Below are positions 1 through 56,771 of a stretch of 56,771 bases of DNA, piece by piece (positions within the stretch are counted from its first letter, which is position 1; every line of letters begins with the position of its first letter). Source of the stretch: Acidimicrobiia bacterium (GTDB lineage Bacteria; Actinomycetota; Acidimicrobiia; Spongiisociales; ZC4RG35). The translations under genes and the position numbers were made by a program. The stretch covers positions 1-56,771 of the forward strand of contig JAAXHN010000043.1 in NCBI GenBank assembly GCA_012270885.1. Reading direction: 5' to 3'. The notes under the pieces were generated by a model. That model made no database searches and was not told where the DNA came from. It was given only the letters and a program-made list of their open reading frames with translations.

Positions 1-35
1 ATCGAGCCCGAGCCCCAGCCCCCAATCAGTCGAAG

Positions 36-1340
36 TCAGAAGTCGATCACCGTGATCTCGTCGACCGGCCAGCGGGTAAGGACTTCGGCCCCGTTCTCCC
101 GCACCACGATCATCTCTTCCACTCGCATGCCGTAGCGCCCGTCCGGTTCCTGGGTCTCGACCGCCATGGTCATCCCTTCCAGTATCTCGACAGGATGGTC
201 CACCGAGATCCCTCTCCAGATCAGCGGCCTCTCGTATAGCTGCAGTCCCAGTCCGTGTGCCCACTGGTTGGTGGTCATCTGCCAGTAGTGGTCGGCGCCG
301 TACCAATCCATGTGCTCGCCGTCGCGGTCCGGAAACCGCATGGCCACCTCTCCAGTGGTCACCCCCGGCCGGATCGCCTCGATCACGTCGTACAACCAGT
401 CACGAGCGCGCTGGTAGGCGTCGATGGAACTCTGCTTCGGCTTGCCTATCGAGAATGTTCGGTAGACGCACGACCGATAGCCCTGGAAGGTAGCGCTGTA
501 GAAGTCGGCATACATGATGTCGCCGGGGCGGAGCATCCGATCGGTGGTGTTGGCCTGATGCTTGGGCCAGGTGTTCGGGCCGCTGGTGAGATACCCTCCC
601 TCCACCGTTCCCCCCCTGCGCAGTACCGCTTCCACCGCCGCTCCCCAAACCTCCTGTTCGAGCATGCCCGGCTCTGCAGTTTTCTTGATCGCCATGAAGC
701 CGGCCTCACAGATCGCCGAGAGGACCCGGAAACACTCGATCTCGTCCTTCGTCTTGGTCTGGCGAGCGGTGTGCAGGGCATCGGCGGCGCCCGCCCGGAC
801 ATCCAGACCCCGTTCCCGGAGTTTGGCGGCCAAGGCCGACTGGGTGGAATCGATGCCCACCGGATCGCGATGAACGTCGTAGTCGTGGGCAGCCTCGACG
901 ATCAGGTCCGCCATGGTGTTGAGCAGGAACTCCCGGGCCGAGGGCGACCCGCTGGCGCGGGGCACGTTCCCCAGTCCGGGTGCCGCATAGCGAATATCGG
1001 GCAGCCAGGGGCAGTTGGCTCGCTCGTTGCTGGCATGATCGGCTGTGTCCCAATGCACGACGTCCCCCCCGGCGGTGAGAAAGCTGTAGTGATCGGCGCC
1101 CGAACCGCCCAGCATTGCCAGTCCGGTGACGTACCGAATGTTGGGATCGTCCAACAGGAGCACCGAGCCCAGCCCGGCCTCGGCGATGTGATGCTGAGCC
1201 CGCGCTTTGCGTTGGTCGCGCATCCGGGCCATGTTGATTCGTTCCTCCCAGTCCACGGCCATGGTCCCCAAGGTGCCTTCCATGTATGTCGGCTCGTAAA
1301 GGCTCATCGTGTCCCTTTCGTTGTTTGTTGCAGGTGTCAT
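36..1340 (-). CDS. M24 family (Xaa-Pro peptidase/creatinase/DddP-like) metalloenzyme
   Basis: N-terminal DPNIRYVTG. Pita-bread-fold motifs ADF, HGLGL..YE, AVET, RVEE. ATGA overlap with the E2 stop at 1337-1340. Alternative ATG at 1307 with an AAAGGGAC SD. Confidence 0.85.
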   Translation of the reverse strand: MTPATNNERDTMSLYEPTYMEGTLGTMAVDWEERINMARMRDQRKARAQHHIAEAGLGSVLLLDDPNIRYVTGLAMLGGSGADHYSFLTAGGDVVHWDTADHASNERANCPWLPDIRYAAPGLGNVPRASGSPSAREFLLNTMADLIVEAAHDYDVHRDPVGIDSTQSALAAKLRERGLDVRAGAADALHTARQTKTKDEIECFRVLSAICEAGFMAIKKTAEPGMLEQEVWGAAVEAVLRRGGTVEGGYLTSGPNTWPKHQANTTDRMLRPGDIMYADFYSATFQGYRSCVYRTFSIGKPKQSSIDAYQRARDWLYDVIEAIRPGVTTGEVAMRFPDRDGEHMDWYGADHYWQMTTNQWAHGLGLQLYERPLIWRGISVDHPVEILEGMTMAVETQEPDGRYGMRVEEMIVVRENGAEVLTRWPVDEITVIDF

Positions 1341-2488
1341 TTCTCTCCCAAGGATTGGAGTCGGTTGACAATAACCTGGAGAAATCTTGCTCCCTCCATG
1401 CCGTCGAAAACCCGGTGGTCCCCAGTCAGCGTCAGCCGCACCGTGGGCGCCGCCACCAGAGCGCCATCCACGACCATGGGCCTGGGCTTCACCGCGCCTA
1501 CCGCCAGGATGCCTGCCTCCGGAGGGTTTACCAGAGCGATGAATTCGTCCACGCCGGCCCCACCGAGATTCGAGACGGTGAAGGTTCCGCCCTGCAGATC
1601 TTCGGGATGCAAGCGACCGCCGCGGGCCGCCCTCTCTAATCGGCGCCGCTGAATGGATATTTGCCCCGGCGAGAGGGAGGCGGCGTCCTGGATCACCGGC
1701 ACGATCAAACCGTCTTCAATCGCCACCGCAAACCCGAGATTGACCTTCGGATGGGATCGGACCGTGGGCGGATTGCCTTCAATCCAACTGGAGTTGACCG
1801 ACGGCCTTTCCGCTAAAGCCCCGGCCGTGGCCCAAAGCAACAGGTCCGTATAGGTCACCTTCGGCCCCTCTCCCGGATCCTCGGGCCTCTCAAGGATGAC
1901 TTCTCTTACCAACTGGAATTGGGGAACCGCCGCCGACTTCGACATTCGGGCAGCAATCCGAAGCCGCATTCGAGACAGTTCATCGGGGTCCCCCGAGGAG
2001 GCTTGTACAGTCTGGTGGGCCCTCACCACGTCATTTTCGGTGATCCGCCCCCTCGGACCCGTACCCTCCACTCCGGCCAGATCGACTCCCAGTTCCCTTG
2101 CCCGGCGGCGGGCCAGGGGCGAAACCGGCTTCCGTCCTCCCGGCCTCGGCCGGGTCCTTAGGATGGCGGCCTCCGGGGTGGAGGTCTTCTTGGGCTGCGG
2201 CGCCTTCTCACCCGAAGCGGGGGCCGACTCCGGTGAAGGAGGCTTGGCCGTGGGATCATCCGCGATCCATGCGATCGGCTCTCCCGTAGCCAGGGTCGAC
2301 CCCGCATCGGCCAGGACCGCCACCAGGTATCCGCCTGCGGGCGACTCGAAGGCCACCTCTGCCTTGTCGGTCTCGATCACCGCCAGGATTTCCCCCTCCT
2401 GGACCTGGTCACCCAGCGACTTGGCCCACTCCACGAGAGTTCCCTCTTCCATGTCCTGTCCCAATCGGGGCATCTTCACCAGTCGCAT
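1337..2488 (-). CDS. Dihydrolipoamide acyltransferase (E2) of a 2-oxoacid/acetoin dehydrogenase complex
   Basis: Lipoyl motif ETDKA, peripheral-subunit-binding domain SPLARRRA..GTGP.GRIT..DV, catalytic DHRVFDG. Confidence 0.95.
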   Translation of the reverse strand: MRLVKMPRLGQDMEEGTLVEWAKSLGDQVQEGEILAVIETDKAEVAFESPAGGYLVAVLADAGSTLATGEPIAWIADDPTAKPPSPESAPASGEKAPQPKKTSTPEAAILRTRPRPGGRKPVSPLARRRARELGVDLAGVEGTGPRGRITENDVVRAHQTVQASSGDPDELSRMRLRIAARMSKSAAVPQFQLVREVILERPEDPGEGPKVTYTDLLLWATAGALAERPSVNSSWIEGNPPTVRSHPKVNLGFAVAIEDGLIVPVIQDAASLSPGQISIQRRRLERAARGGRLHPEDLQGGTFTVSNLGGAGVDEFIALVNPPEAGILAVGAVKPRPMVVDGALVAAPTVRLTLTGDHRVFDGMEGARFLQVIVNRLQSLGEK

Positions 2489-2521
2489 GTCCTGCCTTCT
2501 TTCCCTACCACACCGTCGCGG

Positions 2522-3274
2522 TCAATGTAGTGTCCAACCGCCGTCGGAGGTGACTATCGCTCCCGTGACGAAGCTGGGGTCATCGGAGGCCAGGAAGGCT
2601 ATTACTGCGGCTATCTCCTCAGGCTCACCGTGGCGGCCCATGGGCGTGCCGGACAGCATCTCCGACCAACTCTCCGGATCCTCCCGCAGGTCGGCGTTCA
2701 TGCCGGTGGCGATTACTCCCGGAGAGACCGCGTTGACGCGGATCCCGTAAGGCGCGGTCTCGAATCCCACCGAGCGGGTGAGCATGGTGATCGCTCCCTT
2801 GGAGGCAGTGTAAGCGACATGCCCGCGTCCGGGAAGCACCGCCTCGATGGAAGCCACGTTCACTATTGCGCCCTGGATTCCGGCCTCGATCATAGATGCG
2901 ACCACATCTCTGGACAGAATGAACGGCGCCTTCAGGTTTACGTCGAAGGTCAGGTCCCAGGCCTCCCTCGAATGAGACAGGATGGGTTCGCGGATCAGGA
3001 TGGCCGCTGCGTTGACCAGGATGTGGATCCGGTTGTCCCAGTGTGCCAAGGCAGCGGCCACCACCTCCTGGCACGACGAGCCAAGGCTCAGATCGGCGGT
3101 GAATCCGACATGTCCTTCGCCCAACGTGCTGACCACTCTCGCCAAGCCCTCCTCATCCCGATCCACACAGAAGAGATTGGCGCCGTCGGTGGCCAGCCTG
3201 ATGGCGGTGGCTTTCCCGATCCCCGAGGCGACCCCGGTGACGATGGCGTTCTTCCCCGAAAGCTTCCCCCTCAT
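2522..3274 (-). CDS. SDR family oxidoreductase
   Basis: TGVASGIG Rossmann motif, YTASK catalytic motif, IRVNAVSPG. Confidence 0.95.
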   Translation of the reverse strand: MRGKLSGKNAIVTGVASGIGKATAIRLATDGANLFCVDRDEEGLARVVSTLGEGHVGFTADLSLGSSCQEVVAAALAHWDNRIHILVNAAAILIREPILSHSREAWDLTFDVNLKAPFILSRDVVASMIEAGIQGAIVNVASIEAVLPGRGHVAYTASKGAITMLTRSVGFETAPYGIRVNAVSPGVIATGMNADLREDPESWSEMLSGTPMGRHGEPEEIAAVIAFLASDDPSFVTGAIVTSDGGWTLH

Positions 3275-4020
3275 TGCAGCATGTACCCCCCATCGGCATA
3301 CAGCGCCGTGCCGGTCACGAACGCCGCGTCATCGCTCAACAGGAAGAAGACACAGGCGCCGATGTCCTCCGGTCTCCCGAGACGGCCGATCGGCATCAGT
3401 TTCGGCGCCTCCTGCCGGTAGACATCGGGTGTCATCTCGGTGTCGACCGAACCGGGACTGACCGCATTCACCCGAATCCCCAGCGGCCCCCACTCCAGAG
3501 CCAGGACCTTGGTCATGGAGAGGAGTCCTCCCTTGGAGCAGGCGTAGGGGACCTGCTCGGGATAGGCGATGGTGTCCTCCGCCGAACTGATGTTGACGAT
3601 CGCCCCTGCCTGACCGTTCTCGACCCAGTAGTTCGCCGCGGCTTGGCACAGGAAGAAGGGAGCGGTGAGATTGGTGGCGATCGTCTCATCGAGGGTGGCC
3701 TCGGACTGTGTCCAGAAGGGAGCAAAGACATTGACGGCCGCGTTGTTGACCAGCCCATCCAGGCGACCGAATCGATCGATGGCCGTCTCAACCAGCACGG
3801 GTGGAGTGTCCGGATCCTTGAGGTCCGCCACCACAATTGCCGCCGAGCCTCCGGCCTGCTCCACCAGTTGTCCGATCACCTCCAGATCCTTCCGCGTGCG
3901 GGAAGTGATGACCAGGTCGTATCCTCGCTCGGCCAGGGTGGTTGCGATCCCCTTGCCGATCCCCCTACCCGCCCCGGTGAGGATGGCGGCCTTCCTTCCT
4001 GACCGGTCGGCGCCGGTCAT
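3271..4020 (-). CDS. SDR family oxidoreductase
   Basis: TGAGRGIG, NNAA, YACSK. Start moved to ATG 4020, which gives an ATGA overlap with the aminotransferase stop; the ORF-track extension to 4137 overlaps the upstream gene. Confidence 0.93.
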   Translation of the reverse strand: MTGADRSGRKAAILTGAGRGIGKGIATTLAERGYDLVITSRTRKDLEVIGQLVEQAGGSAAIVVADLKDPDTPPVLVETAIDRFGRLDGLVNNAAVNVFAPFWTQSEATLDETIATNLTAPFFLCQAAANYWVENGQAGAIVNISSAEDTIAYPEQVPYACSKGGLLSMTKVLALEWGPLGIRVNAVSPGSVDTEMTPDVYRQEAPKLMPIGRLGRPEDIGACVFFLLSDDAAFVTGTALYADGGYMLQ

Positions 4021-5372
4021 GACGCCATCTCCAGCACCGTCTCCAAACCCGAGGCGGACCGGTCGACGTCCGACTCGGTGTGGCCGTAGGCCACCACCCC
4101 GGGGTGGACGGGCGGCCACAGGATCCCGTGTGCGCACAGGCCGAGCAGCACCGCACTCAGCAGGGCGAGGTCCCCGGCCAGGATCTCCCTCCGGTTGCGG
4201 GGAGGGGCTTCGGTGAAATGCAGTTGGAAGATGGAGCCCAACCCGGTCATGTGACCCAGTCCGTGGGAGTCGAGCACCTCTTGGAGGGTGGAGCGCAACC
4301 TGCCGCCCAGCCAGTCGATGTGTTCGAGCACCGGCTCCCTTTCAAGGACGTCAAGGACGGCCATTCCCGCCGCCAGGGAGACGGGGTTTCCGGTGAAGGT
4401 CCCGGAGTGGAAGATGTGGCTGCCCCGCGCATGGGCCGAAGCGCCCAGAACGGCTTCCATGATGTCGGCTCGTCCACCCACCGCCGATAACGGCAGACCC
4501 CCTCCGATGGCTTTCCCGATGCAGGACAGATCCGGCGTCACCCCCAGATATCCGGGAGCGCCGGCGGTCCCCAGACGCAGGCCGGTCACCACCTCGTCGA
4601 AGATCAACACGATCCCATGTTGGGCGGTGATGTCCCGGACCGCCCGGGCGAAGTGACGATCGGCGGCCACCGCCCCACCGCTGGAGAAAGCCACCGGCTC
4701 CATCACCACCGCGGCCAGGTCGGAGGCGTTCTCGGAGATGAGAGCCACCGCACCTTCGACATCGTTGTAGGGGAGCAACACGGTCTCGTCCCGGATGCGG
4801 TCGGGAATCCCGGCCGAGTCGGGGACCGGCCGGGGGCGGTGGGGAGGTCCCGCCACCTCCCGTGAGACCGAGGACAGGAGAAAGTAGTCGTCTGAACCGT
4901 GATAGTTGCCCTCGAACTTGGCATAGCGCACCCGGCCGGTTGCCGCCCGGGCGGCGCGCAGGGCGGTGCGAACCGCCTCGGAACCCGTGTTGGCAAACCG
5001 GAGACGTTCCAGATACGGCATCAGCCCTCGAAGTCGCTCGGCAAACTTCCGTTCCAGGGGAGCCGGCGCCAGGACAGTAGCCATCCGGCCGATCTGATCC
5101 CGCACCGCCGCCACCACGGAAGGATGGGAGTGGCCCAACAAGGATGACCCGGCGCCCATCAGAAGATCGACATAGTCGTTTCCGTCCACATCCGTAACAT
5201 GCCCCCCTGACCCGGCAGCCAGCACCACCGGGTACGGATCGTAGAACTTGGCGGCTCCCGAGACCCCCATGGGCAGGATCCCCTTGCTCTCCTCCCACAC
5301 CGCCCGGGAACCCGGAGTGCGATCCCGGTAGAGGGCTTCGACCTTCCGAGCCAGGGGTCCGGCGTCTTTCAC
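4017..5372 (-). CDS. Class III PLP aminotransferase (glutamate-1-semialdehyde aminomutase-like), copy 1
   Basis: DVDGN.YVD, NTGSEA, FEGNYHG, FDEVVTG, GKAIGGG (PLP lysine), HSGTF.GNP. Confidence 0.93.
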   Translation of the reverse strand: MKDAGPLARKVEALYRDRTPGSRAVWEESKGILPMGVSGAAKFYDPYPVVLAAGSGGHVTDVDGNDYVDLLMGAGSSLLGHSHPSVVAAVRDQIGRMATVLAPAPLERKFAERLRGLMPYLERLRFANTGSEAVRTALRAARAATGRVRYAKFEGNYHGSDDYFLLSSVSREVAGPPHRPRPVPDSAGIPDRIRDETVLLPYNDVEGAVALISENASDLAAVVMEPVAFSSGGAVAADRHFARAVRDITAQHGIVLIFDEVVTGLRLGTAGAPGYLGVTPDLSCIGKAIGGGLPLSAVGGRADIMEAVLGASAHARGSHIFHSGTFTGNPVSLAAGMAVLDVLEREPVLEHIDWLGGRLRSTLQEVLDSHGLGHMTGLGSIFQLHFTEAPPRNRREILAGDLALLSAVLLGLCAHGILWPPVHPGVVAYGHTESDVDRSASGLETVLEMAS

Positions 5373-7138
5373 CTTCGGTCCTCCCTCAGAGTCTCCCGGC
5401 GGGCATCAGTTCCCTCCTGGTCCGGAGCGCCCTCGGAGTCCAGCACCACCCCGTAATCCTCGAAAGCGCTCCGGCGGGAAACGTATTCGTACTCGACATC
5501 GCGGGCCACCGCCGCCGGATCCCGATCCAACGGATCGCCATATCCACCACCCCCCGCCGTCTCCTGGTTGACCACCTGGTCGCGCTCCAGGGGGACCATC
5601 GACTTCTTGGCGCCGAACTCGGGAGCGGCCAGCCGTTCGGCGGGCGTGCCCGCATCGATCCTGTAACGGGCCGGCGCGCCATGGTGGCCGCCGAACAGAC
5701 CGTAGGGTGGGACTCTTACCCGGTTGCCCAGCACCGACAACTCCCCGGTGGGGGCAAGCAGCCGGTAGTCGCGTCGCACCGACAGCCCGCCCCTCCATTG
5801 ACCGGGACCTCCCGAGTCCTGACGGAGCTCGTACCGGTCGATGCGAAGCGGGTACCTCATCTCGATCGCCTCCACCGGAAGATTCCAGGTGTTGCCGACT
5901 ATCGAATAGATGGCGCTCTGGCCGTCCCGGCCTTCGGCCCCGCCCCATCCCCCTTCGGGATACTCATAGAGGACGAACCGCTCCCCGTCCTCGCCGAAGC
6001 CGCTCAGGAACAGATTGTTGGACGATCCCTGGTCGGCGGCCATCAATCGGACCGGATTGGGGATGTCCCGAGGGATCTCCGCCAGCGCCCGGTAAACCGC
6101 GTTGTGGATCACCGAGACGATCTCGTTGCCACCCGTGCAGGCAGCCGGGAAGATGGGATTGACGATCGTGCCCTCCGGGGCGATGATCTCCACCGGCCGG
6201 TAGCACCCCCCATTGGGCGGGATGGTGGGATCGGTGGCAGCCTGGATGGTCATGTATACACCCGAGGCGGTGTAGCCCAGGACACTGTTCAGGGGGCCCT
6301 CCACCTGCGCGTCGGTGCCGCTGAAGTCCACCACCACCCCGTCACCCCGAACCTTTACCGTCACCCTGACCGTGCGGGGGACGTCGGTAATCCCGTCGTT
6401 GTCCATGGAGTCCTCGGCGTAGTAGTCGCCGTCGGGCCACCCGGCGATCGCCGCGCGGATCCGGCGTTCGGAGTTGTCCATCTCGATCGCCATGCACTGC
6501 TCCACGGTCTCCAATCCGTACCGCTCCACCAACTCGATCAGCCGGCGGCGGGCGGTGAGGTTGGCCGATACCTGGCTCAGGAGATCCGACCGCATGTTCT
6601 CGGGGAGCCGCACGTTGGCCAGGATCATCTGCATGATCTCCTCGTCGATCTCCCCCTCCTTGATCAGCCTCACCGGCGGGATCCGTAGGCCCTCCTGGTA
6701 GTTCTCCCGAGCCTGGGCGTAGAAACTCCCTGGCACCGTTCCCCCCACATCCAGGTGGTGAGCCCGATTGGCTCCCCATCCGATCAGTCTCCCCTCAAAG
6801 AAAATGGGAGTCACCATCGTCACATCCGGGAGATGAGACCCGCCCCGGAAGGGATCGTTGAGAATGATGGAGTCTCCCGGCCGGAACCGGTCGGCGCCCA
6901 CCTCGTCGATGGAGTAGTTCACCGAATAGGGGAGGGAACCCAGATGGATGGGCAGGAACTCCCCGTGACTCACCAACTCGGTCTGAGCGTTGAACATCCC
7001 ACATGAGTAGTCGTTCCCCTCGTTGAAGATGGTGGAACTTGACGTCTGGCGCATGGTGATGCCCATCTCCCTGGCGCCGGCGGCCAGCCCGCTGGTCACC
7101 ACCTCGACGGTGACCTGATCAACCTGGGGGCCGCTCAT
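5369..7138 (-). CDS. Hydantoinase B/oxoprolinase subunit, copy 1
   Basis: PIHLGS, NDPFRGGSHLPD, HHLDVGG, DSGGPG.WRGG, TAGGGGYGDP. Confidence 0.95.
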   Translation of the reverse strand: MSGPQVDQVTVEVVTSGLAAGAREMGITMRQTSSSTIFNEGNDYSCGMFNAQTELVSHGEFLPIHLGSLPYSVNYSIDEVGADRFRPGDSIILNDPFRGGSHLPDVTMVTPIFFEGRLIGWGANRAHHLDVGGTVPGSFYAQARENYQEGLRIPPVRLIKEGEIDEEIMQMILANVRLPENMRSDLLSQVSANLTARRRLIELVERYGLETVEQCMAIEMDNSERRIRAAIAGWPDGDYYAEDSMDNDGITDVPRTVRVTVKVRGDGVVVDFSGTDAQVEGPLNSVLGYTASGVYMTIQAATDPTIPPNGGCYRPVEIIAPEGTIVNPIFPAACTGGNEIVSVIHNAVYRALAEIPRDIPNPVRLMAADQGSSNNLFLSGFGEDGERFVLYEYPEGGWGGAEGRDGQSAIYSIVGNTWNLPVEAIEMRYPLRIDRYELRQDSGGPGQWRGGLSVRRDYRLLAPTGELSVLGNRVRVPPYGLFGGHHGAPARYRIDAGTPAERLAAPEFGAKKSMVPLERDQVVNQETAGGGGYGDPLDRDPAAVARDVEYEYVSRRSAFEDYGVVLDSEGAPDQEGTDARRETLREDRR

Positions 7139-9165
7139 GGCAGGTCCACCACTATGGCGCCGGTGGCATGCACCCGGACCTCGCCGAACGGCAGATAGGT
7201 GGTGGAGTCCAACTGCTGGATCACCGAAGGCGTCATCAAGGTCTGTCCCGGCTCCAGATCTTCGCGGTGATAGATCGGCACGCTCGATGCCTCACCCTGC
7301 ACGGAGACCACCCGGCGAAACGATCTCGGCTCCGCTTCGCCCAACGCTCCCGACCCCCCTCCCAGGAGCGGCTTGGGGGTGGCGCCGAGACCGGTGAGCC
7401 TCACATTCACCAGATCGACCCGGTCGTCGCCGAGCGCATGCCCGTATCGGGTGCGGTGAGCGACATGAAAATCGGCGATAGCCCGGCTCAGAGTGGAAGC
7501 GTCGGGGCGGAGCGAGGTGAGGGGCACGTTCAGCTCGTAGGCCTGGCCGGCGTAGCGCATGTCGAGGCTGGCCCGGAGGGTCCGATTCTCCGGCGGGATA
7601 CTGTCCTCATCCAGTTCCCGGCGCGCATCCTCCGCCAAGACCGAAAGAATCTCCACCAGATCCGAGGGATCCAGCCGAGCGACACGGGCCCGGAGGGTGG
7701 CCACCAGGTCATGGCGAACATCCGAAGCGAGGATCCCGAGCGCCGAGTTGCACCCGGGGATAGGAGGAACCACCACCCGGCGCAGGGCCAGCTCCTCGGC
7801 GATGTGCACCCCGTGGGTGGGCCCCGCCCCGCCGAAGGGCACCAGAGCGAAGTCCCGGGGGTCTCGGCCCCGCTCGATGGAGACGGTGCGCAGGGCATGC
7901 ATCATGTTGGCGTTGACCAGTCGAACGATCCCCACCGCCGCGTCGACGACCGAGAGCCCCAGGGGTTTTCCCACATGCTCTTCGATGGCCCGGGCGGCCA
8001 GGTCGATGTCGGGGTATATCTCACCGCCCATCTGAAAGTCCGGATCGTAGACGCCCAGCACCAGGTTGGCGTCGGTGACAGTGGGCAACTCCCCTCCCCG
8101 GCCGTAGCAGGCCGGTCCGGGGTCCGAGCCCGCCGAATCCGGCCCCACCGACACCCTGCCGAAGTCATCGACCTTGGCGATACTCCCCCCACCGGCGCCC
8201 ACGGTGTGGATGTCGAGAGTCGGGTATGACACCGAATAGCCACCGATCTCGAAGTCGAGTCGGGTGTCCGGCTCGCCGCCCGTAATACCGGCCACATCAC
8301 AACTCGTTCCTCCCATGTCGAGGGTAAGGAGATGGGTCTCCCCCAGCAGCCGTCCCAGATAGGCAGAGGCCATCACTCCCCCGGCCGGCCCCGAAAGCAG
8401 GGTCAGGATGGGAAAGGAGGCGGCCCGGTCGGGGCGCACCAAACCGCCGTTGGACTGCATCATCTGCAACCACACATACAGTTTGCTCTCCGCCAACTCG
8501 GCTCGCAGTCGGCTGAAATAGCTCCTCACCAGAGGAGTCAGGTAGGCGTTCATCACGGTGGTGCTGGTCCGTTCATATTCCCGGTGGAGAGGAAGGGCCT
8601 CCGAGGAGATTGTTATGTCGTCTGAGAGTCCGGGGAGCTCTTCGGACAGGATTTCCCGAGTGCGAAGCTCATGGGCCGGGTTCATGAAAGAAAAGAGGTA
8701 GGAAACCGCGATCGACTCCACCCCCGCGTGACGAATCTTCCGGGCCACGGCCCGGACCGCCTGCTCATCGAGGGCTGTCACCTCGCTTCCGTCAGCGGCC
8801 GTCCTCTCGGGGATCTCGAACCGGAGGGGGCGGGGCACGATCGGGGCGGGGATCTCTTCGTAGATGTCAAACAGCGTGGATCGGTGAGTGCGACGGATTT
8901 CCAGCACGTCGCGGAACCCTTGGGTGGTCAGAAGAGCGGTCTCGGCGCCGGACCTGGTCAGAACCGCGTTGGTGGCCAACGTCGTGCCGTAGCCAACGGT
9001 CTCCAACTGGTCGCGGTTGGCGGCCTTGGCGAGGGCCGCCAGAAAACCGGGCGTGGGATCGGGGTAGGTGGTAAGAGCCTTGGCCTGGACCAGGCGGCCG
9101 GTGGACTCGTCGATGGTGACCACGTCGGTAAAGGTCCCCCCTATGTCGACCGCCGCCCTGGTCAT
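7135..9165 (-). CDS. Hydantoinase A/oxoprolinase ATP-binding subunit, copy 1
   Basis: DIGGTFTD, SGPAGG, DMGGTSCD, GAGGGS, SAGSDPGPACYG, FGGAGPTH. Confidence 0.95.
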   Translation of the reverse strand: MTRAAVDIGGTFTDVVTIDESTGRLVQAKALTTYPDPTPGFLAALAKAANRDQLETVGYGTTLATNAVLTRSGAETALLTTQGFRDVLEIRRTHRSTLFDIYEEIPAPIVPRPLRFEIPERTAADGSEVTALDEQAVRAVARKIRHAGVESIAVSYLFSFMNPAHELRTREILSEELPGLSDDITISSEALPLHREYERTSTTVMNAYLTPLVRSYFSRLRAELAESKLYVWLQMMQSNGGLVRPDRAASFPILTLLSGPAGGVMASAYLGRLLGETHLLTLDMGGTSCDVAGITGGEPDTRLDFEIGGYSVSYPTLDIHTVGAGGGSIAKVDDFGRVSVGPDSAGSDPGPACYGRGGELPTVTDANLVLGVYDPDFQMGGEIYPDIDLAARAIEEHVGKPLGLSVVDAAVGIVRLVNANMMHALRTVSIERGRDPRDFALVPFGGAGPTHGVHIAEELALRRVVVPPIPGCNSALGILASDVRHDLVATLRARVARLDPSDLVEILSVLAEDARRELDEDSIPPENRTLRASLDMRYAGQAYELNVPLTSLRPDASTLSRAIADFHVAHRTRYGHALGDDRVDLVNVRLTGLGATPKPLLGGGSGALGEAEPRSFRRVVSVQGEASSVPIYHREDLEPGQTLMTPSVIQQLDSTTYLPFGEVRVHATGAIVVDLP

Positions 9166-10154
9166 TCCGAGTACTCCGCAAGGTCGAGACTCTCCCGGAT
9201 CCGCCTGGCGATCAGGCGCTCGTCCGAGATCATGGCCGCTTCCAGTTCCCGGGCGAAGGGAATCGGAGTTGCCTTGCTACCGGCGCGAAGGGGCGGCGCA
9301 TCCAGCTCGTCGAACCCCTCGGCCACCACCCTGGCGACCAACTCCCCAGCCCAGCCACCCCTCTCCACGGCTTCGTGGGCCACGACCAATCGATGGGTGC
9401 GGGAGAGAGACTCCAGGACGATCTCGACATCCATGGGCACCAGGGTCCTCAGGTCGATCACCTCGACCGAGACGCCCTCTTCCTCCATCTCGAGAGCAGC
9501 CGCCAGGGCCTGATGGACGGATTTGCCCACCGCGGCCACGGTGACGTCTTCCCCCCGGCGCCTGACCACTCCCTGTCCGAGCGGGATGGGTGCCACCGGG
9601 TCGGGTACCGGTCCCGTGGTCCTGTAAAGAGCCCGATGCTCGACGAACAGCACCGGGTGCTCCAGTTCCACTGAGGTCTTGAAGAGGCCCTTGACGTCCT
9701 GGGGTGTGGAGGGCACCGCCACCGCCAGCCCGGGGACGTGCAGGAACCAACTCTCCAGGGTCTGGGAGTGCTGCGAGCCGTGGTGGGTGCCAGATCCCCC
9801 CTGGGTCCTGATGACCATCGGCGCCCGCAACTGGTCACCGGACATGTAGCGCATCTTGGCGGCGTGATTCACGATGGCGTCCATGCCGCAGGCAACGAAG
9901 TCCATGAACATGACCTCGACGATGGGCCGCATCCCCGTCACCGCCGCTCCCACCCCCGCGCCGAGCATCGACTGCTCGGCAATCGGCATGTCGCGAACCC
10001 GGTGACCACCGAATCGGCGAACGAAGTCCTGGGTGGCTCGGAACACCCCTCCGTAGGAACCGATCTCCTGTCCCATGATGAACACCCGGTCGTCTGACGC
10101 CAGGGCCTCGGCCTGAGCCTCCCGTACCGCCTCGATGAAGGTGATCTCCCGCAT
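9162..10154 (-). CDS. TPP-dependent dehydrogenase E1 beta subunit (pyruvate/acetoin type)
   Basis: DMPIAEQ, EVMFMDF, SQHSQ, IDLRTLVP. Confidence 0.95.
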   Translation of the reverse strand: MREITFIEAVREAQAEALASDDRVFIMGQEIGSYGGVFRATQDFVRRFGGHRVRDMPIAEQSMLGAGVGAAVTGMRPIVEVMFMDFVACGMDAIVNHAAKMRYMSGDQLRAPMVIRTQGGSGTHHGSQHSQTLESWFLHVPGLAVAVPSTPQDVKGLFKTSVELEHPVLFVEHRALYRTTGPVPDPVAPIPLGQGVVRRRGEDVTVAAVGKSVHQALAAALEMEEEGVSVEVIDLRTLVPMDVEIVLESLSRTHRLVVAHEAVERGGWAGELVARVVAEGFDELDAPPLRAGSKATPIPFARELEAAMISDERLIARRIRESLDLAEYSE

Positions 10155-11197
10155 CAGAAGCTCCCCTCCAGCGCGGTTCGGGGATCAGCAAACGGAGACT
10201 CGGCGGCGAATCTCGCGGCATCATCGATCTCTTTGTCAACAGCGGCCTCGATACCGGCGAGGGCGGCCAGTTCCAACCGGCCGGATACGGCCTGGCGGAA
10301 CCGGTGGAGAGGATCGTTCCGGCGGGCCTCCTCCACCTCCCGGCGATCCCGGTAGAGGTGCTCGGCGTCACCCAGATTATGACCCCGCCATCGGTAGCAC
10401 TTGGCCTCGATCAGGGTGGGACCATCCCCGGCCCGCGCCCGCTCCACCGCGGTCTCGGCCGCCGCATACACCGAGAAAACATCGATCCCGTCCACCACCA
10501 CACCCGGTATTCCGTATCCTTCCGCCCGCGACGCGATATCGGGGTTCAACTGCATCTCATCCGCCCGGAAAGAGTGAGCGTATCCGTTGTTCTCCACCAC
10601 GAAAACCGCCGGCAGGCGCCAGATAGCCGCCAGGTTGAGCGTCTCGTGAAAGACCCCCTGCCCAACCGCCCCGTCCCCCAGGAAGGCCACCGCGACGAGG
10701 GGGTCCCCCCTCAGATCGAAACTCAGGGCCGCTCCCGTGGCCAGCAGGCCGCTTCCCCCGATGATGGGACTCTGACCGATGAACCCGTGCTCGGTGCTGA
10801 CGATGTGCATCGATCCGCCCTTTCCCCCGCAGTACCCCGTGGCCCTACCCCACAGTTCGGCGCAGATCGGTCCGAGTTCGGCACCCTTGGCTATCGCATG
10901 CCCGTGGCCGCGGTGAGTCGAGGTGACCACGTCACTGGTCCTGAGAGCGGCGCACACCCCCGCCGGGATCGCCTCCTGCCCCATCGAGGAGTGGAAAGGT
11001 CCGTACAGGTCTCCGGCCAGGTGGGCGCGTTCCATCGTTACCTCGAACCGCCGGATGGTGTACATGGTCTTGAAGATCTCGAGAAGCCGGGCGTCGCTCA
11101 AGCCGTGAAACTTGGTGCCCCTAGCAGGGGTGCTGCCACCCCGGTCGGCTACGGGAGGGGAAGTAACCGAGGAGATGAGGCCGGCGCCCTCGGTCAT
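10154..11197 (-). CDS. TPP-dependent dehydrogenase E1 alpha subunit (acetoin/pyruvate type)
   Basis: GQEA, STHRGHGH, GKGGSMH, TPP motif GDGA...VENN, YRWRGH. Confidence 0.95.
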   Translation of the reverse strand: MTEGAGLISSVTSPPVADRGGSTPARGTKFHGLSDARLLEIFKTMYTIRRFEVTMERAHLAGDLYGPFHSSMGQEAIPAGVCAALRTSDVVTSTHRGHGHAIAKGAELGPICAELWGRATGYCGGKGGSMHIVSTEHGFIGQSPIIGGSGLLATGAALSFDLRGDPLVAVAFLGDGAVGQGVFHETLNLAAIWRLPAVFVVENNGYAHSFRADEMQLNPDIASRAEGYGIPGVVVDGIDVFSVYAAAETAVERARAGDGPTLIEAKCYRWRGHNLGDAEHLYRDRREVEEARRNDPLHRFRQAVSGRLELAALAGIEAAVDKEIDDAARFAAESPFADPRTALEGSF

Positions 11198-12426
11198 GTT
11201 CCCGCCCCTGTACCCAACCCCCCGTCATGATCCCCACCCGTGCGCACGACACCCCGGTCGACCAGTTCCTCGATCGCTTCGGGCGAATAGTCAATCTTTT
11301 TCATCAGCACCTCGGCGGTGTGCTCCCCCAGCATGGGGGCGGATTGGTTCGGATGGCGCCAGCGGCTGAGCTTCACTGGGCTGGTCAGATAGGAAAGATC
11401 ACCCAGGACGGGGTGCCGGTACTGCCGGACCATGTCCCTCGCCAGGACCTGTGGGTCCGTGAATACCTCGGCGATGTCATTGACCGGAGCCACCGGGAGA
11501 TCGTATTCCTCCGTCATCCCCATCCATTCGGCCTTGGTCCGGCGAGCAAACTCGCCCGTCAGGATCTCCTCGACGAATGAACGGTTTTCCAAGCGGGCGG
11601 CGTTGTCCCTGGTGCGGGGATCGTCCTTGAGGTCGGGACGCCCTATGGCGTCACACAGGTTTCTCCAGAACTTGTCACCGCGGGCGGCCACCACCACGAA
11701 GCCATCCTTCGCCGCCAGGGCCTGCCAGGGCACGATGTGTGCATGGGCGGTCCCCCGCCGCTCGATCACCGCCCCGGTGTTCAGGTGGTCGAAGGCGTCA
11801 TAGGACAGCATCGAGACCAACGCATCGAGCATCGAGATGTCGGCGTGCTGGCCTTCTCCATGAAGCTCTCGGCCCACCAGGGCGCCCAGCACCGCCAGAG
11901 CGGTGAAGATCCCGCCGCAAATGTCGGCGATGGGAATCCCCACCCGCGCCGGGGGACCGTCGCCCGGGCCGGTCATGTCCAGCAGGCCACTGTAAGCCTG
12001 CACCACCAGATCGAAGGCCGGACGATCGCGGGCCGGCCCGGTGGCGCCGAAGCCGGTGATCGAGACGGTGATGATCCGGGGGTTGTGTCGGGAAAGACTC
12101 TCGGGATCGATCCGCAGCCGCTCCATGACCCCGGGACGGAAGTTGTCGATCACCACGTCCGAGCTGGTCACAAGGTCATAGAAGATCTCTCGCCCCGCCT
12201 CGCTTTTGAGGTCAAGCACCATACTCTTCTTCCCTCTGTTCATCTGCAGGTGAATGGCGCTCTCGGATCCCACCGGGGTGATTCTCGGGTTCCGGGCCGC
12301 ATCGCCCCAGGGAGGCTCGATCTTGATCACCTCGGCACCCAGGTCGGCGAGAATCATCCCCCCGTAGGTGCCGGCGATCACCTGACCCAACTCCAGGACC
12401 GTCACCCCCGAGAGCATGCCCTTCAT
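11194..12426 (-). CDS. Family III CoA-transferase (CaiB/BaiF)
   Basis: LADLGAEVIKIEPP.GD, NRGKKS, NFRPG, AFDLVVQA (catalytic Asp), APMLGEHT. Confidence 0.95.
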   Translation of the reverse strand: MKGMLSGVTVLELGQVIAGTYGGMILADLGAEVIKIEPPWGDAARNPRITPVGSESAIHLQMNRGKKSMVLDLKSEAGREIFYDLVTSSDVVIDNFRPGVMERLRIDPESLSRHNPRIITVSITGFGATGPARDRPAFDLVVQAYSGLLDMTGPGDGPPARVGIPIADICGGIFTALAVLGALVGRELHGEGQHADISMLDALVSMLSYDAFDHLNTGAVIERRGTAHAHIVPWQALAAKDGFVVVAARGDKFWRNLCDAIGRPDLKDDPRTRDNAARLENRSFVEEILTGEFARRTKAEWMGMTEEYDLPVAPVNDIAEVFTDPQVLARDMVRQYRHPVLGDLSYLTSPVKLSRWRHPNQSAPMLGEHTAEVLMKKIDYSPEAIEELVDRGVVRTGGDHDGGLGTGAGT

Positions 12427-12471
12427 TCCGGCCCCAGCCTTCCCGGTCGCAACTCCGTACGGATCAAGCGG

Positions 12472-13827
12472 TCAGTCCTCCTTGATGGTCTCCATCACCC
12501 TCTGGCAGACTTCCAGCACCTGATCGATCTCGGCCTGGCTCTGGGCCGCGTTGGTGAAGCCCAGGTGATAGGGGGTGATGTATATCCCGTGAGCCACCAG
12601 ACCCAGATAGAAGGTCCCTGCCATCTCCCGGTCGCTGGCCAGCACATCGCGGATGGTGCGCACCGGTTCGTCAGCGAAGTACACCCCGAAGATGGGGCCC
12701 TGTCCGGTGGCCTGGACCGGCAGTCCCAGGTTGGCGCCGATCTTTTCTATACCCTTTCGCACCTGCTCGCCGGTCTCCTCGAGGTTCTCGTAAACGCCGG
12801 GTTTCTCCAACTCCGAAAGCATCGCAATCCCGGCCGCCAACGACGCCAGGTTGGTCTGGAAGGTCCCCGACTGGAAGATGGTGACCCGCCTGTCGTCGGC
12901 ATCCCGGGGGGGAGTGACGACGTGGTCCATGACGTCGCGCCGGCCTCCGAAGGCGCCCATCGGAAGTCCTCCTCCGATGGTCTTGGCCAGCGCCACCAGG
13001 TCCGGGGTGACTCCCGTGACCGCCGTGCTCCCGCCCAGGGCAACCCTGAACCCCGTGATCACCTCGTCGAAGATCAGGAGGATACCGTGGTGAGCGGTGA
13101 CCTCCCGCAACGCCTCCAGGAACCTCTCGTCGGCCACGATCCCCGCCATCCAGGTCCCCCCCACCGCTTCCACCACCACCCCGGCCAACTCCGAAGCGTG
13201 TTCCTCGATCAGGGCCACCGTGGCGTCAGTGTTGTTGTACGGCAGGACCACGGTGTCGTCCAGGACGCTCTGGGGTATCCCGGCTCCCTCGGGAAGGGAG
13301 ACCGGACGCTCCTCAGGCCCGGCGAAGGAGGTTCCGCTCACCAGCAGGTTGTCGTAGCCGCCGTGGAAATTGCCTTCGAATTTGCCGATCTTCTGTCTGC
13401 CAGTGAAAGCGCGGGCCACCCGCATCGACATGTGCACCGCCTCCGAACCGGTGTGCACGAAGCGAATCATCTCCATGTGCGGCATGTGCTTTCGGATCTT
13501 CTCTGCCAGGACCAGGTTGTTGGGAGAGGGCGCGATGGTGCTGGTGCCGGAGGAGAGTTGCTTCGCCACCGCATCCATCACTGCGGGCGGCGAGTGTCCC
13601 AGGATGTGGGGGCCACCCCCAATCAACGAGTCGATGTATCGGTTGCCGTCCACATCCCAGAGAAAGGGCCCGCGCGCCGCTTCCACATACAGGGGATACG
13701 GGGGGCGGAACCCGGCGTTGCCGGGGACGCCGCCCGGCAGGTGCCGTCTGGCTTCCTCGTAGAGCCGCAGGGATCCGGGTGTGCGTTGCGTGTACAGGTC
13801 TACAAACTTTGATCGGGCGTCTGTCAT
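12472..13827 (-). CDS. Class III PLP aminotransferase (GSA-like), copy 2
   Basis: WDVDGNRYID, TGSEA, FEGNFHG, FDEVITG, AKTIGGG, QSGTF. Confidence 0.93.
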   Translation of the reverse strand: MTDARSKFVDLYTQRTPGSLRLYEEARRHLPGGVPGNAGFRPPYPLYVEAARGPFLWDVDGNRYIDSLIGGGPHILGHSPPAVMDAVAKQLSSGTSTIAPSPNNLVLAEKIRKHMPHMEMIRFVHTGSEAVHMSMRVARAFTGRQKIGKFEGNFHGGYDNLLVSGTSFAGPEERPVSLPEGAGIPQSVLDDTVVLPYNNTDATVALIEEHASELAGVVVEAVGGTWMAGIVADERFLEALREVTAHHGILLIFDEVITGFRVALGGSTAVTGVTPDLVALAKTIGGGLPMGAFGGRRDVMDHVVTPPRDADDRRVTIFQSGTFQTNLASLAAGIAMLSELEKPGVYENLEETGEQVRKGIEKIGANLGLPVQATGQGPIFGVYFADEPVRTIRDVLASDREMAGTFYLGLVAHGIYITPYHLGFTNAAQSQAEIDQVLEVCQRVMETIKED

Positions 13828-15671
13828 GGCAGTTTCTCTCCTGTGTTCGATCGGGCGGCGCGCATCTCGGCGCGCAAGTCTTGGGTTGCTTCAACGTCTA
13901 TCCGGTAATCGAGAAGATCGGCGTCTTGTACCTCGATCACCACTCCGTAATCGGAGAGCGCCGATTCGATCGAGACGTACCGGTCCAGCACATCTTCCAG
14001 CACCGCTTCGGGTTCACGGTCCAGTGGATCGCCGTACCCGCCGCCTCCCGACGACACGTGATAGAAGGTGCCGTGCCGGCCCACGAACTCGTCGGCGAAG
14101 TAGATGGGAAGGTCCTCCTCCTCGTCGGTGCCCACATTCTTGGCGACCCGGATGGGGATCCCGTCCTCCCCTCCGAACAACCCGCGGGGTCCCCCAGGGC
14201 CTTCCTCGCCCCGGTCGGCAATGTAGGACAGCCGCACACCGCCGGCGTTCTCGGCTCGGAGCACCGACTCCAGCCCTGCACCTCCTCGCCACCGTCCCGC
14301 GCCCATCGAGTCGGTGACCGGCGCCAGACGGTCGAAGGTGACCGGCCACATCCTCTCGATCACCTCGCTCGACTGGTTGAGGATGCCCAGCCCGAAGATA
14401 GCGGCCCCGCAGTCCCGTCCGTCGGCGCCGTACTTTCCTCCCCAACCGCCGGTGTGCCAGTGGTAGTAGACGAAGTAGTTGTTGTGCCGCCCGGGACGGT
14501 CGTCCACCCCGCCGGCCACCACGTACTCGAGGTTGAAGTTACCGGCGAAGGAGCGTTGGGGCGCCACCTGCGCCCACACCCGCTGGACGCAGGCGGTGGT
14601 CTTCTCGTAGGCCCCCGACACCTCCCCGCAAACCGCATAGGGCCGGACCGCGTTTACCACGCTGGTCTCGGGGAATATCGCTTTAATGATGCGCAGCCAC
14701 CCGGCATTCATCAGAGGCTTGGGAAAGATGTATTTGGTGCCGGCCACCAGCGCTCCGGTGGTCGAACCGCGGGTGCCATTCATGCCCGACTGCACGGGCG
14801 GCCCGGACTCTGTCATGTCATAGATGACCCGCGGGGGGTCGTGCTGGATAGTCATCTTGAGAGAGACCTTCACCGGACCATCCTCGGGCGCCTGGGGATC
14901 GTAGTCGATGAAGTCGTCGGTCTCCCAGGTACCCTCGGGGCACCGGAGGATCTCGGCGGCCAGTTCGCGCTCGGAATGGTCGAGCGTCCCTTCCATGGAG
15001 CCCACCACAGTCTCCAGCCCGTACTTCTCTATAAGGGTGTGGAGACGGCTCTCCCCCACCCGGGCCGCCTCGATGTGAGCGATCAGATCACCGGTCGAGT
15101 TGACCGGCAGGCGGATGTTAGCCATTATCAGGTTCTTCACGTCATGGCGGATCACACGCCGTGAAACGACCTTGAGCGGGGGGATTACCAGCCCTTCGGC
15201 ATAGATGTCGGCGGCCAGCGCGTTCATCGAGCCGGGAGTGGGGCCACCCACATCCGACCAGTGGCCCTTGGTGGCAGTGAAGGCGATCAGTTCGCCCTCC
15301 CAGAAGATCGGGCTGATGAAGGTCATGTCGGGAAGATGGGTCCCTCCCCGGTAGGGCTCGTTGAAGGCGTACACGTCCCCTTCCTCGATGCCTCCCTCCA
15401 CGTTGGCGAAGTCCTCGATCACCGACTGAGTGCTGGGTTGCAGTGCACCGACATGGACCGCCACATCCCGGGTGCCCTGGGCGACCAGTTCGCCCTGGGC
15501 GTTCATCAGTCCACCGCTGACATCCCCGCAGTAGATCACAAACGACAGGCAGGCGTCCCGCAGGGCTTCCACCATCTCGTCCACCAGGCTGACGAAGGCA
15601 CTGGAGAGAATCGAGAAAGTCACGGGATCGACTCCCTGGGCCAGGTCCGGCCCGTGGCGCTCGGTGTTCAT
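13824..15671 (-). CDS. Hydantoinase B/oxoprolinase subunit, copy 2
   Basis: VDPVTF, VAVHVG, NEPYRGGTHLPD, HWSDVGG, SSGGGGYGDP. Start set at ATG 15671 (ATGA overlap with subunit A stop), not 16112. Confidence 0.93.
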   Translation of the reverse strand: MNTERHGPDLAQGVDPVTFSILSSAFVSLVDEMVEALRDACLSFVIYCGDVSGGLMNAQGELVAQGTRDVAVHVGALQPSTQSVIEDFANVEGGIEEGDVYAFNEPYRGGTHLPDMTFISPIFWEGELIAFTATKGHWSDVGGPTPGSMNALAADIYAEGLVIPPLKVVSRRVIRHDVKNLIMANIRLPVNSTGDLIAHIEAARVGESRLHTLIEKYGLETVVGSMEGTLDHSERELAAEILRCPEGTWETDDFIDYDPQAPEDGPVKVSLKMTIQHDPPRVIYDMTESGPPVQSGMNGTRGSTTGALVAGTKYIFPKPLMNAGWLRIIKAIFPETSVVNAVRPYAVCGEVSGAYEKTTACVQRVWAQVAPQRSFAGNFNLEYVVAGGVDDRPGRHNNYFVYYHWHTGGWGGKYGADGRDCGAAIFGLGILNQSSEVIERMWPVTFDRLAPVTDSMGAGRWRGGAGLESVLRAENAGGVRLSYIADRGEEGPGGPRGLFGGEDGIPIRVAKNVGTDEEEDLPIYFADEFVGRHGTFYHVSSGGGGYGDPLDREPEAVLEDVLDRYVSIESALSDYGVVIEVQDADLLDYRIDVEATQDLRAEMRAARSNTGEKLP

Positions 15672-17728
15672 TCGGCGCCTCCTGTTCCAGTGGTGTCGAG
15701 CACCAGATTGAGGTACCGGTCCACATACAGACTCACTCCGGGTGGCGCCAGGGTCGTGGAGTCCATCTGCTCCACCACGGCCGGCCCCACCGTCCGGAAC
15801 CCCACCGGCAGGGAAGGCCGGGACCACACCGGCGTGTCGACCCACCCTCCCGCCTCTCGCCAGTAGACGGGACGCGAGGCTGGAGCGCCCGGCGCGGCGC
15901 AAGCCCGCCCGACCGCCTTTGGTCGGTACTTGTCGGAGGTCCCCGTTCCGGTGACGTTGATGCCGTGGATCTCCACTTCCCGTTCCCCCAGATCGAAGGT
16001 GAACCGCTGCAGATACAGCTTCCTGAAGAGTTCCACGCTCTCTGAAAGACTCTCGGTGGTCATCCTGCCGGTGACCGGGATGGCGAACACCCTCCACTGC
16101 CCCGCATAACACATGTCGATGGTCTTCTCCACGAACTGGTTCTCCGGCGCAATCCCCTCCCGGTCCAGGGCGGCCCGCACCCGGGCGTCGAATTCGTCGA
16201 AGCGATCGTTCATCTCGTCGATGTCAACCGCCGCCGCCTCCCCGTAGAACATGCTGGCGCCCAGGTCGTGGCGGATGTCTGCCATGAGACAACCCAGAGC
16301 CGAAGTGAGTCCTGGCCTGGGAGGCACCAGCACGGTGGGTATCCGCAACTCGGCCGCCACCCGCACCCCGTGGAACGGCCCTGCTCCGCCGAACGCCACC
16401 AGGGCGAAGTCGCGGGGGTCCAACCCGCGCCTCATGGTGGCCAGCCGGATGGCATTGGCCATGTTCGCCTCAGCCACCGCGATCACCGCCGCCGCCGCGG
16501 AGACCGAGTCGCTGCCCAGCCTGCGGCCGATCCCGTCATGGATCACCTTGTGGGCAAGCTCCGGCGAGATCTCCATCGCCCCGCCCAACATGGCACCCGG
16601 CCTCAGGTTCCCCATCACCACGTGGGCATCGGTGTTGGTGGGCTGGTCCCCTCCCTTCCCGTAACAGGCCGGTCCGGGTACGGCACCCATGCTGTGGGGA
16701 CCCGATCGGAGCTTTCCTCCCGGATCGAACCACGCCACCGAACCTCCACCCGCCCCCACGGTGATTATGTCCACCGCCGGGAACATGATCGGATGGCCCC
16801 ACTCCACCTCCCAGGTCTCGGTGGTTCTCAACTGTCCGTCCAGCGTCACCGAAACATCGGTGCTGGTTCCGCCGATGTCGAGGCCGATGATGTTCTCGAA
16901 GCCGGCCAATGCCCCTATCTCCCGGGCCGCGATCGCACCTGCCGATGGGCCCGAATTGGCGGTCCGGACCGGGATGTTTGAGGTGGCCTGCACCCCCATC
17001 AGGCCTCCTGCCGACTGCACGATCAGCACGTCACCGGGGTAGTCCCGGCTCCGCAGACCCTGCTCCAGAGCCTGCAGGTAATCGATCATCACCGGGATCA
17101 GGGCCACGTTGAGGATGGTGGTGGTGAAACGCTCGTATTCGAGAATGCGTGGGATGGTCTCATGGGAGGTGCGGACCAGCGCCTCCGGAAACTCCTCCAG
17201 GATGATCTCCTTCATTCTCCGTTCGTTGCGGCCATTGGTGTAGGAGTGCAGGAAACACACCGCGATGGTCCGGATGCCCCGTCCCCGCAGGATGCGGGCA
17301 ACCGCGCGGGCCTCCTCCTCGTCGAGAGGAGTACGCACCTCGCCGGAACTGAGGGTCCGCTCGGTGACTTCCAGGCGGTCCCGGGGCCTCACGATCGAGG
17401 AACGGGGAGACTCGTGGTAGATGTCCCAGATGTCCTCCTTGGAGCCTCGCGCGGCCTGGGTCAGCACGGCGGTGACGCCCCTCGTGGTCACCATTGCCAC
17501 CCTCGGGAGCCGTCTTTCTATCAAAGCGTTGGTGCCCAGGGTGGTTCCATGGGCGAAGGAGCGGAACCTCTCCCCGGTTAACCCTGCTTCGTCCATGGCA
17601 TTGAAGACTCCGGCGAACCCATCGGGAGTGGTGGGGGTCTTGACAACCTGCACCTCGCTGTCGGGGTCAGCCATCACCCAGTCGGTGAAAGTTCCGCCGA
17701 TGTCGACCCCGATCCTGAACTCGGCCAT
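15668..17728 (-). CDS. Hydantoinase A/oxoprolinase ATP-binding subunit, copy 2
   Basis: DIGGTFTD, HGTT..TNA, SGPSAG, DIGGTSTD, GAGGGS, PGPACYG, FGGAGPFH. Confidence 0.95.
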   Translation of the reverse strand: MAEFRIGVDIGGTFTDWVMADPDSEVQVVKTPTTPDGFAGVFNAMDEAGLTGERFRSFAHGTTLGTNALIERRLPRVAMVTTRGVTAVLTQAARGSKEDIWDIYHESPRSSIVRPRDRLEVTERTLSSGEVRTPLDEEEARAVARILRGRGIRTIAVCFLHSYTNGRNERRMKEIILEEFPEALVRTSHETIPRILEYERFTTTILNVALIPVMIDYLQALEQGLRSRDYPGDVLIVQSAGGLMGVQATSNIPVRTANSGPSAGAIAAREIGALAGFENIIGLDIGGTSTDVSVTLDGQLRTTETWEVEWGHPIMFPAVDIITVGAGGGSVAWFDPGGKLRSGPHSMGAVPGPACYGKGGDQPTNTDAHVVMGNLRPGAMLGGAMEISPELAHKVIHDGIGRRLGSDSVSAAAAVIAVAEANMANAIRLATMRRGLDPRDFALVAFGGAGPFHGVRVAAELRIPTVLVPPRPGLTSALGCLMADIRHDLGASMFYGEAAAVDIDEMNDRFDEFDARVRAALDREGIAPENQFVEKTIDMCYAGQWRVFAIPVTGRMTTESLSESVELFRKLYLQRFTFDLGEREVEIHGINVTGTGTSDKYRPKAVGRACAAPGAPASRPVYWREAGGWVDTPVWSRPSLPVGFRTVGPAVVEQMDSTTLAPPGVSLYVDRYLNLVLDTTGTGGAE

Positions 17729-18432
17729 CAGATCCCCAGGTAGGCTCGCCGCACGAGATCGCTCTCGAGCACATCTCGGGTTTCTCCGCTCTCGACCACC
17801 AGACCCGACTCCATCACATAGGCTTTCCGGGCGATCTCCAACGCCAGGAAGGCGTTCTGCTCCACCAGCAACACCGTCAACCCGTGGCGGTTGAGATCGA
17901 GAATGATCTCGGCCAGATGATCCACGATGATGGGGGCCAGGCCCGCCGACGGCTCGTCCAGAAGCAAGAGCCGGGGCTCGGCCATCAGGGCCCTGGCGAT
18001 GGCAAGCATCTGCTGCTCCCCGCCGCTCAGGGTTCCGGCGCGCTGGCGGGCCCGTTCGGAGAGACGCGGGAAGAACTCGAAGGCCCGCTCCAGCCGGCGA
18101 CGGTACTCGTCCTCCTCCTTCACCATGTGGGCGCCCATCTCCAGGTTCTCCAGAACCGTCATAGCGGGGAAGAGCTCCTTGCCCTGCGGCACGTGGCCCA
18201 GGCCCATGCCGACTATCTCGTGAGGTCTGAGGCTGTCGATTCTCTCACCCTCGAAGGAGATCTCGCCGCTCTGGGGTCTGAGCACTCCCGAGACGGTGAG
18301 CAGCAGGGTGGTCTTTCCCGCGCCGTTGGCTCCGATCACCGTCACCAGTTCACCCTCCGGCACGCTGATCGAGACATCGAAGAGCACCTGCACCCGCCCG
18401 TAGGCCACGTTGAGAGTGTTGATCTCAAGCAC
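17728..18432 (-). CDS. livF: HAAT-family ABC transporter ATPase
   Basis: GANGAGKT, LSGGEQQM, LLDEPSAGLAP, VEQN. Confidence 0.93.
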   Translation of the reverse strand: MLEINTLNVAYGRVQVLFDVSISVPEGELVTVIGANGAGKTTLLLTVSGVLRPQSGEISFEGERIDSLRPHEIVGMGLGHVPQGKELFPAMTVLENLEMGAHMVKEEDEYRRRLERAFEFFPRLSERARQRAGTLSGGEQQMLAIARALMAEPRLLLLDEPSAGLAPIIVDHLAEIILDLNRHGLTVLLVEQNAFLALEIARKAYVMESGLVVESGETRDVLESDLVRRAYLGI

Positions 18433-19192
18433 CGCGGCGTTTCCCCAGGTAGGCGGTGATCACATCGGGGTCACCCACTATCTCCTCCGGCGTCCCCTCG
18501 GCGATCTTGGCGCCGAAGTTGAGCACGGTGATCCGTGTGCAGATGTTGGTTATCAGGCGCATGTTGTGCTCCACCAGGAGGACCGTGACCCCCTGGCTGC
18601 GCAGCGTCCTGATCAGGTTCATCAAATAGGCCGCCTCCTCGGGGTTGAGGCCGGTGGCCGGTTCGTCCAGAAGCAGCATCCTGGGCTTGGCAGCCAGGGC
18701 GATGGCTATTTCCAGGTACCGGTGCTCTCCCGCCGAGAGGTCCCGGGCCACCGCTTCGATCCGCTCTTCGAGGCCCACAAAGGCCAGCAACTCCCGCACC
18801 CGGTCCTCGATCTCCGCGCTCTGCTTCCGAAATCTTTTGGATCTGGTCAGCGCCCCCACCAACGATGTGGGGTTGTTGAGATGGCTTCCGTGGAGTACGT
18901 TGTCCCGGACAGTTAGATTCTCGAACAGGGTGGTGATCTGGAAGGTGCGCACCAATCCCAGACGCGCCAGGTCGTGAGGTTGCTCGCCTGTCACCTCGGA
19001 ACCCCGGTACCTCACCATCCCCCGGGTTGGCTTGATGTAACCGGTTATCAGGTTCAGGGCGGTGGTCTTACCGGAACCGTTCGGTCCGATCAAACCCCGG
19101 ATCTCCCCCTCTTCGACAGACAGGTCCAACTCATCCACCGCCGACAGACCGCCGAACATCCTGGTCAGCCCGCTGGTCTCAAGTATCGGCAT
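18425..19192 (-). CDS. livG: HAAT-family ABC transporter ATPase
   Basis: GPNGSGKT, RTFQ, LLDEPATG, VEHNM, VITAYLG. Confidence 0.93.
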   Translation of the reverse strand: MPILETSGLTRMFGGLSAVDELDLSVEEGEIRGLIGPNGSGKTTALNLITGYIKPTRGMVRYRGSEVTGEQPHDLARLGLVRTFQITTLFENLTVRDNVLHGSHLNNPTSLVGALTRSKRFRKQSAEIEDRVRELLAFVGLEERIEAVARDLSAGEHRYLEIAIALAAKPRMLLLDEPATGLNPEEAAYLMNLIRTLRSQGVTVLLVEHNMRLITNICTRITVLNFGAKIAEGTPEEIVGDPDVITAYLGKRRGA

Positions 19193-19194
19193 CC

Positions 19195-20217
19195 CTATCT
19201 CGCCTTCTCTGCTTCCAAAGCAAGATCATCACCCGCCGGGGCGCCGTCCGTGTCTTCATCGTTGCGTCCCCTAATGCGCCCCGCAACCTTCTGCAGGGCA
19301 GGAAAGACACCAATCGGCATGAACAGCACCACCAGCAGCAACACCACACCGAATATCACGAAGCGATATTCCTGCAGAGCCCGCAGCCACTCGCTCACCA
19401 GAACGAAGATCGCCGCACCCATTACCGGCCCCCACAGAGTCCCCGTCCCTCCCACCAGGACAACTATCAAGAAGATGAACATGTAGTCGAGACCCAACAG
19501 ATTCGGGTTTACGAACCGGAAGTGGTGGGCGTACAGGGCTCCGGAGAATCCCACCAGCGCGCAGGCGAAGGAGAATGCGAGAACATAGTATTTGGTGGCC
19601 GCAACACCGATGGACTTGGCGAGGTCCTCGTTTTCGTGAATGCTGCGCACACCTCTCCCGAAGCGGGAGGTTCGCAACCTCGACAAAAGGAACACAATGC
19701 CCAGCAGCAACAGCAGAGCGAAGTAGAAGTAGGCCAACTCCGACCGTATCTCCCAGCCGAACAGACTGGGCGGGGGAACCTGGCGCAGTCCTGACGGACC
19801 GCCGGTGACCGGCCTCCACCGCAGAGCCACCGTCCAGGCCAACACTCCGAAACCCAGGGTGACGATCGCCAGTTCAAGGTTGCGGGTGCGGCGCAGAGCG
19901 ATGTATCCGATCAGGAGACCCACCAGGCCGGCTGCCGCCGGCGCAGCCAGGAACCCTATCCAGGGAGATATCCCGAGATCGAGCGCCAGCTTGGCCGAGA
20001 CATAGGCGCCGAACCCCCAGAAGGCGGCGTGCCCGAAGGAGAACTGCCCCATCTCGCCCATGATGTAATCGAGACTGAGCCCGGCGATCGCATATATCAC
20101 AATCAGGACCAACAGCCCGCGGTTGTAGGTGTTGGTGAACAGGAACAGCGGCACCATCGCAACCGCCAGGAGCAACAAACCGCCCAGCCACCATCCCGGT
20201 GGGATTCTCAACCGCAC
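19195..20217 (-). CDS. livM: HAAT-family ABC transporter permease
   Basis: GQFSFGHAAF, SRFGR..RSIHENE, VGG.GTLWGP; multiple TM helices. Confidence 0.9.
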   Translation of the reverse strand: MRLRIPPGWWLGGLLLLAVAMVPLFLFTNTYNRGLLVLIVIYAIAGLSLDYIMGEMGQFSFGHAAFWGFGAYVSAKLALDLGISPWIGFLAAPAAAGLVGLLIGYIALRRTRNLELAIVTLGFGVLAWTVALRWRPVTGGPSGLRQVPPPSLFGWEIRSELAYFYFALLLLLGIVFLLSRLRTSRFGRGVRSIHENEDLAKSIGVAATKYYVLAFSFACALVGFSGALYAHHFRFVNPNLLGLDYMFIFLIVVLVGGTGTLWGPVMGAAIFVLVSEWLRALQEYRFVIFGVVLLLVVLFMPIGVFPALQKVAGRIRGRNDEDTDGAPAGDDLALEAEKAR

Positions 20218-20218
20218 G

Positions 20219-21082
20219 TCACTTCCTCCCGAACAGGCCCTGGGGGCGCAACAGCAGGACGACGATCATCACCACATACAGGTATCCCTGGCGGTAATAG
20301 GTGGAGACGAACTGGCCGAACAGGGCCTCGGTTATGCCCATGAACAACCCCACCGCCACGGCTCCCGCCACATTCCCCATCCCGGCCACGATCACCACCG
20401 CGAAACCGGTGATGAGCAGAGGTTGTCCCAGGTTGGGAGATGCAGACGAAACCAGGACAATCAACACTCCGGCCAGAGCCGCCAATCCGGATGCGACTAT
20501 CAGGGTGGTGTCATAGACGGCGGTGGTATTGATCCCTATCAGACGGGCGCCCAGCAGGTTCTGACCCGTGGCCCGGGTCTTCTTGCCAAGCTTGGTGAAG
20601 GTGAGCATGAGATACAGCCCCAGGACCGCCGCAAAGCACACCCCTACCAGCAGGAGGCTGGCAGTGGTTACGTACACCCCTCCCACCTGGACAATCTCAT
20701 TGAAGGGCTTCTCCACTCCCTTGGGCCCCGACCCCCACACCACAAGACTGCCATTCAGCAACATGAAACTCAGCGCCACGGTCGAGAGGATCACCACCAA
20801 CTCAGAGTGTCCCAGGAACGGGCGTACCGTGACCCGATTGACCAGAAAGCCGGCCAGAGCCATCACCACCACCACCAGCGCGGCGCCCGCGAAATAGCCC
20901 AATCCCACCAGATCGGTGACCGTGAACAACAGCATGGCGCCCAACATGGTCAACTCACCATGCGCCATGTTGATCACCCTCATGACTCCGAACACCAGGC
21001 TCAACCCGGCAGCGAATATCACGTAGATAGAGCCGTTGAGAAGACCGTTCCAGAGTTGCTGGCCGATCACGTCCCAACTCAT
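20219..21082 (-). CDS. livH: HAAT-family ABC transporter permease
   Basis: GSIY..AAGLSLVFGVMRVINMAHG, TKLGK..RA, C-terminal RPQGLFG. Confidence 0.92.
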   Translation of the reverse strand: MSWDVIGQQLWNGLLNGSIYVIFAAGLSLVFGVMRVINMAHGELTMLGAMLLFTVTDLVGLGYFAGAALVVVVMALAGFLVNRVTVRPFLGHSELVVILSTVALSFMLLNGSLVVWGSGPKGVEKPFNEIVQVGGVYVTTASLLLVGVCFAAVLGLYLMLTFTKLGKKTRATGQNLLGARLIGINTTAVYDTTLIVASGLAALAGVLIVLVSSASPNLGQPLLITGFAVVIVAGMGNVAGAVAVGLFMGITEALFGQFVSTYYRQGYLYVVMIVVLLLRPQGLFGRK

Positions 21083-21137
21083 GCACCGGACCTCACTTGA
21101 CTGCCGACCAGCCCGGGTTGAGATAACCGATTCATGG

Positions 21138-21938
21138 CTAGCCGTAGATCGGGACCCGGTTGTCGAAGCGTATCGCCGATATTTCCCCGCTGATCTTCTC
21201 TGTGAAGGACCTGAGTATCGGGCCGTAAGTGTTCTCCAGTGTTTCGATGTCGGCCCGCGTTGCCAGGGTGGCCACCCCCACGGCTCCGATCACATCGGTC
21301 CCGTGAAAGACCGGAGCGGATACAGATCTCAACCCCTCCGTCAGTTCCTGGTCGTTTAATGCGATCCCTTTGATCCGCGCCTCCTCCAGTTGCTCCCGGT
21401 AGTTATCGGCCCCGGTAACCGTGGTGATCGTCCTTGGCTCGAAGTCCATCTGGTCGAGGACCGCCTCCACGTCGTCGGGCGGCATGGCCGAGAGAATGGC
21501 CTTACCCAAAGAACTCAGATGGGCGGGGAGCCGGCTGCCCACTTGGAGGTTGATGGTGATGATGTCGTCGCGGTGACGTCTAGCCATATAGATGACCTCG
21601 GCGCCCTCCAGGACGCCGTAGTTGACGGCAGTCGCCTCCGGGAGCGCCACGCTGATCTCATCCAGGTAGGGACGGATGTGCTCCACGAACTCCCGAGATT
21701 CAACTGCCGCCACCCCCAGATTCAGGACCTTCTTGGAAGGCCGGTAGAGACGCTCGGTCCTCCTTATGTATCCCAGGTCTTCCAGGACGCCGGTGAGTCG
21801 ATAGACGCTGGCTCGGCTGATCTGGGTGCGGCGCGCGATGTCGGCCACCGAGAGCGCCGGAGCCTTCTCGTCGAAGGCAGCCAGTATCTGCAGACCCTTC
21901 GAGAGAGACCCTGGCGGATGGCTGGGAACGGCAGTCAT
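21138..21938 (-). CDS. IclR family transcriptional regulator (PcaR/PobR-like)
   Basis: SLSKGLQIL, HTH with SRASVYRL, VGSRLPAHLSSLGKAIL, DQEL..GLRSVSAPV. Confidence 0.93.
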   Translation of the reverse strand: MTAVPSHPPGSLSKGLQILAAFDEKAPALSVADIARRTQISRASVYRLTGVLEDLGYIRRTERLYRPSKKVLNLGVAAVESREFVEHIRPYLDEISVALPEATAVNYGVLEGAEVIYMARRHRDDIITINLQVGSRLPAHLSSLGKAILSAMPPDDVEAVLDQMDFEPRTITTVTGADNYREQLEEARIKGIALNDQELTEGLRSVSAPVFHGTDVIGAVGVATLATRADIETLENTYGPILRSFTEKISGEISAIRFDNRVPIYG

Positions 21939-21953
21939 CTGGGACCGCCGGGT

Positions 21954-22283
21954 CTATTCAACACCGAACTCGTCCTCCTCGACGATCACGAACACCGAGT
22001 CCTGGGTCTTGGTGCCCATGAAATTCTTCTCGTCGGCCAGAAGCGTGGCGTACTCGGGTGAGTCGGCCGTGGCCAGGAAGTCCTCCACGCTGTCATACCA
22101 CACCTCGGCCACCCCGTCGCAGGGCGCGACCCGCCCGGGAACCTCCAGAGGTCGACATTGAACGTACCGGCGGACCTTGGGCATGGCCAGCACCAGAGGT
22201 GCATGCACGTTCTTCCAATGTTCATGAAATTGCTGGCTGGTCATGTCGGATCTTCTGTTCAGCAGGGTCACCGTCTTGATCAT
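21954..22283 (-). CDS. EthD family protein (dimeric alpha/beta barrel)
   Basis: F.EHW..VHAPL, RYVQ, DGVAEVWYDS, DEKNF. Confidence 0.88.
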   Translation of the reverse strand: MIKTVTLLNRRSDMTSQQFHEHWKNVHAPLVLAMPKVRRYVQCRPLEVPGRVAPCDGVAEVWYDSVEDFLATADSPEYATLLADEKNFMGTKTQDSVFVIVEEDEFGVE

Positions 22284-22341
22284 CTTCCACTCCTCCTACG
22301 GGCGCGGCGATCAACGGGCGGATGTTGTGGGAAGCAGGTCA

Positions 22342-22740
22342 TCAGTCGTCGTCCACCACCGCCACTGCCTCTATGTCGATCAGGGCGTGGTGAATCAACT
22401 CCGCCACCACCACCGACACCCGGGCAGGCTGTCGGTCGGGGAAGTACCGCGCATAAATCGGCTCGTACCGGTGGTAATGGTCGTGATCGACCAGGTACAC
22501 CCGGGTCAGTACCACATCGCTCATCTTGGCGCCGGCGCGCTCCAGGGCCACCTTGAGGTTCTCGAGAGCCAGTTCCGCCTGCTCCTCCAAGGTCTTCCCA
22601 AGTACTCCGGTGGTCTTGTCCCAGCCCAACTGCCCGGTCACCCAGAGAGTGTTGCCCGCCCGCACCACGTCATTCCACCGACTCTTCGACCCGATGGCCC
22701 GGAAGAGTTCCTCCTCAACCGGTACGAATACTCTCTCCAC
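22342..22740 (-). CDS. RidA/YjgF family imine deaminase-like protein
   Basis: VTGQ, QA..ALENLK..L, PAR (catalytic Arg), IEAVA; AAAGGAGG SD upstream. Confidence 0.9.
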   Translation of the reverse strand: MERVFVPVEEELFRAIGSKSRWNDVVRAGNTLWVTGQLGWDKTTGVLGKTLEEQAELALENLKVALERAGAKMSDVVLTRVYLVDHDHYHRYEPIYARYFPDRQPARVSVVVAELIHHALIDIEAVAVVDDD

Positions 22741-22771
22741 TCGCTTGGGCGCCTCCTTTCTCGGTCAATAG

Positions 22772-22816
22772 GATGTATCGGCCTGGCCCCGGGTGAGGGG
22801 CGCAGACCGATACATC
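22772..22816 (-). terminator. Long intercistronic hairpin downstream of the SBP gene (attenuator or mRNA stabiliser)
   Basis: GATGTATCGG...CCGATACATC arms plus inner CTG/CAG and GCCCC/GGGGC pairs. The one mismatch is a G-U pair on the minus (sense) strand. Confidence 0.65.
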
Positions 22817-22839
22817 AAGTAGTTATGGGAGAGTTGCGT

Positions 22840-24090
22840 CTACCCGGCCAACGGAACGGCGTCCACGGGATGCAGTTCACCACCGGTTGACTGGATGATG
22901 ATCCAGTCGTCAACCAGTCGGAGTCCCTTCTCGTTGAAGCGCAAGGGCTTGCCGCGAGGAGTGACGAACCCATGCTCGTCATTCATCAGGGGAGCAACGG
23001 CCGAATGGTCGGTCGTTCCTGCCGCCTCGATCGCCGCGATCAACTGCAGGGCCGCGGTGTAGCCCAGTTCGGACCACCAGTCGGGTGCATGGCCGAACTC
23101 GGCTTCATATGCCTCGGAGAAGGCTGCCGCTTCGGGGATCGACTCGTCCAGAATCCACCCGGTGGAACTGTAAATGCCTTCGGAGAGATCACCCAGGGCT
23201 TCCACTTCCGGCGGCGTGTACACAACCTCGTTGACCATGATGTCACCCTCATAGCCGATCTCACGGGCGGCCTGGACGGCGTTCACGACCACGTCCTTAC
23301 CCCACAGACCGAGATACAGCAGGTCCGGATCGTTACCGACGCCCTTGGTCACTTCGACCCGGGCTTCGGCGGTCCCGTAGGGGAAGTACACCATGCCGGT
23401 GTACTCGAAGTCCGCCCCGGCCTCTTCGTCGAAGATACGGGTGAACTCATCATGGGTGAGACGCACCCAGTCGGAGTCGACGCCCACACCCTGGACCCGC
23501 TTGTAACCCTGGGAGATCATCCAGCGGGCCAGCACCGACAACGCGTTGCTGTCGGATTGGCTCTGCTTGACAGGAGCGCGGATGTGCACCACACCCTCGT
23601 ATCCCTCTTCGGTTATCAACTCTGACCCGCATGCGGTCACAACCAATGGCATGCTGACCTCGGCCGTGACGTCCTTCATCGCCACGCAGGTGGTGGCGTC
23701 GTTGCCGCCGGCCACTCCGGCCACGCCGTCGGCGATCGCCTTTCTCGCCGATGCCACCGACTCGTCGGCCGAGTAGCCCTCGTCGTAGTGGATTACTTCG
23801 ATCTGGCTTCCCAGTAGTCCTCCGGCCGCGTTCTTTTGCATCACGGCCAACTCGAACCCGTTACGCATGATGTCGCCCAGGCCGCTTGCCACCCCGGAGT
23901 TGAACCAGATGGTGCCCAGCTTGATGGGCTCCGCCGGTTCGGGAGCGGCGGTGGTGGTTGGGGCCGCAGTGGTGGTGGGAGCTGCCGTGGTCTCGGCCGC
24001 TTCTTCTTCTCCGTCACCACAGGCGGTGGCGACGAGAGCCAGGACGGACAGCACTACCAATACTCGTACCCAAGATCTACGTTTACTCAT
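22840..24090 (-). CDS. HAAT-family (LivJ/K-like) ABC substrate-binding lipoprotein
   Basis: Lipobox ATAC, IKLG, NAAGGLLG.QIEVI..D. Start at ATG 24090 with a GGAAGGAG SD; the ORF-track start is 24138. Confidence 0.9.
   Translation of the reverse strand: MSKRRSWVRVLVVLSVLALVATACGDGEEEAAETTAAPTTTAAPTTTAAPEPAEPIKLGTIWFNSGVASGLGDIMRNGFELAVMQKNAAGGLLGSQIEVIHYDEGYSADESVASARKAIADGVAGVAGGNDATTCVAMKDVTAEVSMPLVVTACGSELITEEGYEGVVHIRAPVKQSQSDSNALSVLARWMISQGYKRVQGVGVDSDWVRLTHDEFTRIFDEEAGADFEYTGMVYFPYGTAEARVEVTKGVGNDPDLLYLGLWGKDVVVNAVQAAREIGYEGDIMVNEVVYTPPEVEALGDLSEGIYSSTGWILDESIPEAAAFSEAYEAEFGHAPDWWSELGYTAALQLIAAIEAAGTTDHSAVAPLMNDEHGFVTPRGKPLRFNEKGLRLVDDWIIIQSTGGELHPVDAVPLAG
23942..23995 (-). repeat. 3 x 18-bp imperfect tandem repeat encoding a (E/T)TTAAP linker
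   Basis: Protein reads ETTAAPTTTAAPTTTAAP. Confidence 0.85.
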
Positions 24091-24244
24091 ATACCTGCCT
24101 TCTCCTTCCGGACCCATGCCACCAAAGGGGATGGACATAGGGTCACGCTGCTCTTCTCGTTCTCAGTCAATCTCGAAGGAAATGCCCCACCTGACGCTTC
24201 CAGGCGGGACACTCTCATCGAAATGCCCGTTTACCGGAATCTCT

Positions 24245-24259
24245 ATCCGATATACGGAC
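24245..24259. promoter_or_regulatory. Putative IclR-family operator
   Basis: Palindrome TCCG-ATATA-CGGA (minus strand GTCCGTATATCGGAT) resembles the GTNCG-N5-CGNAC IclR/PcaR/PobR motif. It lies about 155 bp upstream of the first operon gene. Confidence 0.6.
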
Positions 24260-24419
24260 GCTAGTAACCGCGGACGGTCCGCGTCCAGAAATCGGAGAGT
24301 TAATTTTCGGGAACCTATCCGAACGGGTTCAACTCACGTGATGCCCACGGTCGGCCGCTCGCTCCGAGGGAGACCCGATCGGCCGTGAAGCCCTCATCCG
24401 GGCAGCCGGGGCGTGGGAC

Positions 24420-24839
24420 TCAGCGAACCTGGTCCAGGTTTTGGAGGCGCAACCGACCCTGAGCAACCATCTTCCCATCCGAGGCCCGGGTTATCGTGAC
24501 CTGCCAGATCTGTTGACTCCGCCCCTGGTGGACTGGCACGGCTTCCCCATCCAGGCGCCCCAGACGATGGGAACGGCAGAAATCAGTGGCGTTGTGGACG
24601 CCGACCGCCGCCAGCATGCCCTGCTCCTGGGCCCACATGAAGGCGCCCACCGAGGCCAATGTCTCCACCATGGTGGTGTGCAGTCCGGCGTTCACCATAC
24701 CGAACGGTTGATGGTGCTCTTCCCCCACTTCAACATGCCCGCGCACCCTCGATGAGGACGACGCGTCGAGAACGATGCCCACCATCTCGGCGAACCCACC
24801 GCCCACCCCCAATGCCACAGGATCTATCACGACCCCCAA
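24420..24839 (-). CDS. PaaI family hot-dog thioesterase
   Basis: HHQPFGMVNAG...ETLASVGA, HQGRSQQIWQV. Confidence 0.88.
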   Translation of the reverse strand: MGVVIDPVALGVGGGFAEMVGIVLDASSSSRVRGHVEVGEEHHQPFGMVNAGLHTTMVETLASVGAFMWAQEQGMLAAVGVHNATDFCRSHRLGRLDGEAVPVHQGRSQQIWQVTITRASDGKMVAQGRLRLQNLDQVR

Positions 24840-24855
24840 CTTTACCGGCGATCTC

Positions 24856-26001
24856 CTATCTACCAGTCGCCCATTCCTTCAAGCGCCGGACTGCTTCAGC
24901 GATGTCTGCGGTGGACTCCGAGTAGGAGAAGCGAACCCAACGATCTCCGTGCTGCGGGTCAAAATCTATTCCCGGAGTGGCCGCCACGCCTATCTCCTCC
25001 AGCCACCGACCGCACAGGGTTGGAGAGTCCATGCCCAGATGGGAGACATCGGCGTAGACATAGAACGCCCCATCCGGTGGAGCGATCCGCGTAATGCCGG
25101 CCTCAGCCAACCCTGCCACCAAAACCCCACGGCGTTCGGCGTACGCGGCAACGTTGGCATCCAATTCCTCGGTACAGTCGAACGCCTCCAAAGCGCCTAG
25201 CTGTGAGATCGTGGGCGGGGCGATGAACAGGTTCTGAGCCAATCGCTCCAGCGGGCGGAACATCTCGGGCGGTACCACCAGCCACCCCAGCCGCCAGCCA
25301 GTCATCGAAAAGTATTTGGAGAAGCTCTGAACCACCACCGCCGAATCGCTGAAATGCAGTGCGCTCGCTGCCCGTTCCCCATACTCGATCCCGTGATAGA
25401 TCTCATCGGAGATCAGGACAGCCCCTGAATTCGAGCAGAATTCCGCAACTGCCCTCATCTCGGCGGCTGTCAGCGTGACGCCGGTGGGATTGGAGGGACT
25501 CGCCACCACCAGTCCGTCCAGCGGACCGGCCCTCTCCAGACGCTCCACCGAAGGAACGAAACGGGTTTCGGCATCCACTGTGACTTCCACCAGGTCCAAC
25601 CCCAGGGCGGTGAGAACATTGCGGTAGGCCGAGTAGCCGGGAACGGTCATGGCTACCCGGTCACCGGGATCGAACAAAGCCAAGCAGACCAGCACAAAGC
25701 CGGCGGAGGCCCCGATAGTCATCACCACCCGATCGGGCGAAACATCCAGTCCGTATCGCTCACCGTAGAACCGCCCGATCCTCTCTCGGAGGGCCACCAG
25801 CCCGGTAGCAGCCGTGTAACCGAGGCGGTCGGTCGTCAATCCCCTCCGGGCCGCCTCCAGCACCCGGGAGGCAGCGGGCGTCATAGGCTGACCCACCTCC
25901 AAATGGAGAACATCGCCGCCCGACACCTCCCTTGAAGCGGCGGCCTTCATCACCTCCATCACATAGAAGGGAGGCACCTGAGAGCGGAGAGACTCCTTCA
26001 C
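24856..26001 (-). CDS. Class I/II PLP aminotransferase (aspartate aminotransferase-like)
   Basis: [36 protein letters not shown]. Start set at GTG 26001 after GGAGAAG. Confidence 0.93.
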
Positions 26002-26014
26002 CGCTTCTCCGGCT

Positions 26015-26677
26015 CTATCCGGCCGCGGGCCGAGTTTCCGCAGGAGTGCAGTAGGAGACGCCGGTTCCGCCCAGTCCGCAGTAGCCCCAGGGGTTTTTGG
26101 CCAGATACTGCTGGTGGTAATCCTCCGCGTAGTAGAAGGGCTTGTCCACCCCGATCTCGGTGGTGATCCGGTCGTAACCGTTCTTATACAACTGCCTCTG
26201 ATAAGCCTCCAGGCTTGCCCAGACCACCGGCAAATTCTCCTCGCCGCGGACATACACCGCCGAGCGGTATTGGGTGCCGAAATCATTACCCTGCCTCATC
26301 CCCTGGGTGGGATCATGTCCCTCCCAAAAAACCTGCATCAGTCGATCGAGGCTGATTTCCCCAGGCCTGAATACAACCTGCACCACTTCGGTGTGTCCGG
26401 TCATACCCGAACAGACCTCCTCATAGGTCGGGTTGGGAGTCAGTCCTCCCGCGTATCCAGCCGCTGTGGAATACACCCCTTGGGTCTGCCATAACATTCG
26501 CTCCGCCCCCCAAAAGCACCCCATACCGAACCAGATGATTTCGGTGTCCTCGGGAAATGGAAGAACGATCCGCGCTCGGGAAACTTCATGCAATTCCGGT
26601 ACTGAGAGCGGACTCTGCCGACCGGGTAAAACCTGACTATCATCAGGAAAAGTGCTGGGCTTTTTGCGCCATGACAT
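26015..26677 (-). CDS. msrA: Peptide methionine sulfoxide reductase A
   Basis: [48 protein letters not shown]. Confidence 0.97.
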
Positions 26678-26738
26678 GTGCCCTGAGGCTACCAAACACC
26701 CGCGCTCAGTACAACTGCTATCTATGTCGGAGAGGCAA

Positions 26739-28823
26739 TCAACCTAAAGCGCCAAACCACCTGTCATGAAGTTTCTGATAAACGCCGCTTTCTATTAGGT
26801 CCAAAAGGGCGAGATTCAGTTGCTCCCGCAGCTCGTAATCGTTCTCGTTGATGGCCAGCCCGTATTGGAGCTTCTCGAAGAGGGGTCCGAACGTGGCCAC
26901 CCCGCCGGCTCCCTCATGGGCGGCGTGATAACGAAGAACCGGAGCGTCGAACACGACCGCCTCGACCTCGCCCTGTTCCAGCAAAGCGTAGGCGTCATCG
27001 ATCTCGTCCACCAGCACCGGACCGACCCCGAGGGTAGAGAGATAAGCCTCCCCTGCCGAGCGAGAGACTGTCGCTACTCGGTGGCCGGGCAGGTCGGCGG
27101 GTCCCGAAATCTCACTCCGCAGTTCGTTGACCGCCAGGGAAGAGGCGATGGAGGCGGTAAAACTGGCGAACACCAGGGTCCCCAATGCAATCCACACCAA
27201 GGCGAACATTCGCCCCCATCCTCCCCGGGCCACTTTGTCGCCATATCCAACCGTGCTCATAGTCACCACCGACCAATAGAAAGAGTCCCATATCCCCTGA
27301 CGGTAAGGCATGGCGAAATCGGGGTTGTGACGGCGTTCCAGCCACCAGATTACATGGGCGGACACCAGCACTACCACACCGAACAAAACCAGCAGCCAGG
27401 GCAGATCGGAGGAGACGATTGCCTCGAAGAAAATAGCGATCCGATCACCAAAACCTCGCGAAGCCTGCGTTGGCGCCAGGATAGTCAATCCTGTATCCAA
27501 CACAGGTAAGGAAAAGTCGACCTCATGTTCACGGGACTCGGTAATCGCCACCCCTCCCAGCGCCACGCTGGCGACGCCGCGGTTGATGTCATCGATCTGC
27601 TTGGCCACCGTGTCCACCGCGTAGAAGTCCACCTCCATTCCCAGGCGAGCGGCGAGAAGACGCGCCAACTCCACGTCGAATCCGCTGTAGGAGCGGTCGT
27701 CATAAATCACGAATGGTGGAAGGATGCGGGCGGCCACCGCCAGCCTACCCCCGGGTGCCGAGACAGCTCCACCGGCGTCCTCCAACCCTACGGCTTCCGG
27801 GTCCGCCAACTCTATCCAACCCTCCACGACGGCCTGATTGGCGTCCACCCATTCTTGGGCGTGGCGGCGGATGTCCTCGGGATCCCCCTCGTCGGCCACC
27901 ATCAGGGCGTTCTGCGCAGAGATGTCCCCCAGGGGTATCGCCACCTGCTCCAGGAGCCTCCGGATGGAAGGATTGGCTTCCAGGAACCGAGTGTTGGCGA
28001 CAACCCGTATGTCATTGGGAGGCCAGCCGACCTGGCAGGGATCGCTGGCGCATCCCGGGATCCCGGCGATGGAGGTCCGGTCCAGGTAGGCAGCCTGCTC
28101 CACGGGCAACGAAGGGAAAGGCGTCTCGAGCCAGACCACGTCCCGACCCGGCTGCAACTCGCCAACCGTCCAGTTGGGCGTCCATGTGTAGTAGAGGACC
28201 GGCTGCCCGGATCGATACCGATCGAATGTCGCCCTGATCGAGGGGGAGTAGGCGCCTTGAACCTGTTCAACCGTCTCGCCCAACCCATAGACCTCCAGGT
28301 GGTGTTCTATGATCGCGGCGCATCCCCACGAGGGTTCGCACCCGATCAGGTCGGCCAATCCGTCCCCATCCTCATCGAACAGCGCGGCGAGTTCGGGGCT
28401 GGCCAAGTCACCGAGACTGGTGATCCCGTGAGCCTCCGCGGTCGCCTTGTCCGCGAAGTATCCCTGCAACGCGCCATCGTCCACCTGGATTCCCACCAAT
28501 TCCACTTGGCCCTCTTGAAGAAAGGCGTCCTGGGTCGGGAACCACCCGTTCGCCCACAGGTCCACGTCGCCGACCGCTACGGCTTCGTAGAACTCGTCAT
28601 TGTCCATGGTGACAGGTCCCTCAACCTGATATCCGAGCCGCTGGATCAACAGACGGTAGACCTCGGCTTGGAACCAGCCGGTGTCCCAGGTAGCCCGCGC
28701 CATTCGCACCGGTTGGCTCTCGGCGCCTCCGTCCTCAGGCTGGGCCAGCGCCACTCCAGCCACTACCGGAGAAATCAGCAGGATCAACAGCATTCCCAAG
28801 ACAGTTGTGGAGACTCTGCGCAT
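26739..28823 (-). CDS. Fusion protein: ProX-type glycine betaine-binding domain + GluR0-like ligand-gated K+ channel (S1-M1-P-M2-S2)
   Basis: Signal peptide. ProX motifs ANGWFP, ADLIGC..SWGC, WTPNW. SBP family 3 lobe PPFV..GFDVEL..ITESRE..DFS, then a TM helix, pore helix and TVGYGD filter (27237-27254), a second TM helix, and the second lobe FDAP..YGLA..WFG. Confidence 0.9.
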
Positions 28824-29108
28824 GAAAGTTGTCCGGGTCGGCTGGGCCGAAGGCTAGCAAAGAGATGTAGAGGTCCTTGCTCAATCCTGCCTTGGGGTGT
28901 TCCACCAGGTGAAATAAAAAAGAGAGTCACCGATTTCACGACGCGTTCAAGGGTTTTTGGCTAGGGTCAACAACACCGCTATTTAGTAACGTCGTGTCAA
29001 AAACACGGAAAGGAGTGGCTGACCAGATATCGGCACGACCAAGAAACATAGGCCCGCCTAAATGAGGAAAGGAGGCGAAGATGGCCTTACAAGTAGAAAG
29101 GAGAGGCT

Positions 29109-30884
29109 ATGGCTGATCAAGAGCATCACGAGGACCTTGACCTCACAGCCGTCGCCGAAGCCTATGAAAGCTGGGAAGAGGATGAGCACCGCCGCCGCGA
29201 GGCGGCCATCCGGGACCGTGCGGAATTCCAGGGTCTTCAAATCGATCCTGACATCGACTTCTATCCCGAGGTGGCCGACCGGGAACCCGGTGACAAGAAC
29301 ATAGTCAAATGGGGATTCGACATACATCCCCAGGTGACTTTCATCGCCGCCGGATTCCTGTTGCTCTTCATGGCCGCCACCCTGATCTTCCCCGATCAAG
29401 CGAGCGACGTCTTCGGCGCGATTCTCAACTTCATCAATGAGAAGGTGGGCTGGCTGTACATCATCTCATTCAATGTCTTCATCGGCGCGGCGCTCTATTT
29501 TGCGCTGGGCAGGTACGGCAAGATTCGATTAGGTGGCCCGGGATCCCTTCCGGAGTTCTCCACCGCCGCCTGGTACGCCATGCTGATCTCAGCCGGTTTG
29601 GGCATCGGATTGATGTTCTGGGGTGTGGCAGAACCGATCTACCACCTCACGTCGCCGCCTCCCTTCTTCGACGGAGAACCTCTGACGGCAGAGGCGCAGC
29701 GAGCCTCACTGGCGACCTCCTATCTCCACTGGGGGATTCATGGATGGGCGCTGTACGGTCTGGTCGCCCTGGCTCTGGGATTCTTCGCCTACAACCGAGG
29801 ACTCCCACTGACCTTCCGCTCGGTCTTCTATCCGATTCTCGGCCCGAGGATCTACGGCGGATGGGGCAACGCGATCGACATTCTCACCGTGGTGGCCACC
29901 CTCTTCGGACTCGCCACCTCGCTGGGATTCGGGGCCGGTCAGGCGGCCGCAGGGTTGAACAAGGTATTCGGCCTCCCCTCGGACACCTGGTTCCAGATCG
30001 TCCTCATCGCTTTCATCACCGGGTTGGCAACCATCTCGGTGGTCGCTGGTCTGGACGCAGGCGTGAAGAGGCTGAGCTCGATCAACGTATGGCTGGCCGC
30101 AGCGTTCCTAGTGTTCGTGATGTTGGTGGGTCCGACTCTGTTGGTCCTTTCGCTTTATGTCGAGAGCATCGGCGTCTACATCCAGATCCTGCCGGAGTTC
30201 TCCTTCTGGAACGCCGCCCTGGTCGAGACCCAGTGGCAGCAGTGGTGGACCATCTTCTATTGGGGATGGTGGATCTCATGGTCTCCCTTCGTAGGCATGT
30301 TCATCGCCCGAATCTCCAAGGGACGCTCGGTGCGGGAGATGATCCTCGGTGTGATCATCCTCCCCTGCCTCCTGTGCTTCCTGTGGTTCGCGGTGTTCGG
30401 CGGAGCGGCCATGAATCTGCAAATGACCGGCGAACTGGACGTCGCCACCGCGGTCAACGAAAATGTAGCGACCGCTCTGTTCGTGATGTTGGAGGCCTTC
30501 CCATGGACCTTCTTCGTCTCGATAATCGGCATTTTGCTGTTGGTTTCGTTCTTCGTCACCTCTTCGGACTCAGGGTCTCTGGTGGTTGACCACCTCACCT
30601 CAGGAGGAAAGCTAGACTCGCCCAAGCCCCAGCGGGTGTTCTGGGCCTTGATGGAAGGCGCAGTGGCGTGCGTGTTGCTGTTGGGAGGTGGCCTTTCGGC
30701 GCTCCAAACGGCCGCAGTGGCCACCGGACTGCCTTTCCTATTCGTTCTCCTGATCATGCTGTGGAGCCTCAAGAAGGCCTTCGACGAAGAACTCGACCTC
30801 CTGGAGAGTCACTACGACGAGGCCATCTTCAAAGACCAACACAGCGGCTTGCTTGAGAGGCTTGGCAAAGGAGGTGCAGAGTGA
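29109..30884 (+). CDS. BCCT family (betaine/choline/carnitine) transporter, BetP/OpuD-like
   Basis: AGLGIGLMFWG, HWGIHGW, WTIFYWGWWISWSPFVGMFIARIS, FVTSSDSG. Confidence 0.96.
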   Translation: MADQEHHEDLDLTAVAEAYESWEEDEHRRREAAIRDRAEFQGLQIDPDIDFYPEVADREPGDKNIVKWGFDIHPQVTFIAAGFLLLFMAATLIFPDQASDVFGAILNFINEKVGWLYIISFNVFIGAALYFALGRYGKIRLGGPGSLPEFSTAAWYAMLISAGLGIGLMFWGVAEPIYHLTSPPPFFDGEPLTAEAQRASLATSYLHWGIHGWALYGLVALALGFFAYNRGLPLTFRSVFYPILGPRIYGGWGNAIDILTVVATLFGLATSLGFGAGQAAAGLNKVFGLPSDTWFQIVLIAFITGLATISVVAGLDAGVKRLSSINVWLAAAFLVFVMLVGPTLLVLSLYVESIGVYIQILPEFSFWNAALVETQWQQWWTIFYWGWWISWSPFVGMFIARISKGRSVREMILGVIILPCLLCFLWFAVFGGAAMNLQMTGELDVATAVNENVATALFVMLEAFPWTFFVSIIGILLLVSFFVTSSDSGSLVVDHLTSGGKLDSPKPQRVFWALMEGAVACVLLLGGGLSALQTAAVATGLPFLFVLLIMLWSLKKAFDEELDLLESHYDEAIFKDQHSGLLERLGKGGAE

Positions 30885-31819
30885 CGAAGAGATCGAACGT
30901 ACTGATTGCCGCTCTTGCGGCTTTCGTGCTGGTGCTTTCGGCCTGCGCCACCGAGGGTCTGGACCGGCCGGTGACGATTGCTCGGGCCGACTGGAGTTCG
31001 GGCCATATGCAGGCCGCCATCTACGCCCAGTTGATCGAGGAACTCGGACACGAGGTCACCGATCCCGCGTTGGCGGAACTCCAGCCCTTCTCCTTCTATC
31101 CGGCTTTGGCCGCCGCGCAGTACGACCTGTGGGCCAACGGCTGGTTCCCGAACCACGATATCTTCCTGGATGGGGAACTGGTGACCGGCCAGGCGGTGGA
31201 GTTGCCAATCGAACCCGTCGGCTATCAAGTAGCCAAGGGGGGCATTGAGGGCTTTATGGTCGACAAGGCCACGGCCGACCGATTGGGAATCACCTCCATG
31301 GCTGACGTAGCCGCCAACGCCGGCGTCTTCGACACCAACGGCAACGGCAGAGCCGACCTGATCGGATGTAACGCCGGATGGGGATGCCACACCTGGATCA
31401 ACGACCTGATCGCCGACGAGAGTTGGGGGGCCAACGTGGAGCAGATCTCCGGTAACTACGATGACCTGGTCCGAGGCGTCATCGACCGGGTGAATGCAGG
31501 TGAATCGGCATTGTTCTACGCCTATACGCCCAACTGGACCGCCGACTCCCTGGTGGATGGGCAGAATGCGTTGTGGGTGCACGAAGCCGCCGTCAACGAC
31601 ATCCGGGCGGTGGCTAACACCGACTTCCTGGATGACAACCCGGACATCCGCCGTCTGCTCGAAGTGGTGGCGATTCCGTTGAGCGACATCGCGGCTCAAA
31701 ACGCCAAGATGGCCGCAGCGGCTGAGTACTCCGACGCCGATGTGCAAGCCGACGCGGAAGCCTGGATAGCTGCCAACCGCGACAGGGTCGACAGTTGGCT
31801 GGCTATCGCCCGCGGCTGA
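30881..31819 (+). CDS. proX: ProX-type glycine betaine/proline betaine substrate-binding lipoprotein
   Basis: Lipobox [30 protein letters not shown]; GTGA overlap with the BCCT stop. Confidence 0.85.
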   Translation: MTKRSNVLIAALAAFVLVLSACATEGLDRPVTIARADWSSGHMQAAIYAQLIEELGHEVTDPALAELQPFSFYPALAAAQYDLWANGWFPNHDIFLDGELVTGQAVELPIEPVGYQVAKGGIEGFMVDKATADRLGITSMADVAANAGVFDTNGNGRADLIGCNAGWGCHTWINDLIADESWGANVEQISGNYDDLVRGVIDRVNAGESALFYAYTPNWTADSLVDGQNALWVHEAAVNDIRAVANTDFLDDNPDIRRLLEVVAIPLSDIAAQNAKMAAAAEYSDADVQADAEAWIAANRDRVDSWLAIARG

Positions 31820-31842
31820 TCTGAATCCGTAAGTAATCGACT

Positions 31843-31876
31843 GTTTCGGCTGGTGGGTCCTCCCGCCAGCCGAAAC
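31843..31876. terminator. Intrinsic terminator hairpin between convergent proX and purB
   Basis: GTTTCGGCTGGTGGG-TCCT-CCCGCCAGCCGAAAC, a 15-bp stem with one G-U pair. Confidence 0.75.
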
Positions 31877-31920
31877 CCTTTAAGGAAGCCCGGCCGGGCA
31901 GCCCGTCTACCGGCAGTCAA

Positions 31921-33249
31921 TCAGAGGGGCGACAGGGTCAGAGCGCGGAGCCGCTCGAAGACCACCGACGTCTCCTCCAGGAACCTCATCGGGTCGGATG
32001 CCTCTTCCAGCCTGTCCGCCGGGATGGTCACGTCGGGATCGGATGCCAACCTCTCCCATAGGACCTCGCCACCATCCAGCACTGCCGTAGCATTTCGCTG
32101 CACGATCCGGTAGGCGTCATCCCGGCTGAGGCCGGATTGTTGGATCAACTCCGACAGAAGCGCCCCGCTGACCACCAAACCACCGGTTGAATCGAGGTTG
32201 ACCCTCATCCGCGCCGGGTTCACCTCCAGACGCTCCATCAACCCGGTGAAGGTCACCAGCATGTAGTGGAGGACGGTGCAGGCGTCGGGAATGATCACCC
32301 GCTCGGCAGAGGAGTGGCTGATATCCCGCTCATGCCACAGCGCGACATTCTCCAAAGCGGCCGTCGAGTAACCCCTCAGCAACCGGGCCATTCCGGCCAT
32401 TCTCTCCGAGGTGATCGGATTCCTCTTGTGGGGCATGGCCGAAGATCCCTTCTGGCCGGGCCGGAATCCCTCCGCCGTTTCTCCAACCTCGTTGCGCTGC
32501 AGCAGGCGGATCTCGGTGGCGAATCGCTCCAGGGACGCCCCGGCCAAGGCGATTGCTCCCAGCAACTGCGCGTGGCGGTCCCGAGCGGTCACTTGGGTGG
32601 ACGCCGGTTCCGATCCGATCCCGAGCCTCCTGCAAACGTATTTCTCCACAGCCGGGGGACACTGGGCATAGGTACCGACCGCCCCGCTCACCTTTCCCAC
32701 CGCCACAGCCTGGCGGGCGGCGCCGAGCCGTTCGTGGTCCCTGGCCACCTGGAAGGCCCAGCCCGCCAGTTTGAGACCCCAGGAGGTGGGCTCGGCCCAC
32801 ATGCCGTGGGTGCGGCCCAACATTACGGTCCACTGATGCTCCAGCGCCGCCTCCTTAACCACCGAGAAGAGGCGCTCGACTTCACCGATCAACAGGCCGG
32901 CCGCCTCGTCCATGATCACGCCGGCGGCCGTGTCGACCACATCAGAGGACGTAAGCCCGTAGTGGACCCACTCCCCTCCCTCTTCCATGCCCGCCGCCAG
33001 GACGTCGACGAAGGCGGCCAGATCATGATTTATGACGGCCTCCCGCTCCGCAACTTGTTCGGGAGTGGGAACCGGCGCCTTCCGGATTGCCCTGACGGCT
33101 TCGGCAGGCGCCACTCCCGCCTCCGCCCAAGCCTCGAGCGCCAATTCCTCCACTTTCTTCCAGGTTGCCAAGCGCCGTTCAGCCGACCACAACTCGGCCA
33201 TCTCCGGAAGTGTGTAGCGATCAATCATTTCATCGGCCGGGGGACTCAT
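31921..33249 (-). CDS. purB: Adenylosuccinate lyase
   Basis: MIDRY (alternative start 33228), HYGLTSSD, GRTHG, GSSAMPHKRNP, LWHERDISHSS.ER. Confidence 0.97.
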   Translation of the reverse strand: MSPPADEMIDRYTLPEMAELWSAERRLATWKKVEELALEAWAEAGVAPAEAVRAIRKAPVPTPEQVAEREAVINHDLAAFVDVLAAGMEEGGEWVHYGLTSSDVVDTAAGVIMDEAAGLLIGEVERLFSVVKEAALEHQWTVMLGRTHGMWAEPTSWGLKLAGWAFQVARDHERLGAARQAVAVGKVSGAVGTYAQCPPAVEKYVCRRLGIGSEPASTQVTARDRHAQLLGAIALAGASLERFATEIRLLQRNEVGETAEGFRPGQKGSSAMPHKRNPITSERMAGMARLLRGYSTAALENVALWHERDISHSSAERVIIPDACTVLHYMLVTFTGLMERLEVNPARMRVNLDSTGGLVVSGALLSELIQQSGLSRDDAYRIVQRNATAVLDGGEVLWERLASDPDVTIPADRLEEASDPMRFLEETSVVFERLRALTLSPL

Positions 33250-33397
33250 GGATCCCGCCGCTTATGGGAGACTACCTGCCGACGCCCGGCCACTCAGCCA
33301 CAAATAAGCTGGAGGCGGCGAAGACGACCATAGGCTCCTATCCGATGTGCCTCGACGCCCACGCCGACGCATTCCCGGGGTACCTCCCATCGCGGAT

Positions 33398-34576
33398 ATG
33401 AGGCGACTGACCCTGGCCCAGGCCCGCCGGACGGCGATCAGCGCCACAGGGCTTGGCCTGTCCCGTCCCACCGGGCCGGTGGATGCCGACCATTACCAGA
33501 AGACCCTCGACACACTGGGTGTTATCCAGCTCGACTCAGTGAACGTGCTGGCCAGAGCGCACTATCTCCCTTTTTTCTCGCGGCTGGGCGCCTACCCCCG
33601 CGACCTCCTGGACCAGTGGCTCTGGACATCGCAGGAACTCTTCGAGTACTGGGGGCACGAGCGCTCCCTGATGCCGATCAACCATCGCCCCCTCTTCGCC
33701 CACCGAATGCGCGAGCAACCGCGAGGATGGATCGAGTCTGTGAATTACGACAACCCCGAATACGTGCAGGAGGTACACCGGGAAGTAGCTGAAAGGGGAC
33801 CGCTCCGCACTTCCGACCTGAGCGAGCCGGGGAAGTCCGGCGGATCGTGGTGGGGCCATTCCATGGGAAAACGCGCCTTGGAGTGGCTGTTCTGGAAAGG
33901 CGCGGTCACCGTGGCCGACCGCCCGAACTTCATCCGATGGTTCGACCTTCCCGAGCGGGTTCATCCTGCCTGGGTCATGGACGAGCCGCCGGTCGAGGGG
34001 CCGGAAGCCCTCCGTCGCCTGCTCCGCCTGGCTGTGGAGCACTGCGGCGTGGGAACGGCCGCCGATCTCGCCGACTACTACCGCATAGGCGTCTGGCCGG
34101 CCCGCAAAGCGCTCTCCGATCTGGTCGCCTCCGGTGAGATCCGGGAAGTCGAGGTGGAAGGCTGGTCGGAGTCGGGCTACCTGGATCCGGATGCCAGCAT
34201 TCCCCGGCAGGTCGGAGGACGGGCACTCCTCTCACCCTTCGATCCCCTGGTCTGGCACCGACCGCGGCTGGAGAGGCTCTTCGACTTCCGGTACCGGATC
34301 GAGATCTACATTCCCCGACCCAAGCGGATCCACGGCTACTACGTGCTGCCCTTCCTGATGGGAGACAGGATGGTCGCCCGCGTGGATCTCAAGCTGGACC
34401 GGCGCGCCAAGCGCCTGCTGGTGCTGGGCAGCTACGGCGAGCCTGAGATCGACGTGAACAGGGTCTGCCGGGAACTATCCGGAGAACTCGTGGACATGGC
34501 CGAATGGCTGGACGCCGGGGAAGTATCGGTATCCCCCAACGGCGACCTCGCGTCCCCTCTCGCCCAGTGTGTCTGA
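33398..34576 (+). CDS. ycaQ: YcaQ/AlkZ (HTH_42) family interstrand-crosslink DNA glycosylase
   Basis: IQLDSVNV (QxD catalytic motif), FSRLG, FEYWGHE, LLSPFDP, YRIEIY.P..KR.HGYYVLP. Confidence 0.88.
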   Translation: MRRLTLAQARRTAISATGLGLSRPTGPVDADHYQKTLDTLGVIQLDSVNVLARAHYLPFFSRLGAYPRDLLDQWLWTSQELFEYWGHERSLMPINHRPLFAHRMREQPRGWIESVNYDNPEYVQEVHREVAERGPLRTSDLSEPGKSGGSWWGHSMGKRALEWLFWKGAVTVADRPNFIRWFDLPERVHPAWVMDEPPVEGPEALRRLLRLAVEHCGVGTAADLADYYRIGVWPARKALSDLVASGEIREVEVEGWSESGYLDPDASIPRQVGGRALLSPFDPLVWHRPRLERLFDFRYRIEIYIPRPKRIHGYYVLPFLMGDRMVARVDLKLDRRAKRLLVLGSYGEPEIDVNRVCRELSGELVDMAEWLDAGEVSVSPNGDLASPLAQCV

Positions 34577-34591
34577 TCCTCCGCAAGTGAG

Positions 34592-35863
34592 CTACCTCTC
34601 CACCAGTTGGCTCCGCTCGGGACCGACCGAGACCCAGCCCACCGGCACTCCCACTGCTTCCTCGATGAACCGAATGTACTGGCGGGCCGTCGCCGGGAGA
34701 TCCTCGAACCTCCTGGCCCCCGTGATGTCCTCCGACCATCCCTCCAGTTCCTCATATACCGGAGTGCACCTGTACAACACCCGCTGCTGGCGGGGGAATT
34801 CCCGGTAGCTGTCTCCGGCGGCGTCGTAGCCAACCGCCACCCGTAGGGTGTCGAGCCCCGAGAGGATGTCCAGCTTGGTGATGAACAGGTGCGTCAACCC
34901 GTTGACCCTGGCTGCGTAGCGAAGAGCCACCAGATCAAGCCACCCGCAGCGCCGCCGTCGACCGGTCACCGTACCGAACTCCCGGCCCTGTTCCACCATC
35001 CAATCCCCAACCTCGTCGAACAATTCCGTGGGGAAGGGACCGCTGCCCACCCGGGAAACGTAAGCCTTGGCCACTCCGACCACCGAGTCGATGGCGGTCG
35101 GCCCCAATCCCGCCCCGATCAAGGCGCCGCCCGCGGTGGGATTGGACGAGGTAACAAAGGGATATGTGCCGTGGTCGATATCTAGAAGGGTCCCCTGGGC
35201 GCCCTCGAAGAGCACTTTCCGCCCTTCGGCGATCGCCTGCCACAGGAGAAGCGAGGTGTCCGTCACGTACGGAAGGAGACGCCCCGCCATTTCCAGATAC
35301 TGGGAGGTCACCTCCTCAGGATCCATGGGGAGGCGGTTGTACACCCTGGTGATTATCTTGTTCTTGTCTTCAAGGGCCGCCTCCACCTTCTCCCGAAAGA
35401 TCCCGGGGTCGAACAGGTCCTGGACCCTGATCCCCACCCGCTGATACTTGTCGGTGTAGGCAGGGCCGATCCCCCGTTTGGTGGTCCCGATCCGGTTGCG
35501 CCCCAGATACAGTTCCATCACCCCATCCAGCACCCGGTGATACGGCATGATCAGGTGAGCGTTGGAAGAGATCCGAAGGCCTTCGGGGGGAAATCCCTCC
35601 CGGGTGAGCATCTCGATCTCCTCCAGGAGCACCGCCGGATCCAGGACACAACCCGAGGCGATCACCGGCACGCATTCTTCGTACATCACACCCGAAGGGA
35701 TGACCGAAAGGACAAAGACGCGTTCGCCGATAGTTATAGTGTGTCCGGCGTTGTTGCCTCCCTGGTAGCGGACGACAAAATCGGCGGACTCCGCGAAGAA
35801 ATCGGTTACCCGGCCCTTCCCCTCGTCGCCCCACTGTGCGCCTAACACGATGGTGGCTGTCAC
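34592..35863 (-). CDS. purA: Adenylosuccinate synthetase
   Basis: GAQWGDEGKG, QGGNNAGHT, GTTKRGIGP, EGAQG, GTVTGRRRRCGW. Confidence 0.98.
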   Translation of the reverse strand: MTATIVLGAQWGDEGKGRVTDFFAESADFVVRYQGGNNAGHTITIGERVFVLSVIPSGVMYEECVPVIASGCVLDPAVLLEEIEMLTREGFPPEGLRISSNAHLIMPYHRVLDGVMELYLGRNRIGTTKRGIGPAYTDKYQRVGIRVQDLFDPGIFREKVEAALEDKNKIITRVYNRLPMDPEEVTSQYLEMAGRLLPYVTDTSLLLWQAIAEGRKVLFEGAQGTLLDIDHGTYPFVTSSNPTAGGALIGAGLGPTAIDSVVGVAKAYVSRVGSGPFPTELFDEVGDWMVEQGREFGTVTGRRRRCGWLDLVALRYAARVNGLTHLFITKLDILSGLDTLRVAVGYDAAGDSYREFPRQQRVLYRCTPVYEELEGWSEDITGARRFEDLPATARQYIRFIEEAVGVPVGWVSVGPERSQLVER

Positions 35864-35972
35864 AGCACTGCATGTTAGCCCGCCCGCCCGGTAGGGTAAA
35901 TCTCATGTCCCTCTCATGTTTTGCGTGCATGCTTGCAGAGACAGTCGATATGGGGATGAGCGAATCACGGCA

Positions 35973-36830
35973 GTGAGAGAACACCAACGGCAAACAATCA
36001 CTACCAATCGGGGAGCAGGGGTCAGCGCGATCAACCGGCCCGGATTTCGACCCATCGCCTTCCTTTTCGTGCATGGACTGGCCTCCAATGCCCGGCTCTG
36101 GGACGGCGTTGCCGACCACCTCGCGTCACGAGGCTATCCGTCGGTGGCTGTGGACCAACGCTCTCACGGGCTTTCCGAGGACGTGGACGGACCCTTCGAC
36201 TTCGCCACGCTCGCCGATGATCTGCTCTCAGTGATAGACGAGGCTCTTCCTCCCGAAGCTCCGGTGATCGCGGCGGGCCAGTCCCTGGGTGGAAACGTGG
36301 TGCTTGAGCTTGCCTACCGCCACCCGGCCCGAATCGCCGCCTTGGCTTGTATCGACGGGGGGTTCATTACGTTGAGCAGGGCGTTCCCCGATTGGGAGAC
36401 GGCGGCCCGGGAACTGGCCCCTCCGTCCTTTGACAAGGTGCTCTACACCGACTTGGAGAAGAGGCTCCGAAAGCGCTACTCCGACTGGCCCGAGAGCGGC
36501 GTCAAGGGGCAACTCGCCAACTTCGAGATAGCAGCGGACGGAACTATCCGTCCCCATCTGCAAAGGGACCATCACTTTCGACTGCTGGAGGAGATGTGGA
36601 AGCATCAGCCGTGCGAGATCGCTCCCTCCCTTCAACAACCGGTCCTGGTCATCGCCACCACACAGACCGTGGCCGGGAGAGCCGCCAAGCGGGAAAGCGT
36701 TTCCCGCTTCGCCAATCTTCTTCCCAGCGGCCGGGTGATGTGGCTGGACGCACACCATGACCTGCATGCTCAATATCCTCGCCTGACCGCCGGTTGGCTC
36801 GAGGAACTGGCGCGAGAGGTGTCCCCATGA
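35973..36830 (+). CDS. Alpha/beta fold hydrolase
   Basis: HGLAS, DQRSHG.S, GQSLGG nucleophile elbow, C-terminal HHDLH. Start uncertain (ORF from 35916; GTG 35973 chosen). Confidence 0.85.
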   Translation: MREHQRQTITTNRGAGVSAINRPGFRPIAFLFVHGLASNARLWDGVADHLASRGYPSVAVDQRSHGLSEDVDGPFDFATLADDLLSVIDEALPPEAPVIAAGQSLGGNVVLELAYRHPARIAALACIDGGFITLSRAFPDWETAARELAPPSFDKVLYTDLEKRLRKRYSDWPESGVKGQLANFEIAADGTIRPHLQRDHHFRLLEEMWKHQPCEIAPSLQQPVLVIATTQTVAGRAAKRESVSRFANLLPSGRVMWLDAHHDLHAQYPRLTAGWLEELAREVSP

Positions 36831-37987
36831 GTGCCGGACGGCTCATCCTGATGGGGTCGGGGGAGGTCTCCAATCGCCTGGTGGCCGCCCATCGGCTGGG
36901 AGTCGAGCGGGCCGGCGCCCGGGAGGCGGTGGTCTTGGACACTCCCTACGGATTCCAGGAGAACGCCCCGCTCCTCTCCGAACGACTCACCGGTTTCTTT
37001 CGGACCAGCCTGTCCATCAACGCCGCAGTCGCCTCCTATCGCTCCACCTCGGAGGGAGAAGTCGCCCGCGAAAGGATGCTGGCCACCGTCCGCCGGGCCC
37101 GCTACGTCTTCGCCGGGCCCGGTTCGCCCGGCTATGCGCTGGCAACCTGGCGGGAGACGGGACTGGCGGCAGAACTGCGGAAGCTCCTCGCCGAAGGCGC
37201 GACCGTCACCTTGGCCTCGGCCGCCGCCCTCACCGCCGGATCCAAGACCCTGCCCGTCTACGAAATATTCAAGGTCGGCGCCGGGCTGGAATGGTTGGAA
37301 GGGCTGAACCTCACCGCTCACCTGGGCTTGGAGGCAGTGGTCATACCCCATTGGAACAACACCGAGGGCCAGGGGTTCGACACCAGCCGCTGCTACATGG
37401 GACGGCGTCGCTTCCAACGGCTACGGGCCATGCTGCCCGAGGGACTGGGAGTGATCGGAGTGGATGAGCACACCGCTGCCACCATCGACTTCGGGACCGA
37501 AGAGATGAGTGTGATGGGAGCGGGAGGGGTCACCTTGAGCGGAGCGGACGACATGTTCGTGGCCGAGGGAGAAGCGATAGCCTTGGACACGATGTTCAAG
37601 CTCCTGGAGAGCAGCCCCCCCGCACCGCCCCAAGAAGGCCTCGGGGCCCTCCCCGATCTCACCGAGGCCAAGGCCGCCCGGTCGGCCGAGAAAATGGCCG
37701 AGGCCCTGCTCCGGCTGGAGTCAAAGGCTGCGGATGGATCTCTCCATGCTCGGGAGTCCTTGAGGTCCGCGCTGTTGGAGATATCGGAGTTGGCGGTGTC
37801 CGGCCTGGTGGAGCCGGCCGAGTGGGTGGGAGGCTACGTGGAGTTACTCGTTGAAGCAAGGTCCCGCCTCCGCGCCCAGAAGCGGTGGGAAGAGGCAGAT
37901 GGGATCCGTTCCGGTCTGGAGAGACTGGGGGTGACCCTCCAGGACGGCCCTTCAGGGACCACCTGGATACTGGAAGAACAGGGATAA
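36827..37987 (+). CDS. Peptidase S51/cyanophycinase-like (type 1 glutamine amidotransferase fold) protein with CysRS-like C-terminal domain
   Basis: LMGSGE, FAGPGSP, ASAAA nucleophile elbow, IPHWN, GVDEHTA. C-terminus R...RAQKRWEEADGIR..L...GVTLQDGPSGTTW. ATGA overlap with the hydrolase. Confidence 0.8.
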   Translation: MSAGRLILMGSGEVSNRLVAAHRLGVERAGAREAVVLDTPYGFQENAPLLSERLTGFFRTSLSINAAVASYRSTSEGEVARERMLATVRRARYVFAGPGSPGYALATWRETGLAAELRKLLAEGATVTLASAAALTAGSKTLPVYEIFKVGAGLEWLEGLNLTAHLGLEAVVIPHWNNTEGQGFDTSRCYMGRRRFQRLRAMLPEGLGVIGVDEHTAATIDFGTEEMSVMGAGGVTLSGADDMFVAEGEAIALDTMFKLLESSPPAPPQEGLGALPDLTEAKAARSAEKMAEALLRLESKAADGSLHARESLRSALLEISELAVSGLVEPAEWVGGYVELLVEARSRLRAQKRWEEADGIRSGLERLGVTLQDGPSGTTWILEEQG

Positions 37988-38008
37988 GTCCCGAATGGGA
38001 TCAACACG

Positions 38009-38692
38009 ATGAATGCCGGACGGCTGTTGGTTGTGGAGGACGACCCGCGGGTACGTGAGTCGTTGCAGCGCGCCCTGCATCTGGAGGGATTCGATGTAAC
38101 TACTGTGACAGACGGCCTGGCGGCGCTGGAGAGAATCGCTTCCGGCTCCCCCGACGCCGTCATCCTGGACGTCAGCATGCCGTTCCTGGACGGGTTGGGA
38201 GTGGCCCGGAGGATGCGAAAGGACGGGGATACCACACCGATCCTGATGCTCACCGCCCGCCACGAGGTGACCCATCGGGTGGCCGGACTCGATGCCGGCG
38301 CCGATGACTATCTGGTAAAGCCATTCGCGCTGGAAGAGCTTTTGGCCCGCATACGGGCCCTGCTGCGCCGCGGGGGGATCTACGGACAGAGCCAACCCAT
38401 GCGGCTGGCTGACCTGTCCGTCGACCCAGGCTCCCGGCGGGTGTTCAGGGGAAGGCGTGAGATCATCCTGACCAAGACGGAGTTCGACCTTCTGGAGTTG
38501 CTGGTTTTCAACGCCAGGATCGTGCTGCCGCGGGATGTGATCATGGATCGGATCTGGGGTTATGACTTCGCAACCAGTTCCAATCCCCTGGAGGTCTACG
38601 TTGGATACCTTCGCCGGAAGTTGGAATCCGGAGGGGAGACCCGGTTGATCCACACGGTGCGGGGAGTGGGGTATGTAGCGAGGGATTCATGA
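38009..38692 (+). CDS. OmpR/PhoB family response regulator (MprA-like)
   Basis: [42 protein letters not shown]. Confidence 0.95.
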
Positions 38693-40092
38693 GCATCCGC
38701 TGGAGATGGGCCCTGAGCCTCGGTCTGGTGGCCGCCGTGGCTGTCGGTCTCACTACCTGGGCAGCCACCTTGTCTGCGGCGCAGGAACTCCGGGGAGCGG
38801 TAAACGTCGATCTCCAAGAACAGGCCTCTCACCTGCAGGAAGACGCCGAGGAACTGGCCGATGAGCCACATGGCCACGAGGGTGACGCGGGATCCCATGG
38901 TGACGGGGGTCCGCATGATGACTGGCATTCACGGATGGTGGACCCTGGCTTCTTCCTTCAGGTCTTTGACCAGGACGGTGCAGTCGTTCTGCAGACAGGC
39001 CCCGGCGATGTGACTCTCCCAGTCGAGCCCACCGATCTGGCGACGGTCAACGGTACCGGCGGCCCAACGATACGGGACATTCAAGTCGGCGATGTGACCT
39101 ACCGCATGCTCACCAGCAGACTGCACCACCCGCCGCCCGAGATCCCGTCCGCCGCCGGGTTCCAGATTGCCAGTGACATGTCCCGAGTCAATGCCAATGT
39201 GGCAGGGTTCACCCGTCGGATGCTCCCGATCGGCGTTGTCGGCATCCTTCTGGTAGGACTGACCGGCTGGGCGCTGGCTTCTCGCGCAGTTCGACCGATC
39301 ACCGACCTAACCGAGGCCGCCGAACAGATAGCCGCCACCGAGAGACTGGATGCAGGAGTCAAACTCGACCGCTCAGCCCCCGGGGAGATAGGTCGCCTGG
39401 CCGCCGCCTTCGCATCGATGCTGTCCTCATTGTGGGCGTCCAGGCGGGAACAACAGCGGTTGGTATCCGATGCGGGACATGAGTTCCGGACACCCATCAC
39501 GGCCCTCAAAACCAACCTCGAGACGCTCCTCCGCCAAGACCAGACTCTTTCCGATTCCCAACGGCTCGAAATAGCTGAGGCCGCCCTGACGCAATCGAAC
39601 CAGTTGGGGGATCTTGCAACCGAACTGGTGGACCTCGCCACCGATGTGCACCACAATGATGAGGAGGTCACCGAGATAGACCTGGGCGAACTCGCCGCAG
39701 ACGTGGCGCAACGCTTCCGTGGGGTGGGCCACAAAGAGGTAGTGGTCTCCGGAGAGGGCGCGGCATTGAGAGGAAGGCGTTCACAACTGGACAGGGCACT
39801 CGGAAACCTGGTGGACAACGCTGTCAAATGGGCAGCCGCCAGAGTGGAGATAAACGTCGAGGGCGGGACGGTCACCGTAGTGGATGATGGTCCCGGCATA
39901 CCCGAAGGCGATCTCCCATACGTTTTCCGTCGCTTCTACCGCTCAAGCCAAGCGAGAGGTACCCCCGGCTCGGGGTTGGGGCTAGCAATCGTGGAGCATC
40001 TCGTAGGCGCCCACACAGGAACCGTTTTCGCCCGGAACCGAGCCGGTGGGGGTGCCGAGGTGGGTTTTACTCTCCCAGTGACCGAAGGCTGA
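38689..40092 (+). CDS. HAMP-domain sensor histidine kinase (MprB-like)
   Basis: Two TM helices, HAMP, H-box [10 protein letters not shown]-box [26 protein letters not shown]. Confidence 0.95.
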
Positions 40093-40232
40093 GGCACGGC
40101 CGGATCGAAGGGACGCCCCCCTCCTTTCTGCTACCCCACGGCCAGAGGCGGCACGATGCGGATTGGATGACGGGCGGCTTCCGAGTCAATCCGGGACCAT
40201 CGGCACAGATCGTTCGGAGGGGGGATTCACAA

Positions 40233-41240
40233 TCAGCGGGTGAAGTAGAGCAGAAACTCCATGACCCCGTGGTCCTCCACGGAGATGACGCTGGCAGACG
40301 TCGGCGTGGGCACTCCGTAGTCGCTGAATACCACCTCGCTCGATCCCGCCACCACTATGGCGTTGCCCACCAATCGGGCCTTCAAATCGAACGCCGCCCG
40401 GTTCGTAACCCCCTTTATCGAGAGTTCGCCATGGGCCGTTCCTGAGAACGTATCACCCCCGAACACACCGATGGGCAACTCCACGGACTCGAGGAGCGTG
40501 AAGACCGCCAGCGGAAACTCCCTGGTGTTGAGGGCCTGCCGCATGTGGCTGTCACGGTGGCTGTTGTCGGTGCGCAACGTTGCCAAATCGACCTCCACCC
40601 TCGCAGCCACCAGGTTGGCGTCTGCCAGTTCGATGGAGCCGGCCAGATCGGCGGTACGGCCCACCGCAGTGGACTCGGCGACCCGGCCCACCAGCACCTC
40701 CACCACCCGGAATCCGGCGAAGCTGACCGCGGGCTCCCCCGGCATGCCCTCGGCGCTGTCGGGTATCGCCAAGGTCCACAAACCGGCGAAGGCCTCCGGG
40801 TCGGGGCCGGCCGATGTCGTCTCTGTGGCGCCTGTGTCCGTCGATGGTGCGTCGGCGGCGGGCTCGGCAACCGGAGGGGTGTCCGATGAGGTCGTTGTAG
40901 CAACTGTGTCTGTCGGTGGGGTGTCGTCGGTCGTCGGGAGATCCGGCGAGCCACCCGAAGCGTTGATGGCGATGTCGGTGTTCATCGTTTCTGCTTCGAC
41001 GCCCGCGCCAGTTGACAGCTCACCGTCGGGGCCGGTTGTCGATGTCATGCCGGGGTTCTCGGAGAGCCGGGTGGCCGGCGAAACATCGATATCGTCGAGG
41101 GAAGCTGCCTCGAGTTGGGCTACAGCCGCCTCCAAGTCAACGGCTTCGGGACCATCGTCGATCCACCACAAGAGAGCAGCGGTCGCCAGAGTCACGATCG
41201 CGACTCCTGCCCAGATCGAGATCTTGACGAACTTCTTCAT
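40233..41240 (-). CDS. Membrane-anchored YceI family lipid/polyisoprenoid-binding protein
   Basis: N-terminal TM, long T/P/D/S/A-rich linker, YceI domain (GFRV.E, VDLATLRTDN..RD, FP.A.F, GELSIKGVT). Confidence 0.85.
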   Translation of the reverse strand: MKKFVKISIWAGVAIVTLATAALLWWIDDGPEAVDLEAAVAQLEAASLDDIDVSPATRLSENPGMTSTTGPDGELSTGAGVEAETMNTDIAINASGGSPDLPTTDDTPPTDTVATTTSSDTPPVAEPAADAPSTDTGATETTSAGPDPEAFAGLWTLAIPDSAEGMPGEPAVSFAGFRVVEVLVGRVAESTAVGRTADLAGSIELADANLVAARVEVDLATLRTDNSHRDSHMRQALNTREFPLAVFTLLESVELPIGVFGGDTFSGTAHGELSIKGVTNRAAFDLKARLVGNAIVVAGSSEVVFSDYGVPTPTSASVISVEDHGVMEFLLYFTR

Positions 41241-41386
41241 CTATTTGTCTTCTTGCAAAGTTTGTCTCTCACCCGTTACCGAGACCGATGTCTCTGCCGC
41301 CCCGAAGGTGGGCAGCCACCGTGCGAGAGAATGAAGATAAGCACAACCGGGCCGTAGGAACTGCGCGTCCCTTTCTTTAGGAGTAG

Positions 41387-41424
41387 GAACGGGTCCCGGG
41401 GGAGGAAGTCCCCGGGACCTGTTC
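41387..41424. terminator. GC-rich hairpin downstream of the His-rich gene
   Basis: GAACGGGTCCCGGGG / CCCCGGGACCTGTTC inverted repeat, 15 bp with one mismatch. Confidence 0.6.
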
Positions 41425-41457
41425 GCACAAGCGGCAGAGTGAAGGTGATGCGGTTGC

Positions 41458-41970
41458 TCAGTGGCCGTGACCATCATCCTCATCTTCAGAATGGGTATGA
41501 GCAATCTCCGCCTCGGAGTGGGTGTGAGGAATACTCTCATCAGAGTTCGCATAACTGCCGTCCTCCGCATGCGTATGATCGCCCTCCTCATCCTCAGAGT
41601 GCATGTGAGCAACACCCTCATCAGAGTGGGTATGGGCAACACCCTCATCAGAGATCGCATAACTGCCGTCCTCCGCATGCGTATGATCGCCTTCCTCGTC
41701 AGAGTGCATGTGAGCAACACATTCCTCCGAGTGGGTGTGAGCAACACCCTCATCAGAGATCGCATAACTGCCGCTCTCCGGATGCGAATCACTGCCAATC
41801 TCCCCGGCGGTAGCGCTACCCACCACCACATCGGTCAGCGCTGCTTCCGGAACGGCCAGGCTTTTGTAATAGTCTCCACCCGTCACCGGGTCGGAGCCTG
41901 CTTCCGCCAATGCCAGGGAGGCAACCCCCAGCAGCGCTACCACGCACGCCGGAAGAATCGCTTTGCGCAT
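41458..41970 (-). CDS. Secreted His/Asp/Glu-rich repeat protein (putative metal-binding)
   Basis: ATG 41970 preceded by GGAGAAGGAC. Signal peptide MRKAIL...ALA. 170 aa with 19 His, including nine HxH motifs. Confidence 0.8.
   Translation of the reverse strand: MRKAILPACVVALLGVASLALAEAGSDPVTGGDYYKSLAVPEAALTDVVVGSATAGEIGSDSHPESGSYAISDEGVAHTHSEECVAHMHSDEEGDHTHAEDGSYAISDEGVAHTHSDEGVAHMHSEDEEGDHTHAEDGSYANSDESIPHTHSEAEIAHTHSEDEDDGHGH
41470..41790 (-). repeat. Three imperfect tandem repeats of 105-108 bp built from about 27-bp subunits
   Basis: GCATAACTGCCG recurs at 41549, 41657 and 41762. Encodes GSYA(I/N)SDE.(V/I).HTHS...AH(M/T)HS.. Confidence 0.92.
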
Positions 41971-42022
41971 GTCCTTCTCCTTTCTGTCGCGGACCATGCA
42001 CCAACCACCATCCCAGCCCATC

Positions 42023-42061
42023 CTGAACCGCCCCTGAGATAAGGCTGAACACCCGATGAGA
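42023..42061 (-). promoter_or_regulatory. Four direct repeats at 11-bp period (OmpR/MprA-box-like)
   Basis: Minus strand TCTCAT-N5-GTTCAG-N5-TCTCAG-N5-GTTCAG, ending about 52 bp upstream of the His-rich gene start. Confidence 0.65.
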
Positions 42062-42109
42062 AAGATGGCGAGGGGCCCGGCGGTAACGTCCCCAGGCCGG
42101 ATCTGCCGG

Positions 42110-43672
42110 CTAGAAGCTTCCCAACTCTCCCAGCCGGATCCGGTCGACCGCCATGATCAAGAGCGTCACGGTCGCCGCCAACACCACCGCCATCGCCATG
42201 GCGCCGGTGTAGCTGACCGCCCCCGGGCGTCCCAGCAGCCGGAAGATCAGGGCGGGCACGGTGATGGTGTCGGGACGGGCTATGAAGGCCGTGGCGCCGA
42301 ACTCCCCCAGGGAGACCGCCGCCGCGAACCCCGCCCCCACCGCCACCGCCCGCGCCGCGATCGGCAGGTCGACCTCCCGAAACACCCGCCAAGGAGAGGC
42401 CCCTAAGACGGATGCCGCCTCCCGCAGGCCGGTCCCGACCGAGCGGAGCATGGGGGTGACCGTCCGCACCACGAACGGCACGGCCACCAGGGCGTGGGCA
42501 AGCGGTACGAGCACCACCGTGGCTCTCAGGTCAACCGGCCAGTCCAGGGCCACCAGCATTCCGAATCCCACGGTCACCGCCGAAGCGCCCAGCGGCAGCA
42601 TCAGCACCACATCGAACCACCGGGCTGCTCGGCCCTTGCCGGAAACTATCACGGTTGAAGCGCACAATCCCACCGTCACCGCCACCACCGCGGTGGCCCC
42701 GGCGTACAAGAGCGAGTTGACCATCGCCCGACCGGGCGTCACGGCCAGCGGGCCCGGGTCCGCCACGAAACGCCAGCCGGCTCCGCCGGAGCGGAGCGAG
42801 CGGACCACCAGCATTACCAGGGGAACCGCCAGGGCCCCGAGGGTCCCCCAAACCGCCGCTCCAACCCCCAATCGCTCCCCAAGACTCTGTGGGCGCTGCA
42901 GGTTGCGGATCTCCGCCTCCAACTCCAGTCCCACCGCTGTGCGCTCCTGGTAGCGGGAATACCAGGCCAGCACCGCGGTCACCCCCACCAGTTGCAGTAT
43001 GGCCAGGGCGGCCGCGGCGGGAAGGTTCAAAAACACCACGGTCTGCTGCCAGATCTCCACCTCCAGGGTTCGGTATCGAAGCCCTCCCAGGATGAGCACC
43101 ACCCCGAAGGAGGTGAACGTGAACAGGAAGACGATGGCCGACGAAGCGGCCAGGGCCGGGCGGAGGAGCGGGAGGGTCAGCTTCCAGAACACCTGGCGGG
43201 GGTTTGCCCCCAAAGTCCGGGCGGCCTCGAACAGGGACCGGTCGATCCTGGCCCACACACCTCCCACAGTGCGCACCACGACCGCCACGTTGTAGAAGAC
43301 ATGGGCGGCCAGGATGGCCCACACGCTTCCTCCGATTCCCAACGAGAGAAAGGCCGACGCCACCACCACCGTGGGCAACACGAAGGGCGCGGTCACCAGG
43401 GCCTTGGCCAGGGCGCGGCCCGCAAACCTGAACCTCGCGACGGCCCAGGTGATCGGGGCGGCGGCCACCAGGGTCAAGACCACCGAGGCGGCGGACTGCC
43501 ACACCGAGAACCACAGAGCGCTCCGTAACCCCGAGTCCGCTAAGACCTCCCCGAAGGCACCGAACGCTCCCTCCTCCCCAAGGGAGAGGCCCAGGATGCG
43601 AGCCAGGGGATAGAGGAACAGGTAACCCAGGAAGGCCACCGCCACCCCTGCGGCCACCCAACGGTAGGTCAT
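42110..43672 (-). CDS. thiP: Thiamine ABC transporter permease
   Basis: Duplicated permease with two EAA loops (FEAARTLGA, REAASVLGA) and PFVLPTVVVA; follows thiB. Confidence 0.9.
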   Translation of the reverse strand: MTYRWVAAGVAVAFLGYLFLYPLARILGLSLGEEGAFGAFGEVLADSGLRSALWFSVWQSAASVVLTLVAAAPITWAVARFRFAGRALAKALVTAPFVLPTVVVASAFLSLGIGGSVWAILAAHVFYNVAVVVRTVGGVWARIDRSLFEAARTLGANPRQVFWKLTLPLLRPALAASSAIVFLFTFTSFGVVLILGGLRYRTLEVEIWQQTVVFLNLPAAAALAILQLVGVTAVLAWYSRYQERTAVGLELEAEIRNLQRPQSLGERLGVGAAVWGTLGALAVPLVMLVVRSLRSGGAGWRFVADPGPLAVTPGRAMVNSLLYAGATAVVAVTVGLCASTVIVSGKGRAARWFDVVLMLPLGASAVTVGFGMLVALDWPVDLRATVVLVPLAHALVAVPFVVRTVTPMLRSVGTGLREAASVLGASPWRVFREVDLPIAARAVAVGAGFAAAVSLGEFGATAFIARPDTITVPALIFRLLGRPGAVSYTGAMAMAVVLAATVTLLIMAVDRIRLGELGSF

Positions 43673-43727
43673 CTGCACCCTGCGGACCCGACCCGCATCC
43701 GGTCAGCGTTGCGTCCGAACAGACCGG

Positions 43728-44756
43728 CTATCCCAGCACCAACTCGGTCCACTCCTCTATCCACCGTTCTCGATTCTCATCGATCAACCCAGGATCCACG
43801 GACGCCGGTTCCTCGGGCAGCGCGGTGTGTTCGACGAATTCTGGAGGCAGGGAGGCATCCGTGTTGGCCGGGAACACGAACCACGTGAGGGGGATCTGCT
43901 CCTGGAATTCCACCGACAACATGTAGTCGATCAGGTCGCCGGCCGCCTCGGGGTACTCGGTCCCCTCCAGGATCCCGGCGAACTCGATCTGGCGGTAGCA
44001 GCCTTCCGTCACCACCCCGGTGGGGGCGATGTCGGTGGGCGGATCGGAGTAGATCACCTCGGCCGGCGGAGAGGAAGCGTAGGAGACCACCAGCGGGCGG
44101 TCGCCTCCCCATCGGGTGAAGGAGGCGTAGTAGGCGGTGTCCCAGTCGGGAACCACTTCCACGTCGTTGTCCACCAGGGCTTGCCAGTAGTCCTTCCAGC
44201 CGTCCTCCCCGAACACCGCTATGGTGGTGAGCAGGAACGCCAGCCCCGGGGAAGAGGTGGCCGGGCTCTCCACCACCAACTGGCCCCGGTAACGCTCGGT
44301 GGTCAGGTCCCGCAGGTTGCGGGGCGCACCTGCATCCGCGATCACGCCCCGGTCATAGTTGAGGCACACGTCGCCGAAGTCGATGGGAGTAACGCGGTTC
44401 TCGGAGTCCAGACGGATGTTCTCGGGAGTCTTGTCCAGCAGGTCGGACCGGTGGGAGCGGAAAATGCCGGCGTCCAGGGCCCTGGAAAGGAAGGTGTCGT
44501 CCACCCCGAACAGCACATCGGCAAGAGGATTGTCCTTGGTCAGGATGGCCTGGTTGACCAGGGAGCCAGTGTCTCCCGCCGGCACGATCTCCACCGCGAT
44601 GCCGCTCTCGGCCGTGAACGAAGCAAAGGTCTCCTCGGTCACGCCCCCTCCGAAGGAGTCGTGACTGATGATTGTCAGGGTCTCGGGATCGGCATCTCCG
44701 CAGGCTCCCAGGGCCAAGGCCGTGATGATGATACCGACCGCCAGTTTTGCACGCAT
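43728..44756 (-). CDS. thiB: Thiamine ABC substrate-binding lipoprotein
   Basis: Lipobox LGAC, HDSF, GVDDTFL, PATSSPG, W..AY, SYASSP, YRQIE; TPP riboswitch upstream. Confidence 0.93.
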   Translation of the reverse strand: MRAKLAVGIIITALALGACGDADPETLTIISHDSFGGGVTEETFASFTAESGIAVEIVPAGDTGSLVNQAILTKDNPLADVLFGVDDTFLSRALDAGIFRSHRSDLLDKTPENIRLDSENRVTPIDFGDVCLNYDRGVIADAGAPRNLRDLTTERYRGQLVVESPATSSPGLAFLLTTIAVFGEDGWKDYWQALVDNDVEVVPDWDTAYYASFTRWGGDRPLVVSYASSPPAEVIYSDPPTDIAPTGVVTEGCYRQIEFAGILEGTEYPEAAGDLIDYMLSVEFQEQIPLTWFVFPANTDASLPPEFVEHTALPEEPASVDPGLIDENRERWIEEWTELVLG

Positions 44757-44811
44757 TGGGGGCTCCTTGTCTTGTGCAGGGAGCCCGAGAAACTGGGTGT
44801 CTCTCTGTCAG

Positions 44812-44908
44812 AGAGCTTCCTTCGCCGGCATTACCCGGATCAGGTGCTAACGGTCGGAGGAACACATCCTCCCTCTCAGCCCGGTCTCACCGAGCTCCCG
44901 TGTTTGCT
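44812..44908 (-). ncRNA. TPP riboswitch (thi-box)
   Basis: Minus strand GGGAGCTC..GGGCTGAGA..GACCGTTAGCACCTGATCCGGGTAATGCCGGCGAAGGAAG. A downstream hairpin (44760-44786) can sequester the AAGGAG SD of thiB. Confidence 0.95.
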
Positions 44909-44912
44909 GGCC

Positions 44913-45584
44913 TCAATGATAGTGGTCAAAGAGGCGGGGGACCCCCGAATCCGGGTCCCGAAGCAACTGGTAGTCCACCTCCCGGACGCCCAACGACCTG
45001 GATTCAGCCAGCACCCTGGCCTGGGGGGCGACGGCGGTGGCGATCAACACCCCTCGGACCGGCGTGAGCCGCGGGTCGAGCTCCAACTGGGCGACGTACC
45101 GGGTCAACTGCTCGACTCCCGACATCTCACCACGCCGCTTGACCTCCACCGCCACGGTCCCTCCCTCCGGATCGGTACAGAGCAAATCGATAGGCCCGAT
45201 GGCGGTCGGATACTCTCGCCGGATCAGCTTCAAGCCCGGGCCGATCACCTCCGGATTGTCAGCCAGCAACTCCTGTAGATGGGTCTCGACTCCGTCCTTG
45301 GAAAGACCCGGATCCACGCCCAACTCATGGGAGATGTCGGAGAACACCTCATGGATGGTGATCTCCAAACGCTCGCCCTTGGGATTGGTTACCAGCCAGG
45401 ACTCCTCCCCCTCTTCCAGCGTGTTGGGAGCCGACATCCAGTTGAGTGGTTTATAGGCGCCCCCATCGGCGTGAACCGCCACGCATCCGTCCGCCTTGAT
45501 CATTATCAAGCGCCGGGACCGGGGAAGATGGGCGTCCACCCGGCCCTGGTAGTTGACCGTGCACTCTGCGATCACCAGCCTCAT
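44913..45584 (-). CDS. nucS: Mismatch-specific endonuclease NucS/EndoMS
   Basis: [52 protein letters not shown]. Start at ATG 45584. Confidence 0.96.
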
Positions 45585-46948
45585 GGCTGGACGGCGCCCG
45601 CCCCCAGTATTCGCAGCGCCGCCGCCTCGGCGACGATCGCCCTCTCCAGTTCCCCCAGGTCCAGGCTCTCGTTGGGAGCGTGAATGCCCGAGCCGGGGTC
45701 TCCGATCCCAGCCAGCAAGAGGGGGGCATCCGGAAACACCCTTGCAAAGGACGCCAGGAAGGGAATGGTCCCGCCCTCCCCCTTCTCCACCGGAGCAACC
45801 CCCCACGCCGCCTCCAAACCCCGCCGCCAGGCGTCGATGGCGGGGTGAGAGGGGACCTGTTGGAAGCCTTCCGCCTCCTCTACGAAGTCCACCTTCAACT
45901 GCGCTCCCCATGGCAGGTTCTCCCTCAAGTGCTCGGAAAGGGCCCGCCGGGCCGTCTCGGGGTCCTGTCCCGGGGCGGTTCGCACGCTCACCTTTGCCCT
46001 GGCCACGGGCACCAGCAGATTTATGGCCTCCGACATGGGAGGAGCGTCCACCGCCAGGACCGAGATCGCCGGTTTGGTCCACAGCCGGGATGCCGCCGAA
46101 CCCGTCCCGATGGTCTCCAAGCCGGCCACGGCCCCCAGGTTCTCGGCCAGATCGTCCACCGGCATCTCCAAATCTGTCACGTCGCTTCGCACCAGACCCT
46201 TCACCGCCACGTCGCCTTCTTCGTCGTGCAGGGTGGAGAGGAGGCGGACCATGGTGGTTATGGCATCGGGGAACAACCCCCCGAAGACACCGGAATGCCC
46301 TCCGAGTCGGGCGGTTCGGACTTCCACATTGCACCCCACCAGTCCCCGGAGGGAGGTGGTGATGGCCGGAACCCCCACTGCCCAGTTGCTGGCGTCGGCT
46401 ATCACCACCGCATCGCAAGCCAGCAATTTCTCATAGCGCTCCAGGAATGCCTCCAGGTTGGGCGAGCCGATCTCCTCCTCCCCCTCCAGGAAGACTTTCA
46501 TCCCCACAGGCGGCGACCCGCCAAACGCCCTGGCGGCCCCCAGATGTGCGATCACCCCGCATTTGTCATCGGCCGTCCCCCGGCCGTACATGCGACCTTC
46601 CTTCACCACTGCATCGAATGGCTTAGTCTCCCACACCTCGAGATCGCCGACCGGCTGGACATCGTAGTGGGCGTAGAGAAGCACGGTGGGGGCGCCCTCG
46701 GGGCCGGGCACATGGCCGTACACGGCCGGATGTGCATCCTCGACCTCCAACAACTGGACGTCCCTGTACCCAGCTTCCGCCAGGAGCCGGGCACACTCCT
46801 CCCCCGTCCTCCTCACGTCGGCGGTATGGGACCCGGAGGCGCTGATCGATGGAATGGCCACCAACCCGGCCAGATCCCTAACCAGGTCCGGAAAAAGAGA
46901 CGAGACCGCTTCCCGCAGGTCCCGGTGTGAGTCGGCGCCCTGGCTCAT
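45581..46948 (-). CDS. M20 family dipeptidase
   Basis: [38 protein letters not shown]. Confidence 0.93.
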
Positions 46949-47069
46949 CGCCACTCCCACCCGGTCTTGGACACGCCCTCCGATACCTTGCGTCGCATTC
47001 CGGGAAGATTACTCAGGCCGGGCGGGGATTGGCCAAAGCAACGCCGACCCGCCATCATCTACGGGTACG

Positions 47070-47822
47070 GTGAATGTGAGACTGGCAGGCATCCCCCTCC
47101 GGGTGAAGCCCTCCTTTCTGGTGGTTGTGTGCCTGCTGGGGATGCCGATCGTCCGGTACCCGACGGCCGAGCCTCTCGAACTCATAGGGCGACTGGCAAT
47201 ATGGATCGGGGTGGTGCTGGTGTCCGTGGTCATCCACGAATTGGGACACGCCCTCCTGGCCCGCCGATTCGGGGCCGAGGTGACCATGGAACTGTGGGCC
47301 CTGGGCGGGCTCACCACCTGGCAGCCCGTGTCCCGGCCGCTCACCCCTGTCAGGCGGGCCGCGGTAGCCGCCGCCGGGTCGGCCTTGGGATTGGTGGTGG
47401 GCGGCGCGGTCTACCCGCTGTGGAAGGTGGCGGGACCGCCGGTCGGTCTGGCGTCCCTCGCACTGGGCTGGATAGTGTGGGTGAACCTGGGCTGGGGCCT
47501 GATTAACTGGTTGCCGATCCGGCTCCTCGACGGCGGCCACATATTCCGTGGAGTTATCGACGCGTTGTGGCCGAAGCGCGCCGAGCGGATCGCCAACCTG
47601 TTCTTTCTCTTCTCCTCGGCGGCGGCCGCTATCGTCGCCTTCCGCCTGAGGTTCCCGATAGCCGGCCTGTTCGCCGCCTTCATGGTCATCATGGAAGTTC
47701 GACACCTGATAGGGGCTGCGCCCAGGACCAGGCGGCCTCCACCGCCTCCTCCCGAGCGCTTCCTGCTCGATCCCCCGTCCCCTCCCGATCCGGCCAGCCC
47801 GAAGGGCGGTCCACCCCGATAA
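47070..47822 (+). CDS. Site-2 protease (M50) family membrane metalloprotease
   Basis: HELGH, AAG, NWLPIRLLDGG; hydrophobic. Start set at GTG 47070. Confidence 0.88.
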   Translation: MNVRLAGIPLRVKPSFLVVVCLLGMPIVRYPTAEPLELIGRLAIWIGVVLVSVVIHELGHALLARRFGAEVTMELWALGGLTTWQPVSRPLTPVRRAAVAAAGSALGLVVGGAVYPLWKVAGPPVGLASLALGWIVWVNLGWGLINWLPIRLLDGGHIFRGVIDALWPKRAERIANLFFLFSSAAAAIVAFRLRFPIAGLFAAFMVIMEVRHLIGAAPRTRRPPPPPPERFLLDPPSPPDPASPKGGPPR

Positions 47823-47835
47823 GGTATGTAGCGAC

Positions 47836-49074
47836 ATGGACTTCTCATATACCCCCAAGGTCGAAGCTCTCCGGGAAAACCTCCGGAAGTTCGTCGAGGA
47901 ACGGGTTATCCCGTCCGAGCCGATCTACGAACAACAGATCAGCGACTCCGGCAATCCCCATCACCATCCCCAGATAATCGAAGACCTCAAAGCTGAAGCC
48001 CGCGCGCAAGGTATGTGGAACCTGTTCCTGCCCGACGCCGAACACGGAGGAGGCCTTTCGGTAACCGAGTACGCCCCTCTGGCGGAGATCACCGGTCACA
48101 GCCCCGAGATCGCGCCCGAAGCGATCAACTGCTCGGCGCCCGACACCGGCAACATGGAGATCCTCCATATGTTCGGAACGCCCTACCAGAAGGAGCGCTG
48201 GCTCCATCCCCTGCTGGAAGGCGAGATCCGCTCCGTCATCTCGATGACCGAGCCTGATGTTGCCTCGAGCGACCCACGCAATATCCGCACGCGGATCGAG
48301 CGGGATGGAGATGACTATGTGATCAGAGGGCGCAAGTGGTTCTCGTCGGGCGCCGCCTCCCCCCGCGCCAAGATGGCGATCGTGATGGGGGTCACCAACC
48401 CCGATGCCGATCCGTACCGGCGCCAGAGCATGATCGTGGTGCCGCTTGACATTCCGGGGGTGACCGTCGAAGCCACTCCCACCGTGTTCGGATACCAGCA
48501 TCGGGGAGGCCATGCCACAATTCACTTCGACCGGGTTCGAGTGCCGGCCGAAAACCTCCTGGGCGCCGAGGGATCGGGCTTCGCCATCGCTCAGGCCCGC
48601 CTGGGACCGGGGCGGATTCACCACTGCATGCGGGCCATCGGTGCGGCCGAGCGGTGCTTTGCGATGATGGTGAGCCGGGCCAAGGCGCGCACCGCTTTCC
48701 GGAAGACCGTGGCGGAGCAGGGGGTGGTCCGGGAGTGGATCGCCGAGTCGCGAATGCGGATCGAGCAGGCCAGGCTGCTGGTGCTGAAGACCGCTTGGAT
48801 GATCGACAAGGTGGGAGTCAGATCGGCGCGGGTGGAGATCTCCGCAATCAAGGTGGTGGTGCCCGAGATGCTCTGCTACGTCGCCGACCGGGCCATCCAG
48901 GTATTCGGCGGGGCAGGCTTCACGGACGACTTCCCCCTGGCGCATTTCTACACCATGGGACGCTGGCTACAGATGGCGGACGGGCCCGATGAAGTGCACC
49001 GCCGTGCGGTGGCGCGGGCCGAGATAGGACGTTTCGAACCCGGGTTCGTCCCCGAGCCATACGTTTGGGATTGA
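47836..49074 (+). CDS. Acyl-CoA dehydrogenase
   Basis: NCSAPDTGNME, MTEPDVASSD, GRKWFSSG, QARLGPGRIHHCMR, ADGPDEVH. Confidence 0.95.
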   Translation: MDFSYTPKVEALRENLRKFVEERVIPSEPIYEQQISDSGNPHHHPQIIEDLKAEARAQGMWNLFLPDAEHGGGLSVTEYAPLAEITGHSPEIAPEAINCSAPDTGNMEILHMFGTPYQKERWLHPLLEGEIRSVISMTEPDVASSDPRNIRTRIERDGDDYVIRGRKWFSSGAASPRAKMAIVMGVTNPDADPYRRQSMIVVPLDIPGVTVEATPTVFGYQHRGGHATIHFDRVRVPAENLLGAEGSGFAIAQARLGPGRIHHCMRAIGAAERCFAMMVSRAKARTAFRKTVAEQGVVREWIAESRMRIEQARLLVLKTAWMIDKVGVRSARVEISAIKVVVPEMLCYVADRAIQVFGGAGFTDDFPLAHFYTMGRWLQMADGPDEVHRRAVARAEIGRFEPGFVPEPYVWD

Positions 49075-49091
49075 CCAAGGAAGGAACAGCA

Positions 49092-49670
49092 ATGCTGGAG
49101 TACGACACCACTTTCGACTATTTGTGCCCCTTTGCTCGCAATGCCCACGAGGCGGTGGTCAGGGGTTTGGAGGAGGGACGACCCTGGAAAGTGAATTTCC
49201 GAGCGTTCTCCCTGGCCCAAGCCCATACCGCCGAAGGAGATCCCGCGGTTTGGGAGAACCCCGCGGGACAGTCGGGACTCGAGGCTCTTCAATGGGGAGT
49301 GGCGGTCCGCGACACCTGGCCGGAACTCTTCGGCAGGACTCACCTAGCCATCTACGCCGCCCGGCACGACCGCGGTCTAGATCTGGGTGACCCCAGGGTG
49401 CTGGCTGAGGCGGTGGCGTCCGCCGGATGCGATCCGGACGCGGTGGCAAATGTTGTGGCCACGGGGGAGCCCCTTTGCAAGATCGCCGGGGAGCACATGA
49501 AGGCGGTCAACGAGTGGATGGCGTTCGGGGTGCCGACTTTCATCACCGCCGGCCAGGCGGTCTTCATCCGGTTCATGGAGAGAGACCGGCTCGACGACCT
49601 CGACCGGGCTCTCGAGCTCCTCTCCTGGAACCGGCTCAACGAATACAAGCACACCACCGTTCCCCGTTGA
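49092..49670 (+). CDS. DsbA/thioredoxin-fold protein (Rv2466c-like)
   Basis: FDYLCPFA and FGVPT cis-Pro loop; AAGGAAGGAA SD before ATG 49092. Confidence 0.8.
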   Translation: MLEYDTTFDYLCPFARNAHEAVVRGLEEGRPWKVNFRAFSLAQAHTAEGDPAVWENPAGQSGLEALQWGVAVRDTWPELFGRTHLAIYAARHDRGLDLGDPRVLAEAVASAGCDPDAVANVVATGEPLCKIAGEHMKAVNEWMAFGVPTFITAGQAVFIRFMERDRLDDLDRALELLSWNRLNEYKHTTVPR

Positions 49671-49739
49671 GCGGACTCGGGAACAGTTCTCACCTGAAGC
49701 GACGGCCGAAGCCGCGGGGTATATCTCCGAACAACCGGC

Positions 49740-50516
49740 CTACGTGACCGCGTCGTGGGCATCCACTCCCACTATCAGGGTGACCAGCCGGTCCATGGAG
49801 ATGTCCTCGGTGAGTTCAGCCACCTTCTGACCGTGCCTGAGAACGACCACCCGGTCGGCCAACTCCATCACGTGGGGCAGGATGTGGCTGATCAGCACCA
49901 CCGCCACCCCGCTCCCGGCGATCTGGCGGGCGAGCCGGAGCACCCTCGATGACTCCCGGACTCCGAGAGCGGCGGTCGGCTCGTCCATGAACATTCCCGT
50001 CTTCGCCCAGAAAGCTCCCCTTGCGACCGCCACCGACTGCTGCTGCCCGCCTGACATCTCTCCGATGGACACGCCAGTGGAGCGGGGAATGTTGACTCCC
50101 AGGGCATCTATCTGGGTGAGGGCTTGAGCTTCCATCGCCCCCCTGTCGAGCATGCCGATCATTCCGGCCAACCCCTTCCTCACAATCTCCCTTCCCAGGA
50201 ACAGATTGGTGACCACATCCCGGTCCGGAGCCAACGCCAAGTCCTGGAATATGGTCTCGATACCCAGGTCCCGAGCGTCGGCCGGGGTCCTGAGCACCAC
50301 CGTCTCGCCGTTGACTCGAACCTCGCCCGCATCCGGGGCCACGGCTCCGGCCAGGATCTTGATCAGTGTGGACTTGCCGGCCCCGTTGTCGCCGACCAAC
50401 GCGGTTATCTCCCCGGCGCGGATCTCGATGTCCACGTTGTCAAGCGCGGTGATCGGCCCGTAGGACTTGCTGAGACCTATTCCCTCAATGACAACTCGAC
50501 CCTTATCAACCGACAT
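49740..50516 (-). CDS. CUT2 sugar ABC transporter ATPase (single domain)
   Basis: GDNGAGKST, FQDLAL, MSGGQQQ, MDEPTAALG, ISH. Confidence 0.92.
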   Translation of the reverse strand: MSVDKGRVVIEGIGLSKSYGPITALDNVDIEIRAGEITALVGDNGAGKSTLIKILAGAVAPDAGEVRVNGETVVLRTPADARDLGIETIFQDLALAPDRDVVTNLFLGREIVRKGLAGMIGMLDRGAMEAQALTQIDALGVNIPRSTGVSIGEMSGGQQQSVAVARGAFWAKTGMFMDEPTAALGVRESSRVLRLARQIAGSGVAVVLISHILPHVMELADRVVVLRHGQKVAELTEDISMDRLVTLIVGVDAHDAVT

Positions 50517-51544
50517 CAGGCTTCCTCCGTTCCGGCGCGGAGTCCCCGGAAGACGCCCCTTCCCCCCAGCGTCCGCCCGGAGAGTTGATCGGTGGCCACG
50601 GCCGCCACCAGCAACAATCCCCTCGAGATGTCCTGGTAGGGCGCCGGCAGTCCCATCAGGTTGAGCGAATTGGCGATGATGCCCAGCAGCACTACCCCGA
50701 GAATCGTGCCGGTTATCGAACCGCGGCCTCCGGTCAGGGCCGTTCCGCCCACGATCACCGCCGCGATGATCTCCAGTTCCCTGCCCTGGCCGCCGTAGGG
50801 AAAGGCCGATCCGGCCTGGCTGGTGAGGACCACCCCGGCGAGCGCCGAGAAGAACCCTGAGGCCAGGAACACCCCCCAGGTGATCTTGGGCACGCTGATC
50901 CCGGCTCGGCGCGCCGCTTCGGGGCTGCTGCCCACCGCGTAGATGTGGGCGCCCACCTTGGTGTATCGCATCACGAAGCCGATCACGGCAAAGACCACCA
51001 CCGTGTAGAAGACCGGTTTCGGAATGCCGAGGGCCGATCCCTGCCCCAGGGCGACATAGGACTCGGCAGGGATGAATATGGATCTACCACCGTTTACCAG
51101 AAACGCCACGCCCCTGGCGATAAAGGCCGTGCCGATCGTGGCGATCAACGAGTTGACCCGGAACTTCACGACGATCACCGCGTTGACGAGTCCCATCAGC
51201 AGGCCCACTATCAGGGCCCCGATGATCGCCACCGGCACCGGGAGTTCCTGGACCAGGAGGGCTCCGGCGGTCATCCCCGATATGCCCATCGTGGCCGCCA
51301 CCGATAGATCGACGTTGCCTGAGATCAGCATTGGCGTGGAAACCGCTGCAACGATCCCGGTGATGGCCACCGCCCGGGCCACGTTCAGGAAGTTACCCGC
51401 CTGGAAGAAGAACGGACTGACCATGGTCATGACAATGCCGATTGCCACGATCGCCATGGCCAGCCCGAGCGAACGCCGACTCCCGCCGACGTTCGCTCGG
51501 ATCCTACGGCTGGGGCCACCCGAATGTGGCTTCGGGCCAATCAC
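50516..51544 (-). CDS. CUT2 sugar ABC transporter permease
   Basis: VDLSV, IATIG, IYAVG...AARRAGI, ELEIIAAVIVGGT.L.GGRG. Confidence 0.93.
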   Translation of the reverse strand: MIGPKPHSGGPSRRIRANVGGSRRSLGLAMAIVAIGIVMTMVSPFFFQAGNFLNVARAVAITGIVAAVSTPMLISGNVDLSVAATMGISGMTAGALLVQELPVPVAIIGALIVGLLMGLVNAVIVVKFRVNSLIATIGTAFIARGVAFLVNGGRSIFIPAESYVALGQGSALGIPKPVFYTVVVFAVIGFVMRYTKVGAHIYAVGSSPEAARRAGISVPKITWGVFLASGFFSALAGVVLTSQAGSAFPYGGQGRELEIIAAVIVGGTALTGGRGSITGTILGVVLLGIIANSLNLMGLPAPYQDISRGLLLVAAVATDQLSGRTLGGRGVFRGLRAGTEEA

Positions 51545-51570
51545 AGTTCGATAAGACCTCTAATTGGTTA

Positions 51571-52788
51571 TCAGCACTTCGCCTGGTCGATGGATGCTGC
51601 GTCCACCACCGTGGCCTGAGGATAGATCTCCGACGGGATCGGGTTCCCTTCCGCAATGTCCTGGGCGATCGCAATACCGTACTCACCCCAGAGCTGGGGA
51701 ACGAAGTCCACCGAGGTGAGGAACGTGGGATCGCTGGCACACAGCGGACCAACCGATTCCTGGGAGAGACCCACGCCACCGGCGATCGAGGTCTCGGCGC
51801 GACCCGACTCGCGGAGGGCGTTCACCATCCCCAGAGTCCGCAGGTCGTTGATGCCGAAGCCCATGATGTTCCGGGTGTCGGGATGGGCGGTCAACCAGTC
51901 GGCCACGTTGGCCTGGTCGGTCACGATATCCGAGGGGCACTCGAGTTCGTGGATGTTGTCATCACCAACATCGAAGGACTCCTTGACCACCTCCCGGAAT
52001 CCGATTATGGATGCGTAGGGACTGGTCCGGTCCTGCACGAAGGCCGAGTGGGAGCAGAGGAGCACGTCGACGTCGCCGGTCGTCCAACCCCTGCCTTCCG
52101 CCACCGCGATCAAGTATTCCGCCTGGGCGCGACCGACGGCGTACCACTCACCACCGCCGAAGAAGGGCTGTCCCTCATGCGGTACGGAGTGGGCTACGGC
52201 CGGGATACAGGCCTCTTTGTACTTGCTCATGATCGCCGGGTTCAGATTGGCGAGGACGTTCATGGAGAGGACCACATCCGGGTCATGCTGGACGACCAGG
52301 TCGGCAACCACCAGAGGCTGCTCCTCGCTCGGATACAGGTTGTCGAACTCGGTGACGTCGGTCTCCGAGGCGGCAGCCGCCACCCGGAAACTCTCGTTGG
52401 CCACGATCAGGGTGTCGAACACGTTGTCCTCCGGGGTCCAGGCAAACCGGTAATTGGCATTGCCGTCCTTGCGGAGCACCGCCTGATAGAAATCGGGGTG
52501 ATCATCGGTCTCGACGAACGAGCAACTGGCCTCGTCCCACAGCATCCAGGTTGCGGCGGCCGCCTGCTCGGCATTGGCAATGGTCGTTGGCAACTCCATT
52601 ATCACTTCGCCCAAAAGGCTGGCCGGCGCCGCGGTGGTCTCGGGCGCCGCGGTGGTCTCGGGGGCCGCAGTCGTTGCGGGCGCTGCAGTTGTTTCGGCAG
52701 CATCATCCGCGTCGCCGTTGCCGCAGGCTGAAATCACCAGGGCCAACGCCAACAACGTTGGTAATGCCGCACGTGGAAACCGTGACAT
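51571..52788 (-). CDS. Sugar ABC substrate-binding lipoprotein (RbsB-like, divergent)
   Basis: Lipobox ISAC, TTAAP linker, WLTAHPD, GIND...LG; AAGGAGGAG SD; first gene of the ABC operon. Confidence 0.82.
   Translation of the reverse strand: MSRFPRAALPTLLALALVISACGNGDADDAAETTAAPATTAAPETTAAPETTAAPASLLGEVIMELPTTIANAEQAAAATWMLWDEASCSFVETDDHPDFYQAVLRKDGNANYRFAWTPEDNVFDTLIVANESFRVAAAASETDVTEFDNLYPSEEQPLVVADLVVQHDPDVVLSMNVLANLNPAIMSKYKEACIPAVAHSVPHEGQPFFGGGEWYAVGRAQAEYLIAVAEGRGWTTGDVDVLLCSHSAFVQDRTSPYASIIGFREVVKESFDVGDDNIHELECPSDIVTDQANVADWLTAHPDTRNIMGFGINDLRTLGMVNALRESGRAETSIAGGVGLSQESVGPLCASDPTFLTSVDFVPQLWGEYGIAIAQDIAEGNPIPSEIYPQATVVDAASIDQAKC
52625..52696 (-). repeat. 4 x 18-bp tandem repeat encoding (E/A)TTAAP
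   Basis: GGCGCCGCGGTGGTCTCG is exact at 52625 and 52643, followed by two diverged copies. Confidence 0.88.
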
Positions 52789-52910
52789 AATCTCCTCCTT
52801 GAGGGTTTCGCTTCATTATTGCCAACCACCATTCCCCCTAAAGGCATAAGTAGGGTATTTTTTCCTCTACAACCCCCACTTAGACCTCTGGTAGCGTCTG
52901 TTTTGGTCAT

Positions 52911-53758
52911 ATGACCAAGCAATACTCGTGTGCCGACTACGGCTGGCCTTCACTCAAGCATCCCACGGTAATGGCGATTGCGCAGGACTTGGGATATCAG
53001 GGTCTCGACATCGGTATCTTTGGAGAAGTAACCCACGTCAATGTCTCGGACCTGGAGCGCCGGCGGCAGAAATCCGCCGGGATCAACAGGCATCTCAGCA
53101 CCATGGGTCACCAGTGCTCCGATGTGTTTCTGATACCAAGCGTCGACCTGTCCTGTTTGACCCCGTCTCATCCGGATCCGGTCCAACAAGCCGAAGCAAT
53201 CCGGATCTTTGAGCTGGCGGCTCTCCTGGACGGGAACCTGCAGGCGTCAGGTTTGACAACCTGTCCCGGCGTGATGCATGAGGGGGATACCTACCCACAG
53301 GCGCTGCGAAGGGCCGCCAAGTCGCTTCGAGCCCGGGTCGAGATAGCGTCGTGCCATGGACTCGAGTTGTCGGTTGAGCCACATTGGGGTTCCTGATCGA
53401 TACGGCCGAGAAGGTGGGGGACCTGTTGGATGCGGTGGACGGGTTGACCCTGACTCTCGATGTCTCGATAATGTTCTTTTGCGGGATGACCACCGAAGAG
53501 ATCGCCTCCTTTGCGCCGAGAACCCGGCACGTCCAGTCCCGCCCCGGCAGCCGTGACAAGGTCCAGGTACGGTTGAAGAACAATAAAACCGACTTCGGGC
53601 CCATCCTGGATTCCCTGCACGAAGCCTGCTACCGGGGGTGGATAGCCACGGAGTTCGTGTGGATGGAGAGGTGGGGATGCGATCAGGTCTACGTCACCGA
53701 GGAGTCAAGGCAGCTGCTTTCCCTCCTGAAAGGGGATTTCCGGCCGTCCGCCATTTAG
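52911..53758 (+). pseudogene. Frameshifted sugar phosphate isomerase/epimerase (xylose isomerase-like TIM barrel)
   Basis: ORF 52911-53396 (LGYQGLDIG...LSVEPHWGS*) continues in the -1 frame (LIDT..LTLD..RHVQ..YRGWIATE). One extra C at 53392-53393 would restore HWGSLIDT. Confidence 0.8.
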
Positions 53759-53777
53759 AGCCCGACCGGTTCGCCCT

Positions 53778-54806
53778 TCAAAGCTGACCTGGGAAGGAGA
53801 CCGGTCTCCCGTGACGTTCGGCTGATTCGTAGCAGGCATCCACCAGACGAAGCGTCTTCAGATTGTCCTGACCGGAGACGACCGGCTGTCTCCCCGCCCC
53901 TATGGCTTCCACTACTTCGCCCAAGCTCCGGGAGAATGCGTCCGGCACCCAGGAGGCGGGAGTCCTGGCAAGTTTTGGCGCGGAACCGGCGACTGCTTCG
54001 ACCACCGAATCCGGACTCGGATCCGGGTAGGCATCCCAGATTCCGAGATGGGCGAAAAAGAGGCTGTCGGAGGTGGCGGCCCGCAGCGAGGCTGTATGCC
54101 TTCCCTCGAGTCGACGTGAGTCCCGGATTATCACCGACAACCCGTCGAAACCGACAATCGCATAGAGCGCCGCCTCCCCGGCGATCCCCGGAATGTCGGC
54201 GGGACCCATCCAGGCCCGGACTTCCCGGGGCTCCCCGAACAGCCAACGGGAGGTGTCGAGAAAGTGGATGGAGTTGAAGAGTCCCACGAAACGGGGGGCG
54301 TCCGCCAGCCAACGCGGCAAACCTTCCCCCCGCTCGATCGGCCAGACCAGATCGAAAGAAGCCCACTCCACCGATCGACCATCGGCGAATCGCTGGAACT
54401 CCAGGATCGCCGGCGCCCATCTCATCTGCTGGTTCACTGCCAGTACCCGCCCACGCGCCTCGGCGAGAGCCACCAGTTCAGCAGCCGTCTGCAGGTCCAC
54501 CGCCAGTGGCTTCTGCGCCAGGACATGCTTTCCTGATTCCAAGGCAGCGACCACTATGTCCGGCTGGGCCTTGGGGGGTACCGCTATGTCCACCAGATCG
54601 ATCGCAGGGTCCTCCAGCAGGTGCTCGATCTCCTCGACGGCGGGAACCCCTGCGGACTCGGCCAGGGTCTCCCGCTTGGAAGAAACGACATCGAAGACCC
54701 CGCGAAGTTCCACGGTCTGCTGGTTGGCGCCGTAGGCGGGCAGGTGGCCGGCTCGGGCGATTTCGCCGGCGCCAACCAGGCCGACGCCCAGCCGGGGGGA
54801 ACTCAC
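53778..54806 (-). CDS. Gfo/Idh/MocA family oxidoreductase
   Basis: GLVGAG.IA..H, IAVPP, GKHVLAQKPLA, VNQQMRW, SIHFLD. Confidence 0.92.
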   Translation of the reverse strand: MSSPRLGVGLVGAGEIARAGHLPAYGANQQTVELRGVFDVVSSKRETLAESAGVPAVEEIEHLLEDPAIDLVDIAVPPKAQPDIVVAALESGKHVLAQKPLAVDLQTAAELVALAEARGRVLAVNQQMRWAPAILEFQRFADGRSVEWASFDLVWPIERGEGLPRWLADAPRFVGLFNSIHFLDTSRWLFGEPREVRAWMGPADIPGIAGEAALYAIVGFDGLSVIIRDSRRLEGRHTASLRAATSDSLFFAHLGIWDAYPDPSPDSVVEAVAGSAPKLARTPASWVPDAFSRSLGEVVEAIGAGRQPVVSGQDNLKTLRLVDACYESAERHGRPVSFPGQL

Positions 54807-56005
54807 GAAGCCAACCGGACCTCGTGCAGGAGTTCATCACCCTCCACCGACAGCCGTCCCAGGTTGTGGCCGTCTCCGGCAATCCCCTCGCTTATCAGGC
54901 CGACCAGGGTCTCGGCATCCTCTCCCGCTTCGATCAAGGAGGGATCAACCAGGGCCTCGATGGCGTTGCGGTACGTGCCGACTCCCCCGGCGACGTCATA
55001 GTCGTTGAGGCGCAGGTGGCAGCGCCAGTACTCCTTCCAGGCCGTTCCGGGGTCGGTCGCCTTGCCGGGGTCCATCACGGCGAACAGTTCATAGCCCGAG
55101 CTCCTGACCACGTCCTCCATGACCTGATGACCCAGCGAGTTCCTCACCTCGAGCCAGAGCAGGGCAAGCCAGAAGCGGTAGACGTCGTGGATGGCGTCGC
55201 GCCATCCGAACAGGCACTCCTCGACCAGCTCTTTCGCCTCCGCCCGGTTTCCGCCTTCCACTTGTTGAATCAACCGGTCGAGGGGATGTGTAGCTATCCA
55301 CACCAGTTGCTCGTCGGTCAGCCATCGCTTCGGACCGGCTACCTTGACCTCCAGACCCGCCCGATCCGGCAAGGGAAGATCAGCCCGTTCGTAGAACTCG
55401 TCGGGAGGGAGGTGACCGTCCTTGTAGGTGTGCTGCAGGCATATCCCCTGCTCCCGCAGCGGCGTCCAGCCTTCAACGATGAACACCGCCTTGTTGAAGC
55501 GCAGGGCGGCATGGCCCATCTCCGAGCAGTGGTTGCAATAACTCGGGTAGTCGCTCGACATGAAAGTGGAGAGAGTCGGGCGCACCGAGAGAGGTAGCGC
55601 CTTCTCGCCCTTGTATTTCCCCTCTTGGATCAAACGCATTCCGCTTCCGCATGGGCCCAGGATGAAAGTAAACCGCTCGGGATCCTCCACCAGTTCGAAT
55701 TCGGTGGCATGCCAATGCCATCCGGCCGCGATATTGTTGAGCCGCTGCATTATCGGACCCTGGGAGTACTGGGGTATCTCCCCGTCACCCATCAGATTCA
55801 GAACCACCCGCCGACCGATGGCCTCACCTTCATCGGGCCCGGCAATCTGGATCCCTTCAGCAAGCGTCCTGGCCACTGCGTTGCGGAGACCATCGTGCAC
55901 TATGACATATTCAGCTTTGAGGAGGGCAGCGATCTCTCGGCACCGGCTCGCCTCCCCGCCCTCAACTGCTTCGATCAGTTCGTCAAATCGGGTGGCGAGT
56001 GGCAA
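54803..56005 (-). CDS. Hypothetical protein with WHWH, PCGSG and YCNHC motifs and an internal duplication
   Basis: 400-aa ORF with protein-like composition; GTGA overlap with the Gfo gene. No family recognised with confidence. Confidence 0.75.
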   Translation of the reverse strand: MPLATRFDELIEAVEGGEASRCREIAALLKAEYVIVHDGLRNAVARTLAEGIQIAGPDEGEAIGRRVVLNLMGDGEIPQYSQGPIMQRLNNIAAGWHWHATEFELVEDPERFTFILGPCGSGMRLIQEGKYKGEKALPLSVRPTLSTFMSSDYPSYCNHCSEMGHAALRFNKAVFIVEGWTPLREQGICLQHTYKDGHLPPDEFYERADLPLPDRAGLEVKVAGPKRWLTDEQLVWIATHPLDRLIQQVEGGNRAEAKELVEECLFGWRDAIHDVYRFWLALLWLEVRNSLGHQVMEDVVRSSGYELFAVMDPGKATDPGTAWKEYWRCHLRLNDYDVAGGVGTYRNAIEALVDPSLIEAGEDAETLVGLISEGIAGDGHNLGRLSVEGDELLHEVRLAS

Positions 56006-56220
56006 GGCCGAGTCCTTCCGGCTTCAACGCCCTTTGGTGCGGCGATGGTTGTTGTGCTCGTCTCCGGCATGCTAACGGCTTGATCGGCCTCCTACCGGCC
56101 CTGAGTGCCGATCTTTTTCCGCGGTCCCTCCAGCGGGAAGCGACAGCTCGGGATCGTCACCAACTGATCGGCTGACCGCATAAGATCCCTTCCATCCCTT
56201 AGCAATATCTTAGCAGGAAT

Positions 56221-56262
56221 ATATCAGATTTTCTGTATGTTATGCTTTATATAATCTGATAT
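56221..56262 (+). promoter_or_regulatory. AT-rich promoter region with inverted repeat overlapping a TATAAT box upstream of hsp20
   Basis: ATATCAGATT-N22-AATCTGATAT; TATAAT at 56250-56255. Confidence 0.6.
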
Positions 56263-56290
56263 TTCTAGCATCAGCAGAAAGGAAGTGCCC

Positions 56291-56686
56291 ATGTTGGCCA
56301 GGATTAATCCCCTCTTCGAGTCTCCATCCGCGGTCTCCAACACCCTCCCCGCCGAGGTCTACCTGGTGGACAACAACTTCGTGGTGACGGTGGACATGCC
56401 GGGGATGGACCCCGAGCTGATCGATGTGGAGGTGTCCAAGAACACCCTCACCATCTCCGCCCAGCGGGACACCGCCGCCGCCCGACCGGAGGAGGCCCGG
56501 GTGTTCTTCGTGGAGCGCCCCAGCGGGAGCTTTCGCCGCCGGTTCGTGATAGGGAACGACCTCGACATCTCCGAGACCACCAGCGCCTACCAGAACGGCG
56601 TCCTCACCCTGACCATCCCGGTCGCCGCTTCATCCCGGCCCCGCAAGATACCGGTCACCAACGGCGCCAACGGATTGCCCGCCTAG
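56291..56686 (+). CDS. Hsp20/alpha-crystallin small heat shock protein
   Basis: VDMPG, IDV, LTISAQR, ERPSGSF.RRF, AYQNGVLTLTIP, RKIPV; GAAAGGAAG SD. Confidence 0.95.
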   Translation: MLARINPLFESPSAVSNTLPAEVYLVDNNFVVTVDMPGMDPELIDVEVSKNTLTISAQRDTAAARPEEARVFFVERPSGSFRRRFVIGNDLDISETTSAYQNGVLTLTIPVAASSRPRKIPVTNGANGLPA

Positions 56687-56708
56687 AGGCCGTCCGCAGA
56701 ATCGCCCC

Positions 56709-56754
56709 GCCACGGGTCGCGGCAAAGCTCCTAGACTGCGACCCGTGGCCCTTT
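56709..56754 (+). terminator. Intrinsic terminator after hsp20
   Basis: GCCACGGGTCGCGG / CTGCGACCCGTGGC stem followed by CCTTT. Confidence 0.75.
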
Positions 56755-56771
56755 CCAAAGACCTGGCGGGA

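Follow-up and report, generated by a model that had tools for sequence, protein, structure and literature searches.

A lineage-restricted cluster of 21 genes occupies one end of a 56,771-nt contig from a sponge-associated Acidimicrobiia bacterium (the whole contig is referred to below as the window). On balance we take it to be a composite cluster, probably expressed as one IclR-repressed operon, that mineralises at least one imported nitrogen-containing compound. The most likely route would import a nitrogen-containing ring, open it at the expense of ATP, remove the nitrogen and channel the carbon into CoA-linked metabolism (Table 1). The initial annotation had proposed import, ring opening, transamination and TPP-dependent oxidation; motifs and scores support this order of events at the level of protein families, but the cluster is no single, indivisible invention of 21 genes. 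No published pathway with these genes came up in literature searches, in line with what had been stated at the outset. New here are the composite make-up, a subfamily of M24 proteins with a cysteine metal ligand, a pair of HemL-like aminotransferases, a conserved and genome-unique operator-like element, and two HyuB proteins that carry a metal tetrad and score nearer to lactamases and hydantoinases than to carboxylases. None of the proteins reaches the cut-off of an NCBIfam equivalog model; every specific activity, like the 'cyclic amide' class of the substrate, is therefore one that we infer.

Table 1 Features of the cluster and its upstream region (window coordinates)
Feature	Position	Strand	Basis
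Atypical M24 hydrolase, DddP-like architecture	36..1340	-	Peptidase_M24
E2 acyltransferase: lipoyl, E3-binding and catalytic domains	1337..2488	-	Pfam
SDR1 (3271-4020) and SDR2 (2522-3274), oxidoreductases	2522..4020	-	adh_short
AT2, second HemL-like class III aminotransferase	4017..5372	-	Pfam, NCBIfam
HyuA2 (7135-9165) and HyuB2 (5369-7138), second hydantoinase/oxoprolinase-type enzyme	5369..9165	-	Pfam
E1 alpha (10154-11197) and E1 beta (9162-10154), pyruvate/acetoin-dehydrogenase-like TPP enzyme	9162..11197	-	Pfam, NCBIfam
Family III CoA-transferase, dicarboxylate (SUGCT/mesaconate) type	11194..12426	-	CoA_transf_3
AT1, HemL-like class III aminotransferase	12472..13827	-	Aminotran_3
HyuA1 (15668-17728) and HyuB1 (13824-15671), hydantoinase/oxoprolinase-type, module 1	13824..17728	-	Pfam
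LivH, LivM, LivG, LivF-type permeases and ATPases	17728..21082	-	Pfam, NCBIfam
livHMGF single genes, in transcription order	20219-21082, 19195-20217, 18425-19192, 17728-18432	-	
IclR-family regulator, inside cluster	21138..21938	-	HTH_IclR + IclR_C
EthD-domain protein	21954..22283	-	EthD 6.9e-21
Rid-family protein, imine/enamine deaminase type	22342..22740	-	Ribonuc_L-PSP 1.5e-29
LivK-type substrate-binding protein (SBP)	22840..24090	-	Peripla_BP_6 2.4e-53
Operator-like element, ~45 nt	24219..24263	-	nearly invariant in 4/4 aligned upstream regions

All 21 open reading frames listed for the window between 36 and 24138 lie on the minus strand, and the Pfam assignments reproduce, gene for gene, the order first read from the sequence: a Peripla_BP_6 SBP, RidA (Ribonuc_L-PSP), EthD, IclR, two BPD_transp_2 permeases and two ABC ATPases (genes 1-8); Hydantoinase_A, Hydantoinase_B, Aminotran_3, CoA_transf_3, E1_dh and Transket_pyr/Transketolase_C (genes 9-14); Hydantoinase_A, Hydantoinase_B, Aminotran_3, two adh_short SDRs, an E2 with lipoyl, E3-binding and 2-oxoacid_dh domains, and Peptidase_M24 (genes 15-21). 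The ATGA/GTGA overlaps that had been pointed out are likewise present: 12 of the 20 junctions overlap (nine by the 4 nt of ATGA/GTGA, two by the 1 nt of TGATG and one by 8 nt), and the other eight comprise two gaps of 1-2 nt and six of 15-99 nt, 99 nt being the largest inside the cluster. Junctions within livHMGF are overlaps or gaps of 1-2 nt, and HyuB is translationally coupled to its aminotransferase in both pairs, via an ATGA overlap in the case of HyuB1 and AT1. The co-orientation of 21 genes, the many coupled junctions and the order kept across genomes are far beyond chance. Position 24090, previously given as the upstream end, is the true start of the SBP: the ATG and its Shine-Dalgarno sequence are kept in all four aligned relatives, and the 415-aa orthologue in genome G001 agrees with this start, the longest possible frame beginning at 24138. 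Since the window stops 35 nt past the M24 stop codon, the downstream edge of the cluster is taken from relatives.

The genes are conserved together, as a synteny check proposed with the initial annotation was to establish, and their order is identical in 15 of the 80 loci retrieved with the CoA-transferase as query. All 15 belong to metagenome-assembled genomes of Acidimicrobiia at the species level, among them Candidatus Spongiisocius and several named as sponge symbionts, with protein identities of 64-98%; a metagenome contig (L135) adds one further locus with the same order. Genomes G003 and G004 lack the 4HBT and class I/II aminotransferase genes that flank the cluster upstream but have the block from SBP to M24 intact, which indicates that its boundaries hold; the identity of cluster proteins in these two genomes is ~70-91%, compared to 71-73% for the housekeeping protein PurA. 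Single parts can be lost, since one locus (L013) has no AT2 and the HyuB1 of another (L010) is internally deleted. The cluster is real and restricted to its lineage.

Homologous loci show the cluster to be composite, its modules also occurring apart from one another in other genomes. In the metagenome variant L136, livHMGF-HyuA1-HyuB1-AT1 is followed by a CitE-like lyase (citE 186 bits, RipC/Ccl 173 bits), the CoA-transferase, a Zn-ADH, an M24 paralogue and a PEP-utiliser. Of the 65 non-cluster loci, 53 have such a lyase immediately upstream of their CoA-transferase homologue, forming pairs of the itaconate/citramalyl-CoA or malyl-CoA type, but it is missing from all 15 cluster loci, and the lyase query used gave no match in the window's own genome. 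The cluster's transferase is 57-70% identical to its counterparts in most of the 65 loci, 51% to that of an Acidobacteria locus and 44-45% to those of three proteobacterial loci. The second module is seen on all three Roseobacter-group plasmids read (Phaeobacter inhibens, Tritonibacter mobilis and Rhodobacteraceae SC52), where an M24 protein 34-36% identical to that of the cluster adjoins an SDR, E1 alpha-beta, a lipoyl protein, an aldehyde dehydrogenase and E2 (plus LpdA). In contrast to the cluster, these operons have an aldehyde dehydrogenase, lack HyuAB, a class III aminotransferase and a CoA-transferase, and stand beside sugar-type ABC transporters; literature searches found no characterisation of them. 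An older core of importer, HyuA1B1, AT1 and CoA-transferase was probably joined with a widespread Cys-M24, SDR and E1/E2 module.

Since the modules are also met apart from each other, each half may act on a substrate of its own. An unlikely alternative is accordingly an island made up of two or three catabolic units that work independently and share only promoter or location. One unit (importer, HyuA1B1, AT1 and CoA-transferase) would convert a lactam to a dicarboxylate in the form of its CoA ester, the other (E1 alpha-beta, HyuA2B2, AT2, the SDRs, E2 and M24, perhaps also EthD and RidA) would degrade a different compound by acetoin-dehydrogenase-like cleavage. This would account for L136, which has the first unit without the second, for the distribution of the CitE-like lyase, for the second module standing alone beside other transporters on the Roseobacter-group plasmids, for the age of the paralogues (34-44% identity) and for the loss of AT2 or part of HyuB1 in individual loci. 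It is harder to reconcile with a single transporter and a single regulator for all 21 genes, with the 4-nt overlaps between CoA-transferase and E1 alpha and between E1 beta and the start of HyuA2, by which the units are translationally interlocked, and with the identical order of the entire block in 15 species-level genomes. That AT1 and AT2 are closest to each other further suggests related substrates.

Under the preferred reading of one composite pathway, uptake would be mediated by the LivK-type SBP, a probable lipoprotein with an Ala/Pro/Thr linker according to its N-terminal sequence, together with LivHMGF, all of them assigned at the family level; the best solved relative of the SBP in a structure search scores only 62 bits, which counts against this reading. 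The operator-like element precedes the SBP start by approximately 130 nt and holds the near-palindrome TCCGTATATCGGA and a second box, TTCCGG..CGG. Its conservation extends to G003, whose upstream genes differ, and both boxes are exact at this site only in the 2.6-Mb genome (other matches have 2-4 mismatches); it matched no Rfam family. The element is possibly a promoter-proximal operator for the cluster's IclR protein, which scores 204 bits with the PcaR/PcaU/PobR subfamily model (cut-off 285), and the cluster is probably one long operon under this putative repressor. Promoter and terminator scans gave results at chance level only, which weighs against such an operon; 0 reads were aligned from three RNA runs. 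The Rid-family protein (TIGR00004 82.7 bits, cut-off 106) would clear imine and enamine by-products; it carries the 'PAR' arginine motif, which we take to be significant in this family.

Nitrogen would be removed by the HemL-like aminotransferase coupled to each HyuAB, leaving a carbonyl in place of the amino group set free at the beta, gamma or omega position. The PLP lysine is present in both (AKTIGGG in AT1, GKAIGGG in AT2), and by sequence they are each other's closest relatives, being 44-45% identical compared to at most 43% with any of 400 sampled Actinomycetota genomes. AT1 scores 370 bits with the hemL model (cut-off 527) and in the PDB comes closest to GSA aminomutases (~300 bits) and to a characterised enzyme, the Sphaerobacter beta/gamma-amino-acid transaminase 6K8H (283 bits); the latter fits ring opening, since opening of small lactams would yield such amino acids. 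An aldehyde dehydrogenase, needed after the aminotransferase in the canonical lactam route, was not found in the cluster and its absence counts against our reading. The CoA-transferase scores 307 bits with the succinyl-CoA:mesaconate and 295 bits with the succinate-glutarate model, both below cut-off, and 269 bits with the best structure, human succinate-hydroxymethylglutarate CoA-transferase; it would activate the acid product by spending succinyl-CoA.

The two SDRs (37% identical, both with YxxxK) may set the alcohol or ketone oxidation state, and E1 alpha-beta and E2 could then cleave a C-C bond by TPP-dependent oxidation, yielding an acyl-CoA. Catalytic motifs are kept in both SDRs, E1 alpha and E2 as in both aminotransferases, including GDG..NN for TPP in E1 alpha and the lipoyl TDKA and DHRVFDG in E2. 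There is no E3 gene among the 21; a lipoamide dehydrogenase above cut-off is encoded on another contig of the same genome (C205), so that E3 is available elsewhere. The E1 alpha TPP motif, E1 beta and the lipoylated E2 are shared with the AcoABC(L) acetoin/2,3-butanediol system and with heterotetrameric pyruvate dehydrogenase E1, and SDR2 resembles meso-2,3-butanediol dehydrogenase (204 bits, cut-off 270). Unlike in the acetoin system, all scores fall below cut-off, E3 is missing and the genes are embedded among those for lactamases and aminotransferases. In Haloferax volcanii, orphan E1 alpha-beta pairs homologous to that of the cluster are likewise listed without known substrate.

The M24 protein, 93-95% identical in five relatives, has the metal ligands D279, C291, H362, E395 and E408. 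Alignments to 4ege, 4s01 and 1pv9 put cysteine at the second metal-binding aspartate. All 121 aligned sequences and the paralogues share this cysteine and form a conserved subfamily; the full D-C-H-E-E set holds in the two homologues examined for it, those of Tritonibacter and Paenarthrobacter. With EthD it may catalyse a further C-N cleavage or rearrangement; its score with the DddP model is 106 bits (cut-off 600). Haloarchaeal orthologues are 62-67% identical and have an EthD gene within 12 kb in five of six loci read and E1 alpha-beta nearby in three of the six; these neighbours are only 24-44% identical, so the association there holds at the family level only.

C-N bonds are the target of M24 members such as creatinase and ectoine hydrolase. 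This bears on an improbable variant in which ring opening by the HyuAB enzymes turns 5-substituted hydantoins or dihydropyrimidine-like compounds into N-carbamoyl amino acids, M24 serves as a de-carbamoylating or amidino-type hydrolase, the aminotransferases produce 2-oxo acids and E1/E2 convert these to acyl-CoA. It gives M24, the aminotransferases and E1/E2 their roles in a single line, and among solved structures both HyuB proteins come closest to an N-methylhydantoinase (229 bits for HyuB1, 276 for HyuB2). However, the 21 genes include neither a canonical carbamoylase nor a hydantoin racemase, the M24 matches to the ectoine hydrolase (33-48 bits) and creatinase (32 bits) families are weak, and alpha-amino acids are less well known as substrates of HemL-like aminotransferases than beta, gamma or omega amines; the variant is a special case of the main reading rather than a true alternative.

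In the preferred reading, two distinct HyuA/HyuB enzymes, each of two subunits, would open stable rings of cyclic amides (lactam or hydantoin type) at the expense of ATP, as their motifs suggest. DxGGTxxD, DxGGT and GxxPGP are present in HyuA1 and HyuA2 (37% identical), and both HyuB proteins (34% identical) keep an Asp-His-Asp-His metal tetrad equivalent to CapB D41/H99/D102/H124 (D43/H102/D105/H127 in HyuB2), although in the available literature these catalytic residues are common to lactamases and carboxylases and cannot separate them. The first pair scores 452 bits with CapA and 251 with CapB compared to 322 with ApcC and 143 with ApcD, and the second 526 and 309 bits with CapA and CapB; the CapA and CapB scores all lie far below the equivalog cut-offs of 1000 for these two models. 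Against solved structures, HyuB1 reaches 210 bits with caprolactamase and 139 and 83 with carboxylases (of acetophenone or acetone), HyuB2 265, 151 and 97. By these scores both pairs are closer to hydrolases than to carboxylases. A carboxylase route, the alternative offered initially, in which the aminotransferases turn an imported amine into a ketone, HyuAB carboxylate it with ATP and the beta-keto acid is CoA-activated, would be sensible chemistry for a CoA-transferase, and the published excerpts describe carboxylases that share the ATP and metal motifs and a caprolactamase that itself requires bicarbonate; we nevertheless hold it to be very improbable given these scores, a first HyuB ligand that is Asp as in CapB rather than Glu as in acetone carboxylase (in the text accessible for the latter), gaps of at most 99 nt that leave no room for a third-subunit gene, and a gene order in which each HyuAB precedes its aminotransferase.

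The anaerobic indoleacetate (iaa) cluster of Aromatoleum aromaticum yields an aromatic amine product that is not transaminable and, unlike the present cluster, has neither E1/E2 nor M24; its hydantoinase-like IaaCE presumably works with a family III CoA-transferase. IaaCE is named as a superfamily member in the available part of the caprolactamase paper. As far as the accessible accounts go, the closest systems are the caprolactam pathway of Pseudomonas jessenii (CapA/CapB caprolactamase and 6-aminohexanoate aminotransferase) and valerolactam catabolism in P. putida by OplBA. They share with the cluster an ATP-dependent lactamase with two subunits, a member of the hydantoinase/oxoprolinase superfamily, and after it a PLP aminotransferase that takes off the amino group set free. 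Neither the ATP motifs nor the metal tetrad set the cluster apart; it differs in its two diverged lactamase-aminotransferase modules, its HemL-like aminotransferases and the missing aldehyde dehydrogenase, and adds E1/E2, SDRs, CoA-transferase, Cys-M24, EthD, RidA and a dedicated Liv-type importer.

The gene order proposed by the initial annotation, 21 consecutive minus-strand genes, is borne out by the ORF listing and by Pfam (see the table), and the block has the hallmarks of an operon as far as sequence can tell: co-orientation, coupled junctions and conserved order. Twelve of the 20 junctions overlap (nine by 4 nt, two by 1 nt and one by 8 nt), two leave gaps of 1-2 nt and six leave gaps of 15-99 nt; Shine-Dalgarno sequences are recognisable before many of the starts. 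The window is one complete contig (C141) of a 235-contig, 2.6-Mb genome with an estimated completeness of 94%. The first gene encodes a LivK-type binding protein (SBP), and its annotated start at 24090 is real, since each of the four relatives aligned has kept both its ATG and its ribosome-binding site. In agreement with the initial annotation, the literature searched gave no described pathway with this gene set; the same literature had no mention of Spongiisocius, no paper on hydantoinase in sponge Acidimicrobiia and nothing relevant on the combination of EthD, M24 and IclR proteins. Of the systems that have been described, those for caprolactam and valerolactam breakdown come closest. No cluster protein reaches an NCBIfam equivalog cut-off, and we therefore infer all activities from protein families.

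Coordinates of the cluster genes, their relatives and neighbouring features (window positions unless a locus is named)
Feature	Position	Strand	Basis
Cluster order, part 1: SBP, RidA, EthD, IclR, LivH, LivM, LivG, LivF	SBP 22840-24090	-	Pfam
Cluster order, part 2: HyuA1, HyuB1, AT1, family III CoA-transferase, E1 alpha, E1 beta		-	Pfam
Cluster order, part 3: HyuA2, HyuB2, AT2, SDR1, SDR2, E2, M24	M24 36-1340	-	Pfam
Candidate promoter-operator	24219-24263	-	four genomes aligned
Cys-M24 subfamily loci	window 36-1340; L083-L092; L136:12390-13652; haloarchaeal/Roseobacter plasmids L137-L142, L145-L148	- (window)	
Locus with insert downstream of the cluster, closest complete relative	L094 (G001:C1:96000-115999)		
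unk333	L094:395-1396; L096 about 220-1215; L097 about 18799	+ (L094)	
694-aa OpuAC protein	26739-28823	-	
BCCT transporter and second OpuAC protein	29109-31819		
NucS-domain ORF	44913-46418	-	

The synteny check proposed with the initial annotation came out positive. With the central CoA-transferase as query, one genome per species and 10-kb flanks, a search returned 80 loci, and in the tblastn matrix 15 of these (L003-L015, L076, L077) show the gene order of the cluster over as much of it as contig or flank covers, at protein identities from 64% (E2) up to 98% (LivH, AT1). All 15 carriers are MAGs, most of them labelled Acidimicrobiia or Acidimicrobiaceae, two merely 'bacterium' and two named Candidatus Spongiisocius; the other 65 loci hold a CoA-transferase homologue at 44-70% identity without the cluster. 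A separate check placed M24, the last gene, directly after E2 in five of five relatives (93-95% identity). The cluster also shows natural variation: HyuB1 of one carrier (L010) is internally deleted, with roughly residues 196-408 gone, and another (L013) is without AT2.

The distribution is narrow among the 480 Actinomycetota genomes sampled in total. Across 80 genomes of the same family, representing 38 genera, a HyuB1 orthologue (E <= 1e-150) is confined to the window's own genus, where two of the three other members have it. In the remaining 400 the best AT1 match outside its own genome is 43% identical, against 45% for its own AT2, a tally that takes in 15 genomes flagged as unpublished and partly rests on those. 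DNA runs with the window's sequence carry the labels of one coded organism and of coral reef metagenome, with candidate small shares of sponge metagenome.

The edges of the block are defined by two related genomes (G003 and G004) that lack the window's upstream thioesterase and class I/II aminotransferase, and in which the cluster is followed downstream by a small ORF and then a convergent trio of ADH, M24-paralogue and PEP-utiliser genes. Since the flanks differ, the conserved unit runs from SBP to M24. Cluster proteins of these genomes are about 70-91% identical to those of the window and the housekeeping protein PurA 71-73%, so conservation of the block equals or exceeds that of a core gene, a level that may reflect either strong selection or lateral transfer. 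Three relatives have an ORF of about 333 aa (unk333, 45-49% identity) after M24, which was not found in the window's assembly and matches no Pfam family in those relatives; it could be a 22nd cluster gene.

Both hydantoinase/oxoprolinase-type pairs, HyuA1B1 and HyuA2B2, consist of an A subunit (Hydant_A_N and Hydantoinase_A) adjoining a B subunit (Hydantoinase_B) through an ATGA overlap. The ASKHA motifs, defined as DxGGTxxD, DxGGT and GxxPGP in PMC8453981, take the form DIGGTFTD, DIGGTSTD and GAVPGP in HyuA1 and DIGGTFTD, DMGGTSCD and GSDPGP in HyuA2. The Asp-His-Asp-His metal site of CapB (D41, H99, D102, H124; PMC8453981) is matched in an alignment to 6yra_B by D43/H102/D105/H127 of HyuB2 and the equivalent residues of HyuB1. 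According to the same paper the ATP motifs and the metal site are common to the carboxylases of the superfamily as well (PMC8453981), and their presence hence denotes competence, not reaction type.

The similarity scores point away from the carboxylase route that the initial annotation had kept as an alternative. Among solved structures HyuB2 scores 276 bits with N-methylhydantoinase (7hk5), 265 with caprolactamase (6yra), 151 with acetophenone carboxylase and 97 with acetone carboxylase, the corresponding values for HyuB1 being 229, 210, 139 and 83 bits, and for both pairs the NCBIfam CapA/CapB models outscore the Apc models. These scores suggest a hydrolase rather than a carboxylase reaction type. 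An acetone or acetophenone carboxylase would be expected to resemble carboxylases most closely and, in the case of acetone carboxylase, to have Glu at the first metal/gating position; neither is seen, the first ligand in both HyuB proteins being Asp as opposed to the Glu of acetone carboxylase. Nor does the cluster seem to leave room for the gene of an extra small subunit such as acetone carboxylase gamma or Apc epsilon, with all 21 ORFs accounted for and no gap above 99 nt; the acetone carboxylase gamma family PF08882 has no match in the own genome, and the control genomes are likewise without signal. The caprolactamase equivalogs NF050156/NF050157 (cut-off 1000 bits) are missed by the A subunits (452 and 526 bits) and the B subunits (251 and 309 bits), and both pairs would share the working mode of the CapAB-like family but are not caprolactamase orthologues.

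At 37% (HyuA) and 34% (HyuB) identity to one another, the two pairs are old paralogues. The best matches to HyuB1 in the plasmid collection (44-46%) are haloarchaeal, and in the two contexts inspected they belong to stand-alone HyuA/HyuB pairs without an aminotransferase or CoA-transferase. The own 2.6-Mb genome has eight Hydantoinase_B loci. Among them are loci on contigs C155, C165, C171 and C184 (L100-L103): on C155 one HyuA is followed by three tandem HyuB genes, on C171 a HyuAB pair stands behind a Dpp/Opp-type transporter, and on C184 a pair is in pieces, through frameshifts or assembly errors, and has genes for mutase, acyl-CoA ligase and P450 next to it.

Each pair is coupled to a class III aminotransferase, AT1 or AT2, with an Aminotran_3 domain and the motif AKTIGGG (AT1) or GKAIGGG (AT2), whose lysine we take to be the PLP-binding position. 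With 370 and 312 bits AT1 and AT2 miss the hemL equivalog cut-off of 527, and AT1 scores 394 against 398 bits on the broader PRK00062 subfamily model; they are HemL-like, not HemL. A role of the two in haem biosynthesis was rejected as improbable from the genomic context and the scores below cut-off. The closest solved relatives are GSA aminomutases (about 300 bits) and the Sphaerobacter transaminase 6K8H (283 bits), followed by beta-phenylalanine and other beta-transaminases (about 210 bits); according to its description, 6K8H converts beta-amino acids as well as one gamma-amino acid, 4-aminopentanoate. Plasmid matches to the HemL-like aminotransferase reach only 37-40% and are mostly true hemL. 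No gene of the own genome attains the hemL equivalog cut-off; its HemL-like genes number four, two in the cluster, one on contig C102 and one on C34 between two SDRs.

The CoA-transferase is closest to the NCBIfam models for succinyl-CoA:mesaconate and succinate-glutarate transferases, and its best solved match is the human succinate-hydroxymethylglutarate CoA-transferase, which makes it a dicarboxylate type. E1 alpha and E1 beta resemble pyruvate/acetoin-type E1, and the TPP motif of E1 alpha, E1 beta itself and the lipoyl lysine and DHRxxDG motif of E2 are all present. A dedicated E3 (lipoamide dehydrogenase) is not among the 21 cluster genes; one copy above cut-off lies elsewhere, on contig C205. 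Both SDRs have YxxxK, and SDR2 is similar to butanediol dehydrogenase with a score below cut-off. The best solved match to SBP (62 bits) is too weak for ligand inference.

The M24 protein, which has a DddP-like architecture, is atypical. In an alignment to three solved M24 enzymes, using what we take to be the metal-ligand numbering of 1pv9, Cys291 occupies the place of the second metal-binding Asp and the other four ligands are kept, giving Asp-Cys-His-Glu-Glu in place of the M24/DddP set Asp-Asp-His-Glu-Glu. The Cys is found throughout an alignment of 121 sequences (120 listed homologues plus the M24 of the window), in 12 of 12 orthologues and paralogues, the latter 35% identical, and also in the homologues from Tritonibacter and Paenarthrobacter; an ordinary M24 protein (L047) has Asp. 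On the DddP equivalog M24 aligns over its full length with 106 bits against a cut-off of 600. The literature searched gave no description of a Cys-ligand M24 subfamily.

Outside its own clade M24 is nearest to haloarchaeal proteins (64-68% identity), and all 27 plasmid records at 60-80% are haloarchaeal megaplasmids; its paralogues and the Roseobacter and Paenarthrobacter homologues are 30-36% identical. Eleven Cys-M24 contexts were examined. Within 12 kb of six haloarchaeal genes we found EthD in five, a Liv-type ABC transporter in four, and E1 alpha-beta and IclR in three each, these neighbours being just 24-44% identical to the window's proteins. On three Roseobacter-group plasmids a Cys-M24 gene (34-36%) shares an operon with SBP, SDR, E1 alpha, E1 beta, E2, a lipoyl protein and an aldehyde dehydrogenase, joined in one of the three by LpdA, and a Paenarthrobacter plasmid has genes for RidA, M24, an oxidoreductase, an SDR and LpdA in that order. 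From these neighbourhoods it follows that the second half of the cluster represents a module which recurs in several versions and is uncharacterised.

A metagenome scan with the HyuB1 alignment returned only two loci, one (L135) with the same cluster and one (L136) with a variant, in which livHMGF-HyuA1-HyuB1-AT1 (67-79% identical to the window) are followed by a CitE-like acyl-CoA lyase, the CoA-transferase (62%), a Zn-ADH, an M24 paralogue (87% identity with the one on contig C27 of the window's genome) and a PEP-utilising protein, and which is without E1, HyuA2B2, AT2, the SDRs, E2 and M24. The lyase and the CoA-transferase homologue form a widespread pair (L016-L075 and others), which occurs in Acidimicrobiia as well as in other phyla: a CitE-like lyase lies just upstream in 53 of the 65 loci that lack the cluster (where it is missing, 8 of 12 have less than 1.6 kb of upstream flank) and in none of the 15 cluster loci, and with that query none was found in the window's genome. 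This distribution, together with the variant, indicates that in the sponge lineage the lyase was lost and the transferase retained, and that a block of ten genes was gained, which separates the transferase from the ADH/M24-paralogue/PEP-utiliser trio, now inverted downstream. The cluster is a composite of an older core and the recurring module.

The scheme of import, ring opening, transamination and TPP-dependent oxidation put forward in the initial annotation fits the evidence at family level. What the sequences show is which genes are present, that they are coupled and conserved, and that their catalytic motifs are intact; every substrate and the order of steps are what we infer. The importer would bring the substrate in, two ATP-driven reactions would open stable cyclic amides, and the freed amines would be transaminated with RidA as imine scavenger. 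The SDRs would make redox adjustments, TPP- and lipoyl-dependent oxidative cleavage would yield an acyl-CoA, and CoA would be transferred to a dicarboxylate product; Cys-M24 and EthD may contribute a C-N hydrolysis or rearrangement. A weak point is that the cluster contains no aldehyde dehydrogenase. The two halves may serve different substrates.

Candidate substrates are hydroxylated or amino-substituted small gamma- and delta-lactams, 5-substituted hydantoins and proline-containing diketopiperazines. The last are considered because of two hints, the betaine-type transporters just upstream in the window and an insert beside the cluster in the closest complete relative. This 14.5-kb insert, just downstream, encodes three PTE-family hydrolases, an Opp-type ABC transporter, an S15 X-Pro dipeptidyl peptidase, an amidase, an Ldh_2 enzyme, a beta-eliminating lyase and a GntR regulator; in the window's genome it is mostly unassembled, with only its end visible on contig C27. 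Two known pathways were considered and rejected: that of creatinine/N-methylhydantoin, as the cluster has no deaminase, carbamoylsarcosine amidase or sarcosine oxidase, and ectoine degradation, as DoeB is missing and the DoeA/EutD models give M24 no more than 33-48 bits.

The genes hyuA and hyuB have long been known as enriched in sponge symbionts, an enrichment for which there is no functional explanation so far. The cluster provides a context for this enrichment, visible here as the eight Hydantoinase_B loci, in that two of the pairs acquire a concrete metabolic setting of importer, regulator, aminotransferases and CoA-linked oxidation. In Roseobacters, haloarchaea and Acidimicrobiia alike, the Cys-M24 subfamily is accompanied by acetoin-dehydrogenase-like E1/E2 genes, and as some hosts of the module are cultivable and genetically tractable, its chemistry could be solved there. 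For orphan haloarchaeal E1 alpha-beta pairs, a review table gives no identified substrate. In its most far-reaching form, which we consider rather improbable, the proposal would make the cluster's hyuAB part of a dedicated system mineralising a host- or holobiont-derived two-nitrogen heterocycle (e.g. of hydantoin, diketopiperazine or bis-lactam type), whose two ATP-driven openings and HemL-derived aminotransferases would feed an unrecognised bacterial and archaeal module (Cys-ligand M24, EthD, SDRs, acetoin-dehydrogenase-like E1/E2) with new chemistry and a new substrate, and would also explain the orphan haloarchaeal pairs. ATP-dependent lactamases and beta/gamma-amino-acid transaminases are of interest to biocatalysis, where nylon monomers and chiral amino acids are the targets, and the enzymes of the cluster have potential in this field.

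Scans for consensus promoters and terminators did no better than chance, with 3 hits where 2.9 were expected and 8 where 8.5 were, such scans being uninformative for a high-GC actinobacterium, and Rfam gave no meaningful family match in the upstream region. Upstream of SBP, four aligned genomes share an almost invariant stretch of about 45 nt, in which a TTGACG-like box is closely followed by the near-palindrome TCCGTATATCGGA, and both halves of this element have exact matches nowhere else in the own genome. It is a candidate for the cluster's main promoter-operator, plausibly bound by the internal IclR regulator.

Further upstream, a 694-aa protein combines OpuAC betaine-binding, SBP_bac_3 and ion-channel domains (Ion_trans_2, Lig_chan) and has the look of a ligand-gated channel whose head binds osmolytes; genes for a BCCT transporter and a second OpuAC protein adjoin it, an arrangement kept in the closest complete relative. 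In the longest ORF with NucS domains, of 501 aa, the domains begin only at residue 278, so that either the start is over-called or the protein has a long N-terminal extension.

Follow-up and report, generated by a model that had tools for sequence, protein, structure and literature searches.

Channels of the GluR0 type lack an amino-terminal domain, and their binding domain directly follows the signal peptide. The window considered here, a 56,771-nt stretch of an Acidimicrobiia genome (GCA_012270885.1, contig JAAXHN010000043.1), carries a gene for a 694-aa protein in which a complete ProX-type solute-binding domain appears to precede such a channel. This raises two questions: is the junction between the two halves genuine and, if so, what would a second, membrane-distal sensor contribute to a K+ channel?

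From its N-terminus, the protein consists of a signal peptide, a ProX/OpuAC Venus-flytrap and a flexible stretch of about 20 residues, followed by S1, M1, the pore helix with its TVGYGD, M2 and S2 (Table 1). This is the architecture put forward in the original prediction, and all of the motifs quoted there are found in the open reading frame: ANGW (residues 91-94), SWGC (165-168) and WTPNW (214-218) in the outer domain, and AITESRE (426-432), TVGYGD and FDAP (625-628) in the channel half. Pfam, NCBIfam and PDB searches agree with it. OpuAC matches residues 38-327 (E 3.6e-47), and SBP_bac_3 gives a single split match over 368-691 (E 3.8e-26) that encloses Ion_trans_2 (483-563, E 5.6e-16); Lig_chan matches 476-579 (E 4e-12). 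The AF2 model (mean pLDDT 89.1, pTM 0.55) has membrane helices at 474-496 (M1) and 535-569 (M2), with the pore helix at 507-524. The chain ends at residue 694, right after the last S2 helices (663-679 and 681-690), with no third membrane helix. The signal-peptide region is modelled as a helix at 2-17, with residues 17-34 at pLDDT below 50, and the upper domain has no confident placement on the lower one, as reflected in the pTM and in a linker of pLDDT below 50.

Table 1. Features of the channel gene and of the adjacent divergent operon (positions in the window).
Feature	Position	Strand	Basis and remarks
ProX-domain/GluR0-type channel fusion gene	26739..28823	-	694 aa + stop, ATG start; ORF, Pfam, NCBIfam, AF2
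Predicted Sec signal peptide, residues 1-27	28743..28823	-	MRR, hydrophobic core, ALA/QP; sequence reading
N-terminal ProX/OpuAC-type domain, residues 36-340	27804..28718	-	1r9l match, Foldseek, conservation, dN/dS
Flexible linker between extracellular layers, residues 341-359	27747..27803	-	pLDDT < 50 at 348-357; low conservation
S1 half of GluR0-type ligand-binding domain (T428, R431), residues 360-455	27459..27746	-	2pyy piece 1
Membrane part, residues 456-570	27114..27458	-	Ion_trans_2, Lig_chan, AF2 helices, Foldseek
TVGYGD K+ selectivity signature, residues 524-529	27237..27254	-	Sequence; family conservation
S2 half of ligand-binding domain (S589, D626), residues 571-694	26742..27113	-	2pyy piece 2, secondary structure
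Divergent intergenic region, shared by channel gene and BCCT operon	28824..29108	.	Alignment of 11 same-genus regions
BCCT-family transporter, 591 aa	29109..30884	+	Divergent from channel gene; Pfam BCCT 2.6e-186; TIGR00842 above cut-off
Solitary OpuAC-type binding protein, 312 aa	30881..31819	+	Lipoprotein-like N-terminus (LSAC); Pfam OpuAC 5e-34

An assembly artefact or a decaying pseudogene could have joined a ProX gene to a GluR0 gene; the source assembly is fragmented (235 contigs), and two assemblies, G010 and G205, carry the gene in two frames. Against this, an open, GYGD-containing frame is present in all 80 Acidimicrobiia loci that were fetched, 79 of them 689 aa or longer and the remaining one truncated where its contig ends, and many of these loci lie on megabase-size or complete chromosomes. 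Among 61 related genomes, 21 have a full-length fusion match, in a single frame in 20 and in two pieces in G010. A Logan contig piece (X1, 26771-27955), which may derive from the source sample, spans the junction with 0 differences. It is the only listed piece to do so: those of run X3, from a second study, end at 27704 and restart at 28004, and 27746-27806 is left unbridged. With dN/dS at 0.13-0.22 in every domain, the artefact or pseudogene reading has a vanishingly small probability and is refuted for practical purposes; the junction on which the original prediction depended is genuine.

The identity of the outer layer is well defined. Its score against the NCBIfam ProX equivalog NF008334 is 340 bits for a cut-off of 215, and E. 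coli ProX (1r9l) matches residues 44-338 in the PDB sequence search (E 1.3e-62) and is recovered from the model by Foldseek at TMt 0.89, rmsd 2.5 and 37% identity. Pfam gave no ANF_receptor or Peripla_BP match in the fusion protein. Since the fold is of the OpuAC and not of the LIVBP/ANF_receptor type, the distal layer was gained separately from that of eukaryotic ionotropic glutamate receptors (iGluRs), in keeping with the two-layer receptor-channel of independent origin that had been proposed.

Statements on the pockets of both binding domains rest on alignments. Counted along the HMMER alignment, W94, W166 and W214 correspond to 1r9l chain positions 65, 140 and 188, which we take to be the residues that reportedly form the cation-pi box of E. 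coli ProX, and C162/C168 correspond to 136/142; the outer domain has two disulfides, C162-C168 and C258-C263. A point absent from the original prediction concerns Gln98, which is aligned with ProX His69, presumably the residue hydrogen-bonding the ligand carboxylate. Of the 168 family members, 144 have His at this position and 19 have Gln, and Gln98 could likewise hydrogen-bond a carboxylate. The general Trp-prism principle is described in PMC2861598. A two-copy complex prediction of residues 36-345, asking whether outer domains pair like the amino-terminal domains of iGluRs, scored 0.00 and gives no answer either way.

Below the linker, the binding core of Nostoc GluR0 (2pyy) matches (E 7.9e-36) as two pieces on either side of the membrane part, over 361-460 and 572-691, and its Arg and Asp align with R431 and D626. 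In iGluR and binding-protein sites, the cleft Arg holds the alpha-carboxylate of the ligand and an acidic residue its alpha-amino group. The positions predicted to contact the ligand side chain are different from those of GluR0-like channels: 426 is mostly Ala in fusion rows versus Ser/Thr in GluR0-like rows, 590 is Ala versus Thr, and 652 is Val versus Glu (Leu in the 694-aa protein), while 588 is variable among fusion rows (Arg in the 694-aa protein). The ligand is for this reason not assumed to be glutamate, and, judging by these residues, need not be. The amino-acid-binding site originally described is thus upheld for the carboxylate Arg (ITESRE) and the Asp (FDAP), but its side-chain contacts are unlike those of GluR0-like channels. 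Foldseek also aligned the lower half with LBD-TMD chains of AMPA receptors, the highest TMt being 0.63. The sequence YFTA in M2, nearly invariant among distant members, shows, as read from the sequence, no more than a partial resemblance to the SYTANLAAF-like gating motif that sits in the inner helix of iGluRs.

Conservation was counted over 168 family members. W94 is kept in 162, W166 in 165 and W214 in 160 (with 6 Phe); C162 and C168 in 168 each, and C258 and C263 in 166 each; R431 in 166, T428 in 164 and D626 in 156; TVGYGD in 163. The predicted ligand-contact residues are hence kept in both extracellular domains, namely the Trp box and two disulfides above, and Thr/Arg (S1) and Ser/Asp (S2) below. 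In the 40 relatives with 30-50% overall identity to the 694-aa protein, which we used as the deep-divergence group, mean identity is highest in the N-terminal domain (49.7%), followed by S2 (43.5%), the membrane part (39.2%) and S1 (38.3%), and lowest in the linker (7.9%). Median dN/dS over 974 non-independent pairs is 0.18 for the N-terminal domain, 0.22 for S1, 0.13 for the membrane part, 0.21 for S2 and 0.37 for the linker; purifying selection acts on all modules. In one subclade of 5 members the filter, GREGWGK, is not of the K+ type and W94 is missing, so not all members of the family can work as proposed below.

The fusion is not confined to this window: it belongs to a multi-phylum family already present in public databases under the automatic name ProX, all NCBI-named members among the matches being called 'ABC transporter substrate-binding protein ProX'. 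Clustering at 50% identity leaves about 11 full-length representatives, 36-50% identical to the 694-aa protein. Many of the 80 loci carry record titles of sponge-associated Acidimicrobiia, for example Candidatus Spongiisociaceae, Poriferisodalis, Poriferisocius and Aldehydirespirator, and a sample of 301 genomes from across the phylum contains 5 with the fusion, two of them from other classes. For a distant member, P0127, 44 of 98 matches combine OpuAC with channel domains, and four NCBI-named carriers among them are metagenome-assembled genomes (MAGs) of a Xenococcaceae cyanobacterium, a Cyanobacteria bacterium, Desulfosarcinaceae and Chloroflexota. A metagenome scan with pore motifs as patterns kept 80 loci, 79 of which are not full-length fusions: most matched the pore region only and about 25 the channel half, L093 being the sole full-length fusion. 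In the trees, all 59 sampled fused N-terminal domains lie in one cluster of 69 rows (SH-aLRT 92), and the 59 channel halves fall in one group of 65 tips, separate from 54 of 60 sampled channels without the extra domain. The fusion is old and spread over several phyla, and its origin is probably single.

The architecture had been put forward as a candidate novelty, and the literature outside subscription journals yielded no description of an OpuAC/ProX-GluR0 fusion. The domain network of a 2010 survey of 100 prokaryotic iGluR-like proteins is without OpuAC/ProX in the accessible part of that paper (PMC2950845). In a comparative paper on sponge Actinobacteriota, the main text contains none of the terms betaine, BCCT, ion channel and potassium, and the supplements could list the gene (PMC11706023). 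What appears to be new is the ProX-GluR0 two-layer fusion; the GluR0-type channel and the ProX-type domain are each known singly.

The genes around the fusion bear on its possible function. Next to it are a BCCT gene, a solitary OpuAC binding-protein gene whose start overlaps the BCCT stop, and MsrA, with no ProV/ProW-type ABC genes alongside; the LIV-type ABC genes further downstream are of another family. The 312-aa OpuAC protein is 39% identical to the N-terminal domain of the channel and groups with the free ProX part of the tree, apart from the fused domains. A BCCT gene followed by such an OpuAC gene lies within 8 kb of the channel in 74 of the 80 loci, and among the 61 related genomes a BCCT ortholog is present in 21/21 with the fusion and 0/40 without it, a co-occurrence that represents few independent events because only 4 genera carry the fusion. 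The same pair also sits beside the channel in two genomes of other classes (G169 and G195) and in G018 and G035; the distant locus L093 has another OpuAC binding-protein gene and a Usp gene nearby, and no BCCT on its 10-kb contig. In Actinomycetota, the fusion moves as a single module together with a BCCT carrier and the lipoprotein OpuAC binding protein of that carrier, which strengthens the link to compatible-solute handling that had been suggested. The 448-aa GYGD-containing open reading frames beside fusions (L035, L040 and L060) were considered as partner subunits; those of L035 and L040 are rejected, being APH-like kinases and not channels.

In the divergent intergenic region, conserved elements resemble TAnnnT and may act as promoters: GCTAsCCT, some 25-30 nt upstream of the channel ATG, and, on the other strand, ACCCTAG. 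Two RNA runs of the same organism label (X9 and X10) contributed 0 reads, a result that speaks neither for nor against expression. A simple sigma-70 consensus scan of 26600-29200 returned 0 promoter-like sites and 1 terminator-like site, below the shuffle mean, and the one Rfam match over 24000-33500 was at chance level. Elsewhere the genome encodes one TrkH and two more Ion_trans_2 proteins, so the channel is not needed for bulk K+ uptake.

Much of the earlier interpretation is retained, namely the architecture, the genuine junction, the separate origin and the link to solute handling, with the qualification concerning glutamate. The reading we favor, as fairly probable, is a ligand-gated K+ channel of the GluR0 family that has acquired a further sensor layer distal to the membrane; the channel would be tuned by a quaternary-ammonium solute and tied to the uptake of osmolytes. 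By analogy with the GluR0 family, the subunit would assemble as a tetramer. A ligand of the alpha-amino-acid type, which need not be glutamate, would close the lower domain, and the resulting pull on the M1 and M2 linkers would open the gate as it does in GluR0 and iGluRs. The upper domain would close on a trimethylammonium- or dimethylsulfonium-type solute bearing a carboxylate, candidates being glycine betaine, proline betaine, carnitine and DMSP. In NMDA receptors the distal layer tunes gating; by analogy, closure of the upper domain may alter the opening probability. K+ conductance would thereby depend on the presence of an importable osmolyte, and K+ would move as counter-charge and as replaced osmolyte while the neighbouring electrogenic BCCT carrier loads betaine-type solutes. 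Whether K+ enters or leaves when the channel is open depends on the membrane potential relative to E_K.

Other roles for the outer layer have to be weighed against this one. If it merely helped folding or tetramer assembly and bound no small molecule, it would resemble eukaryotic amino-terminal domains, which drive assembly; this is a very unlikely role for a domain that exceeds the curated ProX equivalog cut-off and keeps its three pocket Trp and pocket-side disulfide in 160-168 of the 168 members, including those with as little as 36% identity. The N-terminal domain could instead be the primary agonist sensor of a betaine-gated channel, with the lower domain a ligand-independent or constitutively occupied transducer, as its standing as the best-conserved module at deep divergence and the drift of lower-domain side-chain contacts away from the GluR0-like state (Ala at 426 and 590, Val at 652, variable 588) might indicate. 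The near-invariance of R431, T428 and D626 is, however, hard to explain without an alpha-amino-acid-type ligand, and the upper domain reaches the gate only through a flexible linker of low conservation, which makes this alternative improbable.

We hold it equally improbable that the ProX domain is a tethered binding protein that captures substrate for the BCCT carrier or another transporter and is simply anchored on a monoderm surface, with gating independent of it. The adjacency and co-occurrence of fusion and BCCT would fit such a role, as would the OpuAC-type protein already employed by the BCCT operon, and transporters with tandem or fused binding domains are known, in GlnPQ SBD1-SBD2 (6h30, Foldseek rank 2) and, from the accessible part of PMC2861598, in OpuA. 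Yet the BCCT operon brings a lipoprotein binding protein of its own, and the fused domain has closer relatives than that protein; in L093, the fusion is found on a 10-kb contig that lacks BCCT. We know of no BCCT carrier that uses a binding protein, and our literature search found none. The fusion also occurs in MAGs named Cyanobacteria and Desulfosarcinaceae, which are diderm and whose binding proteins need no anchor. Finally, the filter and the ligand Arg and Asp of the channel half are conserved as strongly as the N-terminal domain. An extension of the favored tuned-channel reading goes further: the fusion would be a natural two-input K+ channel forming one functional unit with its neighbours, its outer layer reporting a quaternary-ammonium osmolyte and its inner layer an amino acid, and both layers jointly opening a path for K+ that balances charge and exchanges K+ for betaine during import by a BCCT carrier assisted by a binding protein. 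We regard this extension as a tentative, rather doubtful possibility.

Known systems resemble the fusion in part. It shares with GluR0 of Synechocystis and its Nostoc punctiforme homologue (2pyy) the S1-M1-P-M2-S2 order, TVGYGD, the lack of a third membrane helix and the Thr/Arg (S1) and Ser/Asp (S2) ligand residues, and differs by about 330 extra N-terminal residues that make up a complete ProX-type domain and by its deviating side-chain contacts (426, 588, 590 and 652). With ProX, the glycine betaine/proline betaine binding protein of the E. coli ProU ABC importer, it has in common the fold, the Trp box, the C136-C142 disulfide and the equivalog score; the fused domain is, in contrast, covalently attached to a channel and encoded beside a BCCT gene, being neither free in the periplasm nor near ProV/ProW-type genes, and has Gln for His69 in the 694-aa protein. 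Eukaryotic iGluRs (AMPA, kainate, NMDA and plant GLRs) also place a distal domain and a linker before a split binding domain on a P-loop pore, but, as read from the sequence, the distal domain here is OpuAC and not LIVBP/ANF_receptor, M4 is lacking and the filter is of the K+ type. The ABC importers GlnPQ and OpuA likewise tether binding domains covalently in series to a membrane protein, OpuA carrying a fused OpuAC (PMC2861598, accessible part), but feed a translocator, whereas the fusion has a channel pore inside its second binding domain. A man-made chimera of the ectoine-binding protein EhuB and the GluR0 pore, gated by ectoine according to the part of the preprint available (bioRxiv 10.1101/2021.01.27.428399), likewise combines a compatible-solute binding protein with a GluR0 pore; there the binding protein replaces the lower domain instead of being stacked above it, and the ligand is ectoine.

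The predicted osmolyte-sensing channel could serve as a natural scaffold for biosensors, and its current name, that of an ABC transporter substrate-binding protein, hides a channel. Layered glutamate receptors are commonly portrayed as something that eukaryotes built from the simple bacterial GluR0; the fusion family shows that bacteria independently placed a distal layer on such a channel, recruited from another class of binding proteins. With 694 aa and no auxiliary subunits known, the fusion would be a compact system in which to study how a distal clamshell communicates with a gating one. In osmoregulation, the step that couples compatible-solute availability to K+ flux is poorly defined, and the fusion suggests a molecular link there that can be tested. 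Sponge host tissue is rich in betaine-type solutes and amino acids. Were the two-input reading true, the layered iGluR design would have been invented twice, independently; the fusion might reveal the first BCCT system dependent on a binding protein, and would explain in molecular terms how compatible solutes come to replace K+, as has long been observed.

The product of the channel gene is almost certainly a GluR0-family channel carrying a ProX-type outer domain (table below). The original prediction of a ProX-like domain followed by a substrate-binding protein split by a TVGYGD pore is borne out by the open frame, by the Pfam matches, by the E. coli-type ProX equivalog of NCBIfam (340 bits; curated cut-off, 215) and by comparison of the sequence with solved structures, in which residues 44-338 match 1r9l, the glycine betaine-bound form of E. 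coli ProX (E 1.3e-62), and pieces 361-460 and 572-691, on either side of the membrane segment, match 2pyy, the binding core of Nostoc GluR0 (E 7.9e-36). The cage of tryptophans is complete, as predicted: counted along the alignment, W94, W166 and W214 correspond to 1r9l chain positions 65, 140 and 188, and C162 and C168 to positions 136 and 142, which reportedly form the cation-pi box of ProX and the adjacent disulfide, respectively (Schiefner 2004). The Trp-prism principle of OpuAC-type proteins is described in PMC2861598. An N-terminal signal peptide is predicted by inspection of the sequence, and the chain stops after S2, and therefore has no third membrane helix. An AlphaFold2 model based on a 101-row alignment is confident inside the domains (mean pLDDT 89.1) but not in their relative placement (pTM 0.55; pLDDT <50 at residues 348-357). 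Foldseek searches of the PDB ranked 1r9l first (TMt 0.89, rmsd 2.5) and the GlnPQ SBD1-SBD2 tandem second, with many AMPA receptor LBD-TMD chains at lower ranks (TMt <=0.63).

Features of the channel gene, its protein and the divergent operon. Genes are in window nucleotides, all other positions in residues of the channel protein. Kept, occurrence in 168 collected proteins classed as fusions by BLASTP; identity, mean versus the window protein (n=40 members at 30-50% overall identity); dN/dS, Nei-Gojobori median (974/3160 pairs with 0.05 < dS < 1.0, pairs non-independent).
Feature	Position	Strand	Description	Kept	Identity	dN/dS
Channel gene	26739-28823	-	open frame of 694 codons, ATG start			
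BCCT carrier	29109-30884	+	divergent from channel gene; Pfam 2.6e-186			
Solitary OpuAC protein	30881-31819	+	312 aa, lipoprotein-like N-terminus			
OpuAC	38-327		Pfam E 3.6e-47			
SBP_bac_3	368-691		Pfam, single stretched match			
Lig_chan	476-579		Pfam, within SBP_bac_3 match			
Ion_trans_2	483-563		Pfam, within SBP_bac_3 match			
N-terminal domain	36-340				49.7%	0.18
Linker	341-359				7.9%	0.37
S1	360-455				38.3%	0.22
Membrane part	456-570				39.2%	0.13
S2	571-694				43.5%	0.21
M1	474-496		predicted helix			
Pore helix	507-524		predicted helix			
TVGYGD	524-529		follows pore helix	163/168		
M2	535-569		predicted helix			
W94	94			162/168		
C162, C168	162, 168			168/168 each		
W166	166			165/168		
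W214	214		plus 6 Phe	160/168		
C258, C263	258, 263			166/168 each		
T428	428			164/168		
R431	431			166/168		
S589	589		plus 17 Thr	151/168		
D626	626			156/168		

By analogy, the protein would work like GluR0, but it bears the amino-terminal domain whose absence defines GluR0. Likewise, its outer domain is a bona fide ProX-type domain, but the fusion is not a free binding protein of an ABC transporter. The likeness to eukaryotic iGluRs is limited to the layering, since the distal fold differs, M4 is missing and the filter is K+-selective by sequence, in line with the proposed separate origin of the two-layer design.

The junction between the two halves could have been an assembly artefact, and this is excluded by its recurrence. 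A one-genome-per-species scan returned 180 stretches encoding a relative, and in all 80 loci kept the same open frame contains the pore motif; 79 of these frames reach at least 689 aa, the other ends at a contig edge, and many of the loci lie on Mb-size or complete chromosomes. A full-length match was found in 21 of 61 related genomes (G039, unpublished, entering these tallies only, as a genome without the fusion gene), namely the genome of the window, all 16 others of its genus (including G010, where the match is split), two other genera of the family and 2 genomes of another family. A contig piece from a public run, which may be the source sample, spans the junction (window 27746-27806) with 0 differences; none of the contig pieces listed for a second study bridges it. 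In two assemblies, the match to the fusion gene changes frame partway (G010:C126:4127-6152; G205, locus L175, 6016-8000), suggesting either a frameshift or an error of assembly.

Both clefts and the filter are conserved, including the ligand-binding Arg and Asp (R431 and D626) that had been reported as retained. Several positions nevertheless speak against simply assigning betaine and glutamate as the two ligands. Where ProX has His69, the window protein has Gln (His in 144 and Gln in 19 of the 168). When 38 fusion rows were compared with 39 GluR0-like channels devoid of the extra domain, position 426 was Ala in 26/38 versus Ser/Thr in 36/39, position 590 Ala in 25 versus Thr in 33, position 652 Val in 26 (Leu in the window protein) versus Glu in 28, and position 588 variable (Arg in the window protein) versus Gly in 24. 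Moreover, five members (P0123, P0133, P0271, P0272 and P0282) lack W94 and carry the filter GREGWGK. This subclade has a non-K+ pore sequence and Asn or Asp in place of W94; it comprises long forms of ~1005 aa, in which a pair of OpuAC domains precedes the channel (P0271, P0272 and P0123, the last of 1008 aa), and short forms of ~690 aa (P0133 and P0282). The longest contigs recorded for long and short forms have the same lengths (29437 and 28453), so the two forms may be neighboring genes and heteromeric partners.

The family is broad. Among 715 word-index matches, at least 120 are clusters at 69-84% identity that share this set of Pfam domains, and an exhaustive search of 50%-identity representatives found about 11 full-length proteins (36-50% identity), one of them P0123. 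With the distant member P0127 as query, 44 of 98 matches combined OpuAC and channel domains, four of them with NCBI names that indicate a Xenococcaceae cyanobacterium, a 'Cyanobacteria bacterium', Desulfosarcinaceae and Chloroflexota. The fusion occurs in 5 of 301 sampled genomes of the phylum of the window, two of which belong to other classes. All 80 loci come from Acidimicrobiia MAGs, many named as sponge symbionts (Candidatus Spongiisociaceae, Poriferisodalis, Poriferisocius, Aldehydirespirator). In quick, arbitrarily rooted trees computed without bootstraps, the 59 sampled fused N-terminal domains fall in a single 69-row cluster (SH-aLRT 92), some of whose 10 'free' rows are clearly fragments or, in a few cases, fusions of another kind, and 47 free ProX-like proteins, including the solitary binding protein of the window, lie outside. 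The channel halves of the 59 fusions lie within a group of 65 tips; of the six rows lacking the extra domain, four have 70-165 residues ahead of S1 and may be truncated. These topologies are consistent with, without proving, a single ancient fusion event, after which the gene spread both vertically and horizontally. ProX-type domains near the channel-fused clade are also joined to other modules, i.e., SBP_bac_11 and VWA (P0138), a WD40 propeller (P0140), caspase and PEGA (P0153), or SBP_bac_3 without a pore (P0149).

The channel is linked to a betaine-type uptake operon. The BCCT stop overlaps the start of the solitary OpuAC gene (30881-30884), whose product shares 39% identity with the N-terminal domain of the channel and lacks its residues ~234-269. 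In 74 of 80 loci, a BCCT homolog and, after it, a gene for such a binding protein are found no more than 8 kb from the channel gene; five of the exceptions have <1.4 kb of upstream sequence, and the sixth, L040, is one of two fusion copies in the same genome (OZ220747.1), the other of which, L061, has the pair. The three genes are likewise neighbors in G018, G035 and the other-class genomes G169 and G195, and in G205 the two-frame channel is followed by BCCT, the binding-protein gene being unmatched. Among the 61 genomes, a BCCT ortholog (E <= 1e-60) is present in exactly the 21 bearing the fusion and in 0 of the 40 others, a co-occurrence that represents few independent events because only 4 genera are involved. 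In L093, the sole distant full-length metagenome locus (49% identity), the 10-kb contig lacks BCCT, and the channel gene adjoins genes for a universal stress protein and for another OpuAC binding protein. BCCT carriers are not known to use binding proteins, and a literature search found no such case; the pair may be a binding-protein-assisted BCCT system.

Upstream of BCCT, an 11-codon ORF (MALQVERRGYG, window 29081-29116, + strand) with its own GAAAGGAGG ribosome-binding site ends in a TGA overlapping the BCCT start codon at 29109 (ATGGCTGA); this layout of ribosome-binding site, ATG and overlap recurs in aligned same-genus loci, and a leader peptide or translational coupling is possible. On the other side (window 24856-26695, - strand), the aminotransferase ORF as listed (476 aa) shares ~270 nt with the MsrA ORF; because its Pfam domain begins only at residue 125, translation probably initiates further downstream. 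Both genes flank the channel in the closest relatives only (11/80 loci). A LIV-type (Peripla_BP_6) binding protein (22840-24138, - strand), with a lipoprotein-like N-terminus followed by a Pro/Thr/Ala-rich linker, heads an apparent branched-chain amino-acid ABC transporter cluster, with ORFs downstream to ~17700, found beside the channel module in only 10/80 loci. Other K+ routes in the same genome (94% completeness) are a single TrkH and two additional Ion_trans_2 proteins; Kup and KdpA were not found there.

By likeness to GluR0, the channel would assemble as a tetramer, in which closure of the lower clamshell on an alpha-amino-acid-type ligand would open the gate. The outer domain likely binds a betaine-type solute, its clamshell presumably shutting on a quaternary-ammonium or sulfonium carboxylate. 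Acting via the linker and via contacts made to the upper lobes of the layer below, this closure would shift the gating equilibrium; we consider such modulation about evenly balanced, perhaps slightly favored. A preprint on an engineered EhuB-GluR0 chimera reports that the GluR0 pore can be driven by a binding protein for a compatible solute (bioRxiv 10.1101/2021.01.27.428399). K+ conductance would then be conditional on an importable osmolyte and could provide counter-charge for electrogenic BCCT uptake, K+ being exchanged for organic solute, a charge-shunt role that we propose tentatively and regard as rather unlikely.

The architecture does not appear to have been characterized already: full-text literature searches, with supplements and subscription journals outside their scope, found no paper on an OpuAC/ProX-GluR0 fusion, and no OpuAC/ProX domain is listed in the domain network of a 2010 survey of prokaryotic iGluR-like proteins (PMC2950845). 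The sequences are public under automatic names, such as 'ProX' and in one IMG case the joint name 'proline/glycine betaine ... substrate-binding protein/voltage-gated ...', so anyone looking through domain databases could come upon the architecture. While its proposed function is inferred throughout, there is solid evidence that the fusion is genuine and conserved; it lends itself to experiments and is of clear interest for the evolution of iGluRs and for osmoregulation.

Follow-up and report, generated by a model that had tools for sequence, protein, structure and literature searches.

A candidate operator connects an OmpR-class two-component system with a secreted histidine-repeat protein in an uncultured marine actinobacterium

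A two-component system, a membrane-anchored YceI-domain protein and a small secreted protein with HxH motifs are encoded side by side in an uncultured marine actinobacterium (Acidimicrobiia; genome assembly of 2.6 Mb), on a 56,771-nucleotide stretch of DNA that we refer to as the window. The locus raises the question of whether these genes form a regulatory unit and whether the signal that it answers is a metal. A first-pass annotation had proposed that the kinase senses Ni/Zn/Cu/Co (or pH) through a His-rich loop and induces an extracellular metal sponge. Its description of the parts holds: the kinase contains a His-rich stretch of 23 residues between its hydrophobic segments, a membrane-anchored YceI gene adjoins the pair, the secreted product carries exactly nine HxH motifs, and its promoter contains direct repeats with an 11-bp period (Table 1). 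Its interpretation is only partly supported. For our own reading, with an autoregulated OmpR-class system, a local secreted-protein target and a metal-buffering output, we consider the chances about even.

Table 1. Features of the locus, with positions counted from the first nucleotide of the window
Feature	Position	Strand	Basis or details
Two-repeat operator	35899..35920	+	AATCTCATGTCCCTCTCATGTT; 11-bp repeat-unit score-matrix scan; purA-divergent region
Alpha/beta hydrolase gene	35916..36830	+	Pfam Abhydrolase_1 at 7.1e-19; first of plus-strand string
Cyanophycinase-like protein with CysS_C-like tail	36794..37987	+	Weak matches only, below family cut-offs
OmpR/PhoB-class response regulator	38009..38692	+	Pfam Response_reg 1.3e-31, Trans_reg_C 4.7e-24
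Sensor histidine kinase	38689..40092	+	TM1, extracytoplasmic PAS/PDC-like domain, TM2, HAMP, HisKA, HATPase_c
His/Asp/Gly-rich loop of sensor domain	38860..38928	+	Residues 58-80, by translation
Membrane-anchored YceI-domain protein	40233..41240	-	PF04264 E=1.4e-16, residues 173-312; N-terminal hydrophobic anchor
Spacer between His-repeat and YceI genes	41241..41457	-	GC-rich hairpin GGTCCCGGGGA..TCCCCCGGGACC, no T-tail
Secreted His/Asp/Glu repeat protein, 170 aa	41458..41970	-	2.6-2.9 copies of 105/108-bp unit
Four-repeat operator of His-repeat gene	42022..42063	-	TTTCTCAT, TGTTCAG, ATCTCAGG, GGTTCAGG; exact 11-bp period

All Pfam matches of the regulator and kinase exceed the family cut-offs, and the two genes are encoded together with a 4-bp overlap, which places the pair in the OmpR/PhoB class. 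They follow the alpha/beta hydrolase gene, whose real start is probably further downstream than the listed one, and the cyanophycinase-like gene, which ends 21 bp before the regulator gene. The hydrolase is missing at the locus in three species (G005, G006 and G008), and there the regulator comes directly after purA. The neighbors are purA, the hydrolase, the cyanophycinase-like gene, the YceI gene, the His-repeat gene, a thiamine ABC transporter and NucS. No metal efflux, oxidase or chaperone gene was found among the neighbors of the two-component pair, and no gene for an HtrA/PepD-type protease follows the kinase; the next gene is the YceI gene, oriented convergently rather than divergently. 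The His-repeat gene lies downstream of the ABC transporter operon, which encodes a thiamine importer under a TPP riboswitch and has no relation to the two-component/His-repeat system.

The case for a regulatory link begins with the repeats upstream of the His-repeat gene. Their four YTCA cores (42060, 42049, 42038 and 42027, minus strand) are spaced exactly 11 bp apart and are followed downstream by a conserved GTGCATGG block and then by a ribosome-binding site. The four repeats are kept in all eight genus species compared, with diverged flanks, and they are the sole occurrence in the 2.6-Mb assembly of at least three consecutive YTCA cores at this spacing. The score-matrix scan with the 11-bp repeat unit located a second, two-repeat operator, which precedes the string of hydrolase, cyanophycinase-like, regulator and kinase genes. 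The motif AAATCTCA(G/T)G..TCTCA(G/T)G is present at the same place before the regulator operon in seven of the eight species, and the regulator is thus predicted to control its own expression. A score matrix built from the full 44-bp operator was overfitted and recovered its own site only; simple repeat patterns were used instead.

A related repeat pattern is present in 139 of the 301 genomes of the order, versus 6 of 301 with the reversed control. Half of the fetched pattern sites (15/30) lie at most 3 kb from a regulator that is 61-68% identical to this one or from its kinase, and two of the 30 are directly upstream of the regulator gene. Across the order, the genes behind such sites encode mostly small secreted proteins, lipoproteins and YceI. 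Within the genus, we refer to the gene that fills the operator-controlled position of the His-repeat gene in sister species as the slot gene. A slot or His-repeat gene is present in all nine kinase-bearing genomes versus one of the eight without the kinase, and in that one the slot relative is a partial gene without the operator. The operator is kept with its slot gene even in G006, far from the two-component system, which also speaks for it. Conservation of the candidate operator, together with its recurrence before the regulator's own operon and next to homologous systems elsewhere in the order, makes it very probable, as judged by motif conservation, that the regulator controls the His-repeat gene, which agrees with the induction proposed in the first-pass annotation. 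Three RNA sequencing runs carrying the same species label contained no reads on the window and so do not bear on this control.

The neighborhood could instead be coincidental, with repeats that are not a binding site and a two-component system that regulates neither the His-repeat gene nor YceI. The convergent orientation of kinase and YceI and the unrelated thiamine operon upstream of the His-repeat gene would fit such a reading, as would genome G006, where the operator and slot gene are retained though the two-component system is about 2.5 Mb away. However, the conservation and recurrence of the operator, its enrichment over the reversed control and the strict co-distribution of kinase and slot gene in the genus make coincidence very improbable.

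What, then, is the product of the controlled gene? Its start is most likely the ATG at 41970 because GAAAGGAGAAGG precedes this codon and the homologues start there. The protein has a signal-peptide-like N-terminus, 19 His residues and 38 Asp+Glu residues. Of the genome's 16,680 stop-to-stop frames with a length of 80 aa or more, only 10 contain at least nine HxH motifs. The ESM Atlas model has a pLDDT of 0.41 and a pTM of 0.21. No Pfam family was found for the protein at E values up to 10, and NCBIfam returned sub-threshold matches to the signal peptide only. A search of 5.8 billion proteins recovered two proteins, and no relatives were confirmed in genome contigs or JGI metagenome contigs. 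The protein's composition and its predicted disorder are in keeping with a metal sponge, and metal binding is plausible on the basis of composition.

The His-repeat protein occurs in 3 of the 17 species of the genus, which form one small clade (G000, G012 and G009). An unrelated-looking acidic helical protein occupies the same operator-controlled slot in sister species. The two kinds of gene have in common the promoter, the signal peptide and about 50 N-terminal residues, beyond which the His-repeat protein consists of the 105/108-bp tandem repeat, in 1 to about 4 copies among the His-repeat proteins. The comparison shows that, in this clade, the slot gene after these residues has been replaced by an expanding tandem repeat with many HxH and Asp/Glu residues. 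Repeat expansion can also yield His-rich acidic low-complexity sequence without a selected metal function. The slot proteins were considered as CpxP/Spy/ZraP relatives and rejected: no LTXXQ or Metal_resist match was found in the His-repeat or slot proteins (Pfam, E up to 10), where the only matches were sub-threshold DUF2680 and SHOCT-like. A slot protein model (pLDDT 65.4) gave centrin, calmodulin and troponin C as the top Foldseek matches, all weak EF-hand rows with a best E of 0.4 and TM of at most 0.42.

The membrane-anchored YceI protein matches its family well above threshold (61.6 bits versus a gathering score of 23.7) and contains a long Thr/Pro/Asp/Ala-rich linker. At this position, the gene occurs only in G000, G012 and G009. 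The spacer hairpin is shared by G000 and G009 and is not found in G012. A scan of 40000-42150 found no consensus promoter or terminator, and the repeat-unit matrix found no operator ahead of YceI. With a hairpin after the His-repeat gene and no operator of its own, YceI may be transcribed separately. As to the linkage of the genes, which the first-pass annotation had made a check of its proposal, the His-repeat protein is confined to its clade, and YceI and homologous two-component systems adjoin in two other families. In five genomes of family f5, the order is operator, lipoprotein and YceI, divergent from the regulator, and in G084 (family f8), the YceI gene immediately precedes the operator and regulator. 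YceI domains are widespread in the order (245/301 genomes).

We next consider the kinase loop as the sensor of the signal. It lies between hydrophobic segments at about residues 7-28 and 177-200 and is therefore placed outside the cytoplasm. Six of its 23 residues are His, set amid Asp, Glu and Gly, and positions 38881-38922 within it form an 18-bp tandem repeat of 2.3 copies. Direct binding of Ni, Zn, Cu or Co (or protons) by these residues as the primary sponge-inducing signal would account for the composition of the loop and for its restriction, in the genus comparison, to the clade that also carries the His-repeat gene. It would also agree with the top-ranked NCBIfam models for both proteins, which are heavy-metal subfamilies. 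These scores nevertheless fall far below the cut-offs, at 152.7 versus 292.55 bits for the kinase, aligned over its full length (TIGR01386 cztS_silS_copS), and 209.2 versus 279.2 bits for the regulator (TIGR01387 cztR_silR_copR). In the AF2 model of the sensor (pLDDT 79.7), the loop is a low-confidence, disordered region, with pLDDT below 50 at residues 65-80. The site is hypervariable: almost every orthologue has its own length and composition there. Among the members of the clade, the loop contains anywhere from 1 to 6 His, and PH(D/G)DW(H/E)S is all that is retained. Foldseek placed the sensor among generic PAS/PDC folds, ranking CzcS (5gpo) ninth (E=6.5e-3) and CusS (5ku5) 20th (E=1.4e-2), with the PAS domains of WalK and SrrB above both. 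Many relatives without a His loop also possess the system and operator, with other targets. Because the loop is disordered, hypervariable, limited to one clade and variable in its His count, metal sensing through it is not supported, and we rate direct loop sensing as unlikely. The loop, His-repeat gene and YceI occur together through one evolutionary event in one clade, and so their association does not count as independent evidence.

The order-wide targets raise a different possibility, namely, that the system answers general envelope or secretion stress, as MprAB and Cpx do, and that its targets protect the envelope; the His-richness of loop and target would then be a by-product of repeat expansion that is not specific to metals. 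Both His-rich stretches are indeed tandem DNA repeats. The solved structures nearest to the regulator are those of PrrA (219 bits) and PhoP (208 bits) from M. tuberculosis. The system resembles MprAB in being an OmpR-class pair from an actinobacterium whose sensor lies outside the cytoplasm, and the automatic JGI name of one homologue (P0022), 48% identical in the sensor region, is MprB. In M. tuberculosis, the MprA box is made up of two TCTCAGGG-like direct repeats of 8 bp with 3 nt between them, giving an 11-bp period, a layout that would match the present operator. In MprAB, an HtrA-like protease gene, pepD, lies directly downstream of the kinase gene, whereas no pepD/htrA occupies this place here. 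The operator also differs from two published motifs, TKTTAAGAAM for MprA of C. glutamicum (PMC12113857) and TAWATAAA for CutR of Streptomyces (PMC12802291). A scan of genome contigs with the kinase alignment recovered mainly unrelated kinases, and the Mycobacterium loci that it returned (L112 and L113) are not MprAB-like.

The resemblance to CpxAR is similarly partial. Both are of the OmpR class, with autoregulation and induction of a small exported accessory protein, here predicted; PMC7657598 places both cpxP and yceI under E. coli CpxR, with yceI as a direct target. In contrast, the His-repeat and slot proteins lack the LTXXQ/CpxP match, and the kinase matches only the cytoplasmic core of CpxA (131.9 bits versus a cut-off of 486). 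The nine regular HxH pairs, kept across repeat copies and species, also look selected rather than drifting. Taken with the missing protease and the dissimilar motifs, these features lead us to regard the stress reading, in which the His-richness is incidental, as somewhat unlikely.

Among the papers listed by our literature searches, none described a YceI, two-component and His-rich protein combination in Acidimicrobiia, in line with the first-pass statement that no description was known. The type of arrangement by analogy has precedents in kind: SilE/PcoE with SilRS/CusRS, from enterobacterial silver and copper resistance, ZraP with ZraSR, and CpxP and yceI with CpxR. Pairing an exported accessory or sponge protein with a two-component system is a known concept, and the practical importance of another case is modest. 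ZraP, which belongs to the zinc-responsive envelope chaperone system ZraSR, is an exported accessory protein that binds metal and has His-rich ends; its gene is a neighbor of ZraSR and under its control, and the protein feeds back on the system. ZraR is an NtrC-type sigma-54 activator. The present locus shares the placement of an exported accessory protein gene beside a two-component system, with control predicted here, but its regulator is of the OmpR type and its product has no LTXXQ or Metal_resist match. The SilE/PcoE genes have their own promoter and are controlled by an OmpR-class two-component system. The His-repeat protein is likewise predicted to be exported, disordered and rich in metal-ligand residues, but it is unrelated in sequence, belongs to no known family, and combines HxH with Asp/Glu without Met-containing motifs. 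The setting also differs, as the envelope is of the Gram-positive (actinobacterial) type, no efflux pump genes are adjacent, and, unlike SilRS/CusRS, neither protein of the pair reaches the heavy-metal subfamily cut-offs. SilE is presented in PMC5008109 as a small, exported, disordered, His-rich protein and a proposed first-line metal sponge.

We favor a mechanism in which the regulator would recognize direct repeats of (Y)TCTCA(G/T)G at 11-bp spacing and the main local target would be the small secreted protein gene. The four repeats, set roughly 50 bp ahead of the His-repeat gene, would form a typical activator site overlapping the -35 region. Upon activation of the kinase, for which our best guess at the signal is a cation or envelope stress, the phosphorylated regulator would turn on the His-repeat gene, and YceI expression would probably follow by read-through. 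The His-repeat product would be exported via the Sec pathway and stay in the envelope as a disordered polyanion, where its HxH pairs would bind and buffer divalent transition metals (Zn, Ni, Cu or Co); YceI would add a lipid- or isoprenoid-binding envelope function. By comparison with its sister species, the G000/G012/G009 clade has also gained the downstream membrane-anchored YceI, and its kinase loop has turned acidic and His-rich. In this clade, the loop may supply metal (or pH) as an extra input of low affinity, or it may touch the system's own product. If true, this mechanism would define the operator, regulon and likely output of a widespread two-component family of uncultured Acidimicrobiia, a group in which almost no regulation has been studied by experiment, and would add a new, sequence-unrelated case of a regulated, disordered, His-rich extracytoplasmic protein.

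A bolder extension, which we hold to be a long shot, is that the kinase loop and the secreted protein are a co-evolving pair. The cation-loaded protein would contact or compete with the loop and thereby feed back on the kinase. Two changes would together have re-tuned a single conserved two-component chassis to a new cation: the tandem duplication in the loop, and the exchange of the mature part of the slot product, formerly acidic, helical and EF-hand-like, for the His-repeat. Such a pair would represent a modular route to new sensor specificity. Within a single genus, tandem-repeat expansion has reshaped both the target gene and the sensor loop at this locus, so that the evolution of sensor-target pairs can be put to a direct test.

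Every component named in the first-pass annotation is confirmed. The 11-bp-period promoter repeats that it describes consist of four YTCA cores at exact 11-bp spacing upstream of the His-repeat gene (42060, 42049, 42038, and 42027, minus strand) and form a predicted operator. When this intergenic region is aligned across eight species of the genus, conservation is confined to the four repeats, a GTGCATGG block, and the ribosome-binding site, and the remainder diverges. Scanning the 2.6-Mb, 94%-complete assembly yielded no second site with three consecutive YTCA cores at 11-bp spacing. A two-repeat version stands at the head of the gene string containing the regulator and kinase genes in seven of the eight species. 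An operator copy ahead of a regulator's own operon is the usual signature of autoregulation, which we predict for this string.

Across the order, the pattern TTCTCA-N7-YTCA-N7-YTCA occurs in 139 of 301 genomes, versus 6 of 301 for a reversed control (order-wide tallies take in the unpublished genomes G218, G027, G038, G267, and G295, on which none of the individual claims depends). Fifteen of the 30 fetched sites are at most 3 kb from a regulator 61 to 68% identical to ours or from its kinase, two of them directly upstream of the regulator gene. The other genes downstream of sites in the order mostly encode small, acidic, secreted proteins, lipoproteins with YceI as the next gene, or a small Cys/His protein. 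In the sister species G006, the operator and its target are retained downstream of the thiamine permease with the two-component system about 2.5 Mb away, and the link is therefore independent of adjacency. Moreover, all nine kinase-bearing genomes of the genus carry either the His-repeat gene or the "slot" gene that takes its place in sister species, versus one of eight genomes without the kinase (G004, which has a partial, operator-less relative); because these genomes are kin, we treat this co-occurrence as support and not as a statistical test. The conserved operator, the two-repeat site at the regulator operon, and the order-wide recurrence make a good comparative case that the two-component system very probably regulates the His-repeat gene, as originally proposed. 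In families f7 and f12 (loci L044-L047, L050, and L053-L055), the operator precedes a conserved protein of ~65 to 88 aa with a zinc-ribbon-like C..C...C.VH motif, whose gene adjoins the homologous regulator in L053-L055 and may be another regulon member.

Coordinates of the features discussed (window positions unless a locus, L, in a compared genome is named)
Feature	Position	Strand	Remarks
Two-repeat site, AAATCTCA(G/T)G..TCTCA(G/T)G	35899-35920		purA-divergent region; 7/8 species
Cyanophycinase-like gene	36794-37987	+	between hydrolase and regulator; cyanophycinase-like and CysS C-terminal-like matches, both weak
Response regulator	38009-38692	+	receiver and winged-helix domains
Sensor histidine kinase	38689-40092	+	HAMP, HisKA, HATPase_c domains
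His loop of kinase	38860-38928	+	residues 58-80 (23 residues); translation
YceI-domain gene	40233-41240	-	PF04264, E=1.4e-16; N-terminal anchor
His-repeat gene	41458-41970	-	170 aa; signal-peptide-like N-terminus
Fused double thiamine-type permease	42110-43678	-	downstream of binding protein gene
Thiamine-type ABC binding protein	43728-44756	-	downstream of TPP riboswitch
TPP riboswitch	44800-44911	-	62.7 bits; gathering score 54.3
Slot genes	L037:9307-9762, L009:8483-8935, L033:6767-7270, L035:2930-3595, L153:1566-2040		operator-controlled; sister species

In G003, G005, G006, G007, G008, and G010, the operator precedes a protein of ~150 aa instead of the His-repeat protein. The MRKAIFA... 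signal peptide is common to both, and they resemble each other over ~50 residues (LEEVLxDLV against PEAALTDVV); the remainder of the slot protein comprises a helical, acidic domain bearing three DGxITxxE motifs, plus a basic Gly/His tail. Its family has 23 unnamed database members. EF-hand proteins top the fold-search list for its structure model, which is of moderate quality (pLDDT 65), and none is significant (best E=0.4).

The secreted protein with nine HxH motifs was correctly recognized; it contains 19 His and 38 Asp+Glu residues, and at least nine HxH motifs occur in only 10 of 16,680 frames of the genome (stop to stop, at least 80 aa). It matches no Pfam family, has two relatives in a collection of 5.8 billion proteins, and gained no confirmed relative from scans of genome contigs and JGI metagenome contigs. 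Within the genus it is limited to 3 of 17 species (the window's genome, G012, and G009). Beyond the shared N-terminus, it is a 105/108-bp tandem repeat of 2.6 to 2.9 copies with a 27-bp sub-repeat, and copy number varies from 1 in the database protein P0002 to 2.6 in the window and ~4 in G012. The ESM Atlas model has a pLDDT of 0.41. The promoter and N-terminus shared with the slot family, the tandem repeat, and the low pLDDT suggest a recently evolved, polyanionic, His-rich exported protein, probably disordered, in a pre-existing regulated slot. Metal binding by this protein is plausible and somewhat favored by its composition.

The His-repeat gene breaks assemblies: an N run falls within the G009 copy (L008:9110-9214), a second, partial copy lies at a contig end (G009:C4:1-291), and contigs from a public DNA run break inside the repeat (41576-41744) with doubled depth. 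Elsewhere in the window's genome, a cation-diffusion-facilitator-like membrane protein has a very His-rich N-terminus (HHATHDHHSHDHDDHSGHDHHGHGHHGHDHSHD; C215:6241-7290, minus strand), and two more short frames, candidate genes, carry 11 to 12 HxH motifs (C7:3194-3487 and C169:30028-30348, the latter interrupted by an N run).

The membrane-anchored YceI gene lies beside the two-component pair as annotated, except that it is convergent with the kinase gene and so has no promoter region in common with it. It occupies this position only in the three His-repeat species, and the repeat-motif scan of the genome found no operator ahead of it. Between it and the His-repeat gene, with which co-transcription is possible, lies a GC-rich hairpin lacking a T-tail. 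YceI domains are found in 245 of 301 order genomes, so adjacency in one genome means little; a linkage recurring in three different arrangements means more. In five genomes (family f5), the operator is followed by a lipoprotein gene and then by YceI with a membrane anchor, both divergent from the gene for the homologous regulator, and in G084 (family f8) the YceI gene immediately precedes the operator and regulator. These linkages lend independent support to a functional tie with the system. In E. coli, yceI has been reported to be directly targeted by CpxR (PMC7657598). We put the odds that YceI belongs to the regulon at about even.

Translation confirms the His loop, and hydropathy shows it to be extracytoplasmic, as it lies between membrane segments at residues ~7 to 28 and ~177 to 200 of the kinase, whose gene overlaps the regulator gene by 4 bp. 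In an AF2 model of residues 1 to 215 (pLDDT 79.7), a long helix out of TM1 leads to the loop, a PAS/PDC-like sheet, and TM2; loop residues 65 to 80 have a pLDDT below 50. Foldseek matches are generic extracytoplasmic PAS/PDC sensors, WalK and SrrB, with the metal sensors CzcS and CusS no higher than ranks 9 and 20. Heavy-metal subfamilies are the top NCBIfam models for kinase and regulator, with scores far under the cut-offs, and the regulator's nearest relatives among solved structures are PrrA and PhoP of M. tuberculosis.

Length and composition at the loop position differ between orthologues. An acidic, His-containing loop is present in the three His-repeat species, absent in G005, G006, G007, G008, G010, and G033, and found in 7 of 22 database homologues, with 1 to 6 His each and PH(D/G)DW(H/E)S as the sole conserved part. 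The window's loop contains an 18-bp tandem repeat. Two more distant f5 homologues (L039:8931-10331 and L040:9678-11081) have a Met/Gly-rich loop instead (PIMGMGMGIGG); these kinases neighbor the lipoprotein-YceI operon. Given this variability and clade restriction, the His loop is a clade-specific addition, and elsewhere the sensor functions in its absence. A metal or pH signal may enter through the loop, but a role for it as the core sensing element is unlikely, and the proposed direct metal sensing through it is doubtful. In G003 (L037, G003:C1, ~9895 to 10715), the two-component system may be in decay: the kinase match is limited to residues 192 to 465 and the locus gave no regulator match, although the slot gene is intact, as is its operator.

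The first-pass annotation knew of no such combination, although pairings of the same kind exist. SilRS/CusRS with SilE/PcoE (a two-component system and an exported sponge protein), CpxAR with CpxP and yceI (an exported accessory protein), and ZraSR with ZraP (an exported accessory/sponge protein) are alike in kind but not in sequence membership.

The upstream thiamine ABC genes (42110-44756) are outside the regulatory module; the permease gene is followed by the His-repeat gene and not by an ATPase gene. The cyanophycinase-like gene, which G005, G006, and G008 lack at this position, is probably on the same transcript as the hydrolase and regulator genes. Among named records, the nearest are MAGs of uncultured Acidimicrobiia. 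Contigs from a public DNA run match the window with 0 to 2 differing letters per listed piece, and about half of its sampled words are present in runs labelled coral reef metagenome.
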